Shown here one piece after another: positions 1 through 64,000 of a stretch of DNA of 64,000 nucleotides. The notes under the pieces are model-generated. The model did no database searches, was not told where the DNA came from, and worked only from the letters and a program-made list of their open reading frames with translations. Positions within the stretch are counted from its first letter, which is position 1. Each line of letters starts with the position of its first letter. The stretch covers positions 310,001-374,000 of the IMG/VR virus record IMGVR_UViG_3300029922_000001; one strand, 5' to 3'. The translations under genes and the position numbers were made by a program.

Positions 1-326
1 ACATATGCGCCCCCAGCAGTTTCTAAATTAATAGATACAAAATAATAGACTCTGTTATCAAATGACATTTTAAATACACCTTCATGAAAGAAATCGTACA
101 TTCCAAAAATTGTAAATTCAGGGTGTAATACTTCAATTTTCTCTGAAAGTAAAGATGTTAACAAATCAACTTTACCATAACCTATAGAAAGGCAAAGGTT
201 GTGTTCTGGTGGGATTATATTGCCATGTGCAATTAACTCTCTAAGAGCCAATCCATGTTTCGTGTTTAATCCAATCAATCCGATGTCGTTTGTTTCAATT
301 TTGATGTCATTTGGAAAGTCATCAAC

Positions 327-740
327 ATGGTTATAGCTTCGGTAGAACATAATTTTATTATACATTTCGTGAACTCAATGTGGTATGCTGTTTTTATGAT
401 CTTAACTGATATCGAAATTTATAGTTGTTGTATTTTTGGACAAAATTATACATTTATTGAACACTCCAAAAAGAATATTAAATTATGGAAACAACTTCTC
501 GTTGCTTTATCTGAAAGAAATATTCGTTTTGAAATTAATTCATCTGAAGGTAATGATAAATACAATGATGACTGTTATTGTTTTCTTAATGATTATAAAA
601 CTACAATTTATGTGTTAGATAATTACAGTATTTGCTATCCTTTGATGGATGGAGAATCATGTGATTGGGAAATCGGATCATTTAAGAAATTAATGAATTT
701 TATTGATAATTTTAAAGATCATCCAGCTAGAAAGATTTGA
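327..740 (+). CDS. hypothetical phage protein
   Basis: 137-aa ORF; true start uncertain. Confidence 0.5.
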   Translation: MVIASVEHNFIIHFVNSMWYAVFMILTDIEIYSCCIFGQNYTFIEHSKKNIKLWKQLLVALSERNIRFEINSSEGNDKYNDDCYCFLNDYKTTIYVLDNYSICYPLMDGESCDWEIGSFKKLMNFIDNFKDHPARKI

Positions 741-762
741 TCTAAGGTATACTGTTTTCATT

Positions 763-1899
763 ATGAAACGAATCGGAGAATTTCCACAAAAAGAAGAAGT
801 GCTTAAGCTATTGAGGACGACTGAAAAATCGCTTGTTTGTAAACTTGGTGTCGATCCTACAGCAACTGAGGTTACTTTGGGGTGGGCTGTCGTTTTACGC
901 GAACTAAAGCGTTTACAAGTGTGTGGTCACAGTATCACATTAATTATTGGCGATTTTACGGCTGGCATTGGTGATCCTACAGGTAAGAGCAAAACTCGTG
1001 TACCATTGACACACCAACAAATTAATGATAATGTCAATGCGTTATTACCACAGATTTTTACTATTTTAGATCCTACAAAGACTTCTGTTAAGTTTAATTC
1101 TGATTGGTTGGCTTGTAAGTCATTTGCTGAAATGATGCGTATTATGGCAAATATTACTGTTCAACAAGCTTTGAATCGTAATGACTTCCAGAATCGTTTA
1201 GAAGACAATGCACCCGTAGGATTACATGAAATTATGTACCCTGTTTGTCAGGCTTTGGATTCGGTACATATTTGGGCAGATATTGAAATTGGTGGAGAAG
1301 ATCAATTATTTAATGTTATGATGGGTAGAGATTTAATGAAGCAAATGGGTATGAAACCTCAGTTGCCGTTACTTTTCCCATTGCTTTTAGGTGTTGACGG
1401 TACGCATAAAATGAGCCAAAGTCTTGGTAATTTTATTAGTATTCGTGATACTCCTGAAGATATGTTTGGTAAAACGATGTCGATTCCAGATAGTGCTATG
1501 CCTAACTGGTTCCATTTGCTTACTGATATTTCTTTTGAGTCTGCACAGAAGGAAAATCCTAGAGATACTAAATTAATTTTGGCTGAAGAGATTGTACGTC
1601 AATTCCACGGATTTGAAGCAGCAACTTTGGCAAAAATTAATTTCATCAATAGGTTTACTCATAAGATTGTAATGCCTACTGAAATTCTGGGTTTTTCTAG
1701 AGAGGATGCAAATGAATCTTGGATGACAATTCTTGAAGAAGCTTTACCAGGAGAAAGCAAGAATAACCTTAAAAGATTGGTTCAACATAAGGGAGTGAGG
1801 TTGAACGGTACACCAATTGAGAGTGTGAAGGATTTCCCAGAGGAAGGGATTTTGACAATTGGGAAACTAAGAGCGTGGAAAGTAGAGAGTTACGATTAA
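763..1899 (+). CDS. tyrS: tyrosyl-tRNA synthetase (class I) with atypical HIGH motif
   Basis: LGVDPTA..TLGW (HIGH position), IGDFTAGIGDPTGKS.TR, YPVCQALDS, EIGGEDQLFN, GVDGTHKMSQSLGN (KMSKS-like), short S4-like tail; ATG at 763 follows AGGTATACT. Confidence 0.95.
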   Translation: MKRIGEFPQKEEVLKLLRTTEKSLVCKLGVDPTATEVTLGWAVVLRELKRLQVCGHSITLIIGDFTAGIGDPTGKSKTRVPLTHQQINDNVNALLPQIFTILDPTKTSVKFNSDWLACKSFAEMMRIMANITVQQALNRNDFQNRLEDNAPVGLHEIMYPVCQALDSVHIWADIEIGGEDQLFNVMMGRDLMKQMGMKPQLPLLFPLLLGVDGTHKMSQSLGNFISIRDTPEDMFGKTMSIPDSAMPNWFHLLTDISFESAQKENPRDTKLILAEEIVRQFHGFEAATLAKINFINRFTHKIVMPTEILGFSREDANESWMTILEEALPGESKNNLKRLVQHKGVRLNGTPIESVKDFPEEGILTIGKLRAWKVESYD

Positions 1900-1903
1900 C
1901 TCT

Positions 1904-2209
1904 CTACTTAGCTTCGAATTGAAAGAATGCGTCGTAACTTTCACAATAACCAGGCTTATCATAGGTTACTTTCCAGCCGACTTTATTAAATGCAGGTTCA
2001 ATGTCTAGCCATTTTGAATCAAAGATTTCTGATCTTGCATAGCCAAGTGCTTCTAGGGCACTAACAATAGCATCTTGCTTGATTGTAAAGTAAGTAGAAT
2101 TTTTTTGCTTAATTAGATCATTAACCACGTTGACTACAAAATCAGGTGGTGTATATTCTGCTTTAAGCTTTTTAATATCGGCTGGCGAAATTGGTTTTAC
2201 TTTGTCCAT
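1904..2209 (-). CDS. hypothetical phage protein
   Basis: ORF; likely start MDKVKP at 2209. Confidence 0.7.
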   Translation of the reverse strand: MDKVKPISPADIKKLKAEYTPPDFVVNVVNDLIKQKNSTYFTIKQDAIVSALEALGYARSEIFDSKWLDIEPAFNKVGWKVTYDKPGYCESYDAFFQFEAK

Positions 2210-2236
2210 ATGATTTATTGTAGTATATAATAAACT

Positions 2237-2677
2237 ATGATTGATATTCTGAAAATCTGGAAAGCACAAAATGATGGGATTAAAGAATATGACAATAAGG
2301 CATTATTTAATTTTGAAACACTAGAATATGAACTTAAAAAGCTTTCTGCTAAATATGCAGGGCATCAATATGATGATGAAGTCTTAATAGAACATAAAGG
2401 GTTAATTTATTTAGTAAACACTAAGTATTCATTTGATGAAGATTATCAGCTAATATTAGATAAATATCCTATCGAACCAGTTAGCCACACGGATCAATCT
2501 GTTGATTGGTTAAGTACTTTGCACAATCAAAAAAAAGGCTGGGTTAAAGATTCAGATGGTGGATATTCCAGAGAAATTAAAGTTAATCAAGAATTTAACT
2601 ATACAATGCCCAGTAGAATAAAAGTAGAAGGATATCGTCCTGAATTTATTAAAGGAATACCAATAATAACAATATAA
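2237..2677 (+). CDS. hypothetical phage protein
   Basis: 146-aa ORF. Confidence 0.7.
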   Translation: MIDILKIWKAQNDGIKEYDNKALFNFETLEYELKKLSAKYAGHQYDDEVLIEHKGLIYLVNTKYSFDEDYQLILDKYPIEPVSHTDQSVDWLSTLHNQKKGWVKDSDGGYSREIKVNQEFNYTMPSRIKVEGYRPEFIKGIPIITI

Positions 2678-2737
2678 TCTTGATAGGGTGTCGTAGGGTC
2701 CACTGCGGCACCCGCTTTTTTGTATAATATAATTAAG

Positions 2738-3388
2738 ATGACTAAGAAAAGTGATAAATTTTACAAGAGAGGTAGCAAAAAGAAACATTATATCTGTACC
2801 GGATCTAATAATACATATATTGGGCGTCACGCTGGACAATCTTTAATCACAGGTTGTAATAGTGTCTATGATCGTATAGCGGCTTATGAAAGAGATGTCA
2901 CAGGTAAAAGCTATCTTATTGGTGTAAACAAGGGTAGAATGCCAATCGTAGTTGAAGAGAATTTTATTGTTGAACCAGAAGAGTTTTGTATTCCAGAAAT
3001 TGAATTAATTGATGATGGTTATCGTATTAAACTCAATGACAAGATTAGAGAATCTTTCGTAAATGGTCATTTTAATGAAAGAGATATAGAAGTTAACAGT
3101 TGGGTGGTTACTAAGCGTAAGGGTGAAGATGTTTACGTTGTTCCAGGTGTTGATATTGGACCAACCAAATTTCCTCATGAAATTTTAGTTAAAAGGGCTA
3201 TTCTTCCCAATGGCGAAGTTATTGCACAAAATGAAGATCCAAATATGCCTAATTATAAAAAACCAATTTATAACTGTAGTCATGAAGAATTATCTGAAGC
3301 GATGGTAAAACCAATTAGAGACGCTTTAGCACTTTCTGGAGTAGTTAAAGATCCTAAAATTGATTTTGGAGAGTTAAATGTTCAGTAA
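2738..3388 (+). CDS. hypothetical phage protein
   Basis: ORF; ATG after TATAAT-like boxes. Confidence 0.7.
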   Translation: MTKKSDKFYKRGSKKKHYICTGSNNTYIGRHAGQSLITGCNSVYDRIAAYERDVTGKSYLIGVNKGRMPIVVEENFIVEPEEFCIPEIELIDDGYRIKLNDKIRESFVNGHFNERDIEVNSWVVTKRKGEDVYVVPGVDIGPTKFPHEILVKRAILPNGEVIAQNEDPNMPNYKKPIYNCSHEELSEAMVKPIRDALALSGVVKDPKIDFGELNVQ

Positions 3389-3590
3389 AATTAAAGCAAA
3401 AATTAAAGCAAAAATTAAAGATATAAGAATCAATAGATTATTAAATATGAACGTTTCATTATGGAACTACAACACTAAGCCTGATGGCACTTATGACTGG
3501 AATAATTCTTTTTGCAAACTTAAAGAATTAAGAAAAGAAGAAATAGATTGGTGGTTGGAATACGAAGGATATAAAAAATCATTACAATAA
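3378..3590 (+). CDS. hypothetical phage protein
   Basis: 70-aa ORF overlapping the upstream stop. Confidence 0.6.
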   Translation: MFSKIKAKIKAKIKDIRINRLLNMNVSLWNYNTKPDGTYDWNNSFCKLKELRKEEIDWWLEYEGYKKSLQ

Positions 3591-3593
3591 AGT

Positions 3594-4466
3594 ATGAGTA
3601 ATCCCAAAATTTACCTTGCCGGTCCCATCTCAGGTTGTTCTTATGAAGGCGCAACAGATTGGAGAGAACATGCTAAGAAAGAATTATCGAATTTCAATAT
3701 TGATGGTTTTTCACCAATGCGCAGCAAAGAATATTTACTTGGTAAAACAAGTATTGTATCTGCTCAAGGTGGAAGTGTTTTATCTACACAGAAAGGTATC
3801 GTCACCAGGGATAGAAACGATGTCATGACCTGTGATGCCTTGATTGTTAATTTATTGGGCGCACAGAAACCCACACTAGGCACAATGATTGAATTAGGCT
3901 GGGCAGATGCATGGCGTAAACCAATTATTCTAGTTATGGAAAATGAAAATCTTCATGATCACGCAATGGTTAGAGAATTAGCTGGTTTCATTTTACCAAC
4001 ATTAGATGAAGCAATTGACATTGCTATTAAGCTTCTTAAACCTAATGCTTCTCTTGCTGAAGCTAAGAGAAAAATGGAACCAAAAATTGGGCACACCCAA
4101 CCTAATCCTTTTTTTTATAGACCTATGTTAACTGGTGGTAAATTGACAGATAACATTATTGAGGAAATTGAATACGTTAAAAAACTTGAAAAGGATCTAG
4201 ACGCATTAACTAGATTACAAGAGATTTATTTAGAAAGCTTTCCAACTGAAAAAGGTGTAGAAGAATATCAACAAAAAATTAAGACAATTGAAAATAAGCT
4301 TGCTATTGCACAAAGCGAAGAACCTGCTAAATTCGAAGACACTAAATTAATTGATGTAGCTGTTGACAATCTAATGAAGGCAGAATCAACTAAAAAAAGA
4401 AGATATGATGTTGTTGCTAATGCCGCTGAGAAAGCAGGTATGACAGTTAAAGGGGATAAGAAATGA
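3594..4466 (+). CDS. nucleoside 2-deoxyribosyltransferase-like N-terminal domain plus coiled-coil extension
   Basis: KIYLAGPI...WR...PMR...RDRNDVMTCDALIVNL...GTMIELGWA.A.RKPIILV family pattern in the first ~150 aa. Confidence 0.8.
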   Translation: MSNPKIYLAGPISGCSYEGATDWREHAKKELSNFNIDGFSPMRSKEYLLGKTSIVSAQGGSVLSTQKGIVTRDRNDVMTCDALIVNLLGAQKPTLGTMIELGWADAWRKPIILVMENENLHDHAMVRELAGFILPTLDEAIDIAIKLLKPNASLAEAKRKMEPKIGHTQPNPFFYRPMLTGGKLTDNIIEEIEYVKKLEKDLDALTRLQEIYLESFPTEKGVEEYQQKIKTIENKLAIAQSEEPAKFEDTKLIDVAVDNLMKAESTKKRRYDVVANAAEKAGMTVKGDKK

Positions 4467-4996
4467 ATAATAAAGAAACACTACAGCATATAAAAGAATA
4501 TGAATCTAGAACTGGTCGTAAATGGTTAATGATTGAAAATTTAGATAATGAAGATGTATTAGAAAAATACGAAAGAATGGTACAAGCTCAAAAAATATAT
4601 AAAAGCCAAAAACTATCAGATAACGTTTTACCTGAGTTACCAGTGGCTCCCAACATATTAAATGTTTACAGATTTAATTGGGATTGTGGACGACAAGGAA
4701 GAGTTGAAGGTGTATTTATTTCAACTTCACAAACAATAGAACAATTTATTGGTAGGGATGTTTATTTTGGGGAAATCTTAGGTAAGCATAGTGAAGTATA
4801 CGGAACATTAAATGATAAGGATCTTAACACTATTCCTATAAGCGATGAAGATGCTTATTTAATCATGAAAGTTCTTACGAATTTAAATGGTGATGAAATT
4901 CATAGTATGTTGAAAAATATATGGTCAGGTGAACAGCGTAGCTGTACCTTGACCGGTTATAATCCACTCACTAATATTTCTGGAGAAGATTACTAA
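4463..4996 (+). CDS. hypothetical phage protein
   Basis: 177-aa ORF with ATGA overlap. Confidence 0.7.
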   Translation: MNNKETLQHIKEYESRTGRKWLMIENLDNEDVLEKYERMVQAQKIYKSQKLSDNVLPELPVAPNILNVYRFNWDCGRQGRVEGVFISTSQTIEQFIGRDVYFGEILGKHSEVYGTLNDKDLNTIPISDEDAYLIMKVLTNLNGDEIHSMLKNIWSGEQRSCTLTGYNPLTNISGEDY

Positions 4997-4997
4997 T

Positions 4998-5345
4998 ATG
5001 ATTTATTTGTTTTTGTATGTATGGTTCTGCTACGTGCTGTATTTATTACAAGATGCTAGTGATTGGACTGATGTTTTAGCTTTTGTATTTTTGCCCATTG
5101 TTGCACCAATTTATTTATTTTTCGCTTGGGTTGGTGATTTCTTGAGCGATAAAATTAGTTTTAGGCGTAAAATGAATTGGAATAAAGAACCACACTTAAC
5201 TGTTAAATTTAAAATAGGTTCATTGATGTTTGCAACAGTTGATCCACAAGATTCTGATAAATGGTCTGTTGATCCACTCTATACGTTCTCAGGTATTGTT
5301 ATTCGACACAATAAGCTAATTGGCGTCGTAAAGAAGGTAAACTAA
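4998..5345 (+). CDS. hypothetical membrane protein
   Basis: two hydrophobic N-terminal segments. Confidence 0.65.
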   Translation: MIYLFLYVWFCYVLYLLQDASDWTDVLAFVFLPIVAPIYLFFAWVGDFLSDKISFRRKMNWNKEPHLTVKFKIGSLMFATVDPQDSDKWSVDPLYTFSGIVIRHNKLIGVVKKVN

Positions 5346-5348
5346 TTT

Positions 5349-5693
5349 ATGATTGATATTCCAATGATTATGGGTGGGAGTTGGTATTCAACTTCAGAAA
5401 GAAAAGTGAGAAGTTTATTTAAGGTTAGTGTTATCAACAATGAGCCTGGAGTTAATACAAATAATATATGCAAAAGATTAATATTTCACTTAGAGCATAA
5501 TGAGGGTTTTACTGTTAATTCTGGTGTTGAAGACGGCTATACAATTACCTTATTAAATGAAAATACTTTTAGTGGAGATAAATACAGTTCTAGTTTTACT
5601 GATTTTGAAACATTAGAAAGAAGAATCCAAACTAAGTTCTATTATCATCTTCTAGATTTGGCTATGAAATATGTGGAATCTAAGGTAAACTAA
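5349..5693 (+). CDS. hypothetical phage protein
   Basis: 114-aa ORF in operon spacing. Confidence 0.65.
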   Translation: MIDIPMIMGGSWYSTSERKVRSLFKVSVINNEPGVNTNNICKRLIFHLEHNEGFTVNSGVEDGYTITLLNENTFSGDKYSSSFTDFETLERRIQTKFYYHLLDLAMKYVESKVN

Positions 5694-5697
5694 TTAC

Positions 5698-6024
5698 ATG
5701 GTTACACCAGAAGAAGAAAAAGAAATGCGCAAGAAGTTAGAAGCGCATGAAAATAGTATTGAAACGCCTTATAAACTGACATTAGAGTTTCAGTCCGAAG
5801 AGGTATTGAAGCACTTTATGATGGCAATGTGTGAAGGTGTTGAACAGGATTATTGGAATTGGGTTGACGAAAATGATAAATGGAAAGATCCAGTATTAAA
5901 GGGGTGCAGTCAACATCCTAGTATTAAATATGATTTCAAAAATTATAAAATTAAGTTTATTCACCATAATAATCAAGTAACTAAGGATCTTGGGTTTTAT
6001 TTGCCACCAGGTGAAGAATTGTAA
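5698..6024 (+). CDS. hypothetical phage protein
   Basis: 108-aa ORF in operon spacing. Confidence 0.65.
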   Translation: MVTPEEEKEMRKKLEAHENSIETPYKLTLEFQSEEVLKHFMMAMCEGVEQDYWNWVDENDKWKDPVLKGCSQHPSIKYDFKNYKIKFIHHNNQVTKDLGFYLPPGEEL

Positions 6025-6656
6025 TCTGTATCTAATAAATTGTGGTCATATTCCCAATGATGATTAGGACATAATGCCATAAGATTAGTTATGGCGTTAA
6101 TGTCAGTTATTAAGGCGTCATTATCAAAGCTTGCTACACTTTTAATATGACATACTTGACAATGTTTATCATAACCGCAGATTTGGCATGATTTAAATTT
6201 ACTATTATTTTTAGTTATTTTTCTAGCATGAGATTGAATCGAACATCTTGCTGCATCATAGTTTTTACTTGATGCAAAAAGATCACCTTTTGTTACCGAT
6301 TGATACATTGGATATTTTATTTGAGGTTCTGTTTTTTCTGTTTTTTCTTGATTTTTATTTTTAAAAATCGTGAAACATCTATGAGAACAAAATGCACGTT
6401 CATATTTTTTATATTTTTTGTTGTAATCTATTTGAATTTGATTTCTTTCAAAAGACTTTTTACATTCTTCGCAAATTAAAGTGGTCATTATATTTTTTTT
6501 TCTGAGTTGGCTATTGAGACATTGTTGAGAACAAACTGGACGATATTCACCTTTGCATTTATTTTTTCTATTATTATGTTGACACAATAATCTTTCAAAT
6601 TCTTTACTACAAACACTACATGTCAATGTAATTTTAGCTGCTTTACTTTGTTTCAT
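5997..6656 (-). CDS. free-standing HNH endonuclease with TRASH-like zinc fingers
   Basis: CSVC..F...CSQQC, CEECKKSF...FCSHRC; C-terminal CQICG...VCHIK...NLMALCPNHHWEYD. Confidence 0.85.
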   Translation of the reverse strand: MKQSKAAKITLTCSVCSKEFERLLCQHNNRKNKCKGEYRPVCSQQCLNSQLRKKNIMTTLICEECKKSFERNQIQIDYNKKYKKYERAFCSHRCFTIFKNKNQEKTEKTEPQIKYPMYQSVTKGDLFASSKNYDAARCSIQSHARKITKNNSKFKSCQICGYDKHCQVCHIKSVASFDNDALITDINAITNLMALCPNHHWEYDHNLLDTDYNSSPGGK

Positions 6657-6744
6657 ATTTTTGTATTATATATCTAATATAAAAGTTCCTCTAAGATTTA
6701 TATCAATAATAAAAAATGATGAAAAAATGTGGTAAATCTTAACG

Positions 6745-6758
6745 ATGATGGGTATAAT
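6745..6758 (+). promoter_or_regulatory. -10 box (TGGGTATAAT) driving ncRNA locus A
   Basis: TATAAT at 6753-6758, 5-6 nt before the tRNA-like unit. Confidence 0.7.
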
Positions 6759-6763
6759 ATATT

Positions 6764-6840
6764 TGCGGTTTAGAGTTCTAGTGAACTCACAAGTTTCATA
6801 AGCTTGTCCAGAATAGTGCGATTCTATTAACACGCACCCA
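6764..6840 (+). tRNA. deviant tRNA-like RNA, anticodon CAT, encoded CCA
   Basis: cloverleaf TGCGGTT-TA-GAGT(TCTAGTGA)ACTC-A-CAAGT(TTCATAA)GCTTG-TCCAG-AATAG(TGCGATT)CTATT-AACACGCA-C-CCA; bulged acceptor stem, no D-loop GG, T-loop TGC. Confidence 0.6.
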
Positions 6841-6849
6841 CGAGACTTG

Positions 6850-6914
6850 CTCTGAGAAAACCTGGTTAAAATTCGGTTTTCAGTTAGAAAATCTTTAAAG
6901 AATAGGACTCAGAG
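6850..6914 (+). ncRNA. tRNA-sized multi-arm RNA unit, possibly a degenerate tRNA
   Basis: 7-bp closing stem CTCTGAG/CTCAGAG with internal hairpin AAAACC/GGTTTT; CGAGA at 6919. Confidence 0.4.
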
Positions 6915-6918
6915 ATTG

Positions 6919-7181
6919 CGAGAATTTTATTTAGCAGTAATCAGGCTTAGTGTTGTTGAATCCTGAACAACATGAAAAGAATAAAAGATCGAATAAAGAT
7001 ACTCGTAAGAGTTGAGGGTTTCTAGCTTCCCCCAAAAAGTCTAGAGGACGAGAATTTATTCAGCAGTAGTTAAGCTAGTTTTGAGCGAATGGATCAAAAT
7101 GAAAAGAATAAACGATCATTAAGATACTTGCAAGAGTTGAGGGTTTTCTGGCTTTTCCCGCATAAAAGTTAAGGGACGAGA
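6919..7181 (+). ncRNA. two tandem ~130-nt structured RNA repeats
   Basis: shared blocks AGCAGTA.T.A.GCT, ATGAAAAGAATAAA.GATC, GATACT.G.AAGAGTTGAGGGTTT, GGACGAGA; stems differ in sequence but keep pairing. Confidence 0.7.
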
Positions 7182-7216
7182 GTTTTGTGTTTGTGTTTGT
7201 ATTTATATTGAATTGA

Positions 7217-7250
7217 AAGCCTTTGGAATTTTCCAAAGGCTTCTTTTTAT
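7217..7250 (+). terminator. intrinsic terminator of ncRNA locus A
   Basis: AAGCCTTTGGAA-TT-TTCCAAAGGCTT hairpin followed by a T-tract. Confidence 0.8.
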
Positions 7251-7258
7251 AATAGAGC

Positions 7259-7501
7259 ATGACTCAAATCGAAATTGATAACATCAAATCAGCAAAAGAA
7301 TTAAGGCATGAAGAAATTGCTCAAATTAAGACTCAAATTAATATTCTTAAAAAACAAAAAACAGAATTAGATTTACAAGATAACGCTATACAAAAAGCTA
7401 ATTCCGCAATATGTGACCATACATTACCAAATGGTAAAACAGCTTGGCAAGGTGGTTTTATGTTTAGTATATGTTCTATCTGCGATGACTGTGACTTATA
7501 A
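7259..7501 (+). CDS. hypothetical coiled-coil/zinc-ribbon protein
   Basis: CDH...CSICD; leaderless after TATAAT. Confidence 0.65.
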   Translation: MTQIEIDNIKSAKELRHEEIAQIKTQINILKKQKTELDLQDNAIQKANSAICDHTLPNGKTAWQGGFMFSICSICDDCDL

Positions 7502-8464
7502 TACTTTATTTAATTCATCACAAGTCCATTCAATTGCTGCTAGTGTGTTTAGTTTGTGTTCCCATCTAGTTGGGATTGCTTCATAACCATATATCAATCC
7601 TAAAATATTACCAGCTATAGCACCTGTACTATCTGAATCACCATCATGGTTTACAGCATTGACAACACCTGAAACAAAATCCTTTGATGTTAGCGCACAG
7701 TAAATAGCAATTGCTAACGCTTGCTCACCTATCCAACCTTGACCTAATATATTAAGCATAGGCATATTGAAATCTTTCTTTGCAAAGTTTAAAGCATGTT
7801 TAGAATAGAAGTATGTGTCGGTTTCACCAGTTACACTTTTAAGGTACTCTAGCGTCTGTTCTACAGCTTTAAATGGTTCAGTCTGGTTATCTAATAAGGA
7901 TATCAAATAAGCGAACGCTCCAGCAGAATAAATACCATCAGGGTGGTTATGTGATAGGTTAGCGGCTTCTACAGCAAAATCAAAAGCATCTTCTGGTTCA
8001 AAATATAAACCAATTGGAGCAGAACGCATAACCGCACCACAACCCTTTCTATCATTTGGGATAGGGAATTCAGCATTGTGTTCAATGAGATATTGAAATG
8101 AGGTTAAACACGTATGTCCAGCAGATTTATCTCCCCACATGCTTTGAAATTGTAATAGACCTTTTGTGTGTAATTTAGAATTATATTGTTTCTTTTGAGT
8201 TAAATACCATTTCTTATATTCTTCGCGAACGTTGTTAAGTCTTTGTTCTTCTGAGTCGCATGGCAAACTTAATGCATAAGCAGTAAATAGTGTTAACTGT
8301 GTATCATCAGTAATACAACCATCATCTCCATAAGCTGGGTGAATGTCTGTAATTCCGTTTTCTCCATATTGATTTAATATTTCAGATCGTGATTTAAACT
8401 CAACTGGTGCGCCTAATGCATCTCCAACCGCACCACCCATAATACAAGCTTTGACGTTATTCAT
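7496..8464 (-). CDS. ADP-ribosylglycohydrolase (DraG/ARH family)
   Basis: GGAVGDALGAPVEF, ITDDTQLT, KGCGAVMRSAPIGL, SHNHPDG, VNHDGDSDSTGAIAGNILG. Confidence 0.95.
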   Translation of the reverse strand: MNNVKACIMGGAVGDALGAPVEFKSRSEILNQYGENGITDIHPAYGDDGCITDDTQLTLFTAYALSLPCDSEEQRLNNVREEYKKWYLTQKKQYNSKLHTKGLLQFQSMWGDKSAGHTCLTSFQYLIEHNAEFPIPNDRKGCGAVMRSAPIGLYFEPEDAFDFAVEAANLSHNHPDGIYSAGAFAYLISLLDNQTEPFKAVEQTLEYLKSVTGETDTYFYSKHALNFAKKDFNMPMLNILGQGWIGEQALAIAIYCALTSKDFVSGVVNAVNHDGDSDSTGAIAGNILGLIYGYEAIPTRWEHKLNTLAAIEWTCDELNKVL

Positions 8465-8497
8465 GATATTATTATACGTATAATGGTATAATCAGAT

Positions 8498-9097
8498 ATG
8501 GACACATGGCTTACTGCCGATTGGCACTGCGGAGAAGACAGATTTAAACTTATGGGACGACCTTTTACGTCCCCACAACAAATGATTGATACATTAGTCG
8601 AAAACCATAACAAATTAGTAGCTCCTGATGCACATGTTTATATGTTAGGTGATGTTTGTGCTAGTCAACATCCTGAATATCTGGATCAAGTATCTCGTTT
8701 CAACGGTACCAAGGTTCTTTTGCGTGGGAACCATGATCGCGGAATTTCAGACAAAGAATTCTCACCTTATTTTCAAGAAATCATTCCAGAAGGCGAAGGA
8801 ATCTATATCGAATTTGGTGGTATTGATTGTTATCTAACACATTACCCAACTTGTGGTAAAAAAGACTGTTTTAATTTAGTTGGTCATGTCCATAACGCAT
8901 GGCGAATTCAGCTTAATATGCTTAATGTTGGGGTTGATGCTAATCATTTTATTCCAGTAAATACAAAAGTTATTCCAAGACACATTGAATCACTTGGTAA
9001 TTTCTATGATTTAGATGCTTTTGTGTGTTATGACGACATCAATACAAGTCATTGGGCTACCAGAGGGAAGAAAGAAAAATATTTTAACCGCCAATAG
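8498..9097 (+). CDS. calcineurin-like metallophosphoesterase
   Basis: TADWH, LGDV, LRGNHD, LTHYP, GHVH motifs. Confidence 0.9.
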   Translation: MDTWLTADWHCGEDRFKLMGRPFTSPQQMIDTLVENHNKLVAPDAHVYMLGDVCASQHPEYLDQVSRFNGTKVLLRGNHDRGISDKEFSPYFQEIIPEGEGIYIEFGGIDCYLTHYPTCGKKDCFNLVGHVHNAWRIQLNMLNVGVDANHFIPVNTKVIPRHIESLGNFYDLDAFVCYDDINTSHWATRGKKEKYFNRQ

Positions 9098-9482
9098 TAA
9101 CTTCACCAGAGAAAATAGGTACAGAATCTAAATGAGCCTGAATGCTTGGTGTAAGTGGTCTATTGAATGTACCAATTCCAACATAACTTGGGAACAATCC
9201 TAAATCTGTTGAATCTTGTGCTAATCTTACTTGTTGAGCAAATGTGTTAAATTGTGTTTGTGCGGCAAGTAAAAAGTTCGTATTGAACTTAGCTAATTTA
9301 GTAGAACTATTATCAACGCTAGTGTTGACGTTATAAGATAAATTAACAGTAGAAAAACTATTAGTAAGAGTTTGGGTTAAACTTGTACCAGTATGAGACA
9401 TTGTAAAGTTTACTACAGTTACAACTCCAGTGACGGTTACTGAGTTAATTGTGTAATTAATTGTAATGCTTATATCAGCCAT
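9084..9482 (-). CDS. probable virion protein (Thr/Ser/Val-rich)
   Basis: start MADISIT at 9482 downstream of a class III promoter; beta-rich composition. Confidence 0.6.
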   Translation of the reverse strand: MADISITINYTINSVTVTGVVTVVNFTMSHTGTSLTQTLTNSFSTVNLSYNVNTSVDNSSTKLAKFNTNFLLAAQTQFNTFAQQVRLAQDSTDLGLFPSYVGIGTFNRPLTPSIQAHLDSVPIFSGEVTIGG

Positions 9483-9541
9483 GACTATCATTTCTATATA
9501 ATTGTTTGCATATCCTTTTTCAATGTGGTATACTATCAAAC

Positions 9542-9775
9542 ATGGAACCGACTGAAAGACAAATTAATATACTCAAGCAAGCACCACTTTTTAGAGTGAG
9601 GTATGATGAAAAGGTAGAGCCTTGGGCTGTTACTGTAAAAAATACAATGGTTTGCTGGTGGAAGGAAGTTGAAGAATTGCAGCAACTAGGATTATTGAAT
9701 CCTAGGAATGTTTATGAAGCTGATTTGACGCAAGAGGGGCGAATGTACACATATGATAAAAGTAAAACTAACTGA
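9542..9775 (+). CDS. hypothetical protein
   Basis: leaderless ATG after TGGTATACT; similar to the next ORF (T..Q..IL...P...L...GL). Confidence 0.65.
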   Translation: MEPTERQINILKQAPLFRVRYDEKVEPWAVTVKNTMVCWWKEVEELQQLGLLNPRNVYEADLTQEGRMYTYDKSKTN

Positions 9776-10022
9776 CAAACAAATTGACATTCTAAAAAAT
9801 ACTCCATTAGAGTACTGTGATTCTTCTTGGACAAATTTCGGAATGCATAATAACAAATATGCATTCAATCGTAAAACTGGTCATAGAGTTTACGACTGGC
9901 ACGATGTTGAAGATTTAGAAGAAATGGGATTGTTAAAATTCCATAACCTACTAAGCACTTTAATTGTCGTATTAACTCCTAAAGGAAAAGATGCAATAGC
10001 TGAATCTGTAAGTATAATATAG
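9753..10022 (+). CDS. hypothetical winged-helix-like protein
   Basis: LTDKQIDIL...VEDLEEMGLL...LTPKGK. Confidence 0.6.
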   Translation: MIKVKLTDKQIDILKNTPLEYCDSSWTNFGMHNNKYAFNRKTGHRVYDWHDVEDLEEMGLLKFHNLLSTLIVVLTPKGKDAIAESVSII

Positions 10023-10024
10023 AC

Positions 10025-10345
10025 ATGGTTGGCGGTAAAGTAAAAGAAGTCATTGATTGTGGTAATCTCGTTTGGGTAAACTGCGAAGAGAATTGTTATA
10101 GGATTAGCGGATGTAAAGATCCAACTTGTACTCATGAAGAGTGTGCAGTTTATGTAGAGCGTAATGAAAATTCATTAAAGATTAAAGCAGGGGATAAGTT
10201 ATGGTGGCAAGGTCAAAGCACTTATTGGACACCACAACCTTTCACTAAAAATGAAGAAGATTTAAAATGTGGAATAGATTATGAAATCGACATTCGCAAA
10301 ATGAGTGGTTCAGGAGTTAGTAGACCTGAATTAGTTAGTTGTTAA
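10025..10345 (+). CDS. hypothetical phage protein
   Basis: 106-aa ORF. Confidence 0.65.
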   Translation: MVGGKVKEVIDCGNLVWVNCEENCYRISGCKDPTCTHEECAVYVERNENSLKIKAGDKLWWQGQSTYWTPQPFTKNEEDLKCGIDYEIDIRKMSGSGVSRPELVSC

Positions 10346-10493
10346 GAGTTCCCGATAGTGAGGATCAGCTTAATACGTACCGTTTAAACCGTGGCAAAGT
10401 AAGTGATAGGGAGCAACCTCAATCCTCCGGTATCCCTACCTAGTGGGATGACAACCAGGAAAATAGACTGGTACCGAGGGATATAAGGAGTTT
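10346..10493 (+). ncRNA. GC-rich structured intergenic RNA or leader
   Basis: GTTCCC/GGGAGC, GAGGAT/ATCCTC (crossing), ATCCC/GGGAT, CCAG/CTGG pairings before SD AAGGAG. Confidence 0.4.
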
Positions 10494-10733
10494 ATGGAAT
10501 TAGAATTTAAAGGAACATTTGATGAAGAAAATGATACATTTTTTACAGGTGCAATGAGATACATAGGTTGGGAAGATCCAAATTATCCACTACGTAGTGA
10601 CGGATACATATTAGGTATTCCACTTGAAGAAGTATTTGATTTAAGAAAAGCTGTAATCAATGGTATTACTTTTATTTATCAAGAATCGGAAGAAACGGCT
10701 CAAAAAGCTAGAGAATATTTTGAAGAGGCTTGA
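10494..10733 (+). CDS. hypothetical phage protein
   Basis: SD AAGGAG; 79 aa. Confidence 0.7.
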   Translation: MELEFKGTFDEENDTFFTGAMRYIGWEDPNYPLRSDGYILGIPLEEVFDLRKAVINGITFIYQESEETAQKAREYFEEA

Positions 10734-10760
10734 CAAAATCCAATGAATAAGTGCTATAAT
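10730..10760 (+). promoter_or_regulatory. sigma70-like promoter
   Basis: TTGACA-19-TATAAT (TGC extended -10). Confidence 0.65.
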
Positions 10761-10766
10761 AAATCA

Positions 10767-10983
10767 TAAGCAGGGAACATCTTGAATCGTTCAAGATCTT
10801 TGCTTGCTTAAAGAGAAGTTTCGTACTTTCAGCTTTAAAAAGTGCATAAGGTTAATATAAATAGTATAATGTAAGTTGTTTTTTGTTTTCGCGTTAAAAG
10901 CAAATGGTCCGACATTTCGGAAAGTTTCTTACTTTGAACGTAAAATAAGTGGTGGAGGACCTGCGGAAACGTAGCGTCCCTAG
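10767..10983 (+). ncRNA. structured ncRNA locus B
   Basis: ORF-free region between promoter and terminator; hairpins ATCTTGAA/TTCAAGAT and GGACCTGCG-GAAA-CGTAGCGTCC; second TATAAT near 10865. Confidence 0.55.
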
Positions 10984-11015
10984 AAAAAAGCCTCATAGAA
11001 ATATGAGGCTTTTTT
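10984..11015. terminator. bidirectional intrinsic terminator
   Basis: AAAAAAGCCTCATA-GAAA-TATGAGGCTTTTTT. Confidence 0.9.
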
Positions 11016-11017
11016 CG

Positions 11018-11494
11018 TTATAACTTAAAATTAAGATTAGCAAATTCACCAAATAGTTCTTTAGCTTTATTATCATAAGCTCTCGCAGCATCTTCTTCAT
11101 TGATAAAATATCCTACAAAAATTCTTTTATTATTAAATCCAATTTGTGATTTCCATTTTTTTCTTGATTTTTCCCAATTAACTCCCATGTATTTACTAGT
11201 GCTGTTTTTATTTGAAGATTGATTCATGTGGTTTTGTTGGTGCGTACATAATCTCAAATTATATTTTTCATTATCACAGCCATTATGGTTTATATGATCT
11301 ATGTGAATTTTTGGATTATTATTATTGATAATTAAACGATGCATACCAGTGGTTTTGTGCTTACCATTTTCTTGTTTAATAGAAGTTTCGGCATATCCAT
11401 TATTATTGTAATACCATTTATAGTTTTTGACAAGATCCCAATCTTCATCATCTATAAAAGCAAATTTACCTTTAGTAAGCGATATTTCAATCAT
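11018..11494 (-). CDS. HNH endonuclease with AP2 DNA-binding domain
   Basis: MHRLI...IDHINHNGCDNEKYNLRLCT..QN; SKYMGVNW....KW.SQI......GYF..EEDAARAYD..A..LFGEFA.LNF. Confidence 0.92.
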   Translation of the reverse strand: MIEISLTKGKFAFIDDEDWDLVKNYKWYYNNNGYAETSIKQENGKHKTTGMHRLIINNNNPKIHIDHINHNGCDNEKYNLRLCTHQQNHMNQSSNKNSTSKYMGVNWEKSRKKWKSQIGFNNKRIFVGYFINEEDAARAYDNKAKELFGEFANLNFKL

Positions 11495-11512
11495 AATTTA
11501 TTATAATAATTT

Positions 11513-12289
11513 TTATAATTTATTTTGCATACGATTACATTCATTAACAATTATATTAACAAATTTTTCATTAGTAAAATAATACATATGAGATGTTGGA
11601 AAATATTTACTGATTAGTCCTCCAACGTTTAATTCTATATCAATAATTCTATCATCCTTAGCATAGGCTTGATTAATTTTTTTTATTGGATACCCAATAA
11701 CATCATAATCACTGTAAATATTTAACCATTTAGAAACATTGATGGGTTCACCGCCACCAGTGTTTGCCAAACTCCAAACCAAGATTGGTGAACCAATGGT
11801 GAATAGTGTTTTTAAGCTCTGTAGTGCCTTCTGTGACTTCAAAGAAGCTGTGTAGTATTTATTGCCATCAGAGTCTTTATTCTGTACATCCCAGATAAAA
11901 TTGTTAGTAATAATAGTTCCTAAACTATGTCCTATCCAAAGTAAAACACCATCATCGCCAAGCCAGTCACTAGCTTCACTTAACACAGAATCAACTCTTT
12001 GATGAATGGCACTATAAACATCATTAGTAGTGTCAGATAATTGATAAGCAACAGCATCGCCAACAAATTCAATCATAAACATACGCAGTGTTTTCCAACC
12101 TAAATTAACAATTTTACTATCTAATTGATCTTCAGTAGTGCGGACTAAATCTTTCCAAGAACAAGGGAAGACTTTAAGTTCTACATTGGTAAGATCCTTA
12201 GTTTGAGATTCTAGCAAGGTTACAAACTCGTTAGCGAAGTCAGGACCGTTATTACCGATACCATGTATAGCAAAAATAGCGATTTTCAT
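11513..12289 (-). CDS. alpha/beta hydrolase (lipase-like), late gene
   Basis: IHGIG, GHSLG nucleophile elbow, TIGSP, D.IGYP, SHMYY; class III promoter. Confidence 0.8.
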   Translation of the reverse strand: MKIAIFAIHGIGNNGPDFANEFVTLLESQTKDLTNVELKVFPCSWKDLVRTTEDQLDSKIVNLGWKTLRMFMIEFVGDAVAYQLSDTTNDVYSAIHQRVDSVLSEASDWLGDDGVLLWIGHSLGTIITNNFIWDVQNKDSDGNKYYTASLKSQKALQSLKTLFTIGSPILVWSLANTGGGEPINVSKWLNIYSDYDVIGYPIKKINQAYAKDDRIIDIELNVGGLISKYFPTSHMYYFTNEKFVNIIVNECNRMQNKL

Positions 12290-12342
12290 AATTTTATGTT
12301 CGATTTAACAGGTTATTTATCCTTAATTTTTAAAAAATAATT

Positions 12343-13026
12343 ATGAAAACTATAATTGCAGAAGTTATGTTATTGGCAAAAGAGTTTGATGAAAATAATA
12401 TGACATATCAAGCTGATGCAGTTGATCAAATTACACACGCAATTCTTGCTCAAATAGATTGGAGTAAACATAGAAAACCTGGACAATTAGAAAAAGAAAA
12501 TAATGCTTTAATAGATAAAAATTTAGATTTAAACGTTCGTCGTAATGAAAATACATTAGCTAATTCAACTGTGTTGAATTATTTTATTAACGGTCACGCA
12601 CCTACTCAAGAACAAATTGAAAAACTAATCAAAGATAGAACTGTTACACAAATGCAGAAAATAAGTGATGTTATTAATTTGTATGGAACACAGGATCAAA
12701 AAACAAGAAGATCACAAACAGTTAAATCTGTTATGTTTGAAGAAGAAGAAAAAAAGAAACTAAAGGGTGTGGACAACAATAAACTAAAATTAAAAATCCA
12801 AAAATTAACCAGTGAAGTAAAGAATATTATCGCAGACATTCGCGCTCTTACTCAGAAAATTAATTTACCAGTTTATAGAGATAAGAAAAATCAACTCCTT
12901 AGCGCCATCGAAGAGAAAAAGTTATTAGTTGAACAGATCAACGATAACATACAGATATTAAAGAATTTATTAATACCTGATACTAATCAAAGTAAATTCT
13001 TTGAGCCTTTAGTTCTAACGGGCTAA
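12343..13026 (+). CDS. probable virion protein with shared N-terminal leader motif
   Basis: LAKEFDENNMTYQADAVD...LAQ leader; coiled coil. Confidence 0.7.
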   Translation: MKTIIAEVMLLAKEFDENNMTYQADAVDQITHAILAQIDWSKHRKPGQLEKENNALIDKNLDLNVRRNENTLANSTVLNYFINGHAPTQEQIEKLIKDRTVTQMQKISDVINLYGTQDQKTRRSQTVKSVMFEEEEKKKLKGVDNNKLKLKIQKLTSEVKNIIADIRALTQKINLPVYRDKKNQLLSAIEEKKLLVEQINDNIQILKNLLIPDTNQSKFFEPLVLTG

Positions 13027-13232
13027 TAATCGACAGTGCAGTTATCCTTTTTTGTATATAGAGCAAATGGCACACCATTAACCATACCCACAAAAATACT
13101 ACTATTACAAGTTTGTTCTTTTGAACAATTACAATCCAACGAAGGGAAGCTAAACAAAGATTTTAAGATTTTTTTCATATATTCTCCAATACGGTACAAC
13201 TCTGTGGAGAAGCTACTTTGCTTACTTATATA

Positions 13233-13526
13233 TTATACCAAGTATGTCTCTGGATTGGAATATTCTTTGAGGAAAATTGCAGATTCTTCTGGTAATGTTT
13301 CTAATGCTGCAACTGCAACAGCGGCAATTTGGACGATTTCATGTTCTATGGAATTTCTACCAGTTGGATTTTTAACATAAGCTAAACAAGCTTCGTTTAG
13401 TTCTTGTTGTAAAATAATAAGGAATTCACCTAATCTTTTGTCGGTAGTCCAACCTTTTTTGATTATCTTAGCTTCTTGAAAAACCCTTTCTTGGTTAACA
13501 ACTTCTAGTACAGTTTCACGCTTCAT
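13233..13526 (-). CDS. MazG-like all-alpha nucleotide pyrophosphatase, putative
   Basis: ER..QE.K....ILQQELNEA...EHEIVQIAAVAVAALE. Confidence 0.55.
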   Translation of the reverse strand: MKRETVLEVVNQERVFQEAKIIKKGWTTDKRLGEFLIILQQELNEACLAYVKNPTGRNSIEHEIVQIAAVAVAALETLPEESAIFLKEYSNPETYLV

Positions 13527-13538
13527 ACTTTATTGTAC

Positions 13539-15371
13539 TTAGAATGTAAACCCTTCGGTTTTAGCCTTGGCGATTGTTGGATTATCAATTGGGCTAGTTC
13601 CTGTTCCGGTGTTACCGGTGGTTCCATTTGGCTCAATGCTGCCAGTTTGGGCAAGACTTCTAGAAGCTTGATATTTCTTTGTTGCTGCTATTGTTTCTGG
13701 TCCAATAATACCATCAATAGCGACTGGGAAGCCTTTATTAGTTAAGAATGTTTGCCATTGTTGAATGGTTGGTTTTTTAACGAATGGTTGTGCTTGACTT
13801 GTTGATCTATAGCTTTGTATTTGTTGATTGTAGTTCATTGCAAATTGTGCAAATTGAGGATTTCCATCAACGCTACCAACCAACCAAGGATATTTAGTTC
13901 TTAATTGAGGTAATGCATCTCTAAGTTTAATACCTTGTTTACCCATTGCAACCGCTTCTTGAACGGCTTGTGCCACGACTGGTGTCATTGGAGTGTTCAA
14001 AGACATATTGTTAGTATCTCTTATGTCTTTATGTTGTTGACTTTGTGGAACGACTGTTTTACCAAGAATGTCTAAACCACCACCAGTATCACCAGCAAAT
14101 TGTGCTAATTCAGCACCTTGATCTGCTCCAATACCAATAACACCTAAAGCACCAGCAATAGGTTGTAAACCAGGAATAATAGCTGAAATACTACCAAGAA
14201 AGTTTGCAAAAAATCCAATAAATTTAGCTCTTGTATATGCATCATTAGCTAAATCAATTTCTCCACCTTGAATTTTTTGACACCAACTATACGCTTCTGG
14301 AACCTGCATAATTAAACCAATAAAAGGTAAATATTTAGTGAATTTACTTAAAGCATTTAAGGCTGGCATAGATGCGCTAATCTTAGCTAATGCATTTGAA
14401 ATTACACTAGCAACTTCTGAATTTTTAGTTGCCGCCGCAGCAGCTTTATCTAATTCACCAGCAACATTACTAAGATTTTCAGCTTTGGCACTTAAACTAG
14501 CAATTTCTTGTGCGGCTTGAGGGTTATTCATTAATTCTGCATTATTTTTTAAAGCTTGTAGACGTTGAATAGCGGCTTGTTGTGCTTCTGGATTATCAGT
14601 TTTATTTAAGTCTTCTGCGATACTTGTTGCCCAATTTTGCTGTTTTAAATCTCCAGCAGCATTTGTAGTATTTGTGGCATTAGCAGCGGGAGTTGCAGCC
14701 GCATTAGCGGCAGGGGCAAGTTGTGTTAATGCTGCATCTGCTTGAGATGCAGCTTGTGTTGCAAGTTGTGTTTCTTGCGTGATAGCTTGTGCTAATTGTG
14801 GATTAGCTTTATATACTAATAGAAATTCAGGATCTTGAGTGGCTTTGGAAACAATTTGTGCTCCAATTTTACTAGCTAGAGCATTCATAACCAGGCTTTC
14901 ATTGCTTCCCATACCTCCAGCCGCAAAAAAAGCTATAGCTTCTCTAGAAATATTAACGCCCCGTTGTAACCATTTTTCTAAACCTACAGCATTCTTGTTT
15001 TTCATTAAATTGTAAAAAGATGGATATTTTTTTAATAATAAAGCTTCTACGTATTTTAATAATTCTCTAGTTGCCACACTTCTGGCTAGTCCACCTGGAT
15101 TATTCCAATCACCAAAAGCAATTTTAGAACCCAGATCAGTTAGGCTTTCACCTTGTGCTGGTGTACCTTTTGGCATATTTGGATTTAATAAAATATTAGA
15201 ATTCCCACCTGAAGGATCTATATTTTGTGTAGGTGAAATCATTGATGGCGATTGATTGAATGCGTTATTTGGATCAAGGAATCTTTGGGCAGTACGAATC
15301 ATATTGCGATCTATTTCATCAGCAAGGTGGTGAAATCCATTTTTATCTAAACTTCTAGCAATACTATCCAT
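13539..15371 (-). CDS. large probable virion protein with C-terminal peptidoglycan-binding domain
   Basis: leader IARSLDKNGFHHLADEID...TAQ; Ala/Gln-rich body; IQQWQTFL..KGF....DGIIGPETIAATKKYQ...L..TG. Confidence 0.75.
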   Translation of the reverse strand: MDSIARSLDKNGFHHLADEIDRNMIRTAQRFLDPNNAFNQSPSMISPTQNIDPSGGNSNILLNPNMPKGTPAQGESLTDLGSKIAFGDWNNPGGLARSVATRELLKYVEALLLKKYPSFYNLMKNKNAVGLEKWLQRGVNISREAIAFFAAGGMGSNESLVMNALASKIGAQIVSKATQDPEFLLVYKANPQLAQAITQETQLATQAASQADAALTQLAPAANAAATPAANATNTTNAAGDLKQQNWATSIAEDLNKTDNPEAQQAAIQRLQALKNNAELMNNPQAAQEIASLSAKAENLSNVAGELDKAAAAATKNSEVASVISNALAKISASMPALNALSKFTKYLPFIGLIMQVPEAYSWCQKIQGGEIDLANDAYTRAKFIGFFANFLGSISAIIPGLQPIAGALGVIGIGADQGAELAQFAGDTGGGLDILGKTVVPQSQQHKDIRDTNNMSLNTPMTPVVAQAVQEAVAMGKQGIKLRDALPQLRTKYPWLVGSVDGNPQFAQFAMNYNQQIQSYRSTSQAQPFVKKPTIQQWQTFLTNKGFPVAIDGIIGPETIAATKKYQASRSLAQTGSIEPNGTTGNTGTGTSPIDNPTIAKAKTEGFTF

Positions 15372-15512
15372 GTTTAATTAATTATGAATATGTTAAGTGT
15401 ATTCCTTGAAATAGTTCAAAAATGTGGATGTATAGATAGAAAACCGCAAGAAATATTAAGTATATTTCTTGCGGTTTTACTAACGTTAATTATTTCATCC
15501 AAGCCGTTATAT

Positions 15513-16754
15513 TTAAGGCAACGACTTGATGTAATCGTCTAAGTAACCTTGAACTAAATCACACAATGGTTTCTCACCATAACCAGTTTCTGCAAAGTAC
15601 TTGGGATCATTATATACAGTCAACTTTTTAGGTTGACGACGACCTTGAGATGTTGTATAAGCCAATAATATATCATCCATACTATTAACGATATCTTTCA
15701 CATTAGACTTAAAGAAATCTTTAGTTTGATCTAATGAACCTAATTTCCAATTACCTTGATTATCTACCAAAGCATAACCTAATGCGAACAAGAATGGATT
15801 CCAAAGATGCTTCGGAAATTCATATGGAACAATTTCATTAATGAAGTATAGCTTGCGATTACGTTTTACACCACCGCCACGCAAAAACTCTCCGGTTTTC
15901 GCATTACACAAAACGAGATTAGTAACGTCTTGTCTTTTATATGGATGACCAATGTTTCTGATTGGATAATTAAAAGTATTATTACCACAATAAATTTCAT
16001 ATTGCACATAATCCATAAACTGGAATTGTTCATAAAGATTAATTGCTGAAACATCTAGTAAAGTTCGTGACATTTTATCATTAAACCCAACAAGCGCAGG
16101 AAGAATTTGAGTCATATTTCGATATGATTGCGATGTTGTAACTAGGTTGTTAATCAAACCACTATTTTTAAAAATCTCAGTAATACTAACTTCACCTTTA
16201 TTTGTGATCCAACTAAATTTATCACCAAATGCCCCAAGGTGTTGTTTAATTTTATTAAATTTACCATTATATAAATCAAACGTTGTAGTTGTTACAGCCC
16301 TAGTCTTATTTAAAGTGATTGGCATCAAATTAGAGATATTAGCTGGTAATCCAACAACGAGATTAATCATAATTCCAGCTTCATTGGGAATTTCTGGATC
16401 TTGAGCCATGTTAATAAATTGTTCAAGCAAATGTCCACCATTCATTTGACCATCGTTAGGACCAAAAAATAGATCAACCGTTTTATTGGCATGATTAATT
16501 TTAAATGATGTACATGTCCCTGTTACGCCTTGTGATAAATATTGAAAATATTCAGGATATTTAATTGCGTTTTGCTTAATTTCCTTTTCTATTTCTTTAT
16601 TCTCATTAACATTAGGACCGCGCACATTATGAGAGGGAATAGTTTTCCCAGAATCATATAGTTTTTTAATGTGGGGCTTTTTAACAATCAATGAAAGCCG
16701 TTTGCCGCCTTCAAGTTCAGTGACAGAAGAATAATCGAGAGTGATTTTGTTCAT
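15513..16754 (-). CDS. AIPR-like (ParB-superfamily) protein
   Basis: NVRGPN....I...A...PEYFQYLSQGVT..C....GQMNGGH...I...LNKT pattern. Confidence 0.6.
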   Translation of the reverse strand: MNKITLDYSSVTELEGGKRLSLIVKKPHIKKLYDSGKTIPSHNVRGPNVNENKEIEKEIKQNAIKYPEYFQYLSQGVTGTCTSFKINHANKTVDLFFGPNDGQMNGGHLLEQFINMAQDPEIPNEAGIMINLVVGLPANISNLMPITLNKTRAVTTTTFDLYNGKFNKIKQHLGAFGDKFSWITNKGEVSITEIFKNSGLINNLVTTSQSYRNMTQILPALVGFNDKMSRTLLDVSAINLYEQFQFMDYVQYEIYCGNNTFNYPIRNIGHPYKRQDVTNLVLCNAKTGEFLRGGGVKRNRKLYFINEIVPYEFPKHLWNPFLFALGYALVDNQGNWKLGSLDQTKDFFKSNVKDIVNSMDDILLAYTTSQGRRQPKKLTVYNDPKYFAETGYGEKPLCDLVQGYLDDYIKSLP

Positions 16755-16809
16755 TAGGGATATAATACCAGCTTAAAATCACCATGTCAAGCTATTCAAC
16801 GCTTATTAT

Positions 16810-16983
16810 TCACTTTTGATCTACGTGCTTTATTTTATATAATGGTCTTGTGATATTTGGATTATATTCTGGATTTAAATATGTTTTAAACTCAGCTAAG
16901 GGAATTTTACAAAATTCACAATCATACTTATGATTGAGTTTATTACCGCACTTTTTACAACATCTAATGTATTTTTGGTTCAT
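16810..16983 (-). CDS. small zinc-ribbon protein (57 aa, not in the ORF track)
   Basis: MNQKYIRCCKKCGNKL...CEFCKIP. Confidence 0.55.
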   Translation of the reverse strand: MNQKYIRCCKKCGNKLNHKYDCEFCKIPLAEFKTYLNPEYNPNITRPLYKIKHVDQK

Positions 16984-17006
16984 GTTTTATTATAAGAATA
17001 AATTGA

Positions 17007-17573
17007 TTATCCACCACCAATTTGCCCAATTCCATTCATTATTCCCTCTACACTGTTTTGCCAAGCATCTCCAGTGTTTTGCAAGAATCCATCATCTCTT
17101 GCACCTTGACCTTGAGTTTCTGTAATACCCGGTTTTCTTTGTTGTTGATTTGGTTGATTAGGCATAGCATTAGAGAGAGCTTGTATAAATTGTGGAGATT
17201 GCATATTATCTTTAGCATGTTGTAGTGCTTTGGCTTTATCTCCACCAGACCATTTAATATATTGTTGTATTAAATTACCATCTTCTTTTGCTTTTTGTCT
17301 TGATTGCTGATTAAATTGTTGTGTTCCCCATTGTTGATTAGGATATTGTTTATTGTACTGCTGTGTTTGATTAGGTTGTTGTGATGGTGCTGGAGTATTA
17401 GGTTGAACGGTTGATGGTGTAGTTGTGGTGCTTTGTAAACCAGGATTACCGATTGGAGCAGCAGTCATTAAAGCTAATCTTTGAATATGTTTATCAAAAT
17501 TATCCGCAATTTTATACCTGCCTTCTTTATCTGCTTTATTGGCATCTCTAACTAATTGTTCAAGTGTATTCAT
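17007..17573 (-). CDS. probable virion protein with shared leader motif, Gln/Asn-rich
   Basis: DANKADKEGRYKIADNFD; class III promoter. Confidence 0.7.
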   Translation of the reverse strand: MNTLEQLVRDANKADKEGRYKIADNFDKHIQRLALMTAAPIGNPGLQSTTTTPSTVQPNTPAPSQQPNQTQQYNKQYPNQQWGTQQFNQQSRQKAKEDGNLIQQYIKWSGGDKAKALQHAKDNMQSPQFIQALSNAMPNQPNQQQRKPGITETQGQGARDDGFLQNTGDAWQNSVEGIMNGIGQIGGG

Positions 17574-17712
17574 AATGTAACTTATTCTTAATTCAACATT
17601 TTATTTCCTTGTTGGTTTAAAAAGTTTTTAACTTTTTAAACGCATCTATTCTATATGTAATAATTATTTACCATTGAGGTTGTGAAAATTGTGAAGATTG
17701 TCCTTGGCTTTG

Positions 17713-18132
17713 TTATGAACTCATAAATCCGAAATCATCGCCAGTATCTTGTCCCATGCCTTCTTTCTGTGCTAATTCAGCAACTTTGTCGTAAGGCAAC
17801 TGTTTAAGATCCTTCATACTGTAGCCAACACCAATAAGATATTGAACAGGATCTTGATCGTCTTCTTCTTGATTCATTTCGCCCATAACTTGGCTATATG
17901 CTTCAGGATCAAAACTAGGATTACCCTCATGAACTTCGTGGAAGTCTGATTGAGGTTCATCTTCATTGAAGCCACTATTTAGAAAACTATTATCTTGTGC
18001 AAGTTTAATGAAAATATTTGTAACTCTATTAGATTGTCTTTGTAAGACATCTCTTAATTGGTCGTTTTTAGTAGCAAGAGTCTGTTCATCTAGTGCATAA
18101 GCTACGTCTGCTAATTCTTTTAAAATGTTCAT
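17713..18132 (-). CDS. probable virion protein with shared leader motif, acidic
   Basis: LADVAYALDEQ...KLAQ; class III promoter. Confidence 0.7.
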   Translation of the reverse strand: MNILKELADVAYALDEQTLATKNDQLRDVLQRQSNRVTNIFIKLAQDNSFLNSGFNEDEPQSDFHEVHEGNPSFDPEAYSQVMGEMNQEEDDQDPVQYLIGVGYSMKDLKQLPYDKVAELAQKEGMGQDTGDDFGFMSS

Positions 18133-18187
18133 GTGTGTTTAAATACCTCTGTTATTTATATTCTTTAGAGGTATTTAATATCCTTTA

Positions 18188-18763
18188 TCATGAGTAAATA
18201 ACTTCGTTTTTGATAGCTATTATTGATTTTTCTAACTCTTCTATTGTGTCGTTATTGTAGAAAACGCGATCAGCTTTTTCAATTTTTTCTTGTAATGGCA
18301 TTTGCATTGAAATCCATTTTAATGCAGTTTCTTCATCGTATTTATTGCGTTCCATTAGTCGTTTTATCTGTATTTCAGGATCACAAGCAACTAGCCAACT
18401 TTCATAATATCTTAGATATTGACCAGTTTCAAAAAGTAAAGGATTTTCCACAAATAAGGCTGTACTGTTTGAAATACGCAAATTAACTAGAGGATGAACA
18501 TAGTGTTCTATTTCTTTTTTAAATTCTTTGTTGCCTATTAGAGATTTAATTTGATCTTTAGAAAATGGAAAGTCTATATCAGGATTGTATTTTTTCATCA
18601 TCATTACAATTGGATTGGTAATAAATTCGTTTTCATATAACTTAGTAACAATTTCATCTGCGGAAATGACATTTTCCTTTCCAAAATGCTTTGCTAGGAG
18701 GGCTAAGAATGTGGATTTGCCACAGCAAATATTACCAGAAATAGCTATTTTGTGTGAAATCAA
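18188..18763 (-). CDS. coaE: dephospho-CoA kinase
   Basis: IAISGNICCGKST, SADEI, HPLV, ENPLLFE, QIKRLMERN, QMPLQEKIEKAD.VF.N. Confidence 0.9.
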   Translation of the reverse strand: MISHKIAISGNICCGKSTFLALLAKHFGKENVISADEIVTKLYENEFITNPIVMMMKKYNPDIDFPFSKDQIKSLIGNKEFKKEIEHYVHPLVNLRISNSTALFVENPLLFETGQYLRYYESWLVACDPEIQIKRLMERNKYDEETALKWISMQMPLQEKIEKADRVFYNNDTIEELEKSIIAIKNEVIYS

Positions 18764-20058
18764 AGTTGTTGCTCCAAATAACGGTTTACATAAGATGGTA
18801 CAAATTCTTTGCCTTTACCTAACATAGCTAGTTCTCTCACGAGCGAACTACTAACATAAGAATCTTCGATATTACAAGGAATGAAAATGGTTTCTAGATT
18901 TGGATTAATAGCTTTGTTTGCCATAGCTAACTGTAGTTCACCTTCAAAATCACCAATTGGGCGTAATCCACGAATTAACGTATTACAGTTAATTTGTTCA
19001 GCATATTTTGCGACATAACCACTAGTTGTATCTACTGTAATTCTTGGATACTTTAAGCATTCTAGAGCCACTAAAATCTTTCTAATATTCTGTGTAATCT
19101 GAGCAGTCTTTTTAGGATTATCAGCAATTAAGATAAGAACGTTATCAAAAATCTTAGTTGCCTTGTTCGCAATGTGTAGATGTCCGTTGGTGATTGGCAT
19201 GAAGCTACCCGCATAAATACATTGTGAATATACTGGTGAATATACTTGTGGACATTCTAGGTAAGGATCATTAAGGAAGGTTAAAGCGGCTTGTTCCCAA
19301 CGTATACAGTGTTTTGGAAGTTGAGCTACACGAGGGATATATAATTCAATTTCACTAAGAATCAAATCAGAATCACCTAGTAGATTGTCAATTTCCCAAT
19401 CAAGATTTTTCTGAAATTGCTCATTTAAGAAACTCAATTGTTGGAAGTAATATGACTTCATCTTGTTCAAAAATGCTAAACGACCTTTGCGGTATTCGCC
19501 ATTGGAACAATAGCTATATTCAGAACGAATAGATTTTGCATAATTAACATAATTGTCATTGTCTGCACCTAAAATTGCTAGATCGCATTCCATGAATAGT
19601 CTAGCGTAGGCAGGGGCATAAGATGGTAAAAGATCGTGTGTTTTGGTGTACATAATCAAAGGAATAGCACGATCTAAAATAAGACTAGTATCAGTAGCGT
19701 TAATATTTAAAGCGGATAAAAATTCCATTAACGCTTCACAACTAGCTTCTTCATTGTCGGTATTCCCAGCAACACATATTTGATCATGAAATAGAATGGC
19801 TAATAGCGGAATATAGTAACTTACAATTGGATTACCCATATTGGTCTTGTGGTTTGCTTCGTACATTTTGTACATATCAAAAACATGGTCATTATTGTGA
19901 TATGGCAGTGGTGCCTTCTTTTCAAGAACATCTCCAATGAGATTTCTGATTGTTAACTGATCCAATTTTGGATTTAGACAGTGTAAGAAGTCAATGACTT
20001 CTTTAGCGTGTGACGCGACTGTATAGCTATTATTTCTTGGTGTTTTAGTATAGACCAT
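18760..20058 (-). CDS. coaD: HD-domain phosphohydrolase fused to phosphopantetheine adenylyltransferase
   Basis: N-term YHN..HV, FHD, DLAILG..Y..YA..IRSEY; C-term IYAGSFMPITNGHL, LIRGLR...DFEGELQLA..NK, YVSSSLVRE. Confidence 0.88.
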   Translation of the reverse strand: MVYTKTPRNNSYTVASHAKEVIDFLHCLNPKLDQLTIRNLIGDVLEKKAPLPYHNNDHVFDMYKMYEANHKTNMGNPIVSYYIPLLAILFHDQICVAGNTDNEEASCEALMEFLSALNINATDTSLILDRAIPLIMYTKTHDLLPSYAPAYARLFMECDLAILGADNDNYVNYAKSIRSEYSYCSNGEYRKGRLAFLNKMKSYYFQQLSFLNEQFQKNLDWEIDNLLGDSDLILSEIELYIPRVAQLPKHCIRWEQAALTFLNDPYLECPQVYSPVYSQCIYAGSFMPITNGHLHIANKATKIFDNVLILIADNPKKTAQITQNIRKILVALECLKYPRITVDTTSGYVAKYAEQINCNTLIRGLRPIGDFEGELQLAMANKAINPNLETIFIPCNIEDSYVSSSLVRELAMLGKGKEFVPSYVNRYLEQQL

Positions 20059-20071
20059 GTATCTAGTATAC

Positions 20072-20713
20072 TCAATCCTTTGGGCATTGTGGTTTGTAAT
20101 GAATCACTTTAACGATATTTTCTTTTCGTAAAACTGGGAAAACAGCTTGTAATAACAACTCACGATTATTACCATTTAAATATTCAGAGGATTGAATAGC
20201 CTCAAGATCAAAGATTTGATACCAGGATTTTCTTTTCAATTCTTCACCTTGTGCTTTGATTTCTTCAGTAATTACAGTACGTTGAAAGTCTTTTCTATCA
20301 GAAATGTTGATATTGTAATAGGTTTCATAGAACAAATCATCATCTTCACGAGTTAAAGAACAGTGGCTACCGTTTAATACAGAGTGCCATGCTCCATGAT
20401 CTGAAATCAATACTTCACACTCAGGAATATCTAACTCTATTAAGACAGTATCTTCACCATGAAAACGATAGCGCCAACTTCTTAAATCTGGTCTTTTAGC
20501 AAATGCCCACCATAAATCGCCTTCCACTTCAATGCCGCGTAGTTCAGTGAAAACTTCTTTCATCCATTTATATGGTTTTTGAAATCCTTCAGAAATATGA
20601 CCATTTGGAAATTCAAATTCCCAATTATCACCTTTACTAGCGTCTGCTAATAAAAATGTTTTTTCATTGACAAGATCAACAATGTGTTTAGGCTGAAAAC
20701 TCCAAACTTTCAT
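20072..20713 (-). CDS. DUF3841-like protein
   Basis: MKVWSFQP...Y.WM...WWAF..RPDLR...LIELDIPE.EVL.SD..AWH.VLN...QAVF..L. Confidence 0.75.
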   Translation of the reverse strand: MKVWSFQPKHIVDLVNEKTFLLADASKGDNWEFEFPNGHISEGFQKPYKWMKEVFTELRGIEVEGDLWWAFAKRPDLRSWRYRFHGEDTVLIELDIPECEVLISDHGAWHSVLNGSHCSLTREDDDLFYETYYNINISDRKDFQRTVITEEIKAQGEELKRKSWYQIFDLEAIQSSEYLNGNNRELLLQAVFPVLRKENIVKVIHYKPQCPKD

Positions 20714-20771
20714 GCTGATATTGTACCACGTTCATAGGATTTAATGTTTTAACTGTAGAATATAAAGCTAT

Positions 20772-23700
20772 ATGTGGTATCGTTTAGCAAATCCAAATTT
20801 CAAAAAAACAGTACAGCAATTCATTAAGCCAAAAGTTAATAACACTTGGATGAATTCTGCTCCTGTTCAACCTGCTCAACCACCAGTACAACCACCAGTA
20901 CAACCACTAGTACAAACACCAGAACAAACACCAGTACAAACACCAGTACCTGTTAATAAAAATTCGCAATTATATGACAGTGTTATGAATCCTCCAGCAG
21001 CTAATTCTGTTGCTACACCAAGTAGAACACCTATCAGTGATAAGCTTCAATTACTTAAAAGTGATGGATATAAATTACAACATGATGATTACAAAGTTAT
21101 TAATGACAGTGATGGCGGTAATAATTACAGTGATGGCGATTCTTATTCTAATGCTGATAGTGATGGACAACCTTCAAAATATTTAACGAATAAGATGTAT
21201 GAGCAAGATCCACTTGACCCAGAATTATTAGAATTATTCAAGGCTTTTGGCGCTTATGATCAAGAGTATGAAGATAAAACGAAGTACGACGTAAATTATT
21301 CAAATTTCTCAAAGAAAATTGAAGACTACAAAACATCTCAAGATCCAAAACTATTAGAATCGCTCATGCAATATGATAAGGACACTACTTTACATAAATT
21401 GACTAACACCGTTGAGTTGTGTTATGAGTTTCCTGACTTAGTAAAACAAAGAATAATAAGTTCTAGTCTTAGTGGTTTAGATACCTTACCTAAAGGTATT
21501 CTTACCCCAGAATTCATGATCAATTTTATTCAAGAAGGTAACCCTATAATAACTAAAGATGGTCTTAGTTTAGTCGGAAAAACCATGTCAATGATTTATC
21601 ATCACAAAGTTGAATCAACTCCAGAGTTGTTAAATACTTGTTTACAGAATGATTTTAATAAAACTTTGGGGTGGATGACTTCGGACCAAAAAGAACAAGT
21701 TAATTTGATGCAATATGTAGATGGTATGGATTTGAGCAGTATGCAATATTTGCAACCTGAACAAATTGATCAGATTTCACCAGACCAATGGGAAAAAATG
21801 ATTAGTAAAAATCCTAGCGATCTTCAATATGTAGGTTCTCAAATTAAAGATAAAATACCTAAAGAAATCATAAATAAATACTTAACTCCAGATATTATTA
21901 GAAATTTATCTTACAATATCTATCCATATTTGAATTTAGAAAGTCTTGATAAATTAAGAGATACTTATCCAAGTTTTTACACTGATCTTATGCGTTATTA
22001 CTATGATTATCTTGATGATTCAATATTGAAGGTTGCCATATCACAATTTAAAAAATGGTTGTATAGCCCAGCGGGATTGAAATATGCACCTATAGATTCA
22101 ATGAATTCATATATGTTTAACAAGCTAAGTAAAAAACAACAAAAAATGATCTTGGAACATGCGCCATACCAAAATATGTCTCATTACATTAAAACACTAT
22201 TAACTCCTGAACAAATTTTTGCAAAAGAAAAAGAATCAGGTTTTAAAGACGTGTTACATGAAGACTTGTACCCTAAGTTTAGTCCAGAACAATTAAAAGA
22301 ACTGATTCTTGCTAGTCCAATATATCTTGCTCAACTACCTTGGGCTCAAGCACAAAGTTTAGGTATGGGATTTTACAAACAGTTATTAGCTAAAGATATT
22401 AAAAATTATTCCAGAATACCACTTTCAATTAAAATTAAAATGGGTAAAAGTGTATTTAAAAATATTAAGGTCGCGCAAATACCTTATATTGCTAGTCAAT
22501 TACCTGCTGAAGTTATTGAAAAATTAAGCGATAAAGAACGTGACTACATTTTAGATAGAGCGGTTAAATATGGCACAGATTTACCAGCCCAACTTTGGGA
22601 ATATGCTAAAACACCTGCTCAAGAAGCAAAACTTTTTGCTTCTGAACCATCCGTTCAAAGTGTCCCACATGACAAACAAGAGAGCTATAGTGAGCATTTA
22701 GAACAAAAATATGGAGCCAACTTACCTGAATTTTTCAAGAAACTTGATATTGAAGCAAATTTCTCTTCGTTCTATCGCGCTAATCCTGAAACTAAATCAA
22801 ATTTTAATGCCGCATTCAGACAAGAATTTGGACATGGACCTTATATTGATATTCATAGTGTGTTAGATTCTTGGGATAGTGGATATAAACGTACTAGTAG
22901 CACAAAACAATTACTATACGCTGCCAATAAAATAGTTGGTAAAACCAGTGCTGTTGATCAAGAAAATTTTGATAATACGGACGGTTATGACGGTTATGAT
23001 GTTGTCAATGATTTAGAAGGCACAGAAACCTTAAAAGAATTAGAGTGGGGATTAAAGAAAGTATATCAAAATACACAAGACATGTTTAGACAAATGGGCA
23101 TCACTCATATTCCTATTGCTAGATTCAAAGGTGTGTCTATTGAAAATTTAGATAAACGTTTTCCACCAGAAATTGCCAATCAGATTCGCGCTAAATTACA
23201 ACTTAAAAAACCTTTTATGTTAACCTTCCAAAACGCCCCAATGAATGAAAGAGTTATGGCAAGTGCTACGTATAATCCTAATGCGATTTGGAGTTCTTTT
23301 GGTGGATCTAAAGGAAGTAAATCATTAAGTGTTAAGGTCTTCGCTAATGTGCCTGTAGAAAACATTATGGCTGCAAAAAATTCTTGTATGTTAGATGATC
23401 ATAGTAGTGAAGATGAAGTTATTATTTTTAACACTTATGATTTACCTTGTACTTTGGTCATTACTTATGGTTATATAGATGTAAATTCTTCTAGCTACAG
23501 CGAAGTACACTCTAATATTTTAAAAAGCATTGGAGATAAAAAATTCTTTAATAAAGCAGAAGTTCCATACACTGAGTTTACTAAGAATAATATCTTCGAT
23601 ACTCAGCCTAAACCAGAACACAAACCAAAACCTACTGAAACACCAAGAGCCAAAGCGGATAATGAATTACCTGATTTAAGTGGTGTAGAAGGTGGAATTG

Positions 23701-23858
23701 AACTACCTGATTTAAGTGGTGTAGAAGGTGGAATTGAACTACCTGATTTAAGCGAATTGTCTAATTTCGATGATGATTCAGAGGACAGTGATTCAGAAAA
23801 TGAATTACCTGATTTAAGTGATGAAGAACTCTTAAAAGAGTTTGGTGGTGATGAATAA
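20772..23858 (+). CDS. large probable virion protein, WY leader, ART-like C-terminal domain and acidic repeat tail
   Basis: MWYRLA; IPIARFKG/ASATY/SEDEV; paralog of the next ORF; class III promoter. Confidence 0.75.
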   Translation: MWYRLANPNFKKTVQQFIKPKVNNTWMNSAPVQPAQPPVQPPVQPLVQTPEQTPVQTPVPVNKNSQLYDSVMNPPAANSVATPSRTPISDKLQLLKSDGYKLQHDDYKVINDSDGGNNYSDGDSYSNADSDGQPSKYLTNKMYEQDPLDPELLELFKAFGAYDQEYEDKTKYDVNYSNFSKKIEDYKTSQDPKLLESLMQYDKDTTLHKLTNTVELCYEFPDLVKQRIISSSLSGLDTLPKGILTPEFMINFIQEGNPIITKDGLSLVGKTMSMIYHHKVESTPELLNTCLQNDFNKTLGWMTSDQKEQVNLMQYVDGMDLSSMQYLQPEQIDQISPDQWEKMISKNPSDLQYVGSQIKDKIPKEIINKYLTPDIIRNLSYNIYPYLNLESLDKLRDTYPSFYTDLMRYYYDYLDDSILKVAISQFKKWLYSPAGLKYAPIDSMNSYMFNKLSKKQQKMILEHAPYQNMSHYIKTLLTPEQIFAKEKESGFKDVLHEDLYPKFSPEQLKELILASPIYLAQLPWAQAQSLGMGFYKQLLAKDIKNYSRIPLSIKIKMGKSVFKNIKVAQIPYIASQLPAEVIEKLSDKERDYILDRAVKYGTDLPAQLWEYAKTPAQEAKLFASEPSVQSVPHDKQESYSEHLEQKYGANLPEFFKKLDIEANFSSFYRANPETKSNFNAAFRQEFGHGPYIDIHSVLDSWDSGYKRTSSTKQLLYAANKIVGKTSAVDQENFDNTDGYDGYDVVNDLEGTETLKELEWGLKKVYQNTQDMFRQMGITHIPIARFKGVSIENLDKRFPPEIANQIRAKLQLKKPFMLTFQNAPMNERVMASATYNPNAIWSSFGGSKGSKSLSVKVFANVPVENIMAAKNSCMLDDHSSEDEVIIFNTYDLPCTLVITYGYIDVNSSSYSEVHSNILKSIGDKKFFNKAEVPYTEFTKNNIFDTQPKPEHKPKPTETPRAKADNELPDLSGVEGGIELPDLSGVEGGIELPDLSELSNFDDDSEDSDSENELPDLSDEELLKEFGGDE
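23664..23820 (+). repeat. 36-bp coding tandem repeat (ELPDLSGVEGGI) with partial copies
   Basis: GAA(T/C)TACCTGATTTAAG at 23664, 23700, 23736 and 23802. Confidence 0.9.
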
Positions 23859-25837
23859 TGATTTGGTATAAACAAGCATCAAATATCGAACCTCAAGAAC
23901 CTGTTGAGGAAATAATAAAACCATTACCTGTTGAGGAAATAATAAAACCATTCGTGCAACCTACACCAATACAACCAATACAAGAAACACCACAGCCACA
24001 AGATGAAATTAGTGCAACTGTGGATACTGTATTAAAAAACCCTTTAGAGTTTGCTTGGTTACCAATTCAGACTAAACAGGCAATAGCAAATCCTTTAGCG
24101 TTAGCTTTAGTTAATAATGGACAGAGCGTATCTTTTGATATTCAGAGACAGTTAACGGATAAAGGTGTTAGTGATATATATAATATTGATCCAATGTTTG
24201 TTTTTATCAATATTCATGTATTTCGATTAACTAAAGAAGAAAAGCGAAAATATATTTTACCTTTATTTCCACAGGTTTATACTGGTAGTAATATAGTAAA
24301 TATGCCATATAACACATGGGGTTTATTAACAACCGAAGAACAAATTGATTACCTTGAAAGCCATATGAATAATTACAAATTCTTCCCTTCATTTTTAAAA
24401 TTAGAAGCTGGACCAACCTTTGCATGGCAACATTTATTACAGACAAACTTTGCAGACAAGGTACCTGGTGAAATAATTGATGAATTTACGCCTGAACAAT
24501 TAAATATTATTGCTGAAAAAGATCCTGGTATGTTGAAATCAATGTCATTAACTGCTCTTAATAAAATAGACGATGCACATATCGAAGCATATTTTGCTAA
24601 TCATTTTTCTAATAAATATCAAGACGCTAGTGGAAATTTAAAAATAAGATATGGTAATAAGATTTTAGATCAAATAATGGACCCTAAATTGTATGGTGTT
24701 TCATATGCGATTGGTGCGATACCTGCTGCGGTTATGGCACAGGCAACCCAAGAACAAAAAGATAGAATGGCTACTCTATTGGAGCAAAAACCAGAATTAT
24801 TAAAAATAAATCATGAACTATGGGGTGTAATCTCAGAAGAGAAATTACCAGAATTTTTCAATAAAGATCCAGATGCTGATTATATGCCCGAAGAAATTCA
24901 AACTAAATTTTTAGCATTTTTTAAGCATAAGTATAACTTAAATTTACCTCAATACTATGATGATGAAAAGCTACAGAGTGCAATAAAAACATACTATGGT
25001 GATCATAGTGATATAGCTTTAGATGATAAATATCCGAATGATCCAACTAGTAGGTATATTAAGAACACCCTTGGACAATGGGATAGTGGCTATAAAAATG
25101 AAAATGTATTATTAATACATATTGCTTCTGCAATATGTAAACCTAATCCATTAGATGATGAATTATCTATGGAATATACCAGTGGCTGGAATGATGATAA
25201 AATAATTAACGGAGAAGCTACTGATAAAGTTAAGGAAAAGGTGTTGTGGGGTATATCACAAGTTCATAAGAATACACAGCAATTTTTTAAAGTTATGAAT
25301 ATGAAAACAATACCACTAGTGCGATATCGCACTGTTAGTGTTCATAACGTTGCCACTAGATTTTCTCCCGAAAATACAAAATTGATTATGGAACACTATC
25401 AAAAAGGTAAGCCTTTTATGCTTACCTTACAGAATCAGCCAATTCAAGCTAGAAGCTTAGCTAGTTTTTCTTATTCACCAATTGCTGTCTGGAATGGTTT
25501 TGGACTCAGTAAGGGCGAATACACAATAAGCATTAAAGAATTTGTTGAAATGCCAGTAGAGAATGTTTTGGCACTACACGGTTCTGTTATGTGTAAAGAT
25601 TTGCCAGAAGAACATGAGGCTGTTGTTATTGATGGTTATGGACTTCCATGTACCATGATAGTCATGTATGGTTATGACCATTCTAAAAATAATCCAGATA
25701 CAGACGATAGTGCAGACCCTAGATACTATCATGACTTAAAAGCATTTATTGAACAAGATTGTCAAGACAAGCGTGATATTGATTTTTATGGAATGAGACA
25801 AAAATTAATAGATGCACCCAATGTTATTGGGTCTTAA
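23858..25837 (+). CDS. probable virion protein, WY leader, ART-like C-terminal domain
   Basis: MIWYKQA; IPLVRYRT/ASFSY/EEHEA; aligns by eye with the 20772 C-terminal domain. Confidence 0.75.
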   Translation: MIWYKQASNIEPQEPVEEIIKPLPVEEIIKPFVQPTPIQPIQETPQPQDEISATVDTVLKNPLEFAWLPIQTKQAIANPLALALVNNGQSVSFDIQRQLTDKGVSDIYNIDPMFVFINIHVFRLTKEEKRKYILPLFPQVYTGSNIVNMPYNTWGLLTTEEQIDYLESHMNNYKFFPSFLKLEAGPTFAWQHLLQTNFADKVPGEIIDEFTPEQLNIIAEKDPGMLKSMSLTALNKIDDAHIEAYFANHFSNKYQDASGNLKIRYGNKILDQIMDPKLYGVSYAIGAIPAAVMAQATQEQKDRMATLLEQKPELLKINHELWGVISEEKLPEFFNKDPDADYMPEEIQTKFLAFFKHKYNLNLPQYYDDEKLQSAIKTYYGDHSDIALDDKYPNDPTSRYIKNTLGQWDSGYKNENVLLIHIASAICKPNPLDDELSMEYTSGWNDDKIINGEATDKVKEKVLWGISQVHKNTQQFFKVMNMKTIPLVRYRTVSVHNVATRFSPENTKLIMEHYQKGKPFMLTLQNQPIQARSLASFSYSPIAVWNGFGLSKGEYTISIKEFVEMPVENVLALHGSVMCKDLPEEHEAVVIDGYGLPCTMIVMYGYDHSKNNPDTDDSADPRYYHDLKAFIEQDCQDKRDIDFYGMRQKLIDAPNVIGS

Positions 25838-26096
25838 TATATTTTGCAATGTCAGTTTGATAATTGGGTAGAACTTCTTTGAAATGCATATCTTTTATGT
25901 TTCTCACTAATTCTGCCGAAACACAAATATCCATAGTTTGTTGTAATGAATTTTTAGCATTAATTTGTGCTTGATCAACACAGTAATATCCTCTATTTTT
26001 TACTTCTTCCAAAGAAATTGTTTGATCTTTAAAAACAAGACGAGTAAAATCTGTTTTAAGTTCATAGAATTCTTCAGGCGTAATGACATTAGACAT
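25824..26096 (-). CDS. hypothetical phage protein
   Basis: 90-aa ORF. Confidence 0.55.
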   Translation of the reverse strand: MSNVITPEEFYELKTDFTRLVFKDQTISLEEVKNRGYYCVDQAQINAKNSLQQTMDICVSAELVRNIKDMHFKEVLPNYQTDIAKYIKTQ

Positions 26097-26119
26097 ATTT
26101 ATATTATAACGTTAATAAT

Positions 26120-26230
26120 CTAATTTAGTCCAATGTTCATCTTTTGATGGGCTATATTCACTTTCAATAGATTGCTTGATTTCTTATCTTTGACCACACT
26201 AACGAAACTATCATTCATAATTATCCACAT
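26120..26230 (-). pseudogene. truncated small phage gene (MWIIMNDSFVSVVK...)
   Basis: intact AGGGTATACT leaderless promoter but only 36 codons; resembles the N-terminus of a longer phage protein family. Confidence 0.3.
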
Positions 26231-26290
26231 ATGATGCGAGTATACCCTATTCTAACAGGGATATTTTTCTTGGACTCATAACATATTTAT

Positions 26291-27346
26291 ATGGCATGGT
26301 ATCGCAAAGCAAATACTGGGATTCAACAATTTCAAAATCCGAAGGAATTGTTAATGAACTATAGGCGAAAGGGTTCTGAAATGTTACCCGAATTGATAGA
26401 GTTCGTATCTAAACACTACGGAACTTCACCAGAAGAAGCTAAAAATATAATTTCTGAAAAAACTTTACCTATAGAAGTTATTCAGCAATTTATGAAATAT
26501 ATGCACCATGTTGAACATCCTCTATTGAAGCCTTCATACAATAGTCAACAATATTCAGATATTGCTGGTGCTTATTTAAATACTAGACGTTCCAAAAATG
26601 AAATGCAAGCATATATCTTGTTAGGTTTACCAGGTTCTGGTAAATCTACATATGCTGATGCTGCTGGATTGATTGATCCTAATAAAATTGGAGGATTAGA
26701 AATAGATGTTGATTTATTTAAACCATATAGCCATAAATATTCTCAAGGATATGGATCTTCTTTAGCTCATCCTGATAGTATGGCTTTAGGTGATGTTGCA
26801 CTTACCCAAGCGGCTAATAAAGGTAGTAATTTAGTTTTACCACTAGTTGGAGCTAACGCTAATTATATTGAAGGTGTTATTCATCATTTAAAGAAATTAG
26901 GCTACAACGTTCATATTAAATATTTACATTTAGATCACAATAATGCTGTAAACAGAGCAAAAGAAAGATATGAAACAACAAAGCGTTATGTACCATTAGA
27001 GTATATTAGTGGTATTGCAAATCAGCCTTTTGAAACTTATAATAAGATGAAAAATTTAAACAATGCGGATTCTTTTGAAGATTTGAATGCGCTTGATGTT
27101 GCAAAACAAAGACCACACAGACGACAGAATGAAATATATGAATCAGATACACCATTGTTTGTGACGGCACAAGTGGAAAACAATAGAGATAAAAAAGATA
27201 ACAATGAAGTAATTTTAGAATATCCCTTTAATGAATTTGAGGAATGGGAAGAAACAGTATTAAACTCTTTAAAAAATGCACATCAATTGCTGGAATTTAA
27301 AAAGAGATATCCATACATGCTTCCCTCTAAAGATATGAAGAACTAA
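26291..27346 (+). CDS. zeta-toxin-like P-loop kinase with WY leader
   Basis: MAWYRKA; LLGLPGSGKST, IDVDLFK, LKKLGYNV, RAKERYETTKRYVP. Confidence 0.8.
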   Translation: MAWYRKANTGIQQFQNPKELLMNYRRKGSEMLPELIEFVSKHYGTSPEEAKNIISEKTLPIEVIQQFMKYMHHVEHPLLKPSYNSQQYSDIAGAYLNTRRSKNEMQAYILLGLPGSGKSTYADAAGLIDPNKIGGLEIDVDLFKPYSHKYSQGYGSSLAHPDSMALGDVALTQAANKGSNLVLPLVGANANYIEGVIHHLKKLGYNVHIKYLHLDHNNAVNRAKERYETTKRYVPLEYISGIANQPFETYNKMKNLNNADSFEDLNALDVAKQRPHRRQNEIYESDTPLFVTAQVENNRDKKDNNEVILEYPFNEFEEWEETVLNSLKNAHQLLEFKKRYPYMLPSKDMKN

Positions 27347-27347
27347 A

Positions 27348-27884
27348 ATGAAAAAAATATCAACAAAAACATTCTTAACTAAAAGAAATTTTACCATCAT
27401 TTTGATGGTGCTTTTGTTTGCGTGGTATCAGCCTTATAGAATCTTACAAGTTCAGGGGCACAGCATGGAGCCTACACTATTAAATAATGACTTGGTTGTG
27501 ATTAAGCCATTTAATGGTGTTATTCATAGAGGGGATATTATTGTTACAAAAGATCCTTCCCCGGATTTAGATACAAATGGCAATCTTATTGTGGTCAATA
27601 ATATCATTAAAAGAATAAAATTTCTCCCTGATGATGTCTTCTATATGTCACAAATCAATGGTGTAATGAATACAAGCTACAGTTATGATGAATTAAAACA
27701 AAAATTGTCCAAGAGTGATCTTATATTGATTGATGGTCATTATGTTGGCAAGATTTATAAAACTAGGGTTGACCATAATAAATGTTTTTTACAAGGTGAC
27801 AATACTAATGATTCGATAGATTCAAGAGATTTTGGTCCAATAGATATTAAAAATATATTGTATGTTGTTGCATTGAAGCTATAA
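27348..27884 (+). CDS. lepB: signal peptidase I-like S26 peptidase
   Basis: TM anchor; VQGHSMEPTL (catalytic Ser), IKRI (Lys), GDNTNDSIDSRDFGPI. Confidence 0.9.
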   Translation: MKKISTKTFLTKRNFTIILMVLLFAWYQPYRILQVQGHSMEPTLLNNDLVVIKPFNGVIHRGDIIVTKDPSPDLDTNGNLIVVNNIIKRIKFLPDDVFYMSQINGVMNTSYSYDELKQKLSKSDLILIDGHYVGKIYKTRVDHNKCFLQGDNTNDSIDSRDFGPIDIKNILYVVALKL

Positions 27885-28196
27885 ATGTATAATTTCAAAA
27901 GATTTTGAAATTATATTGTAACAAAGTAAACACGGTAAGGCTAAGCATTTACATAATCTTGAAGCCAAGCTAAAGTCAATTCGAGTTACATCTATAGAAC
28001 AACTATCGAAATTGATTGGTGATTTATAGTCTAAGTAATCATTAAAATCATTAAATAGCCGCATACTATTGGTTAAAAAGAATTCATAATCTATCATTGA
28101 GCGAAAACATACTAATCCAGACACATTAGAAGTGTGAGACAGAATAATGCCATCATTATTCCATAAGATATACACGCTGTCTAGGGTAATGTCCAT
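27879..28196 (-). CDS. hypothetical protein
   Basis: 105-aa ORF. Confidence 0.5.
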   Translation of the reverse strand: MDITLDSVYILWNNDGIILSHTSNVSGLVCFRSMIDYEFFLTNSMRLFNDFNDYLDYKSPINFDSCSIDVTRIDFSLASRLCKCLALPCLLCYNIISKSFEIIHL

Positions 28197-28204
28197 ATCA
28201 TTAT

Positions 28205-28816
28205 TTGTACAGTATCAAGTATAATATGTGGAGAAACATAAGAAAAATGTTTTATGAGTACGCTCAGATGAAGAGAATGATGATGAATAAGTGTAAATTT
28301 AATATTGCTTGGCGTGGCTATTGTAATGCTGAAACTGAAGGCGAATTTTGTTCAATCCACGAAGGCTTGAAGTGTCGCTGTGGTCAACAAGCGAATCGTG
28401 AGTGCCCTGAAACTTTAGGTGCTTTTATCTGTGGTGGTCTATTATGTGAAAATTGTTTAAGTGTTAATGGTCTAGGTTTTATGAATCATCAACATTTTCC
28501 AGCTAATGATGTTCCAGTTTCTAAAGAAATTTGGATTTTCCGTAAAGTTGGAGAAACTAAATTTGAAAATTATAAGGTTTGTGATAGTGAAGAACTCGCC
28601 AAAAGAGTTTTATCACAGGTTATAGAATGGTTAGACAAAAAAACATTTACCGTACAACATCAAAGTTCAGATCGCGCTACATTGACTTATGCGATTGGCA
28701 ATTTACATACACAAAGTATTTCTTTTGAAGTTGTGTCAGCGATCTTATTGACAGATAAATATTGGGATCAAATTGAATGTCATCATGATAAATGTGCTTA
28801 TGTTAATTTGGGCTAA
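28205..28816 (+). CDS. Cys-rich hypothetical protein
   Basis: multiple Cys pairs; true start probably downstream. Confidence 0.6.
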   Translation: MYSIKYNMWRNIRKMFYEYAQMKRMMMNKCKFNIAWRGYCNAETEGEFCSIHEGLKCRCGQQANRECPETLGAFICGGLLCENCLSVNGLGFMNHQHFPANDVPVSKEIWIFRKVGETKFENYKVCDSEELAKRVLSQVIEWLDKKTFTVQHQSSDRATLTYAIGNLHTQSISFEVVSAILLTDKYWDQIECHHDKCAYVNLG

Positions 28817-28836
28817 TTTTGTGGTATACTCAGATC

Positions 28837-29058
28837 ATGTTGATAAATTGTAAAGATATTCAAATCGTTTCATGGAGCAAACAAGAGATTATTGACTTGC
28901 TCATTGGGGAAACTCAACGCAAACTTGGCAGGAATTGTTATGGTAGTGATCAGTATAGTGTTGATTTCCTAATTCCTGGTATCAATATTAACGCCGCATT
29001 TAAAGGTGCTGTTGTTAAAGCGGAAGTCACAAAGGACTTACCACAGGAGCAAAAATGA
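28837..29058 (+). CDS. hypothetical protein
   Basis: leaderless ATG after TGTGGTATACT. Confidence 0.6.
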   Translation: MLINCKDIQIVSWSKQEIIDLLIGETQRKLGRNCYGSDQYSVDFLIPGININAAFKGAVVKAEVTKDLPQEQK

Positions 29059-29612
29059 AAATAGATCGAACAAATTATGCTTTGGCAAATAAAAACAAAA
29101 CGCTTGTGGTTGGTGATCTTTGGGTTACTCCACATTTGACTTGGCTACTTCAAAGTATAGACGAAGGTCGTTTTAAAGATATGGGTCATGGATGGAATTG
29201 GATTTCTATTACTGGTAACGATGAACCTTGTGATGGAATTTCATTAACCTTGAATTCTTATGAGGTTGGTAGTTTTATGACAAATGGCGAATTGTATACT
29301 CAAGCTAAACTAGCAACAATTGAGATTACAGGAAGTCGATATCAAGGCTTGTATGAACGCTGGAATGACAATACAAGTCGTCCAACTTGGTACGTGGCAT
29401 GTTCTAGTGAAGCAGTGGCAAAAGCCGCTGTAGAAGCAATTACAAGCCAAAAAGATGCCAATTTAAGAAACGTAGAACTCGTTGAACAAATTTCTGAAGT
29501 AAAGAATTATCTAACAAACATTAGAGAATTTTGTAGAAAGAATAAGGATCAAAACGATAAGATTGATTTTATTGGTTCTTGGCTTGAAGAAGCTTTAGGT
29601 AAGGTGAAATAA
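29055..29612 (+). CDS. hypothetical protein
   Basis: 185-aa ORF, ATGA overlap. Confidence 0.7.
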   Translation: MKIDRTNYALANKNKTLVVGDLWVTPHLTWLLQSIDEGRFKDMGHGWNWISITGNDEPCDGISLTLNSYEVGSFMTNGELYTQAKLATIEITGSRYQGLYERWNDNTSRPTWYVACSSEAVAKAAVEAITSQKDANLRNVELVEQISEVKNYLTNIREFCRKNKDQNDKIDFIGSWLEEALGKVK

Positions 29613-29971
29613 TGAAGATATACACACTCACAACTAAAGAACCGAATGTTATCGGTGAACATTTGCGTAATGAATTTTTCGTCCAGTATCATGGTGACAC
29701 TTATGTAGGAAGAGGTTGTTATTCAATCTTTAAACTTCATGATGGTGTTTGCGAATTGGGTATGCAACCTGTCAATGATGCAGATTTTGATATTTGGAAA
29801 GTTTATTGTAAGCGTATTGGCAATGAAACAATCACAATGCGTTATTTTTGGGATGGTGATGGTGTATTAGAATTTATTTTTGCAGATGGTGCTGTACTAC
29901 GTAACGATGATTGCAAAAAGGATTATAATTGGACTTGGTACAATGAGCATGAGGAAATATCAAATGAGTAA
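29612..29971 (+). CDS. hypothetical protein
   Basis: TAATG coupling. Confidence 0.7.
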   Translation: MKIYTLTTKEPNVIGEHLRNEFFVQYHGDTYVGRGCYSIFKLHDGVCELGMQPVNDADFDIWKVYCKRIGNETITMRYFWDGDGVLEFIFADGAVLRNDDCKKDYNWTWYNEHEEISNE

Positions 29972-30392
29972 ACCTGTAGTAAAAATTAATAGAGCAAAAT
30001 GGCGGTTTGGTGGAGTAGGTGTAGACGAAAATTTAAGGGATATTTTTGGAGACACATGTCTTTGTAATAAAAAAGGATATAAATGTTGTTTGGGATTTGC
30101 GTCCTTACAGCTTATTCCTTCATTAAAAAATGATGATATTTTAAATTATTGTTTTCCTTGTTCGATAAAACTACCATTACCTGTTAGCAAATATAAACAT
30201 GCTAATTTGTTGATTGTTGATGAAAATATTGATCCAGATTGGGTAGCAACGGCTATTGCTTACAATGATGATAGTTCGTATAGCTTAGAAGAAAGAGAAA
30301 AAAGGCTAACTGATTTATTTGATCAAAATGGTATCACTCTTCAATTTGAAGGGGATTATACTAAAAAGCAACTTAAAGCACTTCAGGCTTGA
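29964..30392 (+). CDS. hypothetical protein
   Basis: start MSKPVV; KCCLG motif. Confidence 0.7.
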   Translation: MSKPVVKINRAKWRFGGVGVDENLRDIFGDTCLCNKKGYKCCLGFASLQLIPSLKNDDILNYCFPCSIKLPLPVSKYKHANLLIVDENIDPDWVATAIAYNDDSSYSLEEREKRLTDLFDQNGITLQFEGDYTKKQLKALQA

Positions 30393-30417
30393 CTTTTGAT
30401 TGAATGATTGGTATAAT
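30389..30417 (+). promoter_or_regulatory. sigma70-like promoter
   Basis: TTGACT-17-TATAAT. Confidence 0.75.
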
Positions 30418-30448
30418 ACAAGCATAACTACTTCTGAGTTGTTTATTC

Positions 30449-30634
30449 ATACTGCTGATAAGTAATAGTCGTGTTCTAGGCATGATTTATGAAAGTTGGG
30501 TGTCCCTGTAAAGCAATTATGTGAAGCTAGATATGGAAGGCGTTGCTATACTGCTGATAAGTAATAAAATGTGTTCTAGGCACGATTTATGAAAATTGGG
30601 TGTCCCTAGTGCGTTTTTCATATTCTAGGCGAGA
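30449..30634 (+). ncRNA. two tandem ~60-nt structured repeats with ~99-nt period, in the 5' region of 30646
   Basis: ATACTGCTGATAAGTAATA..GTGTTCTAGGCA.GATTTATGAAA.TTGGGTGTCCCT at 30449 and 30548; CGAGA at 30630. Confidence 0.6.
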
Positions 30635-30645
30635 ATCAAGATAAA

Positions 30646-31167
30646 ATGAAAGACGTTAAAGACTACACAATAGGAGAAATTATTGCACTTGGCATTGGTG
30701 ACAATATCACTAATCAGGCAATAGATAAAATTACTGCAATTGTACATTTGGCTTGGGCTAATGGTCATGCAATTGGATTTGAAGAAAAAGAAGAACTTCA
30801 ATCCATTAGAGAAAGAGAGTCATTAGCAAATTGTCTTCAAGAAAGTTTTAGAATATTTTCACCATCACACAAGCCTGATTGGATCAATAATCTCCCAAGT
30901 GAACAAGATTTTATTGATTTTGTTAATCCGAAAGAAGAAGCTGCTTCTGTTGCCTGTTTAGTGGATAATCATGGATTTCCTTATTCAGAACGTCGGTTTA
31001 CTGTGAAAATGATAGTTGCCACAAATCCAAAAGGTGTTTATCAGTATGTTATCCAAGATAATGCTCTCAATAAAACTATTACGCTTAAAGGTAAAAACAA
31101 AGAAGAAGTATATGCTTTTGCTAGATCTAAGAACTTAGAAGGTCATTATTTCCCATATAACATATAA
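30646..31167 (+). CDS. hypothetical protein
   Basis: 173-aa ORF. Confidence 0.7.
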   Translation: MKDVKDYTIGEIIALGIGDNITNQAIDKITAIVHLAWANGHAIGFEEKEELQSIRERESLANCLQESFRIFSPSHKPDWINNLPSEQDFIDFVNPKEEAASVACLVDNHGFPYSERRFTVKMIVATNPKGVYQYVIQDNALNKTITLKGKNKEEVYAFARSKNLEGHYFPYNI

Positions 31168-31247
31168 ATCGAAAAGAATTCTAAACAACAAAATTTCCGC
31201 ATTGTTTATAAAGACAGTGTGCCATCTATTAATAAAGTGAATTGACT

Positions 31248-31574
31248 ATGAATAAATATATATTAATCCCTCTTGCCGTTTTAAGTTTTGGTGTTCTAGG
31301 CTGTGATAGTTCAGATGCATATAAAGCTGATGCAAATCAAATAAATCAGGATCAAGTAAAAGTTGAACAAGATTCATTTGCAGTTAAGCAAATGAAAAAA
31401 ACTATGTCAGAACTCTATCCTGATTACACTGTTATTGGTGTAACTTGTAGTGAGGGTTGGGGCACAATTTGTAGTGCCAGAATATCAAAAAAAGATAACC
31501 GTCAACAAATTTTACAAATAAAAGCAGATTGTGATAGTGGTGGTTGCAATGTAAAATCAACTCAAGTCCAATAA
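31248..31574 (+). CDS. putative lipoprotein
   Basis: signal peptide ending VLGC. Confidence 0.6.
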   Translation: MNKYILIPLAVLSFGVLGCDSSDAYKADANQINQDQVKVEQDSFAVKQMKKTMSELYPDYTVIGVTCSEGWGTICSARISKKDNRQQILQIKADCDSGGCNVKSTQVQ

Positions 31575-31634
31575 AAATCCCCAATAGCTGAAAATGTGGT
31601 ATACTGATCTACACAGTTAAGGAAAGATATTAAA

Positions 31635-32855
31635 ATGGCACAACCCTCACTTTATACAGACGTTACAGGAATTAGAACACCTGTCAAGATTAATACACCA
31701 GCGCAAAAGCGCATTACAGATATTAAGGTTGAAAAGGTAACCGTACCTCTTGATATCTTCATGAACAGAGTTCGTGAAAATTCTCTTTATAAGAGCGATT
31801 ATATGGAGCCAACTGAAGGATGGCTACGACTTTCAGCTAAGAACGACAAGTTGGTTGCTCCAAATGGCGTTTATCTTAATGATTTTGCAGTTAAGTCACT
31901 GGTTGGCTATACTGTTATCCCTACCACGGTAGTTGATTATTTGATGAATATTCACCCTGACCTTGGTCGTCTTGCTTATGAAGCTAATTGGGGACTTGAT
32001 ACTCGTAAGGCTACCGTTGATGCTTCAGATTCTAAGCGATATGCTAAGAAGTATTTGATGCGAAATCGACTTGATGACAAGGGCGATACGGTTTGTCGTG
32101 TTGTCGTTACCGATCAATATGCGATTTTAAACAACATCGAAACTCTTGAAATTCTACAGAAGGCACTTCCTGCTGGTAGCTTTAAGGATGCTAGGACATC
32201 TTACAGCTATGATAATGGTGATGATATGATTTGCGATATCATTCTCCCTGACTATGTTAAGGTAAATCAAAACGCTGAGTATGGTGTTATTGTTGGACTC
32301 AAGAACAGCGAAATTACTAAGTACACATTTGTTCTTGCTCCTGGTATTTTCGAAGCCAACACTGGTAATACGTTTATGTGGGAAAAGACAAGTTCTAAGT
32401 TTAAGATTAACGTTAAGCATCGTGGTGAAATTGATCGTGCTGTTCTACAAAATAGTGCAGTAACGGTTGTTCAAACGGTTCTTACTGAAGGTGAAAACTT
32501 GATTACTCAACTTAATTATCTCAAGGATATTAAGGTTAAGACAATTCCAGAATTGATTTTCCTTCTTGCTAAGGAACGATCTATCAGTAAGAACGTTGCA
32601 CGTCAATGGTATAAGAACTACCATAACTTCTATGGTGATGCTAAGACGGGTTATAACCTTGTTTCTGCTCTAGCTCATACAGCTAAGAAGTTTGAGGGTG
32701 AAGATAAGCGTAAGATTGAAGCTACAGCTTCAATGATTATGACTCCTGGGCTAGATGCTCCAGAAGCGAAGGTTAAGAGTCTTTGGTCAGCTTATATGTC
32801 TCGTGCAAATGAAATCAGCAAGGATGATCTAGACGACTTCTTGGACGATCTATAA
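31635..32855 (+). CDS. DUF932-like protein
   Basis: VVTDQYAILNN.E, KNSE..K.TF...P.IF...TGN, KHRG, LV.AL.H.A pattern. Confidence 0.55.
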   Translation: MAQPSLYTDVTGIRTPVKINTPAQKRITDIKVEKVTVPLDIFMNRVRENSLYKSDYMEPTEGWLRLSAKNDKLVAPNGVYLNDFAVKSLVGYTVIPTTVVDYLMNIHPDLGRLAYEANWGLDTRKATVDASDSKRYAKKYLMRNRLDDKGDTVCRVVVTDQYAILNNIETLEILQKALPAGSFKDARTSYSYDNGDDMICDIILPDYVKVNQNAEYGVIVGLKNSEITKYTFVLAPGIFEANTGNTFMWEKTSSKFKINVKHRGEIDRAVLQNSAVTVVQTVLTEGENLITQLNYLKDIKVKTIPELIFLLAKERSISKNVARQWYKNYHNFYGDAKTGYNLVSALAHTAKKFEGEDKRKIEATASMIMTPGLDAPEAKVKSLWSAYMSRANEISKDDLDDFLDDL

Positions 32856-32869
32856 GGTATACTACCGGT

Positions 32870-33097
32870 ATGGAAAATTTCAATACCGGTGGGTCTGTTT
32901 CTCTAGCCGCTTTACATCAACGTCAAGCGGCTACTAAGGTTTTATTAGAATCGTTGTATGGGGAAGTCTTAGCTAAAAAGGTTCACACAGATCGTAAATA
33001 TTTAAATTTACTGTTACATGTTCTTGATTCTGATGGTAAAGATCTAGAAGCAGTGGAGAATTTACGTACAATGCTTGAAAAGGATCTGGTATACTAG
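32870..33097 (+). CDS. hypothetical protein
   Basis: leaderless after AGGTATACT. Confidence 0.65.
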   Translation: MENFNTGGSVSLAALHQRQAATKVLLESLYGEVLAKKVHTDRKYLNLLLHVLDSDGKDLEAVENLRTMLEKDLVY

Positions 33098-33101
33098 AGT
33101 T

Positions 33102-33566
33102 ATGGAACTAACCAAAATTGAAACGGCACAAATTCTTGGCACTAAGCCAACTAGTAGACAAGACGCATATAACATCGGTAGGAGACTGGGAGATATTCTT
33201 CTTGAGCTAATTCCCGATCTGGATTTTAATCAGATTTTTGATAGTACTTTTATGGCTGTCATTCCTGATATGCTTGGCGAATACACTGACGAAGGCAACA
33301 TGACTCGAAAGGAATTGATTACGATTATGACACCTTTTCTTCAAGTAAGTGCGGAAATTGTTAGTGAAGATGTTTGTTTTCTCATGGTCTTGGCTATTTT
33401 GGATGTTTGCAATCTAAAGAATCCTTCTGCTGAACTTCAAGCGTGTCTTGATGAACTTCTAAGTGAAGTAAATACTTATATGGATATGGATTGCACCGAA
33501 TTTCAAGTAGCTTATTGGATTGCAAAAAGGATTATAAATGTAGCAAATACTTCAACTGAAGTATAA
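33102..33566 (+). CDS. hypothetical protein
   Basis: leaderless after GGTATACT. Confidence 0.65.
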   Translation: MELTKIETAQILGTKPTSRQDAYNIGRRLGDILLELIPDLDFNQIFDSTFMAVIPDMLGEYTDEGNMTRKELITIMTPFLQVSAEIVSEDVCFLMVLAILDVCNLKNPSAELQACLDELLSEVNTYMDMDCTEFQVAYWIAKRIINVANTSTEV

Positions 33567-33572
33567 TAAATC

Positions 33573-34286
33573 ATGTCTAAAATATCATACAAATTGTCAC
33601 CTTCTGATTTCGCTTTTTTGTATCATGAATGCAAAAGATGCTTTTATCGGAAGGTGAAGCTTAATATAGCTCCACCTAGAACTCCACTAGCAAACATCTT
33701 TACAGCTATTGATGGTGCTATGAAGGAAACTTTTAGTAAGGATGATTTGTCTGTATATTTTCCAGATTTACCTGCTCTACGTAGTTTAGATGGTTGGGGA
33801 GATAAGTATTTAACTTCTCAACCATTTCAAGTTCCAGAATATGATTTTAGTTTATATATTCTAGGTAAACTTGACAATTTATCAGAATTTGTTGATGGTT
33901 CAGGTTATGGTATTTTTGATTATAAAACAACAAAACCAAAACCAGAACACGTTCAAAAATACGCTAGACAACAACACGCTTATAAGTTCTGTTTGGAACA
34001 TCCTGGTACTGATAGATTTGGAAAACCTTCACCATTGATTACACCTGTCAATAAATTGGGATTGATTTGTTTTGAACCTAACAATTTCATGATTAAGAAA
34101 GCTGAACAAAAGGTTTGTTTACTTGGTGGATATGAATATTTAGATATTCCAGTTGATGAAGATGGATTTTTAGATTTCTTAGGTGAGATTGCGGATTTGA
34201 TCGCGCAAGAAAAATTACCAGAAAGCGGAGAAAACTGTAGTTATTGTCAATATTTAGAGAAAATAGTAGGTAAAATAAACCCATGA
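33573..34286 (+). CDS. PD-(D/E)XK (RecB/Cas4-like) nuclease
   Basis: LSPS, CKRCF, GKLDNL, IFDYKT, YARQQHAY, CSYCQY. Confidence 0.85.
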   Translation: MSKISYKLSPSDFAFLYHECKRCFYRKVKLNIAPPRTPLANIFTAIDGAMKETFSKDDLSVYFPDLPALRSLDGWGDKYLTSQPFQVPEYDFSLYILGKLDNLSEFVDGSGYGIFDYKTTKPKPEHVQKYARQQHAYKFCLEHPGTDRFGKPSPLITPVNKLGLICFEPNNFMIKKAEQKVCLLGGYEYLDIPVDEDGFLDFLGEIADLIAQEKLPESGENCSYCQYLEKIVGKINP

Positions 34287-34612
34287 AACCCAGTGAACTT
34301 GTTTCCAATGATTCGCCATACATGAAAATGGCACCTGATTGTATGTTAGGTGATCGTAATGATATTGTTCCAGGTAGTAGAGTTTTAGTTTGGTCTAAAG
34401 AGCTAAAAACTTTTCGTGTTGGCACTTTGATTAAGTCTGCTAATTGGCGTCATACTGTTTTGGTTGATGGTAATACTCGGTCTACACAATACACAGTCGT
34501 CTTTCTATGCAGTCTTAAAAATTGTAATTCTGCTTTAGCTATTATGAATGAAATTCGTACCTTCCATCAATATAACATGGATAAAATTACCGAAGCCATG
34601 AACGCATTGTGA
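34283..34612 (+). CDS. hypothetical SH3-like protein
   Basis: 109-aa ORF. Confidence 0.6.
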   Translation: MKPSELVSNDSPYMKMAPDCMLGDRNDIVPGSRVLVWSKELKTFRVGTLIKSANWRHTVLVDGNTRSTQYTVVFLCSLKNCNSALAIMNEIRTFHQYNMDKITEAMNAL

Positions 34613-34625
34613 CGTATAATAGAGC

Positions 34626-35768
34626 ATGAATAAAATCTCAAAGTTTGGTATGGCATTAGATGTTTTTGAAAAAACCGTAGCAACAAACTTATCATTAGCA
34701 GTTGACTGTGTTGGGAAAAAACTATGTGCTTCATTAACTGCATCTTCAACCGATCCTGGTTTTCATCATATTTTAATGTGGTTAGAAAGTTTAGGATTTT
34801 CTACAACTACAAATCATGTTAACTACACTTCAAATAATAGAGAAACCTCTCCTGCTGATGGAATTTATTTTTTAAGATGGAACACTAAAATTTTAATGTT
34901 AACCATTTCAAGTTTAGATCCAACTGTATTTGGAGCAATCAATAAAAAGATAAGTATTAAGATTTTAGGTGGAAACAGAGAAGACGTTAATGAAATCTTA
35001 GAAGAAATTAAACAACTTAAAGAAAATGTTAATAAAGATTTTATATCAATTTATACTTATGATGGTTGGTGGCGATTATCGGGTAAAAAGGCTCCAAGAC
35101 CTATAAAAACTTTGTTTTATGCGGATAATATATTAGAAGACTTAACTCAAGATTGTCTTAGTTTTTTTGAGAAACAAGAAGAATATAGAAATAAGGGAAT
35201 TCCTTGGCGTAGAGGTTATATTCTATATGGTGAACCAGGTAATGGAAAAACTAGTTTAGTGTTTGGTATTGCATCGCAATTAAAATTGCCTATTTATGTT
35301 GTAAATCTCACTCATGCAGATTCATTAGGGAAAATGCTTATTGATATTGATGAAAAATGTTTAATTCTAATTGAAGAAATTGATACATTTACTGTGTCCA
35401 GGGCTGATGAAAACACACCTATTCCTACTACTGAAAACCCAACATTAACCACACATAAAGTGTTTGGTGATTTTTTAAATAGCTTAGACGGTTTAACTTC
35501 TAAAGAAGGTATTGTTTTGTTTGCAACTACTAATCATAAAGATAAATTAGATGCAGCTTTGATTCGTCCTGGTAGATTTGATAAACATGTAGAAATTAAA
35601 AATTGCACTTCTGAATTAGCTAAAGAAATGTTTTTATTACATTTTCCGAAGAAATCTCCAACTGAGTTTGCAACATTATTTAAAAATAATGATTTATCTG
35701 TGAGCTATGCTCAAGAATTATTGCTAGAAATGAGTGTTACTGGGAATATCCCCAATGAGTTAAAATAA
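34626..35768 (+). CDS. BCS1-like AAA+ ATPase
   Basis: Y...GIPWRRGYILYGEPGNGKTS, IEEID, FLNSLDG, TTNH..KLD.ALIRPGRFD. Confidence 0.9.
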   Translation: MNKISKFGMALDVFEKTVATNLSLAVDCVGKKLCASLTASSTDPGFHHILMWLESLGFSTTTNHVNYTSNNRETSPADGIYFLRWNTKILMLTISSLDPTVFGAINKKISIKILGGNREDVNEILEEIKQLKENVNKDFISIYTYDGWWRLSGKKAPRPIKTLFYADNILEDLTQDCLSFFEKQEEYRNKGIPWRRGYILYGEPGNGKTSLVFGIASQLKLPIYVVNLTHADSLGKMLIDIDEKCLILIEEIDTFTVSRADENTPIPTTENPTLTTHKVFGDFLNSLDGLTSKEGIVLFATTNHKDKLDAALIRPGRFDKHVEIKNCTSELAKEMFLLHFPKKSPTEFATLFKNNDLSVSYAQELLLEMSVTGNIPNELK

Positions 35769-35785
35769 GGTATACTAAAATTACA

Positions 35786-36055
35786 ATGGCAACAATGACA
35801 GCAGGACAAATGATTGGTTGGGATCATGGTTATTTTAAAATTAAAAACGGCAGAACGACTTATCAGGCTGTTATGTTCAATTGTGCAGGAAGACAAGAAA
35901 AAGTTCTTCTTGCACGTCTAGATAACAATCTCAAGCAAACCAATAGGTATGTTGATTGGGATACCATTCTTGAATTTAATGATGAACAGTTTGAAGAATT
36001 TAAGATTTGGTCAGCTAATGAGGATCTTCAAGACATGTCAAAGGCGGGAAACTAA
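35786..36055 (+). CDS. hypothetical protein
   Basis: class II promoter upstream. Confidence 0.7.
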   Translation: MATMTAGQMIGWDHGYFKIKNGRTTYQAVMFNCAGRQEKVLLARLDNNLKQTNRYVDWDTILEFNDEQFEEFKIWSANEDLQDMSKAGN

Positions 36056-36525
36056 TGGGTAAAAAAATATTACAAAAGCCAAGTAAAATCGTTAAAGAAT
36101 CGCAAGATTATAATGCTTGCCGTGACTACATCGAAAATAAATATAAGTGTGATATTCGTGATTTTGGTGGATTTTATAAGCATCCTAAAAAGAATGATGC
36201 TTTACTTAAAAAGCTATGTGTCAAACATGGTCATCCTTATGAACTCATACGTAATGGTTTTAGCCCTAGTCATCCAGATAGCGATAAATTAATGATTAGT
36301 GTTAGAAATGTTTTTGATGAATACGAAAAACTCCAACCTCCATATCAAGATTTTTGGCATTGGATTGTTGAAAATAATAGCATCAATAATGGTGGATATT
36401 TTCAACTGAGTAATTATGATTTTGAAACATGTGAAGAAGATTTCCAAAAGACAATCTTAGAGTATTTCTTATCAGAATTTGGTGAAGGTGAAAATCGTCG
36501 CGTTGAGTTCTATGTGGAGTGGTAA
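36055..36525 (+). CDS. hypothetical protein
   Basis: TAATG coupling. Confidence 0.7.
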   Translation: MGKKILQKPSKIVKESQDYNACRDYIENKYKCDIRDFGGFYKHPKKNDALLKKLCVKHGHPYELIRNGFSPSHPDSDKLMISVRNVFDEYEKLQPPYQDFWHWIVENNSINNGGYFQLSNYDFETCEEDFQKTILEYFLSEFGEGENRRVEFYVEW

Positions 36526-36527
36526 TT

Positions 36528-36887
36528 ATGGAAATAAATTTTAAAACAGACAATCTAGAAACAATAAAAAAATGGTTAGAGGAAAATTACACTATTCCTG
36601 AAGATTATAGCATAACCTTTGAAGTTAGATATAATCCTAAATTCAAAGACGGGGATCGTGTTGAGTTTATTGAAGACTATTCCGATAATGAAGTCTATGA
36701 AACAGATAAGGGAGATAAAGCAACCGTAATCAGTTTGAATAATTATGCTGGTATTGAACTCCGTATTGATGACTTAGAATATGAAGATAATAATATTATT
36801 TATATAGTTGATCACCGTGGCAGAACAAACGGGCATGGAACATATGCACCAAATTGGGTGCTTAGAAAGATTGAAGATAATGTATAA
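36528..36887 (+). CDS. hypothetical protein
   Basis: ORF in operon spacing. Confidence 0.7.
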   Translation: MEINFKTDNLETIKKWLEENYTIPEDYSITFEVRYNPKFKDGDRVEFIEDYSDNEVYETDKGDKATVISLNNYAGIELRIDDLEYEDNNIIYIVDHRGRTNGHGTYAPNWVLRKIEDNV

Positions 36888-36942
36888 TAAACATGCTAAG
36901 ATCGTGGCTTAACAGCGTGAAGACTTGCAAGGAAAAATAAAT

Positions 36943-37392
36943 ATGTCAATAACACGCTGTAAATTTTATGTATCGTCGGTCACTGTCGAAGCCCATCATG
37001 GCTTTGAAAACGAAGAAGAAGGACGAACTTGGTCCAAAGTCAACTTAAATGCATCTTACAGTCCAGATCCTGAGACTGAAAATAATTCATTTTGGAAGTA
37101 TACACCAAGTGGTTCTATGTCTCTGAGTGTTAAGTATGGTCAACCTTGTGAATTTAAACCTGGTCAATTTTGGTATATTGATACCGAAGCTGATTCAAGT
37201 GGTAAATACATACTAACTAAGCTTAATAAAGAGTCAGAAGATTACTTATCTGTAGAACTCAAAGCACAATCAGGTACGGAATATGATTGGGTTACTTTTG
37301 GTTTTACTGTAAGCAATCCTAATGTATTTCCAATGTTTACAAACTTGGGTGCAAAATATAAAGTCACCCTATATCCAGCGAAGAAAAAATGA
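36943..37392 (+). CDS. hypothetical phage protein
   Basis: SD AAGGA; RCKF.V...EN..FWKYTPSG. Confidence 0.75.
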   Translation: MSITRCKFYVSSVTVEAHHGFENEEEGRTWSKVNLNASYSPDPETENNSFWKYTPSGSMSLSVKYGQPCEFKPGQFWYIDTEADSSGKYILTKLNKESEDYLSVELKAQSGTEYDWVTFGFTVSNPNVFPMFTNLGAKYKVTLYPAKKK

Positions 37393-37673
37393 AAAAACTA
37401 AAAGTTGATTTTTGTTATATCTATACCTTCTTTCTTGATGATCAGCCATTGACTCAAGAAAGAAGGTTGATTGAAATTGAGTTCCCAGATAAGCACAAAG
37501 AGGTTTGTGCATTATATTGGCAAGATCACTCTACTATAGATAGAGATATGAATGCTACGCATTATGATGTTTCCCATGTTCCTGCTATTAAAACAGACTT
37601 ACATGGTCTTGAAGTTACTCTTAGACTGCAAGATTTGGATTATCAAAATATGTTGTTTGATTTTGTGGAATAA
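37389..37673 (+). CDS. hypothetical protein
   Basis: ATGA overlap. Confidence 0.65.
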   Translation: MKKLKVDFCYIYTFFLDDQPLTQERRLIEIEFPDKHKEVCALYWQDHSTIDRDMNATHYDVSHVPAIKTDLHGLEVTLRLQDLDYQNMLFDFVE

Positions 37674-37688
37674 GCGTATAATATCCAC

Positions 37689-38264
37689 ATGGATGGTTTT
37701 TATGAACATAGATTTCTTAATCTAGTTGTAGGTGACGAAAGAGATTATTCTCTGAAACCCACAACTCAACACATTGAACAATGGTTGGATTATATTTATA
37801 ACGTTTATTCACAACAAAACGAAGAAACTATGTTGATCGAAAAGATTTTTGGTCAGAGAACATTTAGTGAATCTAGTTATTTTTGGGTTAAAACTATTGC
37901 TGATGATTTGAATTATCAAATACCATCATTAGAACAAATAGGTAGAGATATCAATATTGAGCCTAATTGGGATTGTAAAACTGCTAGAGAATGGCAGGAA
38001 GAAAATAATGATATCAAGGTGATTATTCCCTGTGGTTTTCCTAAAAATAGTTGGGATACAGAACGCATTCCTTGGGGTGAATATTGTCATCGAAGGAAAG
38101 AATCAGAGTGTGATAGCACTGGATTTATTAAGCATTTAAAAAACAAAGATAAACTTAGCTATACAATTGCATGTGAAGCAAAATGTGGTCAAAAATTAAG
38201 ATCATGTCTGGTTCTTGTAATGGGAAAACTGCCACTGTACTTGATCTTTGTGCTACTTACTTAA
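37689..38264 (+). CDS. hypothetical protein
   Basis: leaderless after TATAAT; overlaps the next ORF. Confidence 0.6.
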   Translation: MDGFYEHRFLNLVVGDERDYSLKPTTQHIEQWLDYIYNVYSQQNEETMLIEKIFGQRTFSESSYFWVKTIADDLNYQIPSLEQIGRDINIEPNWDCKTAREWQEENNDIKVIIPCGFPKNSWDTERIPWGEYCHRRKESECDSTGFIKHLKNKDKLSYTIACEAKCGQKLRSCLVLVMGKLPLYLIFVLLT

Positions 38265-38503
38265 TGGAAAAATCTAAGAAATACAATAAAGTTCATCAAG
38301 ATGAATCTGATCAGTGTTTTAAAGATGCTGGTGAATATATCAGAATTGCTACTTGGGTTGGTAACATTTTAGATAATGAATGTTTAAGATATAAAGAGGT
38401 AACCAAAGAACATGTATATCAACTATGGGATAGTTTTCATGGTCGCAATATGTTTTCGGAAATTCCACCAGAATATAGAAAAGATTTCTATAATAAGAAG
38501 TAA
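38183..38503 (+). CDS. hypothetical protein
   Basis: 106-aa ORF. Confidence 0.55.
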   Translation: MWSKIKIMSGSCNGKTATVLDLCATYLMEKSKKYNKVHQDESDQCFKDAGEYIRIATWVGNILDNECLRYKEVTKEHVYQLWDSFHGRNMFSEIPPEYRKDFYNKK

Positions 38504-38504
38504 T

Positions 38505-39044
38505 ATGGATAAACAAACATTAATTGATCAATCAAGTGTGTTAGATGCACAGTTGAGAGCCAACAGACAGGCTTTAAAAAAGTTAGAAAAACAAGAAAAG
38601 GGTTGGACTTGGGGTGAACAAATTAGAACTTTGTTATTGGAAGCTGGATATACAGAGACTATCAATTACGAAGGGCATTCAATTTATAAATTTGAAACAT
38701 TAGGTGTTAATATTGAGATTGGTGACAGGTTTACCCTTGGACCTTATATTAACGTTTGTATATGTCCCACTCAAAGACCTTATAGCCCTATTTATCATGT
38801 GAACTTTGATAAATATAAAGATTTCTTACGGTTTTATAATTCAATGAAAATTGAAAAGAAAAGACTCTCTATCACTTTTGAAAGAGATGAATATTTTGTT
38901 ATTTCTGAAGGTACAAAACCTGAATTCAATAACATTAAAAAATGTCTTAAAGAAAGGATTTTATCTGATCTTCAAGAAGATTATGAATATTGGGAGAGAT
39001 TGCCAATCACCGCATATTCCATTACAGAACCGGAAAATATATGA
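38505..39044 (+). CDS. hypothetical protein
   Basis: start MDKQTL. Confidence 0.7.
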   Translation: MDKQTLIDQSSVLDAQLRANRQALKKLEKQEKGWTWGEQIRTLLLEAGYTETINYEGHSIYKFETLGVNIEIGDRFTLGPYINVCICPTQRPYSPIYHVNFDKYKDFLRFYNSMKIEKKRLSITFERDEYFVISEGTKPEFNNIKKCLKERILSDLQEDYEYWERLPITAYSITEPENI

Positions 39045-39274
39045 CACAAGAATTAGTGCAAAAATTAAAAAACGGAGACAAGTTTAGCTGGAATAACACC
39101 AGCATTTCCACAAAAATTTACAATAAAGTGGTTGGACGAATATTCTATGACGAAGTAGATTATGTTATCTACCAAAGCATTCTAGTGAATCATGGCATCA
39201 TTGGTGTTTTTGGTGAAGATATAAATAGCGAAATATGGGATGCGGCAACCGAATATAAGATATCAAATGATTAA
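39041..39274 (+). CDS. hypothetical protein
   Basis: ATGA overlap. Confidence 0.6.
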   Translation: MTQELVQKLKNGDKFSWNNTSISTKIYNKVVGRIFYDEVDYVIYQSILVNHGIIGVFGEDINSEIWDAATEYKISND

Positions 39275-39515
39275 AATTTCCTTTTTAGTAAACGAAAACG
39301 ATTGGCTACCTAATGATGACACTGAACGATGTCAAGCTACTATTGATGATATATTGCATCATGCAATAGGTAATCAACACTCATTGATTGAACAAGCAAT
39401 GGTTGATGGTGCTACAACAGGCAATGATATCTATAAAGATTTAGAAGCGATGTACAGAGTTAAACTTGATATTCTAAAACAAATGCAACGCAATATCAAT
39501 GTTAAAGTGATTTGA
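39267..39515 (+). CDS. hypothetical protein
   Basis: ORF in operon spacing. Confidence 0.6.
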   Translation: MIKISFLVNENDWLPNDDTERCQATIDDILHHAIGNQHSLIEQAMVDGATTGNDIYKDLEAMYRVKLDILKQMQRNINVKVI

Positions 39516-39580
39516 AATTTATTGGGTGGAAATTATGGATTCAGGAAGGAAACTCAATAGCTATGCTTTAAAATAAAAGT

Positions 39581-40384
39581 ATGGCTATTGAATCATCATC
39601 CGACGCATTATCGTTTACAAACGATTTAGGAGCAGTTTATGCAGTTTACACTAATGCACTAACTCCTACTGTGTTAACTAACGCATTAGATGCTATGGTT
39701 ACAGCACGTAGTGAACTACAGAGTTTACTACCAAATCCAGGTGATTCTCCTACAGTCCAACAAGCTGCGGCATTTGATAATTTCCTTACTTTGCTTACTG
39801 CTGTTAGAACAATAGAAAAGAATTTAACCCCTCCTGCTTCACCTAGTAATGCTTATATTGACCCAACTTATCAAGCAACAGCAAACGCTCCAGTAGCAAC
39901 TGCTTTATTTGGTATTTTAACTAATGCCTGTGTAGCTCTTAATAACTATTTTAAGAATACATACGGAAGTACATTAGCTACTTATGCATTCTCAGGTACA
40001 CCTTCTCCAGCTTGGGGATCTTCTTTTACCGCATTATGGCGTAATGCAATGAATGCGGAATTGCCACAAAAAATTGGAACCTTTACAGGTACTTCACCTT
40101 TTTCACCTTCAGGTATTACTTGGGTCTTACCAGATACAGTTGAATTAAGAGTAACTGGTGTTGCTGGAAGTCCTTCAATTTTAAATTTTAGTGGTACTTT
40201 CTATAAGTCTACTGGTGGTCTTAGCGAAGTCGTCACGGCTCAATTACCAACAACTAGAACAACATCTACTATTTTACCTTTAGTGTCTGCAAGTTCACCT
40301 AATACTTGGGTTTCAGTTTCGGGAACACCTACAATGACAGGTATGCAAGCTGGTGATGTTGTAGAACTTTGGCAACACAGTTAA
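39581..40384 (+). CDS. probable virion structural protein (Thr/Ala/Ser-rich)
   Basis: AAGGA 30 nt upstream (class III); composition unlike the flanking small genes. Confidence 0.7.
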   Translation: MAIESSSDALSFTNDLGAVYAVYTNALTPTVLTNALDAMVTARSELQSLLPNPGDSPTVQQAAAFDNFLTLLTAVRTIEKNLTPPASPSNAYIDPTYQATANAPVATALFGILTNACVALNNYFKNTYGSTLATYAFSGTPSPAWGSSFTALWRNAMNAELPQKIGTFTGTSPFSPSGITWVLPDTVELRVTGVAGSPSILNFSGTFYKSTGGLSEVVTAQLPTTRTTSTILPLVSASSPNTWVSVSGTPTMTGMQAGDVVELWQHS

Positions 40385-40404
40385 TCTTTGTGCTATAATA
40401 AAGC

Positions 40405-40782
40405 ATGATTATTCCTATCATTTTATTAGTTATTGGCATTTTATTGATTATCGTTAGTTGGGTTTCTAAGGACAAAGTATTGTCAAACAAGCTATACGGT
40501 CAAGGTATCAATTTAGTCGTATTAGATTTACTTTTTGGATTTTTAATTTATGGTACTTCTTGTACAAGCAGAACACAACAAGTAGAAATTCCACGTTCAC
40601 AATATGAATATTTCCAAACCAAAACAGGGATTTTACTTTTCAATCCTCATGAACAAGCTTTTACGGAGGATTATCGTTGTAAGCTAAATCCCGAAAGAGC
40701 CATTTTGGTTAAAAACATTTCTTATAATCAATATGGTTATCAAATGACAGAAAAAGAGAAGTATACAGTAGAATTCAAATAG
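40405..40782 (+). CDS. hypothetical membrane protein (paralog of the next ORF)
   Basis: two TM segments; T.DY...LNP..A.....N.YG shared with 40797. Confidence 0.7.
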   Translation: MIIPIILLVIGILLIIVSWVSKDKVLSNKLYGQGINLVVLDLLFGFLIYGTSCTSRTQQVEIPRSQYEYFQTKTGILLFNPHEQAFTEDYRCKLNPERAILVKNISYNQYGYQMTEKEKYTVEFK

Positions 40783-40796
40783 GGTATACTAAAAAA

Positions 40797-41225
40797 ATGA
40801 TCACAGTAGTTTTGCTTTTCTTCTTTTTTGGTGTTTTGTTTATTCTGGGTGCCGAACAATCTCAACATCATAACACGACTTATAATCCTAAATCTAATAA
40901 ATTTTATTTTTGGGATTATGTTGCTATGCTTGGACTTATTGGTGGTTTCATGAATGTAGTAACGGGTGGATTTTGTGGTTATGGGTTTGAACCTGATGGT
41001 GATAAAACTGTTTACACTTATGTTTCTCCACGTAATTATGAAATTAAACGACTTAAAGATGGTGTAACCTTTGTTTTTAATAAGGAAAATAAGCAAACAA
41101 CAAAAGATTACTTGACTTGTTTAAATCCTGATAAGGCTGTTGTTTGGTATGTTGTAGAAACCAATCATTATGGCACAAAATATACGTCTTACGAAATCAA
41201 TCCATATATTCCACCAACACGATAA
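40797..41225 (+). CDS. hypothetical membrane protein
   Basis: two TM segments; leaderless promoter. Confidence 0.7.
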   Translation: MITVVLLFFFFGVLFILGAEQSQHHNTTYNPKSNKFYFWDYVAMLGLIGGFMNVVTGGFCGYGFEPDGDKTVYTYVSPRNYEIKRLKDGVTFVFNKENKQTTKDYLTCLNPDKAVVWYVVETNHYGTKYTSYEINPYIPPTR

Positions 41226-41240
41226 TTTGAGGTATACTCT

Positions 41241-41456
41241 GTGTATATAATGAAAAAAATTATTAAAGGATGTTATCAGGGGCGACACTGTTGGAAAAAT
41301 ATTATGAGTGTTGACAATGGTTATGGATCAGACAAAATAGTACAATGGTGTACTGAGTGTGGTAGTGTAATCATTGTTACTGAATGTGATGGAAGATTGA
41401 TGAATAAAGGCGATTTACAGTGTCCAGAAATCACAAGAACAGTACATGCAAGCTAA
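41241..41456 (+). CDS. zinc-ribbon protein (paralog of 42005)
   Basis: C....HCW...WCTECGSVI...KGDL..PE.T. Confidence 0.65.
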   Translation: MYIMKKIIKGCYQGRHCWKNIMSVDNGYGSDKIVQWCTECGSVIIVTECDGRLMNKGDLQCPEITRTVHAS

Positions 41457-42033
41457 TTTGTGGTATACTCAATCTATGATTATAGAAATGAGAATCAGCC
41501 AAGAAGAAAAGGAACGTCTATCTCCCAACGATCCACTTCAAGATGCCATGTTCATCTTAAAAGACATGAAACAGCGATTGTATTTATCTTTGTGTGCAGA
41601 AATTGCAAGAAACCTGGAATATAAAGTAAAAACGGCAGAAGCCGCAGAATTTTTAGATCATCCAGATGATATCAAGATTCTGCAAAAAGATGTTGAATTT
41701 TTCGATAGTCGTGTTAAACATTTTGAAGTCTTACGTGATATAGTTAGTGATAGCATGTGGGCTATTAAAGGTGGTTTTGATGGACGAATTGAGAAAGCAC
41801 TAGACATGTCATTCCGGTGTAGCCAATATGATGGTAGTCATCATAAAGATTGGTGCAATGATCAAATGGTGAGGGCACTTACTGGTTGTCCAATGGTTGA
41901 AAAGAAAGCTATTGATTGTCGTGGTAAAGAATACACCTATGAAACACAAGGTGAGTCAGATGATTATCTAGCATGGATTGAAAAATACACAGAGGGAGGA
42001 CAGTATGAATGGAATACAGGCACCCCTGCATAA
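41446..42033 (+). CDS. hypothetical protein
   Basis: DGSHHKDWC.DQMVRAL...W..G.PA pattern. Confidence 0.7.
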   Translation: MQANLWYTQSMIIEMRISQEEKERLSPNDPLQDAMFILKDMKQRLYLSLCAEIARNLEYKVKTAEAAEFLDHPDDIKILQKDVEFFDSRVKHFEVLRDIVSDSMWAIKGGFDGRIEKALDMSFRCSQYDGSHHKDWCNDQMVRALTGCPMVEKKAIDCRGKEYTYETQGESDDYLAWIEKYTEGGQYEWNTGTPA

Positions 42034-42277
42034 CATCTTACATGAGTTACAACGTCCTTTGACTGGATGTTGTTTTGATATGCATGAATTTGTAGAAATT
42101 CATCAAGAAGATCATGGCAATGGAGAATCTACAGTGATTAAATGGTGCAAACAATGTGGTAGTGTAATATCATCATTAGAATTAAATCATGTGTTGTTTG
42201 CAAAAGGTGATTTATATATTCCTGAAGTTACACAACTTACCGCAAATGCCAATTCGGAGGATTTTATAGATGAATGA
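42005..42277 (+). CDS. zinc-ribbon protein
   Basis: WCKQCGSVI...KGDL.IPEVT. Confidence 0.6.
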   Translation: MNGIQAPLHNILHELQRPLTGCCFDMHEFVEIHQEDHGNGESTVIKWCKQCGSVISSLELNHVLFAKGDLYIPEVTQLTANANSEDFIDE

Positions 42278-42497
42278 ACAAATTTGTATTCCTAGAAAGC
42301 GAAGGTGGAGTAAAAACTACGACACCCATCATAATTACGTTGCAATATATGACACACAACATAAAAGTTACATACCAGATGGTATGAAATTTCAAAATTT
42401 TTCTACTGAAAACATTATGGCTATGAAAACAAAAGAAGATAAAAGCACATATGTTCATTCTATATGTACTCATTGTGGTAATATAATTAAAAGATAA
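42270..42497 (+). CDS. zinc-ribbon hypothetical protein
   Basis: C...H...CTHCG. Confidence 0.6.
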   Translation: MNEQICIPRKRRWSKNYDTHHNYVAIYDTQHKSYIPDGMKFQNFSTENIMAMKTKEDKSTYVHSICTHCGNIIKR

Positions 42498-43210
42498 TGA
42501 TCATTTTTGCGATACTTGCTGCTATAGCAACAATATTGGGTGGACTATTTAGTTTGAGGTTTTCAGACTATAGGCATATTATTCGTGCATTTAGTGCAGG
42601 AGCGGTAATTGGTGTCTGTTTGTTTGATCTACTTAAAGAAGCACTAGTGTCCACCCAAGGGCATTACGATTTCAGTACTGTTTTATTAGTGATGGCATTT
42701 GGTTTTGGAATTTACTTTACTATAAGTAACTGGATTAGTTTGACTTCACACAGTAATGATGAATGTAAAAACAAAAAACACAAAACCATTCTCGGAGCAG
42801 GTAGTTTATCACTTCATAGTGTTCTTGATGGCGTTGCTTTAGGTTTGACATTTCATGTTTCACCAATATTGGGTCTTGCAATGGCATGTGGTATTATCTC
42901 ACATGATTTTTCTGATGGTATCAATACAACCAATATGGTGATTAAAAATGGTGGTTCCTTTAAGGAAGCTTTACACTGGTTGTTTATAGATGCATTAGCT
43001 CCAATTGTTGGTGTTATTCTTACTTTGTTCATTGTGTTATCTGCACATGTTATGGGATTGGTTTTAGCTTGTTTTGCAGGATTCTTTCTCTATATTGGTG
43101 CATCTGATTTAATCCCTGAGTGTCACCATGAACATCCTAAGTACTTAACAAGTATTATGTTTTTTGTTGGTTTACTCTTTATGTGGGTTGTAATTCACTT
43201 CGCAGGTTAG
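42497..43210 (+). CDS. ZIP-family (ZupT-like) metal transporter
   Basis: multiple TM segments; AFSAG, LHSVLDGVALG, HDFSDG, AGFFLYIGASDLIPE.H. Confidence 0.9.
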   Translation: MIIFAILAAIATILGGLFSLRFSDYRHIIRAFSAGAVIGVCLFDLLKEALVSTQGHYDFSTVLLVMAFGFGIYFTISNWISLTSHSNDECKNKKHKTILGAGSLSLHSVLDGVALGLTFHVSPILGLAMACGIISHDFSDGINTTNMVIKNGGSFKEALHWLFIDALAPIVGVILTLFIVLSAHVMGLVLACFAGFFLYIGASDLIPECHHEHPKYLTSIMFFVGLLFMWVVIHFAG

Positions 43211-43225
43211 GGTATACTTGCGTAT

Positions 43226-43441
43226 ATGAACACAGACATATGCTTTACCAAAAACGGATTAAGGTATTCTATAACAGAAAACGCCTACGATCTTAATGCT
43301 TCGCACGTTAAACTCCCAAGCGGAGAATATTATCGCATTGAATCTTGGCTGGAATCTATGCCACCACAAGTTATTCTTAGTAATAAACCAGAAACTATAG
43401 ATTTGGATGATGTAATAGCTTATGCAAAAACAATTAATTAA
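43226..43441 (+). CDS. hypothetical protein
   Basis: leaderless promoter. Confidence 0.65.
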   Translation: MNTDICFTKNGLRYSITENAYDLNASHVKLPSGEYYRIESWLESMPPQVILSNKPETIDLDDVIAYAKTIN

Positions 43442-43601
43442 GGAAGTCGATCACTCTTTTGATGATGATTTCTATCAAAAATACGTAACACCACAAACTA
43501 GAACAATTCGAACTCATACTACGTAATGGTAATACAATGTATCAGATAATACTATTCGAAAATGGATAAAAGCTTATCAAAGTGAGGTATAATTAAAGCA
43601 T

Positions 43602-43672
43602 GTCTTAGAAGCATTTTGGTGATGCAAGGGACTCTAAATCCCTATAACGGAGTTCGAATCTCCGCTAAGACG
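43602..43672 (+). tRNA. amber suppressor tRNA (anticodon CTA)
   Basis: GTCTTAG-AA-GCAT(TTTGGTG)ATGC-A-AGGGA(CTCTAAA)TCCCT-ATAA-CGGAG(TTCGAAT)CTCCG-CTAAGAC-G; no encoded CCA. Confidence 0.9.
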
Positions 43673-43682
43673 CGAGAAAAAT

Positions 43683-43850
43683 ATGAAAAAACTCACAAAA
43701 AAAGAAAATGCTATTTTTGATGCAGCATGGGATGAAGGCTATGAAGCCTATCATAAAGCTGTGTTACGTGAAAATAATCCTCATATTGTTTTAGTGGCAA
43801 ATGATGGTTGGGATGAAGGTTGGGAAATTGCATGGGAAGATGATCAATAA
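43683..43850 (+). CDS. Rmf-like miniprotein (55 aa)
   Basis: WDEGYEAY...NNPH...GWDEGW..AW. Confidence 0.55.
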   Translation: MKKLTKKENAIFDAAWDEGYEAYHKAVLRENNPHIVLVANDGWDEGWEIAWEDDQ

Positions 43851-43867
43851 GGTGTATAATAACGATA

Positions 43868-44095
43868 ATGAAGAAAATGAAGAAAATTCAAGCTAAATAT
43901 GTTACCGTGTGGGATAGTGGACTAAGGATTTCTGCAAACTGTGAAATTGATATTTCAGTAAGACCAGTGCGCTTAATGAGCGTAGAATCAGTTTATAATC
44001 CAGATATTCAAGCTGGTAATATTATTGAAGAATATATTACACACCACGAATATGATCCAGAATATGTTCCAGTATATAGGGAATGGGAAGTTTAA
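43868..44095 (+). CDS. hypothetical protein
   Basis: Y.TVWDSG motif. Confidence 0.65.
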   Translation: MKKMKKIQAKYVTVWDSGLRISANCEIDISVRPVRLMSVESVYNPDIQAGNIIEEYITHHEYDPEYVPVYREWEV

Positions 44096-44133
44096 ACTTC
44101 CCCAACGAGAAAATTTGAGGTATACTTGTTCAC

Positions 44134-44367
44134 ATGAAGAATTATTATAGCTCTGAAAAAATCAACGAAAGAATTAATGAAAGAACTAAGATTTATGATT
44201 TGCTTGCAGAAGTAATTGGAAAACCTAGTTTTCTTAATGAATTGCAAAAAAGATATCCCAATGTTGATTGGAACCAAGTACAATATGATGATGGTCAAAC
44301 TAGTTTAATGCACGTTCAGAATGATATTGAACATTTAAATATTGACGCGACAATTTACTACCCATAA
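44134..44367 (+). CDS. hypothetical protein
   Basis: class II promoter. Confidence 0.7.
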   Translation: MKNYYSSEKINERINERTKIYDLLAEVIGKPSFLNELQKRYPNVDWNQVQYDDGQTSLMHVQNDIEHLNIDATIYYP

Positions 44368-44368
44368 T

Positions 44369-44989
44369 ATGCTATATACATTTGATAAAGAATACACATT
44401 CTCCATTACAGACGCTGAAATCAAGCGTTGTGAAGAATTCGCAGATGCTTCTACAAACGACTATTGGAAGCGCAACCAAACTGATTCAGATCGAATCAAA
44501 CAACAGATTGTTTTCGGAAAACTAGGAGAGCTAGTTGCCGCTAAGTTCCTTGTACGACATTTGAAACAACCTGTTATGGAACCAGACTTCCGCATTTACA
44601 CTAGAGATACCAAAAGTTGGGATGCGGACTTCCCCTATAAGTCATTAGGACTTGGAAATAAGAATTTCCATGTTAAGGCTTATGCTCCAAGTGATAAACC
44701 AGAATCATGGGCATTTCAATTTAAGAACAAGAGTGGCAACGGTGGAACCGATAAGCTATTTGAGAACTTCCCAGAACATAAGAAGGATTGTGTTATCTGT
44801 GTTTTGGTTGATGTAGATAATAAAAAGGGCTACATCAGAGTATTGGCTAATTGGGGAGACTTGCATTATCTTCTACGTGATCCAATATCTTATCAATTGA
44901 GAGGATTGAAGAAGTTCCTTTATTATGAGGACCTTATCAATCTCAAGAACGAAGAAAAAGATAGTGAAAAATCTGATTCAGAAGCTTGA
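44369..44989 (+). CDS. conserved phage protein, possible PD-(D/E)XK fold
   Basis: GKLGELVA, PDF.IY, WDADF, HVKA. Confidence 0.6.
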   Translation: MLYTFDKEYTFSITDAEIKRCEEFADASTNDYWKRNQTDSDRIKQQIVFGKLGELVAAKFLVRHLKQPVMEPDFRIYTRDTKSWDADFPYKSLGLGNKNFHVKAYAPSDKPESWAFQFKNKSGNGGTDKLFENFPEHKKDCVICVLVDVDNKKGYIRVLANWGDLHYLLRDPISYQLRGLKKFLYYEDLINLKNEEKDSEKSDSEA

Positions 44990-45014
44990 CAAAGACTAGG
45001 AAGATGGGTATAAT
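44986..45014 (+). promoter_or_regulatory. consensus sigma70 promoter
   Basis: TTGACA-17-TATAAT. Confidence 0.85.
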
Positions 45015-45019
45015 GAATA

Positions 45020-45590
45020 CGTTGCAGGGTTGAGAGACTGTAGCTGGAGCCTCCTAAAAAGGTTTGGTTGGATTCCTTGTAAAAATCCAACATGAAACCG
45101 AGAGGAATGACCCATAACTTAGCAGACCTCTTTCTAGCGGGGGTTCTCGAAAAAGCTAGAAACCGAGGGGCTGTTCGATTTCAGCGATTGTAACCTTTCT
45201 TAGTAGGATTCTCGAAAACTAAGAACCGAGAAGGTGTATTAATGGCTTCTTTCCTGGTAGAAGTTCTCGAAAAACTAGGAACCGAGAGTTGATTTTAAGT
45301 TCAATCATTGCCTTGCTTGTTGGGTTCTCGAAAAAACAAGCTCCTTCCGAGATAGATCGTCTAACGATCACGCAGAAAAATAGTGGGGTGTTCTCGGACT
45401 CCAGGTACCAACTATGAAGTATGAAGTAAAGTAAACGAAAAATAATTGTCCCATGAGATTGGGTTGACCAACTCCGCAAGTTTAAGCGACTGATTAACTA
45501 TGCGTAAAAGTAAAAAGTGCAAATATTATAAATGGCGTAAGTAGTTTATTTTGCGAATTTTCCTCAGAAATGAGGGAAAACGAGAAAATA
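45020..45590 (+). ncRNA. ncRNA locus C with repeated TTCTCGAAA-loop hairpins or pseudoknots
   Basis: four units near 45128-45170, 45193-45235, 45245-45290 and 45312-45352, plus a fifth GTTCTCG loop near 45390; no credible ORF. Confidence 0.7.
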
Positions 45591-45607
45591 TGATGGTATA
45601 ATAAGTT

Positions 45608-46636
45608 ATACAAAAGAACATTGAAAATTGAATATGAGCCGCGCTCAATAAATATCGGAAAAGAACGGTAAAATTGAAGTTTAGTAAATTTAAATCCGTC
45701 ACCTAATCAGGTAAAAACATGAAAGTAAATAGATAATACGGAAATCATTAACTGCTTAGTCAGTTACTATCATTAAGGGGAAAGAAAGAATAAGATAGTC
45801 CACCGACGCGATACATATTAAAGTAGGGTACGAAATAGAAATATGAACGTATCTTGGAATTAATTTTCCAACGAGATTTGTTGAAAAACAAAATAGGGAT
45901 GGGATAGACCGAATAAACGCTTTTGGAGTCTGCAACAGTAGTTGTGACGATGAATTAAGAAGTTAGAAATAATAGTTCACTGGGCACCCATGCGAATTAA
46001 GGATGTCAAGATCGGGAAGGTGGCAAACTTCCCTTGCGAGATGTTAGAAATACTATAAAAGTACACCAACTTAGTTGTGGAAAATTAATTAATTCTAGCA
46101 CTCCGAGATTTATTAGGTGGCAAAACCGCAATATTTATAAGTTGCGTACCTAGCTGTAGGGTGATAGCCTATCCGTTTTTATAGGGTAAACATACAGTCT
46201 AATGAATCTCTAAATTGAAAACTGAATATGGAATAACACTCGCTCTAGAGCTATCGGCTTTTAAACAACCTGGTGCCAAAATAAAGTAACGGCTATAACT
46301 ATATAGTTAGTTTTCGAATTATAGTGAAAGGAATTAATATTCCTAACGAGATTTATATGATCGCAGATTCCGCTTGCAAACATAGTTGGTTTCGGGAGCG
46401 ACGTTAATGGGTATATCCCACGAGATTTTTACAGACTGTTTGATTGGATTATCTAACAAAACATAAAGAACATCAACACTAAACCGCAAAAGAAAGAGTC
46501 ATGTACTACCATGAACGCTTTTGCATTTTTACCATTCTGTTATTTGTTTGTAAGAATCTTCTGGAGCAATTGTAGTAGTTGCTTGGTTATTGTATCCCTT
46601 TCATTTCAATTTGCCCTACCCACAAGGTGGGGCAAA
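45608..46636 (+). ncRNA. large (~1 kb) ncRNA locus D
   Basis: own TGGTATAAT (-10 near 45597), boxA-like elements at 45616 and 46214, many hairpins, five hairpin-CGAGA ends, terminal hairpin 46610-46636. Confidence 0.65.
46610..46636 (+). terminator. terminator-like hairpin
   Basis: TTTGCCCTACC-CACAA-GGTGGGGCAAA. Confidence 0.6.
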
Positions 46637-46651
46637 ACTGTTTATAATAGC

Positions 46652-46936
46652 ATGATGACAGCTATAGAAATTTTACAAGCAGCCTTGGATAATGATTTAC
46701 GCATTATCACTTTTATCAATGATGGTCAAAATCCACAAATTAAAGGTAAGTATCTAGCACAATTCTTTGTCTTCCCAGTAAAATCAACTGATATTGTTCT
46801 AACTGGTGAAGGTGATACTATCGAACAAGCTATTTTAGATATTCAGCCATATTTCGAAGAGTATGGATATAATATGCCACCCAAAATATCAGAAAAAGAT
46901 GAAGAAATTGATCTAGAAACGAAAACTGAGGTATAA
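46652..46936 (+). CDS. hypothetical protein
   Basis: leaderless after TATAAT; the track start at 46511 runs into the ncRNA. Confidence 0.65.
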   Translation: MMTAIEILQAALDNDLRIITFINDGQNPQIKGKYLAQFFVFPVKSTDIVLTGEGDTIEQAILDIQPYFEEYGYNMPPKISEKDEEIDLETKTEV

Positions 46937-46945
46937 TAAGATCAA

Positions 46946-47389
46946 ATGGGAAATCTAAATCTAAAAACATCAGACACACCTGAAAAGCAAATGGAAGCTT
47001 CTGGTTGTTTGACTCTAATCTTTTGTCTATGCCTTACACCGTTCGTTTGGTATTACATGACAATGTACAACGCTTATGTTTTTGCTGACATCTGGAATTG
47101 GTTCATGCCTGTTCTCTTTGGCGTAAAAGCAATTACTATGTGGCACGCTGCCGCTATCGGTTCACTCTCTGGATTTATCACTTCCGGTCTTTATGTGTTG
47201 CACGTTAGTACTCAACAGGAATTTAATAAGATTAAGAAGGCTTTGAATATTCCTGATGAACAATTGCTTACAGGATGGGATGTTCTTGGGCATTTCGTTA
47301 AACTTTGGGGTATTGGTATTATGGTTATCACTGTTATGTGGTTCTTTGCCTATGTCGTCAATGTGTTCTTCTTCACGAAGGGCGGTTAA
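46946..47389 (+). CDS. hypothetical membrane protein
   Basis: 3-4 TM segments; WNWFMP.LFG. Confidence 0.7.
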   Translation: MGNLNLKTSDTPEKQMEASGCLTLIFCLCLTPFVWYYMTMYNAYVFADIWNWFMPVLFGVKAITMWHAAAIGSLSGFITSGLYVLHVSTQQEFNKIKKALNIPDEQLLTGWDVLGHFVKLWGIGIMVITVMWFFAYVVNVFFFTKGG

Positions 47390-47428
47390 ATATTTCCCCA
47401 ATAGGGGAAATCGAGGTATACTGACAAT

Positions 47429-47800
47429 ATGATTTACTTTATCTTATATGTATTGTTTGTATTAGTTTCTTTTGTGCTGGTGTTAAAATTCTACCCTTAT
47501 GAATTCGCTGAATGCAAAATTGATGATTCGTCTCAAGAATACGATCTAGAAATTAATCCTATTACGAATCGACTAGAAGTTGTAAAAACTAAAGACATTG
47601 ACGAAAGCTATGTGTTTGAATTTTTATTGTTATATCCATTCTATATGCTTAAATTGCTATTTAAGTTTTTAGCATATTGGACATACCGTACATTTAATAA
47701 GGGTATTACCAAAGAACAGAAATTAGAAGCAGAACTTCAGGATTTAAACCAGGCAATTAAGGAAGCAAAAGCAGAATTAGATAGTCTAAAAGAGGTATAA
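47429..47800 (+). CDS. hypothetical membrane protein
   Basis: class II promoter; TM segments. Confidence 0.7.
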   Translation: MIYFILYVLFVLVSFVLVLKFYPYEFAECKIDDSSQEYDLEINPITNRLEVVKTKDIDESYVFEFLLLYPFYMLKLLFKFLAYWTYRTFNKGITKEQKLEAELQDLNQAIKEAKAELDSLKEV

Positions 47801-47848
47801 TTCAAGCATGTTAGGCGAAATTATCCGCAAATGAGGTATACTTAGCAA

Positions 47849-48448
47849 ATGCTTATAGATCCAGATCATATTACAAACTACAATCGCACAGAAAAAGAAC
47901 TTCAGTGTTTTCTATTATTTGCTATTATGGTTGCTGGTAAAAAAGCTAAAATGATGGCACCTAAATTAGATCATTTTCTTTTCATAAATGATCAGCTAAT
48001 GCCATTTGAATTCATTCAGAAGTTGATGAATAATGATGTACTTTATGGTGCTTTATTGCATTCTAAAATCGGTAAGTATAAGTTATTATTACAGTCTTTG
48101 CCTCAATTAGTGAATAGTGGCTTAGATTTGCATACGTGTACGATAGAGGATTTGGAAAAGATTAAAGGTATTGGTCCTAAATCGTCTAGATTTTTTATAT
48201 TACACTCACGCCCTAATCAAAGGATTGCGGCACTTGATACGCATATTTTGAAATTTATTAAAGAGAATTTAGACCCCAAAGCACCTAAGCAAACCCCAAG
48301 CGGAAAACGATATTTGCAGTTAGAAAAACTTTTTGTTGAATATTGTGAACAAAATAATCTCTGCATAGCAGATTTTGACCTTCAGCTTTGGGTAAAATAT
48401 TCATCAGAGAACGATAAAAAAAGGAAAGGAAAGAAAAAAAATGTTTGA
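47849..48448 (+). CDS. helix-hairpin-helix DNA glycosylase-like protein (Ogg-like)
   Basis: LEKIKGIGPKSSRFF, AALDTHILKF, Y..LE..F, DFDLQLW. Confidence 0.75.
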   Translation: MLIDPDHITNYNRTEKELQCFLLFAIMVAGKKAKMMAPKLDHFLFINDQLMPFEFIQKLMNNDVLYGALLHSKIGKYKLLLQSLPQLVNSGLDLHTCTIEDLEKIKGIGPKSSRFFILHSRPNQRIAALDTHILKFIKENLDPKAPKQTPSGKRYLQLEKLFVEYCEQNNLCIADFDLQLWVKYSSENDKKRKGKKKNV

Positions 48449-48656
48449 ATCAACTGAAACTACGTATACTTTAGATAAGACTAAATTGGAAAATTTTCTC
48501 ACTGAGAAGCTTACAGAAGCTGGGAATTTTAGTCCCAGATTGCAAACTATTAGTTTTAATTGGAAGTATGGAAGTCGTCTTACTGGTTATAGTATAAATG
48601 AACACAACGATCCATATTTTGATGGTGTTTCCATTACCGTAAAGGATATGGAGTAA
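48441..48656 (+). CDS. hypothetical protein
   Basis: 71-aa ORF. Confidence 0.6.
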   Translation: MFESTETTYTLDKTKLENFLTEKLTEAGNFSPRLQTISFNWKYGSRLTGYSINEHNDPYFDGVSITVKDME

Positions 48657-48660
48657 TAAT

Positions 48661-49014
48661 ATGGCATTAAATGGATATAAAATCGAAAATGAATCTTACT
48701 GTTGGTATTCTCCTACAATGGAAAAAGAATATGGTACAGTAACTTACTGTGATAAAAATGGAGATTATTTAATCTGTACATTAGCTACACCAACCGAAAA
48801 TCTTGAGTGCAAATATTCTGATGATTTAATATTTATTGGTAAAGGCGTTTGGGTTCATAGTAGTATTAGATGGATAAAAGGATGGATAAACAGATTCAAT
48901 GGAAAACTAATGAATGATTTTGTAAATGACGACATTACAATTGAAGAGATTATGCAACGTGCTAATGATTGTGAAAAATATACAGGAGTAGGATTATGGT
49001 CTATGAACATGTAA
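48661..49014 (+). CDS. hypothetical protein
   Basis: 117-aa ORF. Confidence 0.6.
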   Translation: MALNGYKIENESYCWYSPTMEKEYGTVTYCDKNGDYLICTLATPTENLECKYSDDLIFIGKGVWVHSSIRWIKGWINRFNGKLMNDFVNDDITIEEIMQRANDCEKYTGVGLWSMNM

Positions 49015-49199
49015 GCGAATATAAACCAAGTTGGGAATATCCTGATACAATGTATTGTCAGCGTTGTAAACATGATGTACAAACAGATAAACGATTTTCT
49101 GGTGTTACTTGTAGTAAATGTGGAATAGTTATTGTTGATACAAATCCTTGGATTAAAATTCCAGTTACAATAGAAGAAGTAATAAGGGAAAGCGAATGA
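48996..49199 (+). CDS. zinc-ribbon protein
   Basis: CQRC...CSKCG. Confidence 0.6.
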   Translation: MVYEHVSEYKPSWEYPDTMYCQRCKHDVQTDKRFSGVTCSKCGIVIVDTNPWIKIPVTIEEVIRESE

Positions 49200-49387
49200 T
49201 AACAGTGACTTGCGATAAATGCGGTGGAAAAACAAAATTGACTACAAATGACGGTTATGGTTTTTTCTGTGATAATTGTGATCAAGTGATCAACATTAAC
49301 GTTGCTTTGAGTGGTATAATAGAGAAGTTGGCGCAACTAGAAAATGAACTAGAAGCTAATAAGAAATATGCATTTTTGAAAAATTAA
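49196..49387 (+). CDS. zinc-ribbon protein
   Basis: CDKCG...CDNC. Confidence 0.6.
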   Translation: MITVTCDKCGGKTKLTTNDGYGFFCDNCDQVININVALSGIIEKLAQLENELEANKKYAFLKN

Positions 49388-49404
49388 AGTGTATTTAAAT
49401 AAAT

Positions 49405-49485
49405 CGGGTGGTGGCGTAATGGTAGCCGCAAATCTCTTAAAAAGATTCGTTGAAAAACGTGTGGGTTCGAGTCCCACCCGCCCGC
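49405..49485 (+). tRNA. tRNA-Leu (TAA)
   Basis: CGGGTGG/CCGCCCG acceptor, AATCT(CTTAAAA)AGATT anticodon arm, variable arm CGTT-GAAA-AACG, GTGGG(TTCGAGT)CCCAC; no CCA. Confidence 0.9.
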
Positions 49486-49643
49486 GAGAATTATATATTA
49501 AACACAAAGGAATATATCTAATCATGTGTTAACTATATATTATGAGATGTGAAGGCTATCGTGGTTCTTTTGATAAATTTTTAGAAGCTTATGGCGATCT
49601 TGATAAATTTCCCCAATGCCTCAATTAGAGGTATACTCGAATC

Positions 49644-50003
49644 ATGAACAACAAATTAATGATTATCGACAAAGAAGCTATTCTACGTGCTTGGCTGACT
49701 GGAGATAATCTGGAGAAAATGGATAGCAATTACAATGCTAAAGTATTTACTTGTGAATACAATGGTGTAACTCTTTCTACACGTTGTAGGAGAGTAATGG
49801 AGCGTCCTAGTTCTTTTGCACCTTATCAAGAGGTTGATGGATTGCTTTATGAATTCACGAAAGACGATAAAACAGTCCTTGATTGGAATGGTGAACTTGA
49901 TCCAAATGCTCAACGTAATTCCCCTAATGGCTATTCAAGTACATTTGAATATTTTATCAAGAACTATGGGCATCCTGAAAATTTCCCCAACAGGGTAAAT
50001 TGA
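49644..50003 (+). CDS. hypothetical protein
   Basis: class II promoter. Confidence 0.7.
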   Translation: MNNKLMIIDKEAILRAWLTGDNLEKMDSNYNAKVFTCEYNGVTLSTRCRRVMERPSSFAPYQEVDGLLYEFTKDDKTVLDWNGELDPNAQRNSPNGYSSTFEYFIKNYGHPENFPNRVN

Positions 50004-50017
50004 GGTATACTTAAATT

Positions 50018-50311
50018 ATGAAATATGTTTATGAATATCATAAAGAAAATCAAACTTTTACACTTACTGATGGCATATGGAACACTGTAACAATACGTCA
50101 AACTCATTCATCTAAATATCAAGTATCTGGTCAAGTAGGAAATCATCGTGAAGGTGGTTGGACTGATAATTTTTCTTTACAAGATGTTGTTGATGGTAAA
50201 ATGGATCATTATTTAAAATACATTGAAGATTCAAAATCTTTCATAGAAACACTGAAACAATTATCTCAAAATTTAATTAATGATAAGAATTTCCCCAACA
50301 GGGTAAATTGA
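50018..50311 (+). CDS. hypothetical protein
   Basis: class II promoter. Confidence 0.7.
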   Translation: MKYVYEYHKENQTFTLTDGIWNTVTIRQTHSSKYQVSGQVGNHREGGWTDNFSLQDVVDGKMDHYLKYIEDSKSFIETLKQLSQNLINDKNFPNRVN

Positions 50312-50325
50312 GGTATACTACGATC

Positions 50326-50526
50326 ATGGGACATTATAAACACGACGATTTGCTATTGAAGACCATTGCTGCTGGTTTCGCTGAAGAACCAGGAATAGGT
50401 CAACCAATTCCAAGTGCTTGGCTTCCGTTTCTATCTATGGAAGAATTGATTCAGGTGCATAAATACACCCTTGGATATATTAAGGCTAGAATCACCAATA
50501 CTTTAACCAGTAAATTAAAGGTATAA
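50326..50526 (+). CDS. hypothetical protein
   Basis: class II promoter; ATG 6 nt after TATACT. Confidence 0.65.
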   Translation: MGHYKHDDLLLKTIAAGFAEEPGIGQPIPSAWLPFLSMEELIQVHKYTLGYIKARITNTLTSKLKV

Positions 50527-50533
50527 TCCTAGT

Positions 50534-50863
50534 ATGAATGAATTTAATGAGTTTAATCTAATCAAAGATGCACCATCAGTACCAATCAAACCCAAGGTTA
50601 CAGGTTATGCAATGGTTACAAGATGGACTAATCCTCCTACTATTATGGGTTGTACCACATATACTGATCCTGCTGATTCGGATTTTGTGCATATTGTAGA
50701 AACTAGGGGTGATGAATATCGTGAACTTTATCAAAGTGATTTTGATAGAAAAGAAGAAGAAGAACCTAATGATTGTTTTTCGTTAGAACATAAACAAGAA
50801 ATTATGTCAAGACCAGTAGTTATTATGGAAGTTATAAAGACTGTAGAAATCACAGTGAAATAA
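50534..50863 (+). CDS. hypothetical protein
   Basis: leaderless. Confidence 0.65.
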   Translation: MNEFNEFNLIKDAPSVPIKPKVTGYAMVTRWTNPPTIMGCTTYTDPADSDFVHIVETRGDEYRELYQSDFDRKEEEEPNDCFSLEHKQEIMSRPVVIMEVIKTVEITVK

Positions 50864-50877
50864 GGTATACTTTAAAT

Positions 50878-51096
50878 ATGGCAGCAGATAAAGTTTTAAA
50901 TTTAATGGACCAATATTATGATTACATTGGTGGAAATACTAATTATCCAAAATCTAGAGTTATAATTTTCAAATTACTTGATGATGTAACAGATCGACGT
51001 GGCTGGAGACAAGAATGGGACGGTTTTGATGATGATATCCAAATTGAAATTCTTGAAACATGGTTAGATATTGTAGAAGGGGTTTTGCATGATTGA
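50878..51096 (+). CDS. hypothetical protein
   Basis: leaderless. Confidence 0.7.
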   Translation: MAADKVLNLMDQYYDYIGGNTNYPKSRVIIFKLLDDVTDRRGWRQEWDGFDDDIQIEILETWLDIVEGVLHD

Positions 51097-51158
51097 ATTT
51101 AAGGATTTTGAAAAAGAGTGGGATAGTAAATTCCCGACTCTAGAAGGTACTTATTGAC

Positions 51159-51341
51159 ATGATGACACTAGAAATTTATAATGAGGGCTATTTGGCTTTT
51201 AAAGATAATTCTGATAATCCTTATGATATTGATTCAGAAGAAAATAAAACTTGACAAATTGGATGGAACGACTGTAGTTTAATGCAAAAATTTAAGGAAG
51301 ATTTAGCTATCATGGAACTCATATTTCAGGATAAACCTTAA
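51159..51341 (+). pseudogene. Rmf-like miniprotein interrupted by an in-frame TGA
   Basis: YNEGYLAF...NPYD..SEENKT*QIGWND; TGA at 51252 falls on the conserved Trp position. Confidence 0.55.
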
Positions 51342-51374
51342 CCATTTACGATCAGAAAAAGCTATAATAGAAGT

Positions 51375-51680
51375 ATGAAAGAAAAACTACTCGTTAATTT
51401 CAGCGGACTCTTTGAATCTCAAGAGCAACTATTAGAAGTCATTGATTTATGGAAATCTAATCTAGTTAAAGATTTTGCAGTTAGTTCTGCCAACTGGAAT
51501 GTCTATAGTAAGAATCCAGAATTCAATTCTTTTGTTCATTATCTTCATGGTAATAGTGGCAAGCTTCATGATTTATTGCATGTTAAGCTAACCCTTCCAC
51601 CAGTTGTACCTGATAGTTATGGAAAACTCAGCGAAGGTTCAGATGATCGTATTTCGTCTGAAGGATACAAAGAAGATTAA
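51375..51680 (+). CDS. hypothetical protein
   Basis: leaderless. Confidence 0.65.
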   Translation: MKEKLLVNFSGLFESQEQLLEVIDLWKSNLVKDFAVSSANWNVYSKNPEFNSFVHYLHGNSGKLHDLLHVKLTLPPVVPDSYGKLSEGSDDRISSEGYKED

Positions 51681-51682
51681 TT

Positions 51683-51979
51683 ATGCTAATACAAAAAGAA
51701 ATTGAACAAAGAAATTTTCTGAAAGGTGCTTATACTGAACCAGATAATCGCCCTGAGTGGGCATTGTATTGGATTAGGGATCTTATTGAAAATATGGAAA
51801 ATGCCAAAAAAAAAGATAATATTTCTTTCTATAATGAGAGAATTAATTATGTTAAGGAAAGTTGGTTTAAAGACTTTTGGCAACACTATCAAGAATGTTT
51901 AGTTTATGAAACGATGGTTAAAGAACAAGATCAAATTGAAAATCTTTCATTGAAAGACTTGAATTTGATAATTGATTAA
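51683..51979 (+). CDS. hypothetical protein
   Basis: 98-aa ORF. Confidence 0.65.
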   Translation: MLIQKEIEQRNFLKGAYTEPDNRPEWALYWIRDLIENMENAKKKDNISFYNERINYVKESWFKDFWQHYQECLVYETMVKEQDQIENLSLKDLNLIID

Positions 51980-51993
51980 GGTATACTTAGATC

Positions 51994-52338
51994 ATGTTTG
52001 AACTATTAGACATCACCCGAATAGAAAATCATCTTCGTATTGATCCTCGTACTGGCACTGTGTATTTCGGTGTTGGATTGCGTAAGGAAATGGAAACCAA
52101 AAAGTATCCACACTTTGATTTTGCTTACGATGCGGAAAACAATCGTTTGGCATTCATACGACACGTCACTAAGAACAACCAGCGTTTGACTATCAATTCA
52201 ATCGGTTGTATTACCTCTCCACGTCTTCAAAGAGTTTTGAAGAAGCTAATGACTGAAGCTAAGACATTCAATCATACGCAAATTGAAGTCACTACACTTC
52301 GTGAAAACACTGCCTTTATTATCAATCTAGGAGCATAA
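51994..52338 (+). CDS. hypothetical beta-rich protein
   Basis: leaderless; weakly similar to the next ORF. Confidence 0.7.
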   Translation: MFELLDITRIENHLRIDPRTGTVYFGVGLRKEMETKKYPHFDFAYDAENNRLAFIRHVTKNNQRLTINSIGCITSPRLQRVLKKLMTEAKTFNHTQIEVTTLRENTAFIINLGA

Positions 52339-52679
52339 TGTCTTTCAAGAGTGTGTATTTAGAAACCGCAATTCCAGAAATCCCTAATAGATTGTCTATT
52401 AGGGAAAATGGAAATATGTTCTTTAATGGACCTTTAATTAGTGATAGTAAAATCATGAGCTATCAATATATTAAGGTTGGCTTGACAAACGGCAAGGTTC
52501 GGTTGATTTATTCTAATCAAGAAGAACTTGGATCGTTTCGCATGGAATGGAATGAGCGTCAATCCATTATGCATTGTAAATTTCTAATGGATTATCTCAG
52601 GAGATTTTATAAAGCTAAAGTCATGCAGTTTAGTATTGAGAAAGAAGGAACATCGTTGATCCTAACTAAGATTGATTAA
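52338..52679 (+). CDS. hypothetical beta-rich protein
   Basis: TAATG coupling. Confidence 0.7.
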   Translation: MSFKSVYLETAIPEIPNRLSIRENGNMFFNGPLISDSKIMSYQYIKVGLTNGKVRLIYSNQEELGSFRMEWNERQSIMHCKFLMDYLRRFYKAKVMQFSIEKEGTSLILTKID

Positions 52680-52702
52680 TCCCTCTGGGATTACGAGTGC
52701 AA

Positions 52703-52960
52703 ATGCAATTAATAAATAGATTTTTATATAAAATAGGAAGAAAGAAGTATAACCGTCAAGGTTATACAGTTGTTCGTTTTAGATATGATTGGAAACCTGA
52801 TGAAGATGTCATTGTACATCTTGCTGAATATAAAGTTTTTGGTCTTTATTCCTTTTCGCACATTATCTATGTGAGTAATTGGACTAAGCGTTTTTCGCCA
52901 TATGTTTTACAATTTCGTTATTATCCTTCAGCAAAAATACAATGGGTGGATAATATTTAG
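52703..52960 (+). CDS. hypothetical protein
   Basis: ORF. Confidence 0.55.
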   Translation: MQLINRFLYKIGRKKYNRQGYTVVRFRYDWKPDEDVIVHLAEYKVFGLYSFSHIIYVSNWTKRFSPYVLQFRYYPSAKIQWVDNI

Positions 52961-52974
52961 GGTATACTAACGAT

Positions 52975-53463
52975 ATGAATACGACGTTATATTGTTTATA
53001 CGCTTACAAACCTAGCAGTGCAGATTACTGTCGTGGTTGTCACATGGCTAGTTATACTAGTGAGTTTATTTCAGAAGAAAATATTACTGAAGAAGCACTA
53101 TTGGAACAGCTTGTTAAGATTTACAAGTACAATCACGATCTAGAAAGTGGTGAAGATGGTTATGAGAATATTAGAATTCTCGTTGGTGAATGTGATGGTG
53201 AATATGATTTTGATGAACCTTCAACGCACCCTAAGTATCGTCTTATGAATGCTGATATTTTTTCAACTTCATATTATTATTTAGAACCAGAACTAAAGGA
53301 ACTATATAACAAGATGGACGCCATCCTTGTTGCAGAGCAAGAAGCTAAAGCTGAAAAAGCACGATTAGCACAAATTGAATTCGAAAGACAAGTTGCTAAA
53401 AATCGTGAAGCTAAAGAACTTGCAGAATTCGAAAGATTAAGTAAAAAGTTTGCAGGTAAATAA
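52975..53463 (+). CDS. hypothetical protein
   Basis: leaderless; C-terminal E..E..E..RL..KF coil. Confidence 0.7.
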   Translation: MNTTLYCLYAYKPSSADYCRGCHMASYTSEFISEENITEEALLEQLVKIYKYNHDLESGEDGYENIRILVGECDGEYDFDEPSTHPKYRLMNADIFSTSYYYLEPELKELYNKMDAILVAEQEAKAEKARLAQIEFERQVAKNREAKELAEFERLSKKFAGK

Positions 53464-54071
53464 TGACAAAACCAAAACTCACCAAAGTTAAAAATTACCC
53501 TGATGGTGTATACATTATTAAGGGTGAAGAACTTTCTCCACACCAATCTGAGGGTATTTCTTTGCAGACATGTGGCTGTGGCTGTTATCTCCATAAAGTC
53601 GTTGGTGATTTTTATAAAATATCAACCACTAATAATGCACAGAAATATATGATTTTTAATCGTGATTTTTGGTATGTTCATACCACTTTTTCAGATAATA
53701 CATTCTTACCAATTCCAATGGAAGTATTAAAAACTATTGATTATAGTGAAGATGACACTTGTCCTTTTGAAATTCATCATAAGTGGGTTAAAGACACTTA
53801 TGGTGTTGATTTAAATAAACATGAATTTGTAATTGGCGTAAACTGGTTCGAAGAACATCGTATATTGCATAAACAATTACAAGAAGCTGCAATTAAAGAT
53901 ATACTACCAATGTCTACATATAACACTTGGATCATAGAAGCAATTAAATCAATTTGCGGTCTTGATGTTGAAGTATTAGATGAAAAAATCGAAGAAGCTT
54001 TTGTGCATATTAATGTATTAAGTGGCGAATTAGCTGGACCAGCGATTTTGACTTGGGATAATTGCGATTAA
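53463..54071 (+). CDS. hypothetical protein
   Basis: TAATG coupling. Confidence 0.7.
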   Translation: MTKPKLTKVKNYPDGVYIIKGEELSPHQSEGISLQTCGCGCYLHKVVGDFYKISTTNNAQKYMIFNRDFWYVHTTFSDNTFLPIPMEVLKTIDYSEDDTCPFEIHHKWVKDTYGVDLNKHEFVIGVNWFEEHRILHKQLQEAAIKDILPMSTYNTWIIEAIKSICGLDVEVLDEKIEEAFVHINVLSGELAGPAILTWDNCD

Positions 54072-54105
54072 TCCCCAATGATGGAAATTAAGGTATACTA
54101 TAAAC

Positions 54106-55116
54106 ATGACAAAGACATTAGAACAAGAAATCAAACAATTAATTAAAATTTTTAATTTTAATTGTACTATTAACAAATTCGAAGATAAAGTTAATTGGGC
54201 TTATATTTCCAATAATCAAAAATTATCTGAAGAATTCATTGAAAAATATCAAGATAAAGTTAATTGGGCTTATATTTCTATTTATCAAAAACTATCTGAA
54301 GAATTCATTGAAAAATATCAAGATAAAGTTAATTTGGCTTATATTTCTATTTATCAAAAACTATCTGAAGAATTCATTAAGAAATATCAAGATAAAGTTA
54401 ATTGGACTTATATTTCCGAATATCAAAAATTATCTGAAGAATTCATTGAGAAATATCAAGATAAAGTTACTTGGGCTTATATTTTTATTTATCAAAAATT
54501 ATCTGAAGAATTCATTGAGAAATATCAAGATAAAGTTGATTGGGCTAGTATTTCCAATAATCAAAAATTATCTGAAGAATTCATTGAAAAATATCAAGAT
54601 AAAGTTACTTGGGCTTATATTTCCAATAATCAAAAATTATCTGAAGAATTCATTGAGAAATATCAAGATAAAGTTGATTGGGCTTATATTTCCAGTAATC
54701 AAAAATTATCTGAAGAATTCATTGAAAAATACAATTTAACTAAACCAATTAATAATTGGAATTATATTTCTAAAGAAGAAAAATTAGCAATAATCAAGAA
54801 ATGTGGATTATATGAAATTATTGATGATTATATTCTTGCTTATAAATCTACAAGAGAAGATGGATATTCTATTTATAATTATCAATATCAATATAAAGTC
54901 AGTGAAGAATATGAAGCACATTGTAATTGTAATATTGATAATGAAAATAGTTTTGGATTATCAGCTTGGACATATGATAAAGCTTTAAAATATCATAATA
55001 AAGGAGAATTATATAAAGTGAAAATCCATATAGATGATATTGGAGCATTAGTGCATAATGGTTTTAAATTAAGATGTAAAAAAATGAAAGTGTTAGAAAA
55101 AATGGAAATAAATTAA
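54106..55116 (+). CDS. tryptophan-repeat protein (8 x 23-aa QKLSEEFIEKYQDKVxW) with C-terminal domain
   Basis: direct reading of the repeats; class II promoter. Confidence 0.85.
   Translation: MTKTLEQEIKQLIKIFNFNCTINKFEDKVNWAYISNNQKLSEEFIEKYQDKVNWAYISIYQKLSEEFIEKYQDKVNLAYISIYQKLSEEFIKKYQDKVNWTYISEYQKLSEEFIEKYQDKVTWAYIFIYQKLSEEFIEKYQDKVDWASISNNQKLSEEFIEKYQDKVTWAYISNNQKLSEEFIEKYQDKVDWAYISSNQKLSEEFIEKYNLTKPINNWNYISKEEKLAIIKKCGLYEIIDDYILAYKSTREDGYSIYNYQYQYKVSEEYEAHCNCNIDNENSFGLSAWTYDKALKYHNKGELYKVKIHIDDIGALVHNGFKLRCKKMKVLEKMEIN
54181..54732 (+). repeat. 8 tandem 69-bp coding repeats
   Basis: CAAAAA(T/C)TATCTGAAGAATTCATT recurs every 69 nt. Confidence 0.95.
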
Positions 55117-55117
55117 T

Positions 55118-55390
55118 ATGGATAAAACACTACAAAATAAAATTAATGGATGGGCATTAAGCTGGCTTAAAAAGAATCATTCGTATCATTGGGAATATTC
55201 TAAAACGGCAAATTATGATGTTTCTGTTGAGCATCAAGACGAACATCATTATTCAGAATATACCGTAGATCCTGGTTATACCCGAATTATGTTAAAAAAT
55301 GATGATGGTCAAGTTTGGATGATTCAAGATATTTACGATAGTAATTATTCATTGAACAATCTTCTGATGGAGATTTTTGCTTATATCTAG
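55118..55390 (+). CDS. hypothetical protein (duplicate of 55971)
   Basis: MDKTLQNKIN.WAL.WLKKNHSYHWEYSKTANYD nearly identical in both. Confidence 0.75.
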   Translation: MDKTLQNKINGWALSWLKKNHSYHWEYSKTANYDVSVEHQDEHHYSEYTVDPGYTRIMLKNDDGQVWMIQDIYDSNYSLNNLLMEIFAYI

Positions 55391-55428
55391 AAAACCCCCA
55401 ACAAAGAATCCATAGGTATACTCTAATT

Positions 55429-55962
55429 ATGCGACCATCATACTATGTAAAATTCACTGGGAAGTTTAAAGATTTAAAGCCACTCGGTTATTGTTTTTGG
55501 AAGGCTTTTGCTAGTAATTATCGTGTTTATTCACTCTATACTAAAGATGTTGTAGGTTGCGAAATGATTTCAGTATGGCAACATCGTGGTAGTTATGTTG
55601 ATGTAGATGACTTTCAAGAATATTCATATTTACTTGTTAAAGCAATTCAAAACAAGGAACATTTAAAATGGAAGAGACTGTATTATAGTTTTTTTGAACG
55701 TACTGATGAAAATTATCATTTTTATGTAAATACGGAAGATTGTACATTTATGCATCATGGTGAAGAAAACCATAAGGATAGTCCTGAAATTGTTGCCATT
55801 AAAATGCATACTTCAGGTAAAAGTGATGAAGAAATTCAGCAATACAGAAATAAATATCGAAACATCACTTTAACCCCTCGCGCTATTGCGGCGGTTGAAC
55901 AACTATTGGACTTGGGCATGATTGAGATTTCAGATGAAATCTCAAAATTGTATCGTAATTAA
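55429..55962 (+). CDS. hypothetical protein
   Basis: class II promoter. Confidence 0.7.
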   Translation: MRPSYYVKFTGKFKDLKPLGYCFWKAFASNYRVYSLYTKDVVGCEMISVWQHRGSYVDVDDFQEYSYLLVKAIQNKEHLKWKRLYYSFFERTDENYHFYVNTEDCTFMHHGEENHKDSPEIVAIKMHTSGKSDEEIQQYRNKYRNITLTPRAIAAVEQLLDLGMIEISDEISKLYRN

Positions 55963-55970
55963 GAATTAAA

Positions 55971-56246
55971 ATGGATAAAACACTACAAAATAAAATTAAT
56001 AGATGGGCACTTAATTGGCTCAAAAAGAATCATTCATATCATTGGGAATATTCTAAAACAGCTAATTATGATATTGTTATTGAACATCAAGACGAACATT
56101 ATTATTCAGAATACACCGTAGATCCTGGTTATTCCAGAATAACATTAAAGAATGATGTTGGAAACAATTGGATCATTACTGATATATCTGATGGTAGCGA
56201 ATATTCATTACATGATCTTTTGATGGAAATTTTTTCTTATATCTAA
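55971..56246 (+). CDS. hypothetical protein (duplicate of 55118)
   Basis: see 55118. Confidence 0.75.
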   Translation: MDKTLQNKINRWALNWLKKNHSYHWEYSKTANYDIVIEHQDEHYYSEYTVDPGYSRITLKNDVGNNWIITDISDGSEYSLHDLLMEIFSYI

Positions 56247-56284
56247 AAAATCCCCAATAGGGGATTCATAGGTATACTGTCGTC

Positions 56285-56707
56285 ATGGCAACGAAAACGA
56301 TTCTAAGAGCCGGTTATAGTGCAGCAATGCAGAGTGACCATCTATTTAAGATGGGAGCGGTGTTATTTAAGGGTGGAAGCGTTTTCCGAACTGCTTGTAA
56401 TAATACTAAAATTCACGCTGACATTCTTAAGTATAATGAATATGGAACTCGTCATGCTGAAATGAATGTGTTACTTAATATTCCTGATGATGTTCTAAAT
56501 GGAATGTCTTTAATGGTGGTAAGAGTTAATAGTAAAGGGTTATTTACAGCAGCTAAGCCATGTAAAACTTGTTTTACCGCATTGCTTGATCGTGGTATTA
56601 ATAAGGTATACTATACTGATTATAATGGACAGTTGGTAAAACTGAGAATGCAGTTTGTAGAAGACTATCGAAAGGATTTACCACCAGATTGGAGAGCAAG
56701 AAAATGA
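56285..56707 (+). CDS. Zn-dependent cytidine/dCMP deaminase-like protein
   Basis: FKMGAVLF, HAEMNVL, AKPCKTC, GI.KVYY. Confidence 0.85.
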   Translation: MATKTILRAGYSAAMQSDHLFKMGAVLFKGGSVFRTACNNTKIHADILKYNEYGTRHAEMNVLLNIPDDVLNGMSLMVVRVNSKGLFTAAKPCKTCFTALLDRGINKVYYTDYNGQLVKLRMQFVEDYRKDLPPDWRARK

Positions 56708-56907
56708 TTTATAAATTAAAACAGAAGTTGATGACACTTTTAGGCTTTTCATCGGTTATAAAATTAACTAATACACGCTATTTCGCTACTGATAATTTTT
56801 ATTATGCCAAGTTATTATGTTGGCTGTTTAATGGTAAAATCTATCGAAAAACACGTAGCCGACATTCTAGGGCGTTTTGGGAAATTAGAGTAAAAAACAA
56901 AAGGTAA
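56704..56907 (+). CDS. hypothetical protein
   Basis: ATGA overlap. Confidence 0.5.
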   Translation: MIYKLKQKLMTLLGFSSVIKLTNTRYFATDNFYYAKLLCWLFNGKIYRKTRSRHSRAFWEIRVKNKR

Positions 56908-56925
56908 TGAGGTATACTAATAAAC

Positions 56926-58086
56926 ATGGAAGAATTTACAGAAGAAATTAATGAAACATCTAGAAAATTAGCTAGTATTCAAAGGATTTTAGCCTTGGAA
57001 CCAATTCCAGGTGCGGATCGTATTGAAACAGCTACAATTTTGGGATGGAAGGTCGTAGTAGAAAAAGGAAAGTATAGAGTTGGGCAATTAGTTGTATACG
57101 CTGAAATCGACAGTTTATTCCCTGCTAGACCTGAATATGAATTTCTTTCTAAGACTGGTTATCGTATCAAAACCATTCGATTAAAACAGCAGGTAAGCCA
57201 AGGCATTGTATTTCCATTGTCAGTTTTAAAGTGGAATGATAACATCAAAATTATTGGTGACGAAGTGTTGGATGATAATTATGATTACATTAATGATATG
57301 TGGAATGAAGAATCGCCTTTGCTATTACTTCAAGATATGAATAATGATTCAAATCCTGCTATTTTTCTTGCTGAAGGAACTGATGTTACTGAATGGATTG
57401 GTGTAACCAAATATGAACCAGTTGTACCTGCACAATTACGGGGAGTAGCTAGAGGTGGTTTTCCAAGTTGGTTGCATAAGACGGATGAATGTCGGATTCA
57501 GGCTATTCCTGATTTATTAGAAAGACACATTGGTACAACGATTAGAGGACACGAAAAGCTCGACGGCAGTAGTTGTACTATGTATATTCGCAATGGTGAT
57601 TTTGGAGTATGTTCTAGAAATTTGAATTTAAAGCACACTGAAGGTAATAGTTTCTGGGAAATAGCTATGAAGTTCCAAGTTGAAGCCATGATGAAACATT
57701 GTTTCCCAGATTATAATTTTGCAATCCAAGGCGAACTAATCGGTCCTGGCATTCAAGGTAACAAATATAATCTTAGAGAAACAACGATTAGATTGTTTAA
57801 TGTGTTTGATATTGATAAAGATGAATACTTGCATGATCTTGAATCAAAGTATGTTGCTCAACAATTAGGTTTAGAGTGGTGTCCTTGGGTGATGGATTAT
57901 GTTATTACTGAAAACACCACAGTTGAAGAACTATTGTTGTTAGCGCAAGGTCCATCGGCTTTAAATCCTAACCAGGAAAGAGAGGGGTTGGTTTGGCGAC
58001 CATTAGTTGAGTCTAAAGATGATAAAATCGGAAGATTTTCCTTTAAGACTATTTCTAATAAGTTCTTGCTAAAAAACGGAGAGTAA
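56926..58086 (+). CDS. ATP-dependent RNA ligase, DRB0094 family
   Basis: N-terminal OB LASIQRI..LEPIPGADRIE; KTDECRIQ, HEKLDGSS, VCSRN, QGELIGPGIQGN.Y, REGLV, SFKTISNKFLLK. Confidence 0.92.
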   Translation: MEEFTEEINETSRKLASIQRILALEPIPGADRIETATILGWKVVVEKGKYRVGQLVVYAEIDSLFPARPEYEFLSKTGYRIKTIRLKQQVSQGIVFPLSVLKWNDNIKIIGDEVLDDNYDYINDMWNEESPLLLLQDMNNDSNPAIFLAEGTDVTEWIGVTKYEPVVPAQLRGVARGGFPSWLHKTDECRIQAIPDLLERHIGTTIRGHEKLDGSSCTMYIRNGDFGVCSRNLNLKHTEGNSFWEIAMKFQVEAMMKHCFPDYNFAIQGELIGPGIQGNKYNLRETTIRLFNVFDIDKDEYLHDLESKYVAQQLGLEWCPWVMDYVITENTTVEELLLLAQGPSALNPNQEREGLVWRPLVESKDDKIGRFSFKTISNKFLLKNGE

Positions 58087-58124
58087 TATTTCCCCATTGG
58101 GGAAATTCGAGGTATACTCAGATC

Positions 58125-58499
58125 ATGAGATTTAATGCTAATGCTTGTATTGCTCCTGATGGCAAAATATATCGTACATGTTGTATGGGGCATTGGGGTA
58201 TTTTATCAGAACTTACTGGTTATCATTTAGCAGTTGAAGATTGGTATACAGAAAAAAATGAAGTAATGCCTGATCCATTTAAATGGAAAGATGATATGAT
58301 TTCGCTTCGAAATTGGTTGATTGTATCTGGTCCAGAACATTACACTAAATGTCTTTATAGAGTTTCACATAGTGTTAGACCTACTAAGGCTTCTTTAGAT
58401 TCTTTATTTACTATAATTATTGAGTCTAAAGAATTTGGTGATGAATTAACTCATAATCAATTATATGAAATTTATAAATCTTTAAACAAAGAACTATAA
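58125..58499 (+). CDS. hypothetical protein
   Basis: class II promoter. Confidence 0.7.
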   Translation: MRFNANACIAPDGKIYRTCCMGHWGILSELTGYHLAVEDWYTEKNEVMPDPFKWKDDMISLRNWLIVSGPEHYTKCLYRVSHSVRPTKASLDSLFTIIIESKEFGDELTHNQLYEIYKSLNKEL

Positions 58500-58519
58500 C
58501 AATGTGGTATACTATTATT

Positions 58520-58729
58520 ATGGACAATCAATCTACAACATCTACAAAACCTGAATATTTTAAATCGTTAAAATTCCTTCAACTAATCATTACAATTCTT
58601 GGATGGCTTTGGATTGGGGGTTTATTGGGTCTATTTGTGTTTCATTCTGGATGGGTAATTATCGGTTTGGCAATCGCTTGGCTTGTATTGAGAAATTATG
58701 AGGAACATCAATTTAAGGTCAAGAGATAA
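58520..58729 (+). CDS. hypothetical membrane protein
   Basis: leaderless; two TM segments. Confidence 0.65.
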   Translation: MDNQSTTSTKPEYFKSLKFLQLIITILGWLWIGGLLGLFVFHSGWVIIGLAIAWLVLRNYEEHQFKVKR

Positions 58730-58942
58730 ATGAAAAACGAAGTTGTGCGCAAAGAAGGATATGATGCTTATATGTTGTGTTTAGAGAGATATAAGGATGC
58801 CCCCAATATTAAAAACATTAATATGTGGGCGTTAGATAATCCATATTCTAATGAATCTAATGAATCTAATGAATACGATGAATGGATGATGGGTGCATTA
58901 GATGCGGCTGTAGAACATCCAAAACCCCCAACAGATAATTAA
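58730..58942 (+). CDS. Rmf-like miniprotein
   Basis: KEGYDAY...NPYS.....EYDEWMMGALDA. Confidence 0.55.
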   Translation: MKNEVVRKEGYDAYMLCLERYKDAPNIKNINMWALDNPYSNESNESNEYDEWMMGALDAAVEHPKPPTDN

Positions 58943-58958
58943 GAGGTATACTCAAATC

Positions 58959-59405
58959 ATGAATAGAGACGATATTAAAGCTGGTGTATTTTTGAGCATG
59001 TCAGGTACTTGGCAAGAACAGCATAATGTTAAGACATTGTTGGATTGGACAGATTTTGGTTATGCAACAGTTGTTAAAGTTTCTGGTATTATGGTTTATC
59101 TTAAAACCGTTAATAATAAAGATGTACTAATGCATGTCGAAGAAGTTGAAAAATATTGGGAACTTCATCCTGTTACTGATTTTAGAGGTACAGTGCTTAA
59201 TATTGGCGATAAGTGTGCTGTAGCTGATTCCGGTAAAGATATTTTTGTTGGCACCATTCAGAAGTTTGGTAAGTGGATTCATAAGGGTTGTGGTTGGTGT
59301 GAGGTTCAAGTCACCTTTGGCGACATCGAATGTACAACTTATGAGTGGAAAAAGAACGCAAACACTAGAACTCATTCAGATCATAAGGGTAGAATTAAGC
59401 TATGA
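58959..59405 (+). CDS. hypothetical protein
   Basis: class II promoter. Confidence 0.7.
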   Translation: MNRDDIKAGVFLSMSGTWQEQHNVKTLLDWTDFGYATVVKVSGIMVYLKTVNNKDVLMHVEEVEKYWELHPVTDFRGTVLNIGDKCAVADSGKDIFVGTIQKFGKWIHKGCGWCEVQVTFGDIECTTYEWKKNANTRTHSDHKGRIKL

Positions 59406-59575
59406 CAGATATTTTCTTGGAAGGTTATCACGCATTTGAAGATGGTAAACCGGTTACTGCTAATCCTTATGAAGTTGAATCTGATGAACATGATAAGTGG
59501 CGTGAAGCTTGGTATGATGCTAATAGAGATTTAGATAATTGGCAAAAAATGCAAGAAATATGGTATGGTGATTAA
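59402..59575 (+). CDS. Rmf-like miniprotein (57 aa, not in the ORF track)
   Basis: LEGYHAFEDGK....NPYEVESDEHDKWREAWYDA. Confidence 0.6.
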   Translation: MTDIFLEGYHAFEDGKPVTANPYEVESDEHDKWREAWYDANRDLDNWQKMQEIWYGD

Positions 59576-59586
59576 TATTTCCTTTA

Positions 59587-60366
59587 TTGGGAAATTCGAG
59601 GTTAATAAAAATAAAGATAATTTCCCAATATAAGGACTACTATGACTCAGGAATGCAATACGGATTTGATCCTGATTTGCTTTTTGTGCGCGAAACTAAG
59701 GAAATCGAAGTTCCCAAAACACGTAATGATTATAAATACATCCAAAGTATTCTAAGTCTATGTCATGATTATTACAACACGGTTTACTTCTTGTTCTTCT
59801 GTGGTAAAGTATATCCATTAGTGCGTATTTGGGGCTGTACTGCTCTGTATGGCACTGTTACGGACTATATTGAAGAACAACACGCCATTCTAATTAAAGA
59901 GCCTCACAACCGATTAGCACTAGAGTTCGTGAATGGTTCTGAAAAGACTTGGAGAAATGTTTCTTTCAACTTTAGTGAAAAGGGACTGATTGCTCTCGAA
60001 AAGCATTTACAAACAGTGGTAGTACCTAGTGAAATCTTTATTGAAATGGATGCACCTTATTTTGTTGTGAGTGAGTCAGGTAAGAGTGGCTTAAACATTA
60101 TTAAGAATCCACCCCTCAATAAGTATTCATTCTTTAAGTTGTTAGATCCATTCAATTGTTATCAAGAAATCCGAATGTATATGGGTAATGTCTTAACCAC
60201 AATTAATATGATGCCATATACAACTGGTGGCGACAAGGTAGTAGCGCAACAACATGGATTTGATGATATGTCTTTCCGAACTGCCGCACCAGGACAAAAG
60301 AAGTTGAATAGAAAAATTAATAGATTACGTAAGAAGGGAGAATTAATCCCCAATGACGTAATCTAA
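59587..60366 (+). CDS. conserved phage hypothetical protein
   Basis: KIIS.YKDYYDS...DPF.CYQEI.MY...HGFD..SFR. Confidence 0.7.
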   Translation: MGNSRLIKIKIISQYKDYYDSGMQYGFDPDLLFVRETKEIEVPKTRNDYKYIQSILSLCHDYYNTVYFLFFCGKVYPLVRIWGCTALYGTVTDYIEEQHAILIKEPHNRLALEFVNGSEKTWRNVSFNFSEKGLIALEKHLQTVVVPSEIFIEMDAPYFVVSESGKSGLNIIKNPPLNKYSFFKLLDPFNCYQEIRMYMGNVLTTINMMPYTTGGDKVVAQQHGFDDMSFRTAAPGQKKLNRKINRLRKKGELIPNDVI

Positions 60367-60380
60367 GGTATACTCCGATC

Positions 60381-60743
60381 ATGAATATCAAAAACTCAAT
60401 GAAATTGGTTGAAACAGAACTTGAAAAAGTAATTGATTTGGCACATAAACACCTTCAGGATATGGCTGATGAAATTGTTGCTAAATATGAATATATTAAT
60501 GAATTTTGTATATGCAATGGCTCAATTTGGTTCTGTACCACATTAGATACGGGTAGATCATATTTTGGTCCAACTGACACTATTTTTAGTGATTATGCTG
60601 GTGATTATGAATATTTTAAAGATGAATGGTTTAGACACCATGATGATGACGAACTCATTCCAAAATGGGTTGAAAATTTCATCGAAGATTTTGGAGAAGT
60701 AAACAAGTTTTATGATTTTCTTGACGAACGGAGATTGGCTTAA
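60381..60743 (+). CDS. hypothetical protein
   Basis: class II promoter. Confidence 0.7.
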   Translation: MNIKNSMKLVETELEKVIDLAHKHLQDMADEIVAKYEYINEFCICNGSIWFCTTLDTGRSYFGPTDTIFSDYAGDYEYFKDEWFRHHDDDELIPKWVENFIEDFGEVNKFYDFLDERRLA

Positions 60744-61008
60744 TTTTTAAAACACATTTAAATTTGCGAGTCCGTACCTGAAATGGTGGCAATAACCGAT
60801 TTAACTTTTAAACTGGTAATTTAAAATAGGTTATGAAAACGGATGGGCAAGCTGCTAAATAGGAGAATACCACCTATTGCGCCAAGCGGCAAATCCCCAA
60901 AAGGGATTTCGAGGGAATGTTGTTATTTATTTTATTGTTCATACTCATATAGAAGAATTAACTGCAATAGAAATCCCCCAATAGAGAAAAAGAAGGTATA
61001 CTGAACGC

Positions 61009-61560
61009 ATGAAGATTTATAGTAAGGATTTGGGTTGGGCTGGTGGTCGTGTATTTATTGCAAACGATAGAGAAGACGCAATTCGTATCATGAAAACCCT
61101 TAATCCGCGTTGGTGGAGTGAAGAAGAAAATAAGACTTTTGTTCGACATGAAAGTGTAAGGCGATTTTATGCCTCAGTGCAAACACTTAAAACTGTTGAA
61201 CCGATTCCTAATACTAGTTTATATGTTTGCCACTTCGTAAATGATGATAGGCAAGTTGTTACAAATTCTAGTGAATTTACAGTCGGTCAAAAGGTGGCTT
61301 TCTTTCCTACAGAAGTTACATATAATGGTGTCGTCATTAAACTACGACGACTTCAAAAGTTTTGGTCACATGGTATTATTGAACCATTTGATACAGAATT
61401 AGAAGATAAAACTGATATTTCAGAAATATTTGGGGCGATTCCAGCACGTTGGGATACTATTACAATAGAAACACCATATACCGATGATGATTACCTGAAT
61501 GAATGGACTGAACACGAAGTCAAATCTGGATTGTCATTGTATTTCTCAGGGGATTGGTAA
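61009..61560 (+). CDS. protein with an OB-fold (tRNA-binding/ligase N-terminal-like) insert
   Basis: ASVQT...VEPIPN...VV....F.VGQKVAFFP...IKLRRLQKFWSHGI resembles the N-terminus of 56926. Confidence 0.55.
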   Translation: MKIYSKDLGWAGGRVFIANDREDAIRIMKTLNPRWWSEEENKTFVRHESVRRFYASVQTLKTVEPIPNTSLYVCHFVNDDRQVVTNSSEFTVGQKVAFFPTEVTYNGVVIKLRRLQKFWSHGIIEPFDTELEDKTDISEIFGAIPARWDTITIETPYTDDDYLNEWTEHEVKSGLSLYFSGDW

Positions 61561-61596
61561 AATCCCCAACAGTGGAATAAGAGGTATACTACGATC

Positions 61597-61881
61597 ATGT
61601 CAAAATCATCACCTATGAAAAGAATTAAGCGTCGGGCACTGAGAGCAGTTAAGGAAACTTTTGAGACGCCTTGGAATCTGCCAAAGTATTGTTGGTTCTC
61701 AGCTACACACAAAGCTAAGATGGTCGCATCTAGGGCAAAGTATAGAGAGGTTTTCTATCAATTGCTAGATGGTACAGTTGTGGAGATTACTGAGGTCTTT
61801 ACTGATCCTAATCGTAAGCCAACTTATGATGATGCAGTGTGTATTGGTCAAGGTCATTATCATGATCTTCAGGCGGTTTAA
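61597..61881 (+). CDS. hypothetical protein
   Basis: class II promoter. Confidence 0.7.
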   Translation: MSKSSPMKRIKRRALRAVKETFETPWNLPKYCWFSATHKAKMVASRAKYREVFYQLLDGTVVEITEVFTDPNRKPTYDDAVCIGQGHYHDLQAV

Positions 61882-61882
61882 T

Positions 61883-62473
61883 ATGAATATTTCACAAACA
61901 ATTAAGAGAACCTGTTGGTTTGCTGCTTTAATGCATGGTGGTCCTGTCTATCTAATGGATTGGTCTGATTATCGTGATTGGGTGCATTCACGTAATCCAT
62001 ACGGTAAGACTAAGGAAAAGAGCATTTTTGATTATGAAATGACTACCTTTAGAAAAGCTGATAGAGATTCATATTGGAGCTATTACGGTAGCGGTCCTGA
62101 ATTTAGCGTTGATTTGGCAAAGAAGCTATTAGCTGATATTGACGCTGGCATTGATTGGGATGCTATGAAGGAAATTGAAGATGATGAAGAAAGCGTGTTC
62201 AATGGAACTTTTGCAACAGATCATCCAAGTGTTCCTATTGTTAAGGGTGTTCTAATTCTAAAGAATGGATCTAAGTATCCTTGGGTTGCTAATCTTAATA
62301 TTAATTTGAGCGGACTAGCTAAGGTATTGGCATTCATGAAGAAATGGGAAAACAAGACAGACGAAGAAATTACAGAAGCACTCAAAATGAAACTAGAAGA
62401 CGCTTTAACCTCTAGGGATTACGAATTCCGTCACAAGATGCAATCGAATCCTTTTGCTAAAAATACATATTAA
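61883..62473 (+). CDS. hypothetical protein
   Basis: start MNISQT. Confidence 0.7.
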   Translation: MNISQTIKRTCWFAALMHGGPVYLMDWSDYRDWVHSRNPYGKTKEKSIFDYEMTTFRKADRDSYWSYYGSGPEFSVDLAKKLLADIDAGIDWDAMKEIEDDEESVFNGTFATDHPSVPIVKGVLILKNGSKYPWVANLNINLSGLAKVLAFMKKWENKTDEEITEALKMKLEDALTSRDYEFRHKMQSNPFAKNTY

Positions 62474-62475
62474 AC

Positions 62476-62913
62476 ATGAAACAAGTACCTGATTATATTC
62501 AAATTAAAAGAATCTATATTCGTTCTGCTTCTGCTGGTGTATTCAATAGACTAGCAGAATTGACTGAAGATGGTGGTTCTATGATTGATTGGCTGAATGG
62601 CGCAAGAAATGGTTGTAAGAACTATATTAGTTACATGGCAATAGATACAAGGGTCAATAAAATCGTTGGCTGGGTTTGTGTAACTTCTATTTCTGATTGG
62701 CATCTTTATAATGGGGAAAATAAAATTGGAACTTTCATTGATCGTGATTACCGAAGACGAGGAATTGGTTCTGCATTGGTTAGACAAGTTCAGACTAAAG
62801 AAAAGAGTTTTATTTATTGGAAAGGTGAATACGATGCAAGAAATTTTTATAAGGAAAACGTGCCTAATTCAATATATTACAACAACCTATGGAATCAGGT
62901 AAATCCCCAATAA
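62476..62913 (+). CDS. GNAT-family acetyltransferase
   Basis: IVGWVC...IGTFIDRDYRRRGIGSALV...ARNFY. Confidence 0.85.
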   Translation: MKQVPDYIQIKRIYIRSASAGVFNRLAELTEDGGSMIDWLNGARNGCKNYISYMAIDTRVNKIVGWVCVTSISDWHLYNGENKIGTFIDRDYRRRGIGSALVRQVQTKEKSFIYWKGEYDARNFYKENVPNSIYYNNLWNQVNPQ

Positions 62914-63096
62914 GGGATTTCGAGGTATATTCTATTTATGAATGGAACCTGATGGTAATCACTATTTTAAGAATTGGTACAAGCTAACTGATAAAGGTGC
63001 TGCTATTGTATCACATTGGCTTGATCTAAAATATGATGCTAACCATATTAATTGCGGTCATCTACCTTCAAAATTAGTTCCTTTCGGATGGTTGGC

Positions 63097-63306
63097 ATGA
63101 AGTCTAAACCAATTAAAAAAGAAAAGTACATTCCAGTAATAAAGCAATGCGCTGACTGTGGTGTTGATGTAGAATTTACAGAGTATCAATTGATGTCTAG
63201 TGCAATCATGGATGATGAAACAATGTGCAATAAGTGCAGAGATGAATGGCGTATTAAAACTGGTTGGACTCCAGGCTCAACACGATATCGAAGAAAAGGT
63301 CAATAA
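63097..63306 (+). CDS. zinc-ribbon protein
   Basis: CADCG...CNKC. Confidence 0.6.
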   Translation: MKSKPIKKEKYIPVIKQCADCGVDVEFTEYQLMSSAIMDDETMCNKCRDEWRIKTGWTPGSTRYRRKGQ

Positions 63307-63488
63307 TGAACAAGAAAATCACACTTAGACAATTGACGGAAAAATATCCAGAATATCTGGATGTTCCTATTTTTATTTATAAACGGGAAGGGACACCTTA
63401 TGGTTATATAAAAGTAAATGATTTATCTATTAGATTTAATGATGATATTAACGATAAATATATTAAAGGAATTGTTATTTCCGTATAA
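63306..63488 (+). CDS. hypothetical protein
   Basis: TAATG coupling. Confidence 0.55.
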   Translation: MNKKITLRQLTEKYPEYLDVPIFIYKREGTPYGYIKVNDLSIRFNDDINDKYIKGIVISV

Positions 63489-63524
63489 ATCCCCAATAGG
63501 GGGAATTAAGGTATACTTACGACC

Positions 63525-63854
63525 ATGAATTGGCAAGAAAAATTTCAAAAACTGTCTAGTATAAAAATCATCAATGATAAGTTGTGGTTCTCAATTATGT
63601 GGAGCGATTTCACCAAATGTTGGTATGTATCCAATAACCCTACTATTGATCTATTTGTTGAAATGGATGGTGGCATTGTTACTTTTGCTTGCCACGAAAA
63701 AGCTATTGAAGATGCTGTAAATAAATATTGGGACATTTTCACAACTCATGAAGTCACTGTAGAGTGGCGTAATCCATCAAGTAAGAAAACACACCATATG
63801 GGTGAAATCAACTATATTAATAATGAATTTGTCGTTACAAGAAGAGGTAAATAA
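63525..63854 (+). CDS. hypothetical protein
   Basis: class II promoter. Confidence 0.7.
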   Translation: MNWQEKFQKLSSIKIINDKLWFSIMWSDFTKCWYVSNNPTIDLFVEMDGGIVTFACHEKAIEDAVNKYWDIFTTHEVTVEWRNPSSKKTHHMGEINYINNEFVVTRRGK

Positions 63855-64000
63855 TGCAAGTTGCTCCTGATTATATCGTTATCAAAAGAATGTATGCTGA
63901 AACAATGGCTAATAACATCTATGATAAACTACTTACTCTTACAAATTACTATGGCACTATGGCTGAATGGCTCATACAGGCACGTAAAGGTGGGAAAGAC
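63854..64000 (+). CDS. partial paralog of the 62476 GNAT (runs off the window)
   Basis: MQVAPDYIVIKRMY...M.EWL..AR.G vs MKQVPDYIQIKRIY...MIDWL.GARNG. Confidence 0.65.
   Translation, partial: MQVAPDYIVIKRMYAETMANNIYDKLLTLTNYYGTMAEWLIQARKGGKD

What the first reader, a model, noticed from the sequence alone, without database searches (positions are those of the whole stretch)
9482..39580. Third promoter class: sigmaH-like AGGA-N17/18-GAAH in front of probable virion genes
Seen: AGGA-18-GAAT (20736/20758), the same on the minus strand upstream of 17573, AGGA-17-GAAT upstream of 18132, AGGA-18-GAAC upstream of 12289 and AGGA-18-GAAA upstream of 9482. Looser variants lie before 15371, 39581, 26291 and 12343, with AGGA about 30-32 nt from ATG in most. 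None has the TATACT box. Known: this resembles the Bacillus sigmaH consensus. Inference: late promoters read by a phage-encoded or stress sigma factor. The motif flags structural genes that lack homology.
Basis: partly seen in the sequence, partly recalled or inferred. Interest (0 to 1): 0.6.

Follow-up and report, generated by a model that had tools for sequence, protein, structure and literature searches.

The report
SigmaH-type leaderless promoters in huge phage
A 441-kb phage from peat has about 35-45 promoters that look like bacterial sigma-H promoters and sit so close to the start codon that the mRNAs should have no leader. The phage also encodes its own sigma-H-like factor, so this looks like a real gene-expression class, but there is no evidence that it marks virion genes.

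Summary
The motif is real, but only when its position relative to start codons is counted. The bare pattern AGGA-N17/18-GAAH is not enriched: 9 in the window against 15 expected.

- **Position.** Genome-wide, 11 of 68 exact matches end 8-10 nt before a gene start, against about 0.4 expected. An iterated matrix finds 35 gene starts against about 1.6 expected. AGGA at exactly -34 also emerges from an unseeded scan.
- **Match to sigma-H.** The geometry equals mapped Clostridioides difficile SigH promoters: AGGA, 17-18 nt, GAAT, then 7-10 nt to the transcript start.
- **No leader.** In the phage that start falls on the A of ATG. Members lack a Shine-Dalgarno sequence in 34 of 35 cases. Copies placed further upstream carry one.
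- **Candidate factor.** The phage encodes a sigma whose best family matches are all SigH models, though below their cut-offs. Five of five related huge phages keep it.
- **Relatives.** They show the same core motif before orthologous genes.
- **Not supported.** Members with a recognisable function are a subtilisin-type protease, a Zeta-toxin-type kinase, a lysin-like protein, homing endonucleases and transposases. The rest have no recognisable relatives. Expression timing could not be tested because no RNA data exist.

The parts
20730..20774 (+). Class-3 promoter. The -35 box AGGA is at 20736-20739, the spacer is 18 nt, and the -10 box GAAT is at 20758-20761. The ATG at 20772 follows after 10 nt. 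No Shine-Dalgarno sequence is present.
   Evidence: matrix score 15.2
20772..25837 (+). Two-gene unit behind that promoter: 1028 aa (20772-23858) and 659 aa (23858-25837). Neither has recognisable relatives.
   Evidence: Blank
17571..17615 (-). Class-3 promoter. AGGA is at 17609-17606, the spacer is 18 nt, and GAAT is at 17587-17584. The ATG at 17573 follows after 10 nt. It heads gene 17007-17573 (188 aa).
   Evidence: score 17.8
18130..18190 (-). Leadered class-3 promoter. AGGA is at 18184-18181, the spacer is 17 nt, and GAAT is at 18163-18160. The ATG at 18132 follows after 27 nt, and the leader holds AGAGGT. It fills the 55-nt gap before gene 17713-18132 (139 aa).
   Evidence: score 18.6
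12287..12329 (-). Class-3 promoter. AGGA is at 12323-12320, the spacer is 18 nt, and GAAC is at 12301-12298. The ATG at 12289 follows after 8 nt. It heads gene 11513-12289 (258 aa).
   Evidence: score 12.6
12304..12345 (+). Divergent, overlapping class-3 promoter in the same 53-nt spacer. AGGT is at 12310-12313, the spacer is 17 nt, and TAAA is at 12331-12334. The ATG at 12343 follows after 8 nt. It heads gene 12343-13026 (227 aa).
   Evidence: (score 16.6)
9480..9522 (-). Class-3 promoter. AGGA is at 9516-9513, the spacer is 18 nt, and GAAA is at 9494-9491. The ATG at 9482 follows after 8 nt. It heads gene 9084-9482 (132 aa). On the other strand a TATACT box sits 7 nt before the ATG at 9534.
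   Evidence: score 17.4
26251..27884 (+). Class-3 variant. AGGG is at 26257-26260, the spacer is 18 nt, and TAAC is at 26279-26282. The ATG at 26291 follows after 8 nt. The genes behind it are 26291-27346 (Zeta_toxin-type P-loop kinase) and 27348-27884 (S26 peptidase).
   Evidence: (score 13.6)
15369..15412 (-). Sub-threshold look-alike: AGGA-N18-TAAT-N9-ATG before 15371. The gene is 610 aa with a peptidoglycan-binding domain.
   Evidence: score 7.3, threshold 10.3
39541..39583 (+). Sub-threshold look-alike: AGGA-N18-TAAA-N8-ATG before 39581.
   Evidence: score 5.1
55078..55120 (+). Weak outlier outside the finding: ATGA-N17-GAAA-N9-ATG before 55118. It may be a false positive.
   Evidence: score 13.5

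Best explanation
These sites are a genuine third promoter class of a 441-kb phage. The -35 element is a/g-n-AGGA-w-w, centred with its first A at -34. A 17-18 nt spacer follows, then a -10 element t-a-[G/T]AA[T/A/C]-w-w. This is the sigma-H promoter architecture of Bacillota.

The most likely reader is host core RNA polymerase carrying the phage's own sigma-H-like factor. That gene lies at genome 56284-56937, outside the window, inside a run of TATAAT-type units that the host's primary sigma would probably transcribe first. Class 3 would therefore be a later step in a sigma cascade.

In about 30 members the -10 box ends 8-10 nt before the ATG. Transcription should then start on or within 2 nt of the A of AUG, giving leaderless mRNAs translated without a Shine-Dalgarno sequence. 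About 10 further copies sit 12-40 nt upstream and rely on a Shine-Dalgarno sequence in the short leader.

Shown here: the motif, its locking to start codons, its specificity, its conservation, and the presence of the sigma gene. Inferred: which sigma reads it, the exact transcript start, and the timing.
For: **Position locking.**
- 11 of 68 exact matches end 8-10 nt before a start.
- The matrix finds 35 gene starts against about 1.6 expected.
- AGGA at -34 appears in an unseeded scan with z = 11.5.
- Unrelated phage loci used as a negative control give 3 against 1.8 expected.

**Specificity.**
- Only 2 of 104 TATAAT-class promoters have AGGA at the equivalent place.
- Canonical sigma-70 pairs are not enriched in 9-28 kb.

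**Sigma-H geometry.**
- 41 C. difficile SigH promoters listed up to their mapped starts show AAGGA, 17-18 nt, GAAT, then mostly 8-9 nt to the start (PMC7438776, Table 3).
- In the phage, 20 of 35 members have 8 nt between the -10 box and the A of ATG.

**Leaderless signature.**
- A Shine-Dalgarno-like 4-mer occurs in 1 of 35 members. The rate is 12% in random windows and 45% in unclassified genes.
- The start codon is ATG in 32 of 35, and it is the first start of the ORF in 28 of 35.
- Copies 12-40 nt upstream carry GGAG-type Shine-Dalgarno sequences.
- Divergent spacers that contain a class-3 promoter are 52-68 nt. Same-strand gaps before class-3 genes cluster at 36-40 nt.

**Sigma gene.**
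- The best NCBIfam hits are five SigH-family models (E = 4e-32). The next family scores only 38 bits.
- Orthologues occur in 5 of 5 relatives.
- The gene lies among class-2 units.

**Conservation.**
- AGG[AGT]-N18/19-GAA[TC] stands before the S8 protease orthologues of several lineages.
- The same core stands before 6 of 15 other orthologues in two relatives.
- The matrix is enriched at gene starts in relatives: 10 against 0.6, and 5 against 1.2.
Against: - No transcript data exist, so transcript starts and timing are inferred.
- The sigma scores below every SigH equivalog cut-off (111 bits against 208; 105 against 295).
- That sigma is only about 28% identical to the nearest matches among deposited phage records.
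- The genome has three other sigma-like genes. One of them, at 59271-59876, is equally conserved in the clade.
- 13 of 35 matrix members have T instead of G in the -10 box. A few of those read TATAAT and could be used by the host's primary sigma.
- In relatives most copies are leadered, so the leaderless layout is lineage-specific.
- My gene calls come from a home-made caller.
Confidence: 0.6

Rival explanations
1. The host's own sigma-H reads these promoters, alone or together with the phage copy. That would tie this gene class to the host's transition or stationary state.
For: The motif is indistinguishable from bacterial SigH promoters. Shine-Dalgarno use and the SigH-like gene both suggest a Bacillota host.
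Against: The phage keeps its own SigH-like gene, and so do 5 of 5 relatives. The motif recurs in relatives with 33-46% GC, which probably have different hosts. Heading long operons from a stress sigma would be risky for a lytic programme.
Confidence: 0.15
2. Another phage sigma reads class 3, and the sigma-H resemblance is coincidental. The candidates are the ECF-like factor at genome 59271-59876 and the factors at 229402-229983 and 397154-398047.
For: The ECF-like factor is also conserved in 5 of 5 relatives. The second-best class-3 site lies just downstream of it at 60729.
Against: Its family hits are generic ECF and FliA models, not SigH. The promoter matches SigH sites box by box and in spacing. 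The other two sigma-like genes occur in only 2 of 5 relatives.
Confidence: 0.12
3. The host's primary sigma uses the TAGAAT/TATAAT-like -10 box, and AGGA is the site of a phage activator that replaces -35 recognition, as in T4 MotA/AsiA.
For: The -10 box differs from TATAAT by one base, and 13 of 35 members have T there. Class-2 promoters work without any -35 box.
Against: The -10 box sits 2 nt further from the ATG than in class 2. The AGGA-to-GAAT spacing equals that of sigma-H promoters. No MotA-like gene was sought or seen.
Confidence: 0.08
4. It is a compositional artefact of an AT-rich genome.
For: The bare pattern is at or below chance.
Against: Positional enrichment is about 20-fold or more. 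The reversed-sequence control and the unrelated-phage control are flat.
Confidence: 0.02

Closest known systems
Sigma-H (SigH/Spo0H) promoters of Bacillota, for example the mapped C. difficile SigH regulon (PMC7438776)
   Same: - An A-rich stretch followed by AGGA.
- A 17-18 nt spacer.
- A -10 box of the form (t)aGAAT-w-w.
- AGGT and AGGG variants are tolerated.
- The transcript start lies 7-10 nt after GAAT.
   Different: - Here the element is on a phage and is probably read by a divergent phage-encoded factor.
- It is placed so that the transcript starts on the start codon. The C. difficile study found only 15 leaderless candidates genome-wide.
- T replaces G in the -10 box in about a third of members.
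Bacillus phage SPO1 gp28 (middle) and gp33/34 (late) sigma cascade. The promoter consensus is from my own knowledge. The clustering of gp28 in a group that also holds sigD, sigH and sigI is from bioRxiv 10.1101/2021.11.12.468384.
   Same: - Phage-encoded sigma factors redirect host core polymerase to phage-specific promoter classes.
- The gp28 -35 box also begins with AGGA.
   Different: - The -10 box differs.
- No sequence similarity to SPO1 was detected by tblastn at E <= 1e-3.
- This phage has four sigma-like genes.
- SPO1 transcripts are not known to be start-codon-locked.
Phage-encoded sporulation-like sigma factors (SigF/G-like) of Bacillus phages (bioRxiv 10.1101/2021.11.12.468384)
   Same: A phage copy of a host alternative sigma family.
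   Different: - Those act on host sporulation genes and appear dispensable for lysis.
- Here about 40 phage promoters match the factor's expected specificity.
Leaderless genes with a -10 box at fixed distance from the start codon (Actinobacteria, Deinococcus-Thermus; PMC3160421), and lambda cI from PRM (own knowledge)
   Same: - The -10 element lies 6-8 nt before AUG.
- There is no Shine-Dalgarno sequence.
- AUG is strongly preferred as the start codon.
   Different: - The scale and setting differ. About 240 of 566 called genes of a phage carry such boxes, under three different promoter types.
- The jumbo phages mapped so far (AR9, phiKZ) showed no leaderless transcripts.

Membership tests
Sigma-H-dependent promoter | -35 box r-n-AGGA-w-w | tested here: met
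   Matrix from 35 sites: A/G at -2, AGGA (A in 25, G or T in the rest), then T/A T/A. It matches the C. difficile table.
Sigma-H-dependent promoter | -10 box GAAT-w-w, 17-18 nt after AGGA | tested here: met
   Nearly all spacers are 17 or 18 nt. The box is GAA[T/A/C] in 22 sites and TAA[T/A/C] in 13.
Sigma-H-dependent promoter | Transcript start 7-10 nt after GAAT | not testable with these tools
   No RNA run holds the phage. The ATG lies 8-10 nt after the box in 30 of 35 sites.
Sigma-H-dependent promoter | Transcription depends on a SigH protein | not testable with these tools
   This needs in-vitro or genetic work.
SigH protein family (NCBIfam equivalogs NF006148, TIGR02859) | Score above the curated cut-off | tested here: not met
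   111.2 bits against 208, and 104.9 bits against 294.8. The protein is SigH-like, not an equivalog.
SigH protein family (NCBIfam equivalogs NF006148, TIGR02859) | SigH models are the best hits, over the full length | tested here: met
   The top five hits are SigH-family models covering positions 4-192 of 198. The next family scores 38 bits.
Leaderless mRNA genes | Promoter -10 box at a fixed short distance, no Shine-Dalgarno sequence, AUG start | tested here: met
Leaderless mRNA genes | Mapped 5' end on the start codon | not testable with these tools
Late / virion gene class | Downstream genes encode virion proteins | tested here: inconclusive
   Recognisable members are enzymes and mobile-element genes. 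The large members gave blanks in PHROGs, Pfam, PDB, Atlas and tblastn.
Late / virion gene class | Expression late in infection | not testable with these tools
   No host and no RNA data.

The most novel reading that the evidence does not exclude
The phage runs roughly 40% of its genes (about 240 of 566) as leaderless mRNAs from three different promoter types, each locked to the start codon. It also carries four sigma-like genes and its own IF3 homologue. Together these could form a combined transcription-translation takeover, in which phage messages are initiated by a route that Shine-Dalgarno-dependent host messages cannot use.
Probability: 0.25. Interest if true: 0.8.

Novelty: new variant of a known kind. 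Interest (0 to 1): 0.6.

Why it matters
Phage-encoded sigma factors with their own promoter classes are textbook biology. This case adds three things.

- **A readable factor-promoter pair.** A sigma-H-family factor on a phage, paired with about 40 matching promoters, gives a directly testable link in uncultivated huge phages.
- **An unusual layout.** Start-codon locking predicts mass production of leaderless mRNAs in a phage whose genes otherwise use Shine-Dalgarno sequences. That was not seen in the jumbo phages mapped so far.
- **A practical annotation aid.** The three boxes fix true start codons and operon heads in a genome where most proteins have no relatives.

Tried and rejected
**Searches that gave nothing.**
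- Bare-pattern enrichment: none.
- Megablast of 13 kb against deposited phages: no match.
- Pattern search for relatives of the 1028-aa protein: none.
- Pfam terminase_6C, HK97 capsid and sheath models on the genome: no hit. Hallmark virion genes therefore could not be located.
- PDB sequence searches of six large class-3 proteins: none.
- ESM Atlas: only sub-threshold leads.
- tblastn of the 1028-aa protein: none.
- PHROGs on the seven giant proteins of the 118-150 kb block: blank.
- Ribosomal protein S21: absent.

**RNA evidence.** 17 peat metagenome DNA runs hold the phage and none is RNA. I therefore did not use read laying, because contigs cannot show transcript starts.

**Alternative genetic code.** A tRNA with anticodon CUA prompted one TAG=Q ORF listing of the ORF-free stretch 44990-46510. 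It opened no gene. Removing any one stop codon gave no special gain. I therefore used the standard code throughout.

**Readings rejected.**
- AGGA as a ribosome-binding or standby site: it lies 34 nt upstream, and members lack any Shine-Dalgarno sequence.
- An RNA hairpin at 18132: only one arm of the inverted repeat would be transcribed.

**Not attempted.** Structure prediction and complex prediction. Single-sequence folds of proteins without relatives would not have settled the virion question.
Full report
**Context.**
- The window is bases 310001-374000 of a single 441,498-bp virus record with 34% GC.
- DNA of this phage occurs in 17 peat metagenome studies, none of them RNA.
- I called 566 genes with a simple codon-usage caller. 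All gene-level statistics rest on that call.

**The observation.**
- The five strict sites exist as written.
- As a bare pattern the motif is not enriched: the window holds 9 matches against 15.3 expected.
- The picture changes once position is considered.
  - Genome-wide there are 68 exact matches, and 11 of them end 8-10 nt before a called start on the same strand. All other distances hold 0-2.
  - With 1566 candidate starts on 883 kb of strand, my estimate of the expectation is about 0.4.
- I seeded a two-block matrix from those 11 sites and iterated it. It selects 35 gene starts at a threshold passed by 0.1% of non-start ATGs, so about 1.6 are expected.
- An unseeded scan of the 358 genes that lack the other two boxes gives AGGA at exactly -34 (13 against 1.1) as the strongest signal after the Shine-Dalgarno sequence.
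- The controls are flat.
  - The reversed sequence gives 34 hits against 87.
  - 23 unrelated phage loci give 3 against 1.8.

**Anatomy.**
- The consensus is a-a-(g/a)-(a/c)-AGGA-(t/a)(t/a), then 17-18 nt, then t-t-(t/a)-[G/T]AA[T/A/C]-a-(t/a)-a.
- The ATG follows the -10 box after 8 nt in 20 sites, 9 nt in 7 sites and 10 nt in 3 sites.

**Why these are promoters for leaderless mRNAs.**
1. All three promoter types in this genome are locked to start codons.
   - Class 1 is AATCCCCAAT ... aGGTATACT-N6-ATG. It has 102 genes, nearly all on the + strand at 340-441 kb, with a median length of 105 aa.
   - Class 2 is gTATAAT-N5/6-ATG, with 104-106 genes.
   - Six nucleotides after a -10 hexamer is the canonical start position.
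2. Class-3 genes almost never have a Shine-Dalgarno-like 4-mer at -17 to -5: 1 of 35. The rate is 12% in random windows and 45% in unclassified, mostly operon-internal genes.
3. 32 of 35 start with ATG, and 28 of 35 use the first possible start of their ORF.
4. High-scoring copies 12-40 nt from a start do carry GGAG-type Shine-Dalgarno sequences in the intervening stretch. The window site at 18184 is one of them. A transcript start just after the -10 box predicts exactly this.
5. Intergenic spacers are cut to size.
   - Divergent pairs with a class-3 member are 52-68 nt apart. Examples are 53 nt between 12289 and 12343, and 58 nt between 20713 and 20772.
   - Class-2/class-2 pairs are only 26-38 nt apart.
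   - Same-strand gaps before class-3 genes cluster at 36-40 nt.

**Comparison with sigma-H.**
- Table 3 of PMC7438776 lists 41 C. difficile SigH promoters up to their mapped starts.
- They read A-rich, then AGGA (with AGGT and AGGG variants), then 17-18 nt, then (g/a)TAGAAT.
- By my count on 30 of them, 7-10 nt (mostly 8-9) lie between GAAT and the start.
- The phage sites share the boxes, the spacer and the variants.
- The 8-nt distance puts the predicted start on the A of ATG.
- Class-2 promoters have no -35 box and carry AGGA at the equivalent place in only 2 of 104. AGGA is therefore specific to class 3.

**The factor.**
- Pfam-based searches found three sigma-like genes, at genome 229402-229983, 59271-59876 and 397154-398047.
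- A search with the SigH model found a fourth at 56284-56937.
  - Its five best NCBIfam hits are all SigH-family models (E = 4e-32 to 2e-28, covering nearly the whole model).
  - The next family scores 38 bits.
  - It stays below the equivalog cut-offs, so I call it SigH-like.
- It has orthologues (34-38% identity) in all five related huge phages tested. In each, the orthologue lies about 3 kb from the orthologue of the ECF-like factor.
- Both genes lie within TATAAT-type units. This fits an order in which the host's primary sigma acts first, then the phage sigma, then class 3. That order is inference.
- Among 50,697 deposited phage records, only 8 show any match to this protein, at 28% identity or less.

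**Conservation.**
- The class-3 gene at genome 159994 is an S8 subtilisin. Its orthologues sit in the same gene order in other huge phages.
- Their upstream regions vary by lineage.
  - One lineage at 46% GC has AGGG-N18-GAAC-N8-ATG.
  - A second lineage has AGGT-N18-GAAT followed by an 18-nt leader with GAGG.
  - A third group has AGGA-N19-GAAT followed by a leader of about 20 nt with GAGGTG.
  - Overall, 12 of 69 distinct upstream regions hold the exact pattern against 1.1 expected. Several of those belong to one lineage.
- I fetched two relatives whole.
  - My matrix is enriched at their gene starts, 5 against 1.2 and 10 against 0.6.
  - 6 of 15 orthologues of class-3 genes keep the core motif within 75 nt, mostly with a leader.
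- The closest relative also has start-codon-locked class-1-like boxes, while the other uses ordinary leaders.
- The promoter type is therefore clade-wide, and the leaderless layout is lineage-specific.

**What the genes are.**
- Recognisable class-3 products:
  - the S8 protease;
  - a Zeta_toxin-type P-loop kinase with an S26 peptidase behind it (window 26291-27884);
  - a lysin-like protein;
  - three homing endonucleases and two TnpB-type transposases.
- The best-scoring site heads a 17-kb operon of 708-1478-aa proteins (genome 118433-135840).
- Leadered copies head genes of 1732 and 1869 aa.
- All of these large proteins were blank in every search.
- 16 of 35 class-3 genes head divergent units, so the class is enriched at operon heads.
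- The reading 'virion genes' is possible for the large proteins but is not shown, and it is wrong for the annotated members.

**Limits.**
- There are no transcript data.
- The gene calls are my own.
- The matrix was trained and counted on the same genome, although the unseeded scan and the relatives are independent of it.
- A third of members have T for G in the -10 box and might also be read by the primary sigma.

Noticed in passing
whole genome; in the window for example 47429, 49644, 54106, 56285, 58125, 60381, 63525: The main promoter class is AATCCCCAAT at about -36 plus aGGTATACT, followed by exactly 6 nt and then ATG. It stands before 102 mostly small genes, nearly all on the + strand at genome 340-441 kb. 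The -35-like CCCCA box matches no sigma consensus that I know. The AGGT inside it could double as a Shine-Dalgarno sequence on read-through transcripts.
   Followed up: partly
window 7496-8498 (33-nt divergent spacer) and genome-wide: TATAAT-class promoters have no -35 box. Divergent gene pairs of this class sit only 26-38 nt apart, so the two -10 boxes nearly touch.
   Followed up: partly
window 43602-43673: A tRNA with anticodon CUA, which would read amber codons (ARAGORN labels it tRNA-Pyl). I found no sign of TAG recoding in ORF statistics.
   Followed up: partly
window 44990-46510: A 1.5-kb stretch without ORFs and without Rfam hits. At 45090-45400 it holds 4-5 repeats with a 55-65 nt period. 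Each is a hairpin with the conserved loop GGTTCTCGAAAA followed by AACCGAGAG. Unexplained.
   Followed up: partly
genome 254486-255016 (-), outside the window: A phage-encoded IF3 homologue (IF3_C domain, 70 bits, above the cut-off). This is notable in a genome that seems to rely on leaderless mRNAs, which IF3 normally disfavours.
   Followed up: no
window 18140-18175: The inverted repeat ATACCTCT / AGAGGTAT brackets the -10 box of the 18132 promoter. It could be an operator.
   Followed up: no
genome 137246-159954, outside the window: Three consecutive giant genes (2843, 1525 and 3178 aa) lie just upstream of the S8 protease. Relatives keep a 2700-aa gene and a PA14-domain protein there, followed by S26 and trypsin-like proteases, DnaJ, a UvsW-like helicase, HSP70 and RNase HII.
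   Followed up: partly
window 18760-20058 (-): A fusion of a phosphohydrolase-like part with a cytidylyltransferase-like domain, probably for nucleotide or NAD metabolism. It stands behind a TATACT box, next to a DUF3841 gene.
   Followed up: no

What the first reader, a model, noticed from the sequence alone, without database searches (positions are those of the whole stretch)
31579..63515. Phage-specific promoter CCCCAA-N13-GG-TATACT making leaderless mRNAs for dozens of genes
Seen: about 18 copies with an invariant 15 nt between CCCCAA and TATACT, and ATG usually 6-7 nt after the -10 hexamer with no SD. Many more genes have only the GGTATACT/GGTATAAT half. About a third of the copies are palindromic (e.g. 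TTTCCCC-AATA-GGGGAAA at 47393). Known: T4 middle promoters pair a host -10 with an activator box near -30. Inference: a middle regulon read by host RNAP plus a phage activator or a re-specified sigma region 4, possibly after ADP-ribosylation, with one leaderless transcript per small gene. This also points to a host that favours leaderless translation.
Basis: partly seen in the sequence, partly recalled or inferred. Interest (0 to 1): 0.75.

Follow-up and report, generated by a model that had tools for sequence, protein, structure and literature searches.

The report
Phage promoter placed directly on start codons
A phage of more than 0.5 Mb from peat carries well over 100 copies of its own 27-bp promoter, set so that transcription should start on the ATG of each small gene, giving mRNAs with no leader or ribosome-binding site; the principle is known from a few phages but not this consensus or scale.

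Summary
CCCCAA-N13-GGTATACT occurs 15 times on the + strand of the window (0 expected). It occurs 90 times in the 441.5-kb contig, all on the + strand between 340 kb and the contig end, and 27 more times in the first 12 kb of the contig that continues the assembly. The spacer is 13 nt in 90 of 91 copies.

An ATG lies exactly 6 nt after TATACT in 96 of 133 GGTATACT sites. Position -1 is a pyrimidine in 112 of 124. The same motif sits 8 nt before a tRNA gene. The few copies that stand away from an ATG are followed by a Shine-Dalgarno leader. It is therefore a promoter, not a ribosome site, and the mRNAs are predicted to be leaderless. No RNA data exist.

Leaderless design is genome-wide. Two further classes, TATAAT and TGTATAAW, also sit 5-8 nt before ATGs. 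About 200 of roughly 570 genes are affected.

The phage encodes four sigma-like proteins and an IF3. I found no RNA polymerase, MotA or AsiA. I infer that a phage sigma reads this class, rather than a T4-style activator. That step is not shown.

Promoters also mark the ends of a duplicated gene cassette, as PeSL motifs do in T4-type phages.

Verdict: a new variant of a known kind. Interest is moderate to high.

The parts
31579..31637 (+). Full promoter (CCCCAA 31579, GGTATACT 31598). This copy has a 23-nt leader with AAGGAAAG before ATG 31635.
   Evidence: when the ATG is not at +1, a Shine-Dalgarno-like leader appears
35750..35788 (+). Full promoter; ATG 35786 is 9 nt after TATACT
44100..44136 (+). 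Full promoter; ATG 44134 is 7 nt after TATACT
47393..47431 (+). Full promoter with the 8-bp palindrome TTTCCCC-AATA-GGGGAAA; ATG 47429 at predicted +1
49611..49646 (+). Full promoter; ATG 49644 at +1
49985..50020 (+). Full promoter lying in the 3' end of the upstream ORF; ATG 50018 at +1
50293..50328 (+). Full promoter, identical over 31 nt to the copy at 49985; ATG 50326 at +1
54073..54108 (+). Full promoter; ATG 54106 at +1 (336-aa repeat protein)
55396..55431 (+). Full promoter; ATG 55429 at +1
   Evidence: homology with the paralogous unit ends at -7
56252..56287 (+). Full promoter with a 7-bp palindrome; ATG 56285 at +1
58926..58961 (+). Full promoter; ATG 58959 at +1
60348..60383 (+). 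Full promoter; ATG 60381 at +1
60976..61011 (+). Full promoter; ATG 61009 at +1
61564..61599 (+). Full promoter; ATG 61597 at +1
63491..63527 (+). Full promoter; ATG 63525 is 7 nt after TATACT
28823..58528 (+). Fifteen -10-only promoters (GGTATACT with no CCCCAA box) at 28823, 32856, 33088, 40783, 41231, 41462, 43211, 47835, 50864, 51980, 52961, 56605, 56911 (RNA ligase), 58111 (CCCCAT box) and 58506. Most have an ATG 6-7 nt downstream. Two more such sites lie outside this span, at 746 and 9527.
   Evidence: The RNA ligase N-terminus aligns from residue 8 to PHROG profile position 3, so the ATG at +1/+2 is the true start.
32853..33096 (+). One-gene cassette (75 aa) bounded by two GGTATACT promoters. 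It is 97.5% identical to contig 433599-433842. Homology starts at -17 of the first promoter and ends at -6 of the next.
55111..56278 (+). Paralogous units 55111-55422 and 55964-56278 (82.5% identity); the homology ends exactly at -7 of the promoters
43586..43673 (+). GGTATAAT promoter whose hexamer ends 8 nt before an amber-suppressor tRNA (CTA, 43602-43673)
   Evidence: a -10 hexamer with the same geometry drives a non-coding gene
44986..45014 (+). Perfect TTGACA-N17-TATAAT promoter, the consensus sigma-70-type (presumed host-type) reference in the same genome. A second, TTGACT-N17-TATAAT, is at 30389-30417.

Best explanation
The motif aaaaTCCCCAAyA-N-RAGG-TATACT is a phage-specific promoter of the sigma-70-family type.

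Anatomy. TATACT occupies -12 to -7, GG occupies -14/-13, and CCCCAA occupies -33 to -28. Transcription is predicted to start 7 nt after the hexamer, on the A of the ATG, with a pyrimidine at -1. Each small gene of a 100-115-kb accessory arm is therefore made as a leaderless mRNA whose 5'-terminal AUG is its only translation signal.

Reader (inferred, not shown). Host core RNA polymerase reads the class with one of the four phage-encoded sigma-like proteins. The best candidates are:
- the FliA/SigF-like sigma at contig 229402-229983, which has its own TATAAT promoter and a Shine-Dalgarno leader;
- the sigma-like ORF at 397154-398047, which lies inside the arm in a stretch with TATAAT and TGTATAA motifs upstream of its neighbours.

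Second role. Because promoter plus ATG is a complete expression signal, each gene is a self-contained cassette, and the promoters also serve as homologous junctions for cassette shuffling.

My confidence by step:
- promoter with +1 at or next to the ATG: about 0.85;
- role in cassette shuffling: about 0.5.
For: Promoter rather than ribosome site:
- The geometry is fixed: the spacer is 13 nt in 90 of 91 copies.
- Positions -1/+1 are Y/A in 112 of 124 sites, the usual preference at bacterial start sites.
- A full copy has its hexamer ending 8 nt before tRNA-Arg at contig 413604.
- Copies away from an ATG are followed by leaders carrying AAGGA or GGAG.
- Genuine Shine-Dalgarno motifs elsewhere in the genome lie 5-9 nt from the ATG, whereas the GAGG inside the motif lies 12 nt away.

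Real gene starts:
- 92 of 96 ATGs at +1 open ORFs of 40 aa or more, against 28% of random ATGs in the arm.
- 70 of 96 have no alternative start codon upstream in the open frame.
- The RNA ligase aligns to its family from its N-terminus.

A separate class:
- The same genome has perfect TTGACA-N17-TATAAT promoters before tRNA clusters and non-coding regions.
- 27 of 125 GGTATACT promoters have no box, so the -10 region carries the class identity.

- Sigma-70-family ORFs are present.
- No Rpb1/Rpb2-type or T7-type RNA polymerase domains were found.
- No MotA or AsiA was found.

Genome-wide leaderless design:
- 238 ATG starts have a TATA[AC][AT] hexamer ending 5-7 nt upstream, against 37 at control offsets of 10-12 nt.
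- Divergent gene pairs lie about 38 bp apart.
- Phage G, the nearest cultured relative by portal protein, shows no such spacing peak and has ordinary GGAGG spacing.

Cassette junctions.
Against: - There is no transcript evidence. No RNA run was listed, so +1 is inferred from geometry only.
- No related phage carries the motif, so there is no phylogenetic footprint. All four peat runs hold the identical sequence.
- The link between a sigma and these promoters is untested; the complex prediction was not folded.
- TATACT keeps A-11 and T-7, and a few copies pair it with TTGACA-like boxes at 16-17 nt (contig 400550, 378600, 361959). The host primary sigma could therefore read the -10 region.
- At least 78 kb of the genome lies on another contig. 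Only its first 12 kb (minus a 1.5-kb gap) was held as DNA, and it was not searched for proteins.
- Divergent phage RNA polymerases can escape Pfam models.
Confidence: 0.6

Rival explanations
1. T4-middle-like sigma appropriation. The host primary sigma reads TATACT. A phage DNA-binding activator, with or without an anti-sigma protein or covalent modification of the polymerase, binds CCCCAA near -30 in place of sigma region 4.
For: - The layout is bipartite, with the box centred near -30 and only 15 nt from the hexamer, as for MotA boxes (established knowledge of T4).
- TATACT keeps the critical A-11 and T-7.
- Some copies are palindromic, which would suit a dimeric binder.
- The arm holds about 200 unannotated small proteins that could include such a factor.
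Against: - No MotA or AsiA homologue was found.
- The -10 region is itself class-specific (GG at -14/-13 and C at -8 invariant).
- 27 of 125 promoters have no box.
- Four sigma-like genes offer a simpler reader.
Confidence: 0.2
2. These are ordinary early promoters read by unmodified host holoenzyme. GGTATACT acts as an extended -10, and CCCCAA is an operator for a phage or host repressor, or a UP-like enhancer.
For: - Promoters with only an extended -10 work without a -35 element (PMC3950348).
- Many copies lack the box.
- The arm of small genes looks like a host-takeover region; it includes RNA ligases, a polynucleotide-kinase-like ATPase and a RuvB-like ATPase.
Against: - The genome's own consensus sigma-70-type promoters and its TGnTATAAT leaderless class differ from this class at -15 to -13 and at -8.
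- The box is almost never found in the arm without the -10 element at 13 nt. That is the behaviour of a promoter element, not of a separable operator.
Confidence: 0.12
3. The repeat is mainly a recombination or mobility element (PeSL-like cassette junction), and its promoter activity is secondary.
For: - A 244-bp cassette duplicated 90 kb apart is bounded by -17 of one promoter and -6 of the next.
- Homology between the paralogous units ends at -7.
- The assembly forks exactly after GGTATACT into two different genes.
- PeSL elements are described in PMC2839356 and PMC4122927.
Against: - Only three such junctions were seen.
- The exact placement relative to ATGs and to a tRNA, the Y-1/A+1 signature and the strict strand polarity are explained by transcription, not by recombination.
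- This reading complements the best explanation rather than excluding it.
Confidence: 0.1
4. It is a translation signal: an unusual long-spaced Shine-Dalgarno (GAGGU) or an enhancer or operator on the mRNA, with transcription starting further upstream.
For: - GAGGT is complementary to the anti-Shine-Dalgarno sequence.
- Terminators are scarce, so read-through transcripts would carry the motif inside them.
Against: - The spacing is 12 nt, against 5-9 nt for real Shine-Dalgarno motifs in this genome.
- The invariant TATACT is not explained by rRNA pairing.
- The motif precedes a tRNA.
- Copies distant from an ATG carry a separate Shine-Dalgarno motif.
- Phage G shows what Shine-Dalgarno-led genes look like.
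Confidence: 0.03
5. The class is read by an undetected phage-encoded RNA polymerase.
For: - Several giant ORFs (up to 3178 aa) have no annotation.
- 78 kb of the genome was not searched.
- The T7-type model rang in no control genome, so that result is not informative.
Against: - The promoter has the anatomy of a sigma-70-family promoter.
- No Rpb1 or Rpb2 domains were found, although the controls rang.
Confidence: 0.05

Closest known systems
Leaderless middle/late genes of Thermus phages phiYS40 and P23-45 (Sevostyanova et al. 2007, as summarised in PMC3594737; P23-45 extended -10 promoters, PMC3950348)
   Same: - The phage makes most mRNAs of a temporal class without a leader.
- The promoters depend chiefly on the -10 region.
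- Host core polymerase is used.
- Translation-initiation factors are implicated: IF2/IF3 levels change in phiYS40, and this phage encodes its own IF3.
   Different: - The host of those phages belongs to a phylum already known for leaderless genes; the host here is unknown and the phage has 34% G+C.
- Here there is an added, fixed -33 box and a non-host -10 variant.
- About 150 copies occur in one arm.
- All three promoter classes in this phage are leaderless.
- Nothing here is experimentally mapped.
T4 middle promoters (MotA box plus host -10, with AsiA)
   Same: A bipartite phage promoter with a box near -30 and a TAnnnT -10, placed before many small genes.
   Different: - The box sequence differs, and it is optional.
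- The -10 region is class-specific.
- No MotA or AsiA was found.
- T4 mRNAs have leaders.
Phage-encoded sigma cascades (SPO1 gp28 and gp33/34; T4 gp55 with the sliding clamp). This comparison rests on my own knowledge.
   Same: - Several small phage sigma-like proteins and several promoter consensus sequences occur in one genome.
- Two sigma-like genes flank a DnaN-like clamp gene (contig 56293-59876).
- The structural genes carry a TGTATAAW motif that recalls the T4 late TATAAATA.
   Different: - The consensus sequences are unrelated.
- The pairing of each sigma with a promoter class is not established here.
- The start codon lies at +1.
PeSL mobile regulatory cassettes of T4-type phages (PMC2839356, PMC4122927)
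   Same: - A repeated promoter motif, sometimes with a stem-loop, flanks small ORFs in a hyperplastic region.
- The motif coincides with the ends of duplicated or swapped modules.
   Different: - Only 13% of copies have a stem-loop.
- No terminator function is evident.
- The junction is the -10 element.
- There is no pair of related genomes to compare.
'-10 next to the ORF' architecture of Deinococcus-Thermus and Actinobacteria (PMC12340547, PMC3160421)
   Same: TAnnnT ends 5-7 nt before the start codon, and the promoter doubles as the only initiation signal.
   Different: That is a property of cellular genomes with high G+C. Here it is a low-G+C virus with three distinct -10 variants.

Membership tests
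Sigma-70-family promoter | -10 hexamer TAnnnT with A at -11 and T at -7 | tested here: met
   TATACT is invariant in all GGTATACT sites used for the matrix
Sigma-70-family promoter | Upstream element at a fixed distance | tested here: met
   CCCCAA lies 13 nt before GGTATACT in 90 of 91 copies. That is 15 nt from the hexamer, shorter than the canonical 17.
Sigma-70-family promoter | Start site 6-8 nt after the hexamer, purine at +1 and pyrimidine at -1 | tested here: inconclusive
   The sequence signature is present (Y at -1 in 112 of 124; A at +1 in 108 of 124), but no 5' ends are mapped because no RNA run was listed.
Leaderless mRNA genes | Start codon at the predicted transcript 5' end, with no room for a Shine-Dalgarno motif | tested here: met
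   An ATG lies exactly 6 nt after the hexamer in 96 of 133 sites, and 92 of 96 open ORFs of 40 aa or more
Leaderless mRNA genes | 5'-terminal AUG shown on RNA, and translation without a leader | not testable with these tools
   No transcriptome or ribosome data are available for this uncultured phage
T4 middle promoter / MotA-AsiA system | MotA box (TGCTT core) at -30 | tested here: not met
   The box is TCCCCAA
T4 middle promoter / MotA-AsiA system | MotA and AsiA proteins encoded | tested here: not met
   PF09114 and PF09010 gave no match at E <= 1 in the 441-kb contig. The 78-kb continuation was not searched.
Phage sigma-factor regulon | Phage encodes sigma-70-family proteins | tested here: met
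   Two ORFs pass Pfam cut-offs (regions 2 and 4). Two more match only PHROG sigma families.
Phage sigma-factor regulon | Consensus differs from the presumed host-type (consensus sigma-70) promoters in the same genome | tested here: met
   TTGACA-N17-TATAAT stands before stable-RNA genes, against CCCCAA-N13-GGTATACT
Phage sigma-factor regulon | The phage sigma directs initiation at these promoters | not testable with these tools
   The complex-prediction job was not folded and gives no evidence either way
PeSL-like mobile regulatory cassette | Repeated promoter motif flanking small ORFs in a variable region | tested here: met
   125 GGTATACT sites lie downstream of contig position 300 kb (121 of them in the arm from 340 kb, which holds 199 genes), all on one strand
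PeSL-like mobile regulatory cassette | Homology breakpoints or indels coincide with the motif | tested here: met
   Three cases:
PeSL-like mobile regulatory cassette | Stem-loop/terminator joined to the promoter | tested here: not met
   Only 12 of 90 copies have a stem of 3 bp or more, none is followed by a T-run, and terminators are not enriched

The most novel reading that the evidence does not exclude
The whole accessory arm (at least 115 kb, about 150 promoters) of a phage of more than 0.5 Mb may be a library of self-contained one-gene cassettes. In this reading a promoter of 14-40 bp is at once the transcription signal, the translation signal (because it places AUG at the 5' end) and the homologous junction for cassette exchange. 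The cassettes would be read by a dedicated phage sigma, and the phage's own IF3 would retune host ribosomes to accept 5'-AUG mRNAs. If so, the 'missing Shine-Dalgarno' noted in some huge phages (PMC7162821) would reflect leaderless expression. The host could then be a low-G+C bacterium not known for leaderless translation.
Probability: 0.25. Interest if true: 0.8.

Novelty: new variant of a known kind. Interest (0 to 1): 0.6.

Why it matters
- It gives a concrete, testable regulatory grammar for an uncultured phage of more than 0.5 Mb: three promoter classes, four sigma-like proteins and an IF3.
- It shows that a virus can run about a third of its genes without ribosome-binding sites.
- It offers an explanation for huge phages that lack Shine-Dalgarno motifs.
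- It warns that gene callers trained on Shine-Dalgarno motifs will misplace starts in such genomes.
- The 27-bp element plus ATG is a minimal, portable expression cassette. With its sigma it could make an orthogonal expression part.
- The cassette junctions suggest how accessory-gene arms of giant phages are shuffled.

Tried and rejected
Transcript evidence
- No RNA run was listed for the locus.
- Laying four peat DNA runs on a promoter-dense 6 kb gave 100% identical contigs that merely break at the repeated promoter. There were no variants to footprint.

Relatives
- megablast of 8 kb of the window against phage records found nothing.
- The terminase is at most 27% identical to any phage record, and none was found in IMG/VR.
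- The exact pattern occurs only in this contig, in pieces of the same population, and in single (probably chance) hits elsewhere.

Sigma-promoter pairing
- The complex-prediction job with one sigma and a promoter duplex was not folded.

Host inference
- The phage IF3 is at most 43% identical to IF3 of many unrelated phyla.
- The phage DnaK is about 45% identical to DnaK from a wide range of bacteria.
- The host therefore stays unknown.

Other readings considered and dropped
- Shine-Dalgarno reading: rejected on spacing, the tRNA case and the leadered copies.
- N4-like hairpin promoters: rejected because only 13% of copies are palindromic and the hairpin would lie at -33 to -22.
- GTATAC as a restriction or methylation site: it is neither avoided nor enriched outside the motif.
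- Canonical -35/-10 promoters as a whole are not more frequent than chance; only a handful of perfect ones stand out.

Protein families sought and not found
- RNA polymerase, MotA/AsiA (66, 67), S21 (92), IF1 (93) and S1 (103) all gave nothing.

Non-coding stretch
- Rfam found nothing in the 1.6-kb non-coding stretch.

Full report
WHERE THE WINDOW LIES. The window is bases 310001-374000 of a 441,498-bp virus contig from a peat metagenome, with 33.9% G+C. A crude ORF call gives about 566 genes at 90% coding density with the standard code. From about 340 kb to the contig end, about 200 genes with a median length of 100-130 aa lie almost all on the + strand. The finding concerns this arm.

The contig ends exactly on ...GGTATACT. 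Its last 127 nt are identical to the first 127 nt of a 78-kb contig from the same assembly, and that contig's first 12 kb continue the arm. The genome is therefore at least about 520 kb, despite the 100% completeness estimate shown with the record.

CHECK OF THE OBSERVATION. CCCCAA-N15-TATACT occurs 16 times in the window against 0.00 in shuffles. Fifteen copies are on the + strand and all have GG before the hexamer. GGTATAMT occurs 44 times against 5 expected.

In the whole contig there are 90 full copies on the + strand and 1 on the - strand, all beyond 340 kb. The continuation contig adds 27 more. The spacer is 13 nt in 90 of 91 copies.

The position matrix of 124 sites reads aaaaTCCCCAAyA-rrrr-AAwww-RAGG-TATACT-nnnnw-Y-ATG-R. 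It carries no information beyond -38 and +4, so the copies are not simply duplicated DNA.

An ATG follows the hexamer at exactly 6 nt in 96 of 133 GGTATACT sites, and at 7 nt in 8. The palindrome at 47393 is real. Palindromic copies make up 5 of 15 in the window but only 12 of 90 genome-wide.

A PROMOTER, NOT A RIBOSOME SITE. Five observations separate the two readings.
- With TATACT at -12 to -7, +1 falls on the A of the ATG. Position -1 is C or T in 112 of 124 sites, which is the usual pyrimidine/purine preference at bacterial start sites (the preference itself is established knowledge).
- A full copy has its hexamer ending 8 nt before tRNA-Arg(UCU) at contig 413604. A GGTATAAT box has the same geometry before the suppressor tRNA at window 43602. 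A translation signal has no business before a tRNA.
- In the few copies that are not next to an ATG (window 31579; contig 408703, 436225, 402712, 409716), the leader carries AAGGA, GGAG or GAGG a few nucleotides before the ATG. The host ribosome can therefore use Shine-Dalgarno motifs, and the phage supplies one only when the promoter is displaced.
- Genuine Shine-Dalgarno motifs elsewhere in the genome peak at 5-9 nt from the ATG. The GAGG inside the motif lies 12 nt away.
- 92 of 96 ATGs at +1 open ORFs of 40 aa or more, against 28% of random ATGs in the arm. In 70 of 96 there is no other start codon upstream in the open frame. The RNA ligase at window 56926 aligns to its family from residue 8.

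A few copies have GTG at +1. All of this is sequence inference: no RNA run was listed.

LEADERLESS DESIGN IS GENOME-WIDE. Two further classes appear outside the arm.
- TATAAT is followed by an ATG at 5 or 6 nt in 114 cases, against about 6-30 at other offsets. Of these, 94 open ORFs of 40 aa or more. The class often has TGn or TG in front of the hexamer.
- TGTATAAW is followed by an ATG at 6-8 nt in 32 of 89 copies. It stands before the portal gene and the giant ORFs between 118 and 220 kb, so it is probably the late class.

Divergent gene pairs have their two ATGs only about 38 bp apart, with nothing between them but two -10 boxes (for example contig 238134/238149). In total, 238 ATG starts have a TATA[AC][AT] hexamer ending 5-7 nt upstream, against 37 at control offsets of 10-12 nt. 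That is roughly a third of all genes.

As a control I took a comparable arm of Bacillus phage G, whose portal is the best match among the phage records (27% identity). It shows no such spacing peak and has ordinary GGAGG at 7-10 nt. The pattern is therefore not a by-product of an A+T-rich phage genome.

WHO READS THE CLASS (INFERENCE). The same genome has perfect TTGACA-N17-TATAAT promoters, mostly before tRNA clusters and non-coding stretches (contig 7122, 171848, 354986, 388204, 389264). These consensus sigma-70-type promoters are presumably what the host's primary sigma recognises.

The class under study differs from them in three ways:
- at the -35 position, where it has CCCCAA, 2 bp closer to the hexamer;
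- in the extended -10, where it has RAGG instead of TGn;
- at -8, where C is invariant.

Of 125 GGTATACT promoters, 27 have three or more mismatches to the box. Conversely, the box almost never occurs in the arm without the -10 element at 13 nt. The class identity therefore resides in the -10 region. That points to a sigma rather than to an activator bound at -30.

The phage encodes two ORFs that pass Pfam cut-offs for sigma regions 2 and/or 4:
- contig 59271-59876 (201 aa);
- contig 229402-229983 (193 aa), which is FliA/SigF/SigB-like and whose nearest phage relatives are SigF-like sigmas of Bacillus phages.

Two more ORFs match only PHROG sigma families: contig 56293-56937, and contig 397154-398047, which lies inside the arm.

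No Rpb1, Rpb2 or T7-type polymerase domains were found, including in the giant ORFs. No MotA or AsiA was found.

From memory, group-3 sigmas typically read G-rich extended -10 elements with short spacers (sigma-B GGGTAT, sigma-28 TAAA-N15-GCCGATAA). That would suit the 193-aa protein, but it is a lead, not a test. The one available test, a predicted sigma-DNA complex, was not folded.

I could not establish the temporal class. The arm encodes three RNA ligases, a polynucleotide-kinase-like ATPase, a RuvB-like ATPase and an Ogg-like glycosylase. That resembles early or middle accessory functions.

PROMOTERS AS CASSETTE JUNCTIONS.
- A 244-bp module at window 32853-33096, holding a 75-aa gene, recurs 90 kb away at contig 433599-433842 with 97.5% identity. 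Homology begins at -17 of the promoter in front and ends at -6 of the next promoter. The -35 regions and the flanks are unrelated.
- The paralogous units at window 55111-55422 and 55964-56278 lose homology exactly at -7.
- The assembly forks immediately after GGTATACT into two different genes.

This is the behaviour described for PeSL motifs in T4-type hyperplastic regions (PMC2839356, PMC4122927). Here, however, a stem-loop is present in only 13% of copies, and terminators are not enriched.

COMPARISON WITH WHAT IS KNOWN. Leaderless phage genes are known. Thermus phage phiYS40 makes most middle and late mRNAs without leaders and shifts IF2/IF3 levels (PMC3594737, citing Sevostyanova 2007). 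P23-45 switches the host polymerase to extended -10 promoters (PMC3950348). A -10 box next to the ORF is common in Deinococcus-Thermus and Actinobacteria (PMC12340547, PMC3160421).

Huge phages were reported to encode IF1 or IF3 and, in some clades, to lack recognisable Shine-Dalgarno motifs (PMC7162821). This phage encodes a full-length IF3 at contig 254486-255016 but no IF1, S1 or S21. IF3 is reported to disfavour leaderless mRNAs (Tedin et al. 1999, listed in PMC12340547), so a phage copy is worth testing.

I found no paper reporting this consensus or a leaderless regime in a huge phage.

VERDICT. The promoter and leaderless reading is well supported by sequence logic but unproven without RNA. 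The T4-middle analogy fails its membership tests. This is a new variant of a known kind, and its scale, its fixed geometry and its second role as a cassette junction are unusual.

LIMITS. There are no transcripts, no related genomes and no known host. At least 66 kb of the genome was not examined.

Noticed in passing
window 44986-46640: A perfect TTGACA-N17-TATAAT promoter is followed by about 1.6 kb without ORFs, ending in an intrinsic terminator at 46610-46636. Inside are 10 CGAGA pentamers, while the whole + strand has only 78 (about 236 expected). Four units of 56-65 nt lie at 45130-45352. Each has a hairpin whose stem varies with compensatory changes, a conserved loop GGTTCTCGAAAA, and then AACCGAGA. 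There is no Rfam match. It looks like a precursor of small structured RNAs, possibly tRNA-minihelix mimics.
   Followed up: partly
contig-wide tRNA genes (for example contig 7542-7964, 172047-172810, 251533-253586, 275078-275670): Most of the 24 phage tRNA genes are preceded, within the last ~12 nt, by the motif CGAGA(A/T)A(A/T)AT; within the tRNA clusters this is the trailer that follows the preceding tRNA. It looks like a processing punctuation mark shared with the non-coding stretch above.
   Followed up: partly
window 43602-43673 and contig 172128-172200: There are two amber-suppressor tRNAs (anticodon CTA). TAG is the rarest stop codon (47 of 566 called genes). There is no sign of large-scale recoding, since coding density is 90% with the standard code.
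   Followed up: partly
contig 254486-255016 (-): A full-length IF3 homologue of 176 aa (IF3_C E = 4e-20) is encoded, with no IF1, S1 or S21. This is notable in a phage whose mRNAs are largely leaderless, because IF3 is reported to disfavour such mRNAs.
   Followed up: partly
contig end 441372-441498; contigs Ga0302280_1000099 and Ga0302280_1114496: The contig is not the whole genome. Two other contigs start with its last 127 nt and diverge right after GGTATACT. The 78-kb one continues the promoter arm for 12 kb, so the genome is at least about 520 kb.
   Followed up: partly
contig 20-230 kb, for example 76835 (portal), 127356, 137230, 145808, 150402, 213223: A third motif, TGTATAAW, usually after an A/T-rich stretch, lies 6-8 nt (sometimes 10-36 nt, with a Shine-Dalgarno motif) before the structural and giant ORFs and before one sigma-like gene (59257). 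It is probably the late class and recalls the T4 late TATAAATA. Two sigma-like genes flank a DnaN-like clamp gene (contig 56293-59876).
   Followed up: partly
contig 6565/6579, 175893/175897, 238134/238149, 293198/293202, 318476/318487 (the last pair = window 8476/8487): These are divergent gene pairs whose ATGs lie only about 30-40 bp apart, with two back-to-back TATAAT boxes and no room for leaders.
   Followed up: yes
window 54106-55116: The 336-aa ORF holds tandem repeats with a 69-nt period (23 aa, about 90% identical). It matches PHROG families of unknown function.
   Followed up: no
contig 80233-85788: A 1851-aa ORF carries an intein-like insert with a LAGLIDADG domain.
   Followed up: no
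contig 202603-204387 (-); arm 340-441 kb: The phage encodes a DnaK/Hsp70 about 45% identical to bacterial DnaK. The arm also holds three RNA ligases, a ZIP-family transporter, an Ogg-like glycosylase and a RuvB-like ATPase.
   Followed up: no
L165 (Bacillus phage G 400001-450000): Phage G, the nearest cultured relative by portal (27% identity), has a similar arm of small + strand genes. Its intergenic gaps are about 100 nt, GGAGG lies 7-10 nt before ATGs, and there is no spacing peak between -10 hexamers and ATGs.
   Followed up: yes

What the first reader, a model, noticed from the sequence alone, without database searches (positions are those of the whole stretch)
43602..43677. Amber suppressor tRNA in a genome that still stops at TAG
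Seen: a clean tRNA with anticodon CTA, G73, short variable loop and its own -10 box giving a 1-2 nt leader. TAG is still a real stop here: 55390 ends in TAG where its duplicate 56246 ends in TAA, and long genes read through without TAG. Known: CUCUAAA is the Tyr loop CUGUAAA with one change, but G73 fits Gln better than Tyr (A73). Inference: conditional readthrough of host or late phage TAG stops, or an early stage of recoding. A pairing with the phage TyrRS is testable.
Basis: partly seen in the sequence, partly recalled or inferred. Interest (0 to 1): 0.7.

Follow-up and report, generated by a model that had tools for sequence, protein, structure and literature searches.

The report
Conserved amber suppressor tRNA in jumbo phage
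A 441-kb phage from peat carries a real, evolutionarily conserved tRNA that reads the stop codon TAG, although the phage itself still ends about a tenth of its genes with TAG; such cases are known in a few other large phages and remain unexplained.

Summary
Window 43602-43672 is a tRNA with anticodon CTA, G73 and a 4-nt variable loop. A TATAAT box lies 8 nt upstream.

The tRNA is under selection. A distant relative (L069) has a tRNA-CTA at the syntenic place. Eight of 21 stem pairs differ on both sides there, while CTA, G73 and the first three acceptor pairs are kept.

TAG is a true stop. It ends 60 of 579 ORFs. The ZIP gene just upstream ends at TAG at full homologue length. Orthologues and paralogues swap TAG and TAA at the same position. 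No gene has an in-frame TAG, and the genome has no release factor.

- a second, Lys-like tRNA-CTA (genome 172128-172200);
- a phage LysRS;
- a block of 75-95 core genes without any TAG stop.

Pairing with the phage TyrRS is unlikely. "Early stage of recoding" fits poorly with conservation in a distant relative.

Best reading: a functional amber suppressor giving partial readthrough. The inserted residue is unresolved (Glu/Gln-like acceptor end; Lys possible). This is a new member of a known but unexplained kind (XacN1, Acinetobacter T4-like phages).

The parts
43583..43593 (+). Promoter-like extended -10 box TGAGGTATAAT, without the CCCCAA upstream element
   Evidence: Sequence. The same GTATAAT/GTATACT box sits 4-9 nt before ATG at more than 200 genes. 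The orthologous tRNA pair in L069 is also preceded by GGTATAAT. The generic sigma-70 scan finds no -35/-10 pair on this strand.
43600..43601 (+). Predicted 0-2 nt 5' leader (AT); inferred, not measured
   Evidence: In the leaderless gene design of this genome the A of ATG lies 7 nt after the -10 box. Here that position is A43600, 2 nt before G1. ATG TCT TAG at 43600-43608 is a two-codon mini-frame overlapping the tRNA 5' end.
43602..43672 (+). tRNA with anticodon CUA (amber suppressor type), from G1 to discriminator G73
   Evidence: Orthologue L069:1756-1828 has 8 of 21 stem pairs changed on both sides and 97.6% of cells paired.
43634..43636 (+). Anticodon CTA within loop CTCTAAA
   Evidence: CTA is identical in the orthologue, whose loop is TTCTAAA.
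43673..43677 (+). 3' trailer CGAGA; no CCA is encoded
   Evidence: 23 of 24 tRNAs of the genome are followed by C(C)(AC)GAGA. The L069 orthologue is also followed by CGAGAA.
43683..43850 (+). 55-aa ORF starting 10 nt after the tRNA, with no -10 box of its own; probably co-transcribed with the tRNA
   Evidence: Weak Pfam RMF match (PF04957, 21.3 bits, below the 27.9 cut-off). The gene at this place in L069 is not homologous.
42497..43210 (+). ZIP metal transporter gene ending in TAG immediately upstream of the tRNA
   Evidence: The Pfam Zip match runs to profile position 321 of 323 at residue 231 of 237. Homologues are 236-246 aa at about 100% coverage. The stop is followed by GGTATACT-N7-ATG of the next gene.
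703..1899 (+). Phage TyrRS, bacterial type
   Evidence: TIGR00234 at 271 bits, PF00579 at 207 bits, weak S4 domain.
55118..55390 (+). 90-aa paralogue ending in TAG
   Evidence: 79% identical to the copy at 55971-56246 and ends at the same residue.
55971..56246 (+). 91-aa paralogue ending in TAA

Best explanation
The feature is a functional tRNA gene with anticodon CUA that the phage lineage has kept under selection.

It is transcribed from its own -10-only promoter. That gives a 0-2 nt leader, probably on one transcript with the small ORF behind it. It is then trimmed at the CGAGA trailer like every other tRNA of this phage, and the host completes its CCA end.

Once charged, it competes with release factor 1 at UAG and gives partial readthrough. 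The phage uses the standard code and keeps TAG as a real stop.

The charging enzyme is most likely not the phage TyrRS. It is either a host enzyme of the Glu/Gln type, as the acceptor end suggests, or a lysyl-tRNA synthetase, host or phage. From my own knowledge of the E. coli suppressor literature, LysRS and GlnRS are the usual mischargers of CUA tRNAs.

Shown: the gene, its structure, its conservation, its promoter and trailer context, and the status of TAG as a stop. Inferred: transcription start, processing, charging, and the level and purpose of readthrough.

The purpose is open. The phage tolerates the suppressor because its core genes avoid TAG stops. The selective benefit may be buffering of amber mutations, extended protein isoforms, or disturbance of host termination.
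For: It is a real tRNA.

It is an orthologue under purifying selection. L069 has a tRNA-CTA directly upstream of homologues of window genes 43868-44095, 44134-44367, 44342-44989, 46946-47389 and 47849-48448. Eight of 21 stem pairs changed on both sides and one pair is lost. CTA, G73, G1-C72/U2-A71/C3-G70, A8-A9 and the 4-nt variable loop are kept.

Its promoter and trailer are shared with the rest of the genome's genes and tRNAs.

The genome uses the standard code. ORFs of at least 60 aa cover 92% of it, and reading TAG as sense gives no specific gain. Every long in-frame continuation after a TAG runs into a next gene that has its own -10 box and ATG.

A second suppressor of different origin lies beside the tRNA-Lys genes, and the phage has a LysRS.

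TAG stops are absent from 75 consecutive genes at 116-227 kb (permutation p = 0.008). The run is 95 genes (p = 0.0008) without one dubious ORF.

There are precedents in standard-code phages: XacN1 (PMC5852040) and Acinetobacter phages.
Against: There is no expression, aminoacylation or readthrough data. Only DNA runs hold the phage.

TAG-terminated genes show no back-up stops. The median in-frame extension is 10.5 codons after TAG against 6 after TAA or TGA. Either suppression is weak or extensions are harmless.

A8, U14 and G21 depart from the usual tertiary-pair nucleotides.

Only one orthologue was found, so conservation rests on two sequences.

The TAG-free block could simply reflect a preference for TAA in highly expressed core genes. 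TGA is also lower there (10 of 95 against 84 of 484, not significant).

The identity of the inserted residue is unresolved.
Confidence: 0.6

Rival explanations
1. Stage on the way to TAG recoding, or a timed code switch. The suppressor is switched on so that late genes containing in-frame TAG are read, as proposed for code-15 phages.
For: The genome has low GC (33.9%), TAA dominates, and TAG is the rarest stop. There are two suppressors. Borges et al. describe suppressor tRNAs in standard-code relatives as a precursor state. The core block has no TAG stops.
Against: No in-frame TAG was found in any gene. ORFs of up to 3178 aa are open under code 11. Reading TAG as sense gains no more coverage than reading TGA as sense. 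All TAG-joined ORF pairs have a promoter and ATG between them. No RF2 or RF1 gene is present. The same state occurs in a distant relative, so it is stable rather than transitional. TAG still ends about 10% of ORFs, including the gene next to the tRNA.
Confidence: 0.1
2. A weapon or takeover tool. The suppressor acts mainly on host (or competitor) messages that end in UAG, damaging host proteins or altering their C-termini. The phage's essential genes escape because they avoid TAG.
For: Core phage genes avoid TAG stops. The tRNA lies among small genes with individual promoters, a layout typical of takeover regions. The window also holds a polynucleotide-kinase-like gene and an RNA ligase, and the genome holds LysRS, TyrRS and a tmRNA. 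Together these show heavy investment in the translation conflict.
Against: The host is unknown. ZIP homologues point to Patescibacteria and LysRS homologues to Armatimonadota, both at only about 45-50% identity. Many accessory phage genes, including neighbours of the tRNA, end in TAG. There is no direct evidence.
Confidence: 0.15
3. The tRNA is not an active decoder. It is a tRNA-like RNA kept for another role (decoy for a tRNA-targeting defence, primer, regulatory RNA) or is not aminoacylated.
For: It has unusual A8, U14 and G21. No close isotype relative was found. TAG-ending genes show no back-up stops.
Against: The exact CUA anticodon, U33, A37, the GG of the D loop, the TTCGA T loop and G73 are all conserved while the stems covary. 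That is the pattern expected of a decoding tRNA. Other tRNAs of this phage also have A8.
Confidence: 0.1
4. Tyrosine-inserting suppressor charged by the phage TyrRS.
For: TyrRS is encoded 42 kb upstream in the same window. The loop CUCUAAA is one change from the Tyr loop.
Against: The TyrRS is the bacterial type. The phage's own tRNA-Tyr genes are 81 and 84 nt long, with long variable arms and A73. This tRNA has a 4-nt variable loop and G73, in both orthologues.
Confidence: 0.03

Closest known systems
The two CUA suppressor tRNA genes of Xanthomonas jumbo phage XacN1 (Yoshikawa et al. 2018, PMC5852040)
   Same: It is a large standard-code phage with many tRNAs and two tRNA-CUA genes. In-silico readthrough of its amber stops revealed no hidden coding sequence. 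The same negative result was obtained here.
   Different: No sequence relationship was detected. Here the two suppressors are of different origin, one sits among tRNA-Lys genes next to a phage LysRS system, and one is shown to be conserved with covariation in a distant relative.
Suppressor tRNAs of TAG-recoded (code 15) phages such as crAss-like and Lak phages, and of their standard-code relatives (Borges et al., bioRxiv 10.1101/2021.08.26.457843)
   Same: A phage-encoded tRNA-CUA in a low-GC genome where TAA dominates. Standard-code relatives with suppressors are reported there as a possible precursor state.
   Different: Here there are no in-frame TAG codons and no RF2, TAG still ends about 10% of ORFs, and the state is shared with a distant relative. 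The environment is peat and lake water, not gut.
tRNA-CTA genes annotated as tRNA-Pyl or tRNA-TERM in Acinetobacter T4-like phages (for example Maestro, MT949699)
   Same: Cultured standard-code phages with a lone tRNA-CUA among small early-region genes. The anticodon loop CTCTAAA and the T arm CGGAG-TTCGAAT-CTCCG are identical, and the variable loop has 4 nt.
   Different: The acceptor stem and D arm are unrelated, and the Maestro tRNA has A73 and an encoded CCA. The shared parts are generic, so homology is not shown.
Laboratory amber suppressors of E. coli (supE, su7 and the synthetic CUA series); my own knowledge, not tested here
   Same: A single anticodon change turns a sense tRNA into a UAG reader. 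CUA tRNAs are commonly charged by GlnRS or LysRS whatever their origin.
   Different: Those are recent mutants of host genes. This one is an old, phage-borne gene with no detectable sense-anticodon parent.

Membership tests
Elongator tRNA (Rfam RF00005) | Cloverleaf with 7/4/5/5-bp stems that scores above the family threshold | tested here: met
   54.6 bits against 29; ARAGORN call; the minimum-energy fold is the cloverleaf.
Elongator tRNA (Rfam RF00005) | Base pairs maintained by compensatory change in relatives | tested here: met
   8 of 21 pairs changed on both sides against L069; 97.6% paired against 38-48% for slid controls. Only two sequences.
Elongator tRNA (Rfam RF00005) | Conserved tertiary nucleotides U8, A14, A21, G18G19, U33, T-loop TTCRA | tested here: inconclusive
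   G18G19, U33 and TTCGA are present. A8, U14 and G21 replace U8, A14 and A21 in both orthologues. Other tRNAs of this phage also have A8.
Amber suppressor tRNA | Anticodon CUA in a 7-nt loop with U33 and a purine at 37 | tested here: met
   Loop CTCTAAA; the orthologue has TTCTAAA.
Amber suppressor tRNA | Is aminoacylated and inserts a residue at UAG | not testable with these tools
   No RNA run holds the phage.
tRNA-Pyl / pyrrolysine system (ARAGORN's label) | PylRS (and pylBCD) encoded alongside | tested here: not met
   TIGR02367 gives only a 20.7-bit hit (cut-off 178), and that hit is the class II core of a LysRS.
tRNA-Pyl / pyrrolysine system (ARAGORN's label) | 3-nt variable loop, 6-bp anticodon stem, one base between acceptor and D stems, small D loop without GG (my own knowledge of tRNA-Pyl) | tested here: not met
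   4-nt variable loop, 5-bp anticodon stem, two bases (AA) at positions 8-9, and a D loop containing GG.
Bacterial tRNA-Tyr (partner of the phage TyrRS) | Long variable arm and A73 | tested here: not met
   4-nt variable loop and G73. The phage's own tRNA-Tyr genes have both defining features.
Bacterial tRNA-Gln (E. coli GlnRS identity set; my own knowledge) | U1-A72, G2-C71, G3-C70, G73, G10, U35 | tested here: inconclusive
   G73, G10 and U35 are present. The first three pairs are G-C, U-A and C-G, unlike E. coli glnV. Pattern hits to the anticodon and T arms were all archaeal or eukaryotic-type tRNA-Gln, but the similarity stops at the pattern.
Proteobacterial-type tRNA-Glu (E. coli GluRS identity set; my own knowledge) | G1-C72, U2-A71, missing residue 47, U35, C36, A37, U11-A24, U13-G22 | tested here: inconclusive
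   G1-C72, U2-A71 (plus C3-G70 and G73), the 4-nt variable loop, U35 and A37 match E. coli gltU. C36, U11-A24 and U13-G22 do not.
TAG-recoded (code 15) phage | In-frame TAG codons in conserved genes; coding density rises when TAG is read as sense | tested here: not met
TAG-recoded (code 15) phage | Phage release factor 2 (present in some such phages) | tested here: not met
   PF00472 finds nothing in the 441-kb record.

The most novel reading that the evidence does not exclude
This phage lineage deliberately keeps TAG leaky as a stable, selected state. It carries two suppressors of different origin. At least one of them (the Lys-like one, perhaps both) is charged by the phage's own LysRS. Core genes are purged of TAG stops. 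In the accessory region, TAG stops that sit directly after the CCCCAA promoter element are by geometry in frame with the next gene. Suppression would therefore yield extended or fused isoforms on demand, or would be turned against host termination.
Probability: 0.15. Interest if true: 0.75.

Novelty: new member of a known kind. Interest (0 to 1): 0.45.

Why it matters
Suppressor tRNAs in phages are usually read either as the tool of a recoded genome or as a step towards one.

Here the suppressor has been kept, with compensatory changes in its stems, across phages that have diverged to 32-63% protein identity. Both phages still terminate genes at TAG. That argues that amber suppression can be a lasting trait of a standard-code phage.

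It also gives a concrete pair of genes to test: two tRNA-CUA genes and a phage LysRS. Experiments could show what residue is inserted, how much readthrough occurs, and who pays for it, the host or the phage.

The practical point for annotation is that a tRNA-CUA alone is not evidence for code 15.

Tried and rejected
Searches for close homologues
- Megablast of the region against phage records found nothing.
- blastn of the tRNA against phages gave only partial matches of mixed isotype. Against E. coli genomes it gave none.

Pattern scans
- Anticodon arm plus T arm with a free anticodon hit only one giant-virus tRNA-Gln and two Heimdallarchaeota tRNA-Gln. The similarity is confined to the pattern.
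- The acceptor-stem pattern gave four non-tRNA hits.
- The D-arm 18-mer found tRNAs of several isotypes in unrelated phages: His in L005, a short Leu-TAA in L027/L039 and another CTA in L042. They share no proteins with this genome, so the D arm says nothing about identity.

Searches for related loci
- The search for related loci with ZIP, TyrRS, topoisomerase II and an alignment of the 215-aa neighbour found nothing.
- The 61%-identical ZIP contig L006 is not syntenic and has no tRNA.
- The 199-aa neighbour belongs to a large, widespread family and did not lead to more relatives.

Sequencing runs
- Reads and contigs from eight runs gave either the identical phage, without variants, or fragments that miss the tRNA. 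No RNA run holds the phage.

Other
- The pyrrolysine reading was rejected.
- The host could not be settled from ZIP or LysRS homologues.
- A permissive ARAGORN run was too noisy to use.

Full report
WHAT THE WINDOW IS. The window is bases 310001-374000 of a 441,498-bp virus record. Its GC content is 33.9%. It occurs in many peat metagenomes and a few lake-water ones; all holding runs are DNA, none RNA. It has no near relative among deposited phages.

THE OBSERVATION.
- ARAGORN finds a tRNA with anticodon cta at 43602-43673.
- Rfam's tRNA model scores 54.6 bits against a threshold of 29.
- The minimum-energy fold is the cloverleaf, -25.5 kcal/mol, z = -3.6 against shuffles.
- Read from the sequence: GTCTTAG AA GCAT TTTGGTG ATGC A AGGGA CTCTAAA TCCCT ATAA CGGAG TTCGAAT CTCCG CTAAGAC G.
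- The discriminator G73 is at 43672 and the variable loop has 4 nt. No CCA is encoded.
- The tRNA departs from the usual pattern at three tertiary positions (A8, U14, G21).

PROMOTER AND PROCESSING CONTEXT. TGAGGTATAAT lies at 43583-43593, and G1 follows the TATAAT by 8 nt. This is not a chance box.
- GTATAAT or GTATACT followed 4-9 nt later by ATG precedes 123 genes across the genome.
- A further 93 sites carry CCCCAA-N13-GGTATACT and are nearly all followed by ATG about 6 nt on. All 93 lie at 341-441 kb, 92 of them on the + strand.
- The phage therefore seems to make mostly leaderless messages.
- tRNA-Arg (genome 413604) has the same 8-nt spacing behind a full CCCCAA promoter.
- Of the 24 tRNAs called in the genome, 23 are followed by C(C)(AC)GAGA, and this one is among them.
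- It is therefore handled like the phage's other tRNAs.
- A 55-aa ORF starts 10 nt behind it without a -10 box of its own. It is probably on the same transcript.

TAG IS A STOP.
- In a non-overlapping set of 579 ORFs covering 92% of the genome, TAA, TGA and TAG end 425, 94 and 60.
- Reading TAG as sense raises ORF coverage no more than reading TGA as sense does.
- ORFs of up to 3178 aa are open under the standard code.
- The ZIP transporter gene just upstream (42497-43210) ends at TAG. The Pfam profile is matched to its end, and homologues are 236-246 aa at full coverage.
- In a close relative (L066, 75-100% protein identity) two orthologous stops are swapped between TAG and TAA.
- Nine TAG-ended ORFs continue in frame for 50 codons or more. 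One overlaps the tRNA cluster at about 7.9 kb and has no coding signal. Each of the other eight runs through a -10 box and the ATG of the next gene.
- The recurrent 'CCCCAA TAG' cases are in frame with the next ATG only because the promoter geometry fixes 27 nt between them.
- There is no release factor gene.

THE TRNA IS CONSERVED.
- The 215-aa neighbour (44342-44989) has only three homologues in 5.8 billion proteins.
- One of them lies on a 6.8-kb contig, L069. That contig carries homologues of five window genes downstream of the tRNA, in the same order and at 32-63% identity.
- Just upstream of them L069 has tRNA-Leu(CAA) followed by a tRNA-CTA, behind a GGTATAAT box and followed by CGAGAA.
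- Against the window tRNA, 8 of 21 stem pairs differ on both sides and one pair is lost, with 97.6% of cells paired. Slid controls give 38-48%.
- Unchanged are the anticodon CTA, U33, A37-A38, G73, the first three acceptor pairs, A8-A9, most of the D arm, and the 4-nt length of the variable loop.
- L069 has 45% GC and also ends the 192-aa homologue with TAG.
- This is the pattern of a decoding tRNA kept for a long time in phages that still stop at TAG.

- The genome has a second tRNA-CTA at 172128-172200. It lies between tRNA-Lys(TTT) and tRNA-Lys(CTT), is 71-73% identical to them, and has A73.
- The genome encodes a class II LysRS at 264815-266290 (NF001756, 474 bits) as well as the TyrRS. 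GlnRS/GluRS (PF00749), class IIa synthetases (PF00587) and a CCA-adding enzyme (PF01743) are absent.
- TAG stops are unevenly spread. A run of 75 consecutive genes at 116-227 kb has none (permutation p = 0.008). The run is 95 genes (p = 0.0008) if one ORF without coding signal is dropped.
- That block holds the very large genes and replication genes, and the second suppressor.

WHICH AMINO ACID. This stays open.
- The phage TyrRS is the bacterial type, and the phage's own tRNA-Tyr genes have long variable arms and A73. Tyrosine is therefore unlikely.
- The ARAGORN label 'Pyl' is only a reading of the anticodon. There is no PylRS, and the shape is wrong.
- Among E. coli tRNAs with G73, only tRNA-Glu shares the acceptor end (GTC...GAC-G; GTCC...GGAC-G in L069) and the 4-nt variable loop. 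GAG to TAG is one change.
- The anticodon arm resembles archaeal and eukaryotic tRNA-Gln, but only within the searched pattern.
- From my own knowledge of the E. coli suppressor literature, CUA tRNAs are often charged by GlnRS or LysRS whatever their origin. Gln and Lys, including charging by the phage LysRS, therefore remain candidates.

COMPARISON AND VERDICT.
- Amber suppressor tRNAs in standard-code phages are on record. XacN1 has two, and its authors likewise found nothing behind its amber stops.
- Acinetobacter T4-like phages carry one.
- Borges et al. treat such cases as precursors of recoding.
- This is a further member of that kind.
- It adds covariation evidence for long-term maintenance, two suppressors of different origin, a LysRS that could serve one of them, and a TAG-free core.
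- The recoding reading and the TyrRS pairing are not supported. The purpose of the suppression is not known.

Noticed in passing
genome 172128-172200 (outside the window; L073:629-701): A second tRNA-CTA with A73. It lies between tRNA-Lys(TTT) and tRNA-Lys(CTT) and is 71-73% identical to them, so it is probably a Lys-derived amber suppressor.
   Followed up: partly
genome 264815-266290 (L014:745-2220): A phage class II lysyl-tRNA synthetase (NF001756, 474 bits). A close relative has a copy that is 75% identical in the same gene order.
   Followed up: partly
window 31579 to 63491 and on to genome 441472; for example window 44100, 47396, 49611, 55396, 56252: 93 copies of CCCCAA-N13-GGTATACT, nearly all followed by ATG about 6 nt on, 92 on the + strand and only at genome 341-441 kb. 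A further 123 genes elsewhere have GTATAAT or GTATACT 4-9 nt before ATG. This points to a genome-wide leaderless-message design with two promoter classes.
   Followed up: partly
all tRNA genes of the genome; window 43673-43677 and 49486-49490: 23 of 24 tRNAs are followed by C(C)(AC)GAGA plus an A/T-rich spacer, and the base before G1 is mostly T. This looks like a phage-wide tRNA 3' processing signal. The motif is under-represented in the genome as a whole: 133 CGAGA(A/T) sites against about 310 expected.
   Followed up: partly
window 44990-46510: A 1.5-kb stretch closed in all six frames by all three stop codons. It holds four or five imperfect repeats of about 60 nt at 45130-45334. There is no Rfam match. 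The relative L069 has a similar 1.1-kb gene-free gap at the same place.
   Followed up: partly
window 43683-43850: A 55-aa ORF directly behind the tRNA with a weak match to ribosome modulation factor (PF04957, 21.3 bits, below the cut-off). It is notable in a phage that seems to use leaderless messages, but the gene is not conserved at this place in L069.
   Followed up: no
genome 116032-226989: 75 consecutive ORFs without a TAG stop (permutation p = 0.008), or 95 from about 90 kb if one dubious ORF is dropped (p = 0.0008). TGA is still used there, 10 times.
   Followed up: yes
genome 172212-172284, 275383-275484, 7460-7529: Rfam finds tRNA genes that ARAGORN misses (45, 38.6 and 35.8 bits). 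The first has a CTT loop and a D arm, AAGCAT..ATGCA, like that of the window suppressor.
   Followed up: partly
genome 172713-172810 and 389592-389681: tRNA-Gln(TTG) carries an insert of about 25 nt in the anticodon region. A 90-nt 'tRNA-Ser(ACT)' is the only tRNA without the GAGA trailer.
   Followed up: no
window 26291-27346 and 56926-58086; genome 293574-293927: A polynucleotide-kinase-like ATPase and an RNA ligase (phrog_968, 247 bits), which together form a tRNA-repair pair of the T4 kind. The genome also has a phage tmRNA.
   Followed up: no
window 42497-43210: A ZIP metal transporter gene in a phage. The named cellular homologues, at about 50% identity, are from Patescibacteria. LysRS homologues point instead to Armatimonadota. 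The host is unresolved.
   Followed up: partly
whole record: Proteins identical to two of this phage's are also listed on a contig of 521,591 bp. The 441,498-bp record may therefore not be the full genome, or the other assembly includes repeats.
   Followed up: no
L042:368-441, L027:2818-2890, L005:1102-1173: Unrelated metagenomic or viral contigs carry tRNAs with the identical D arm AAGCATTTTGGTGATGCA but other anticodons: CTA, a short-armed TAA, and GTG. This unusual A8/U14 D arm recurs across phage tRNAs of different isotypes.
   Followed up: partly
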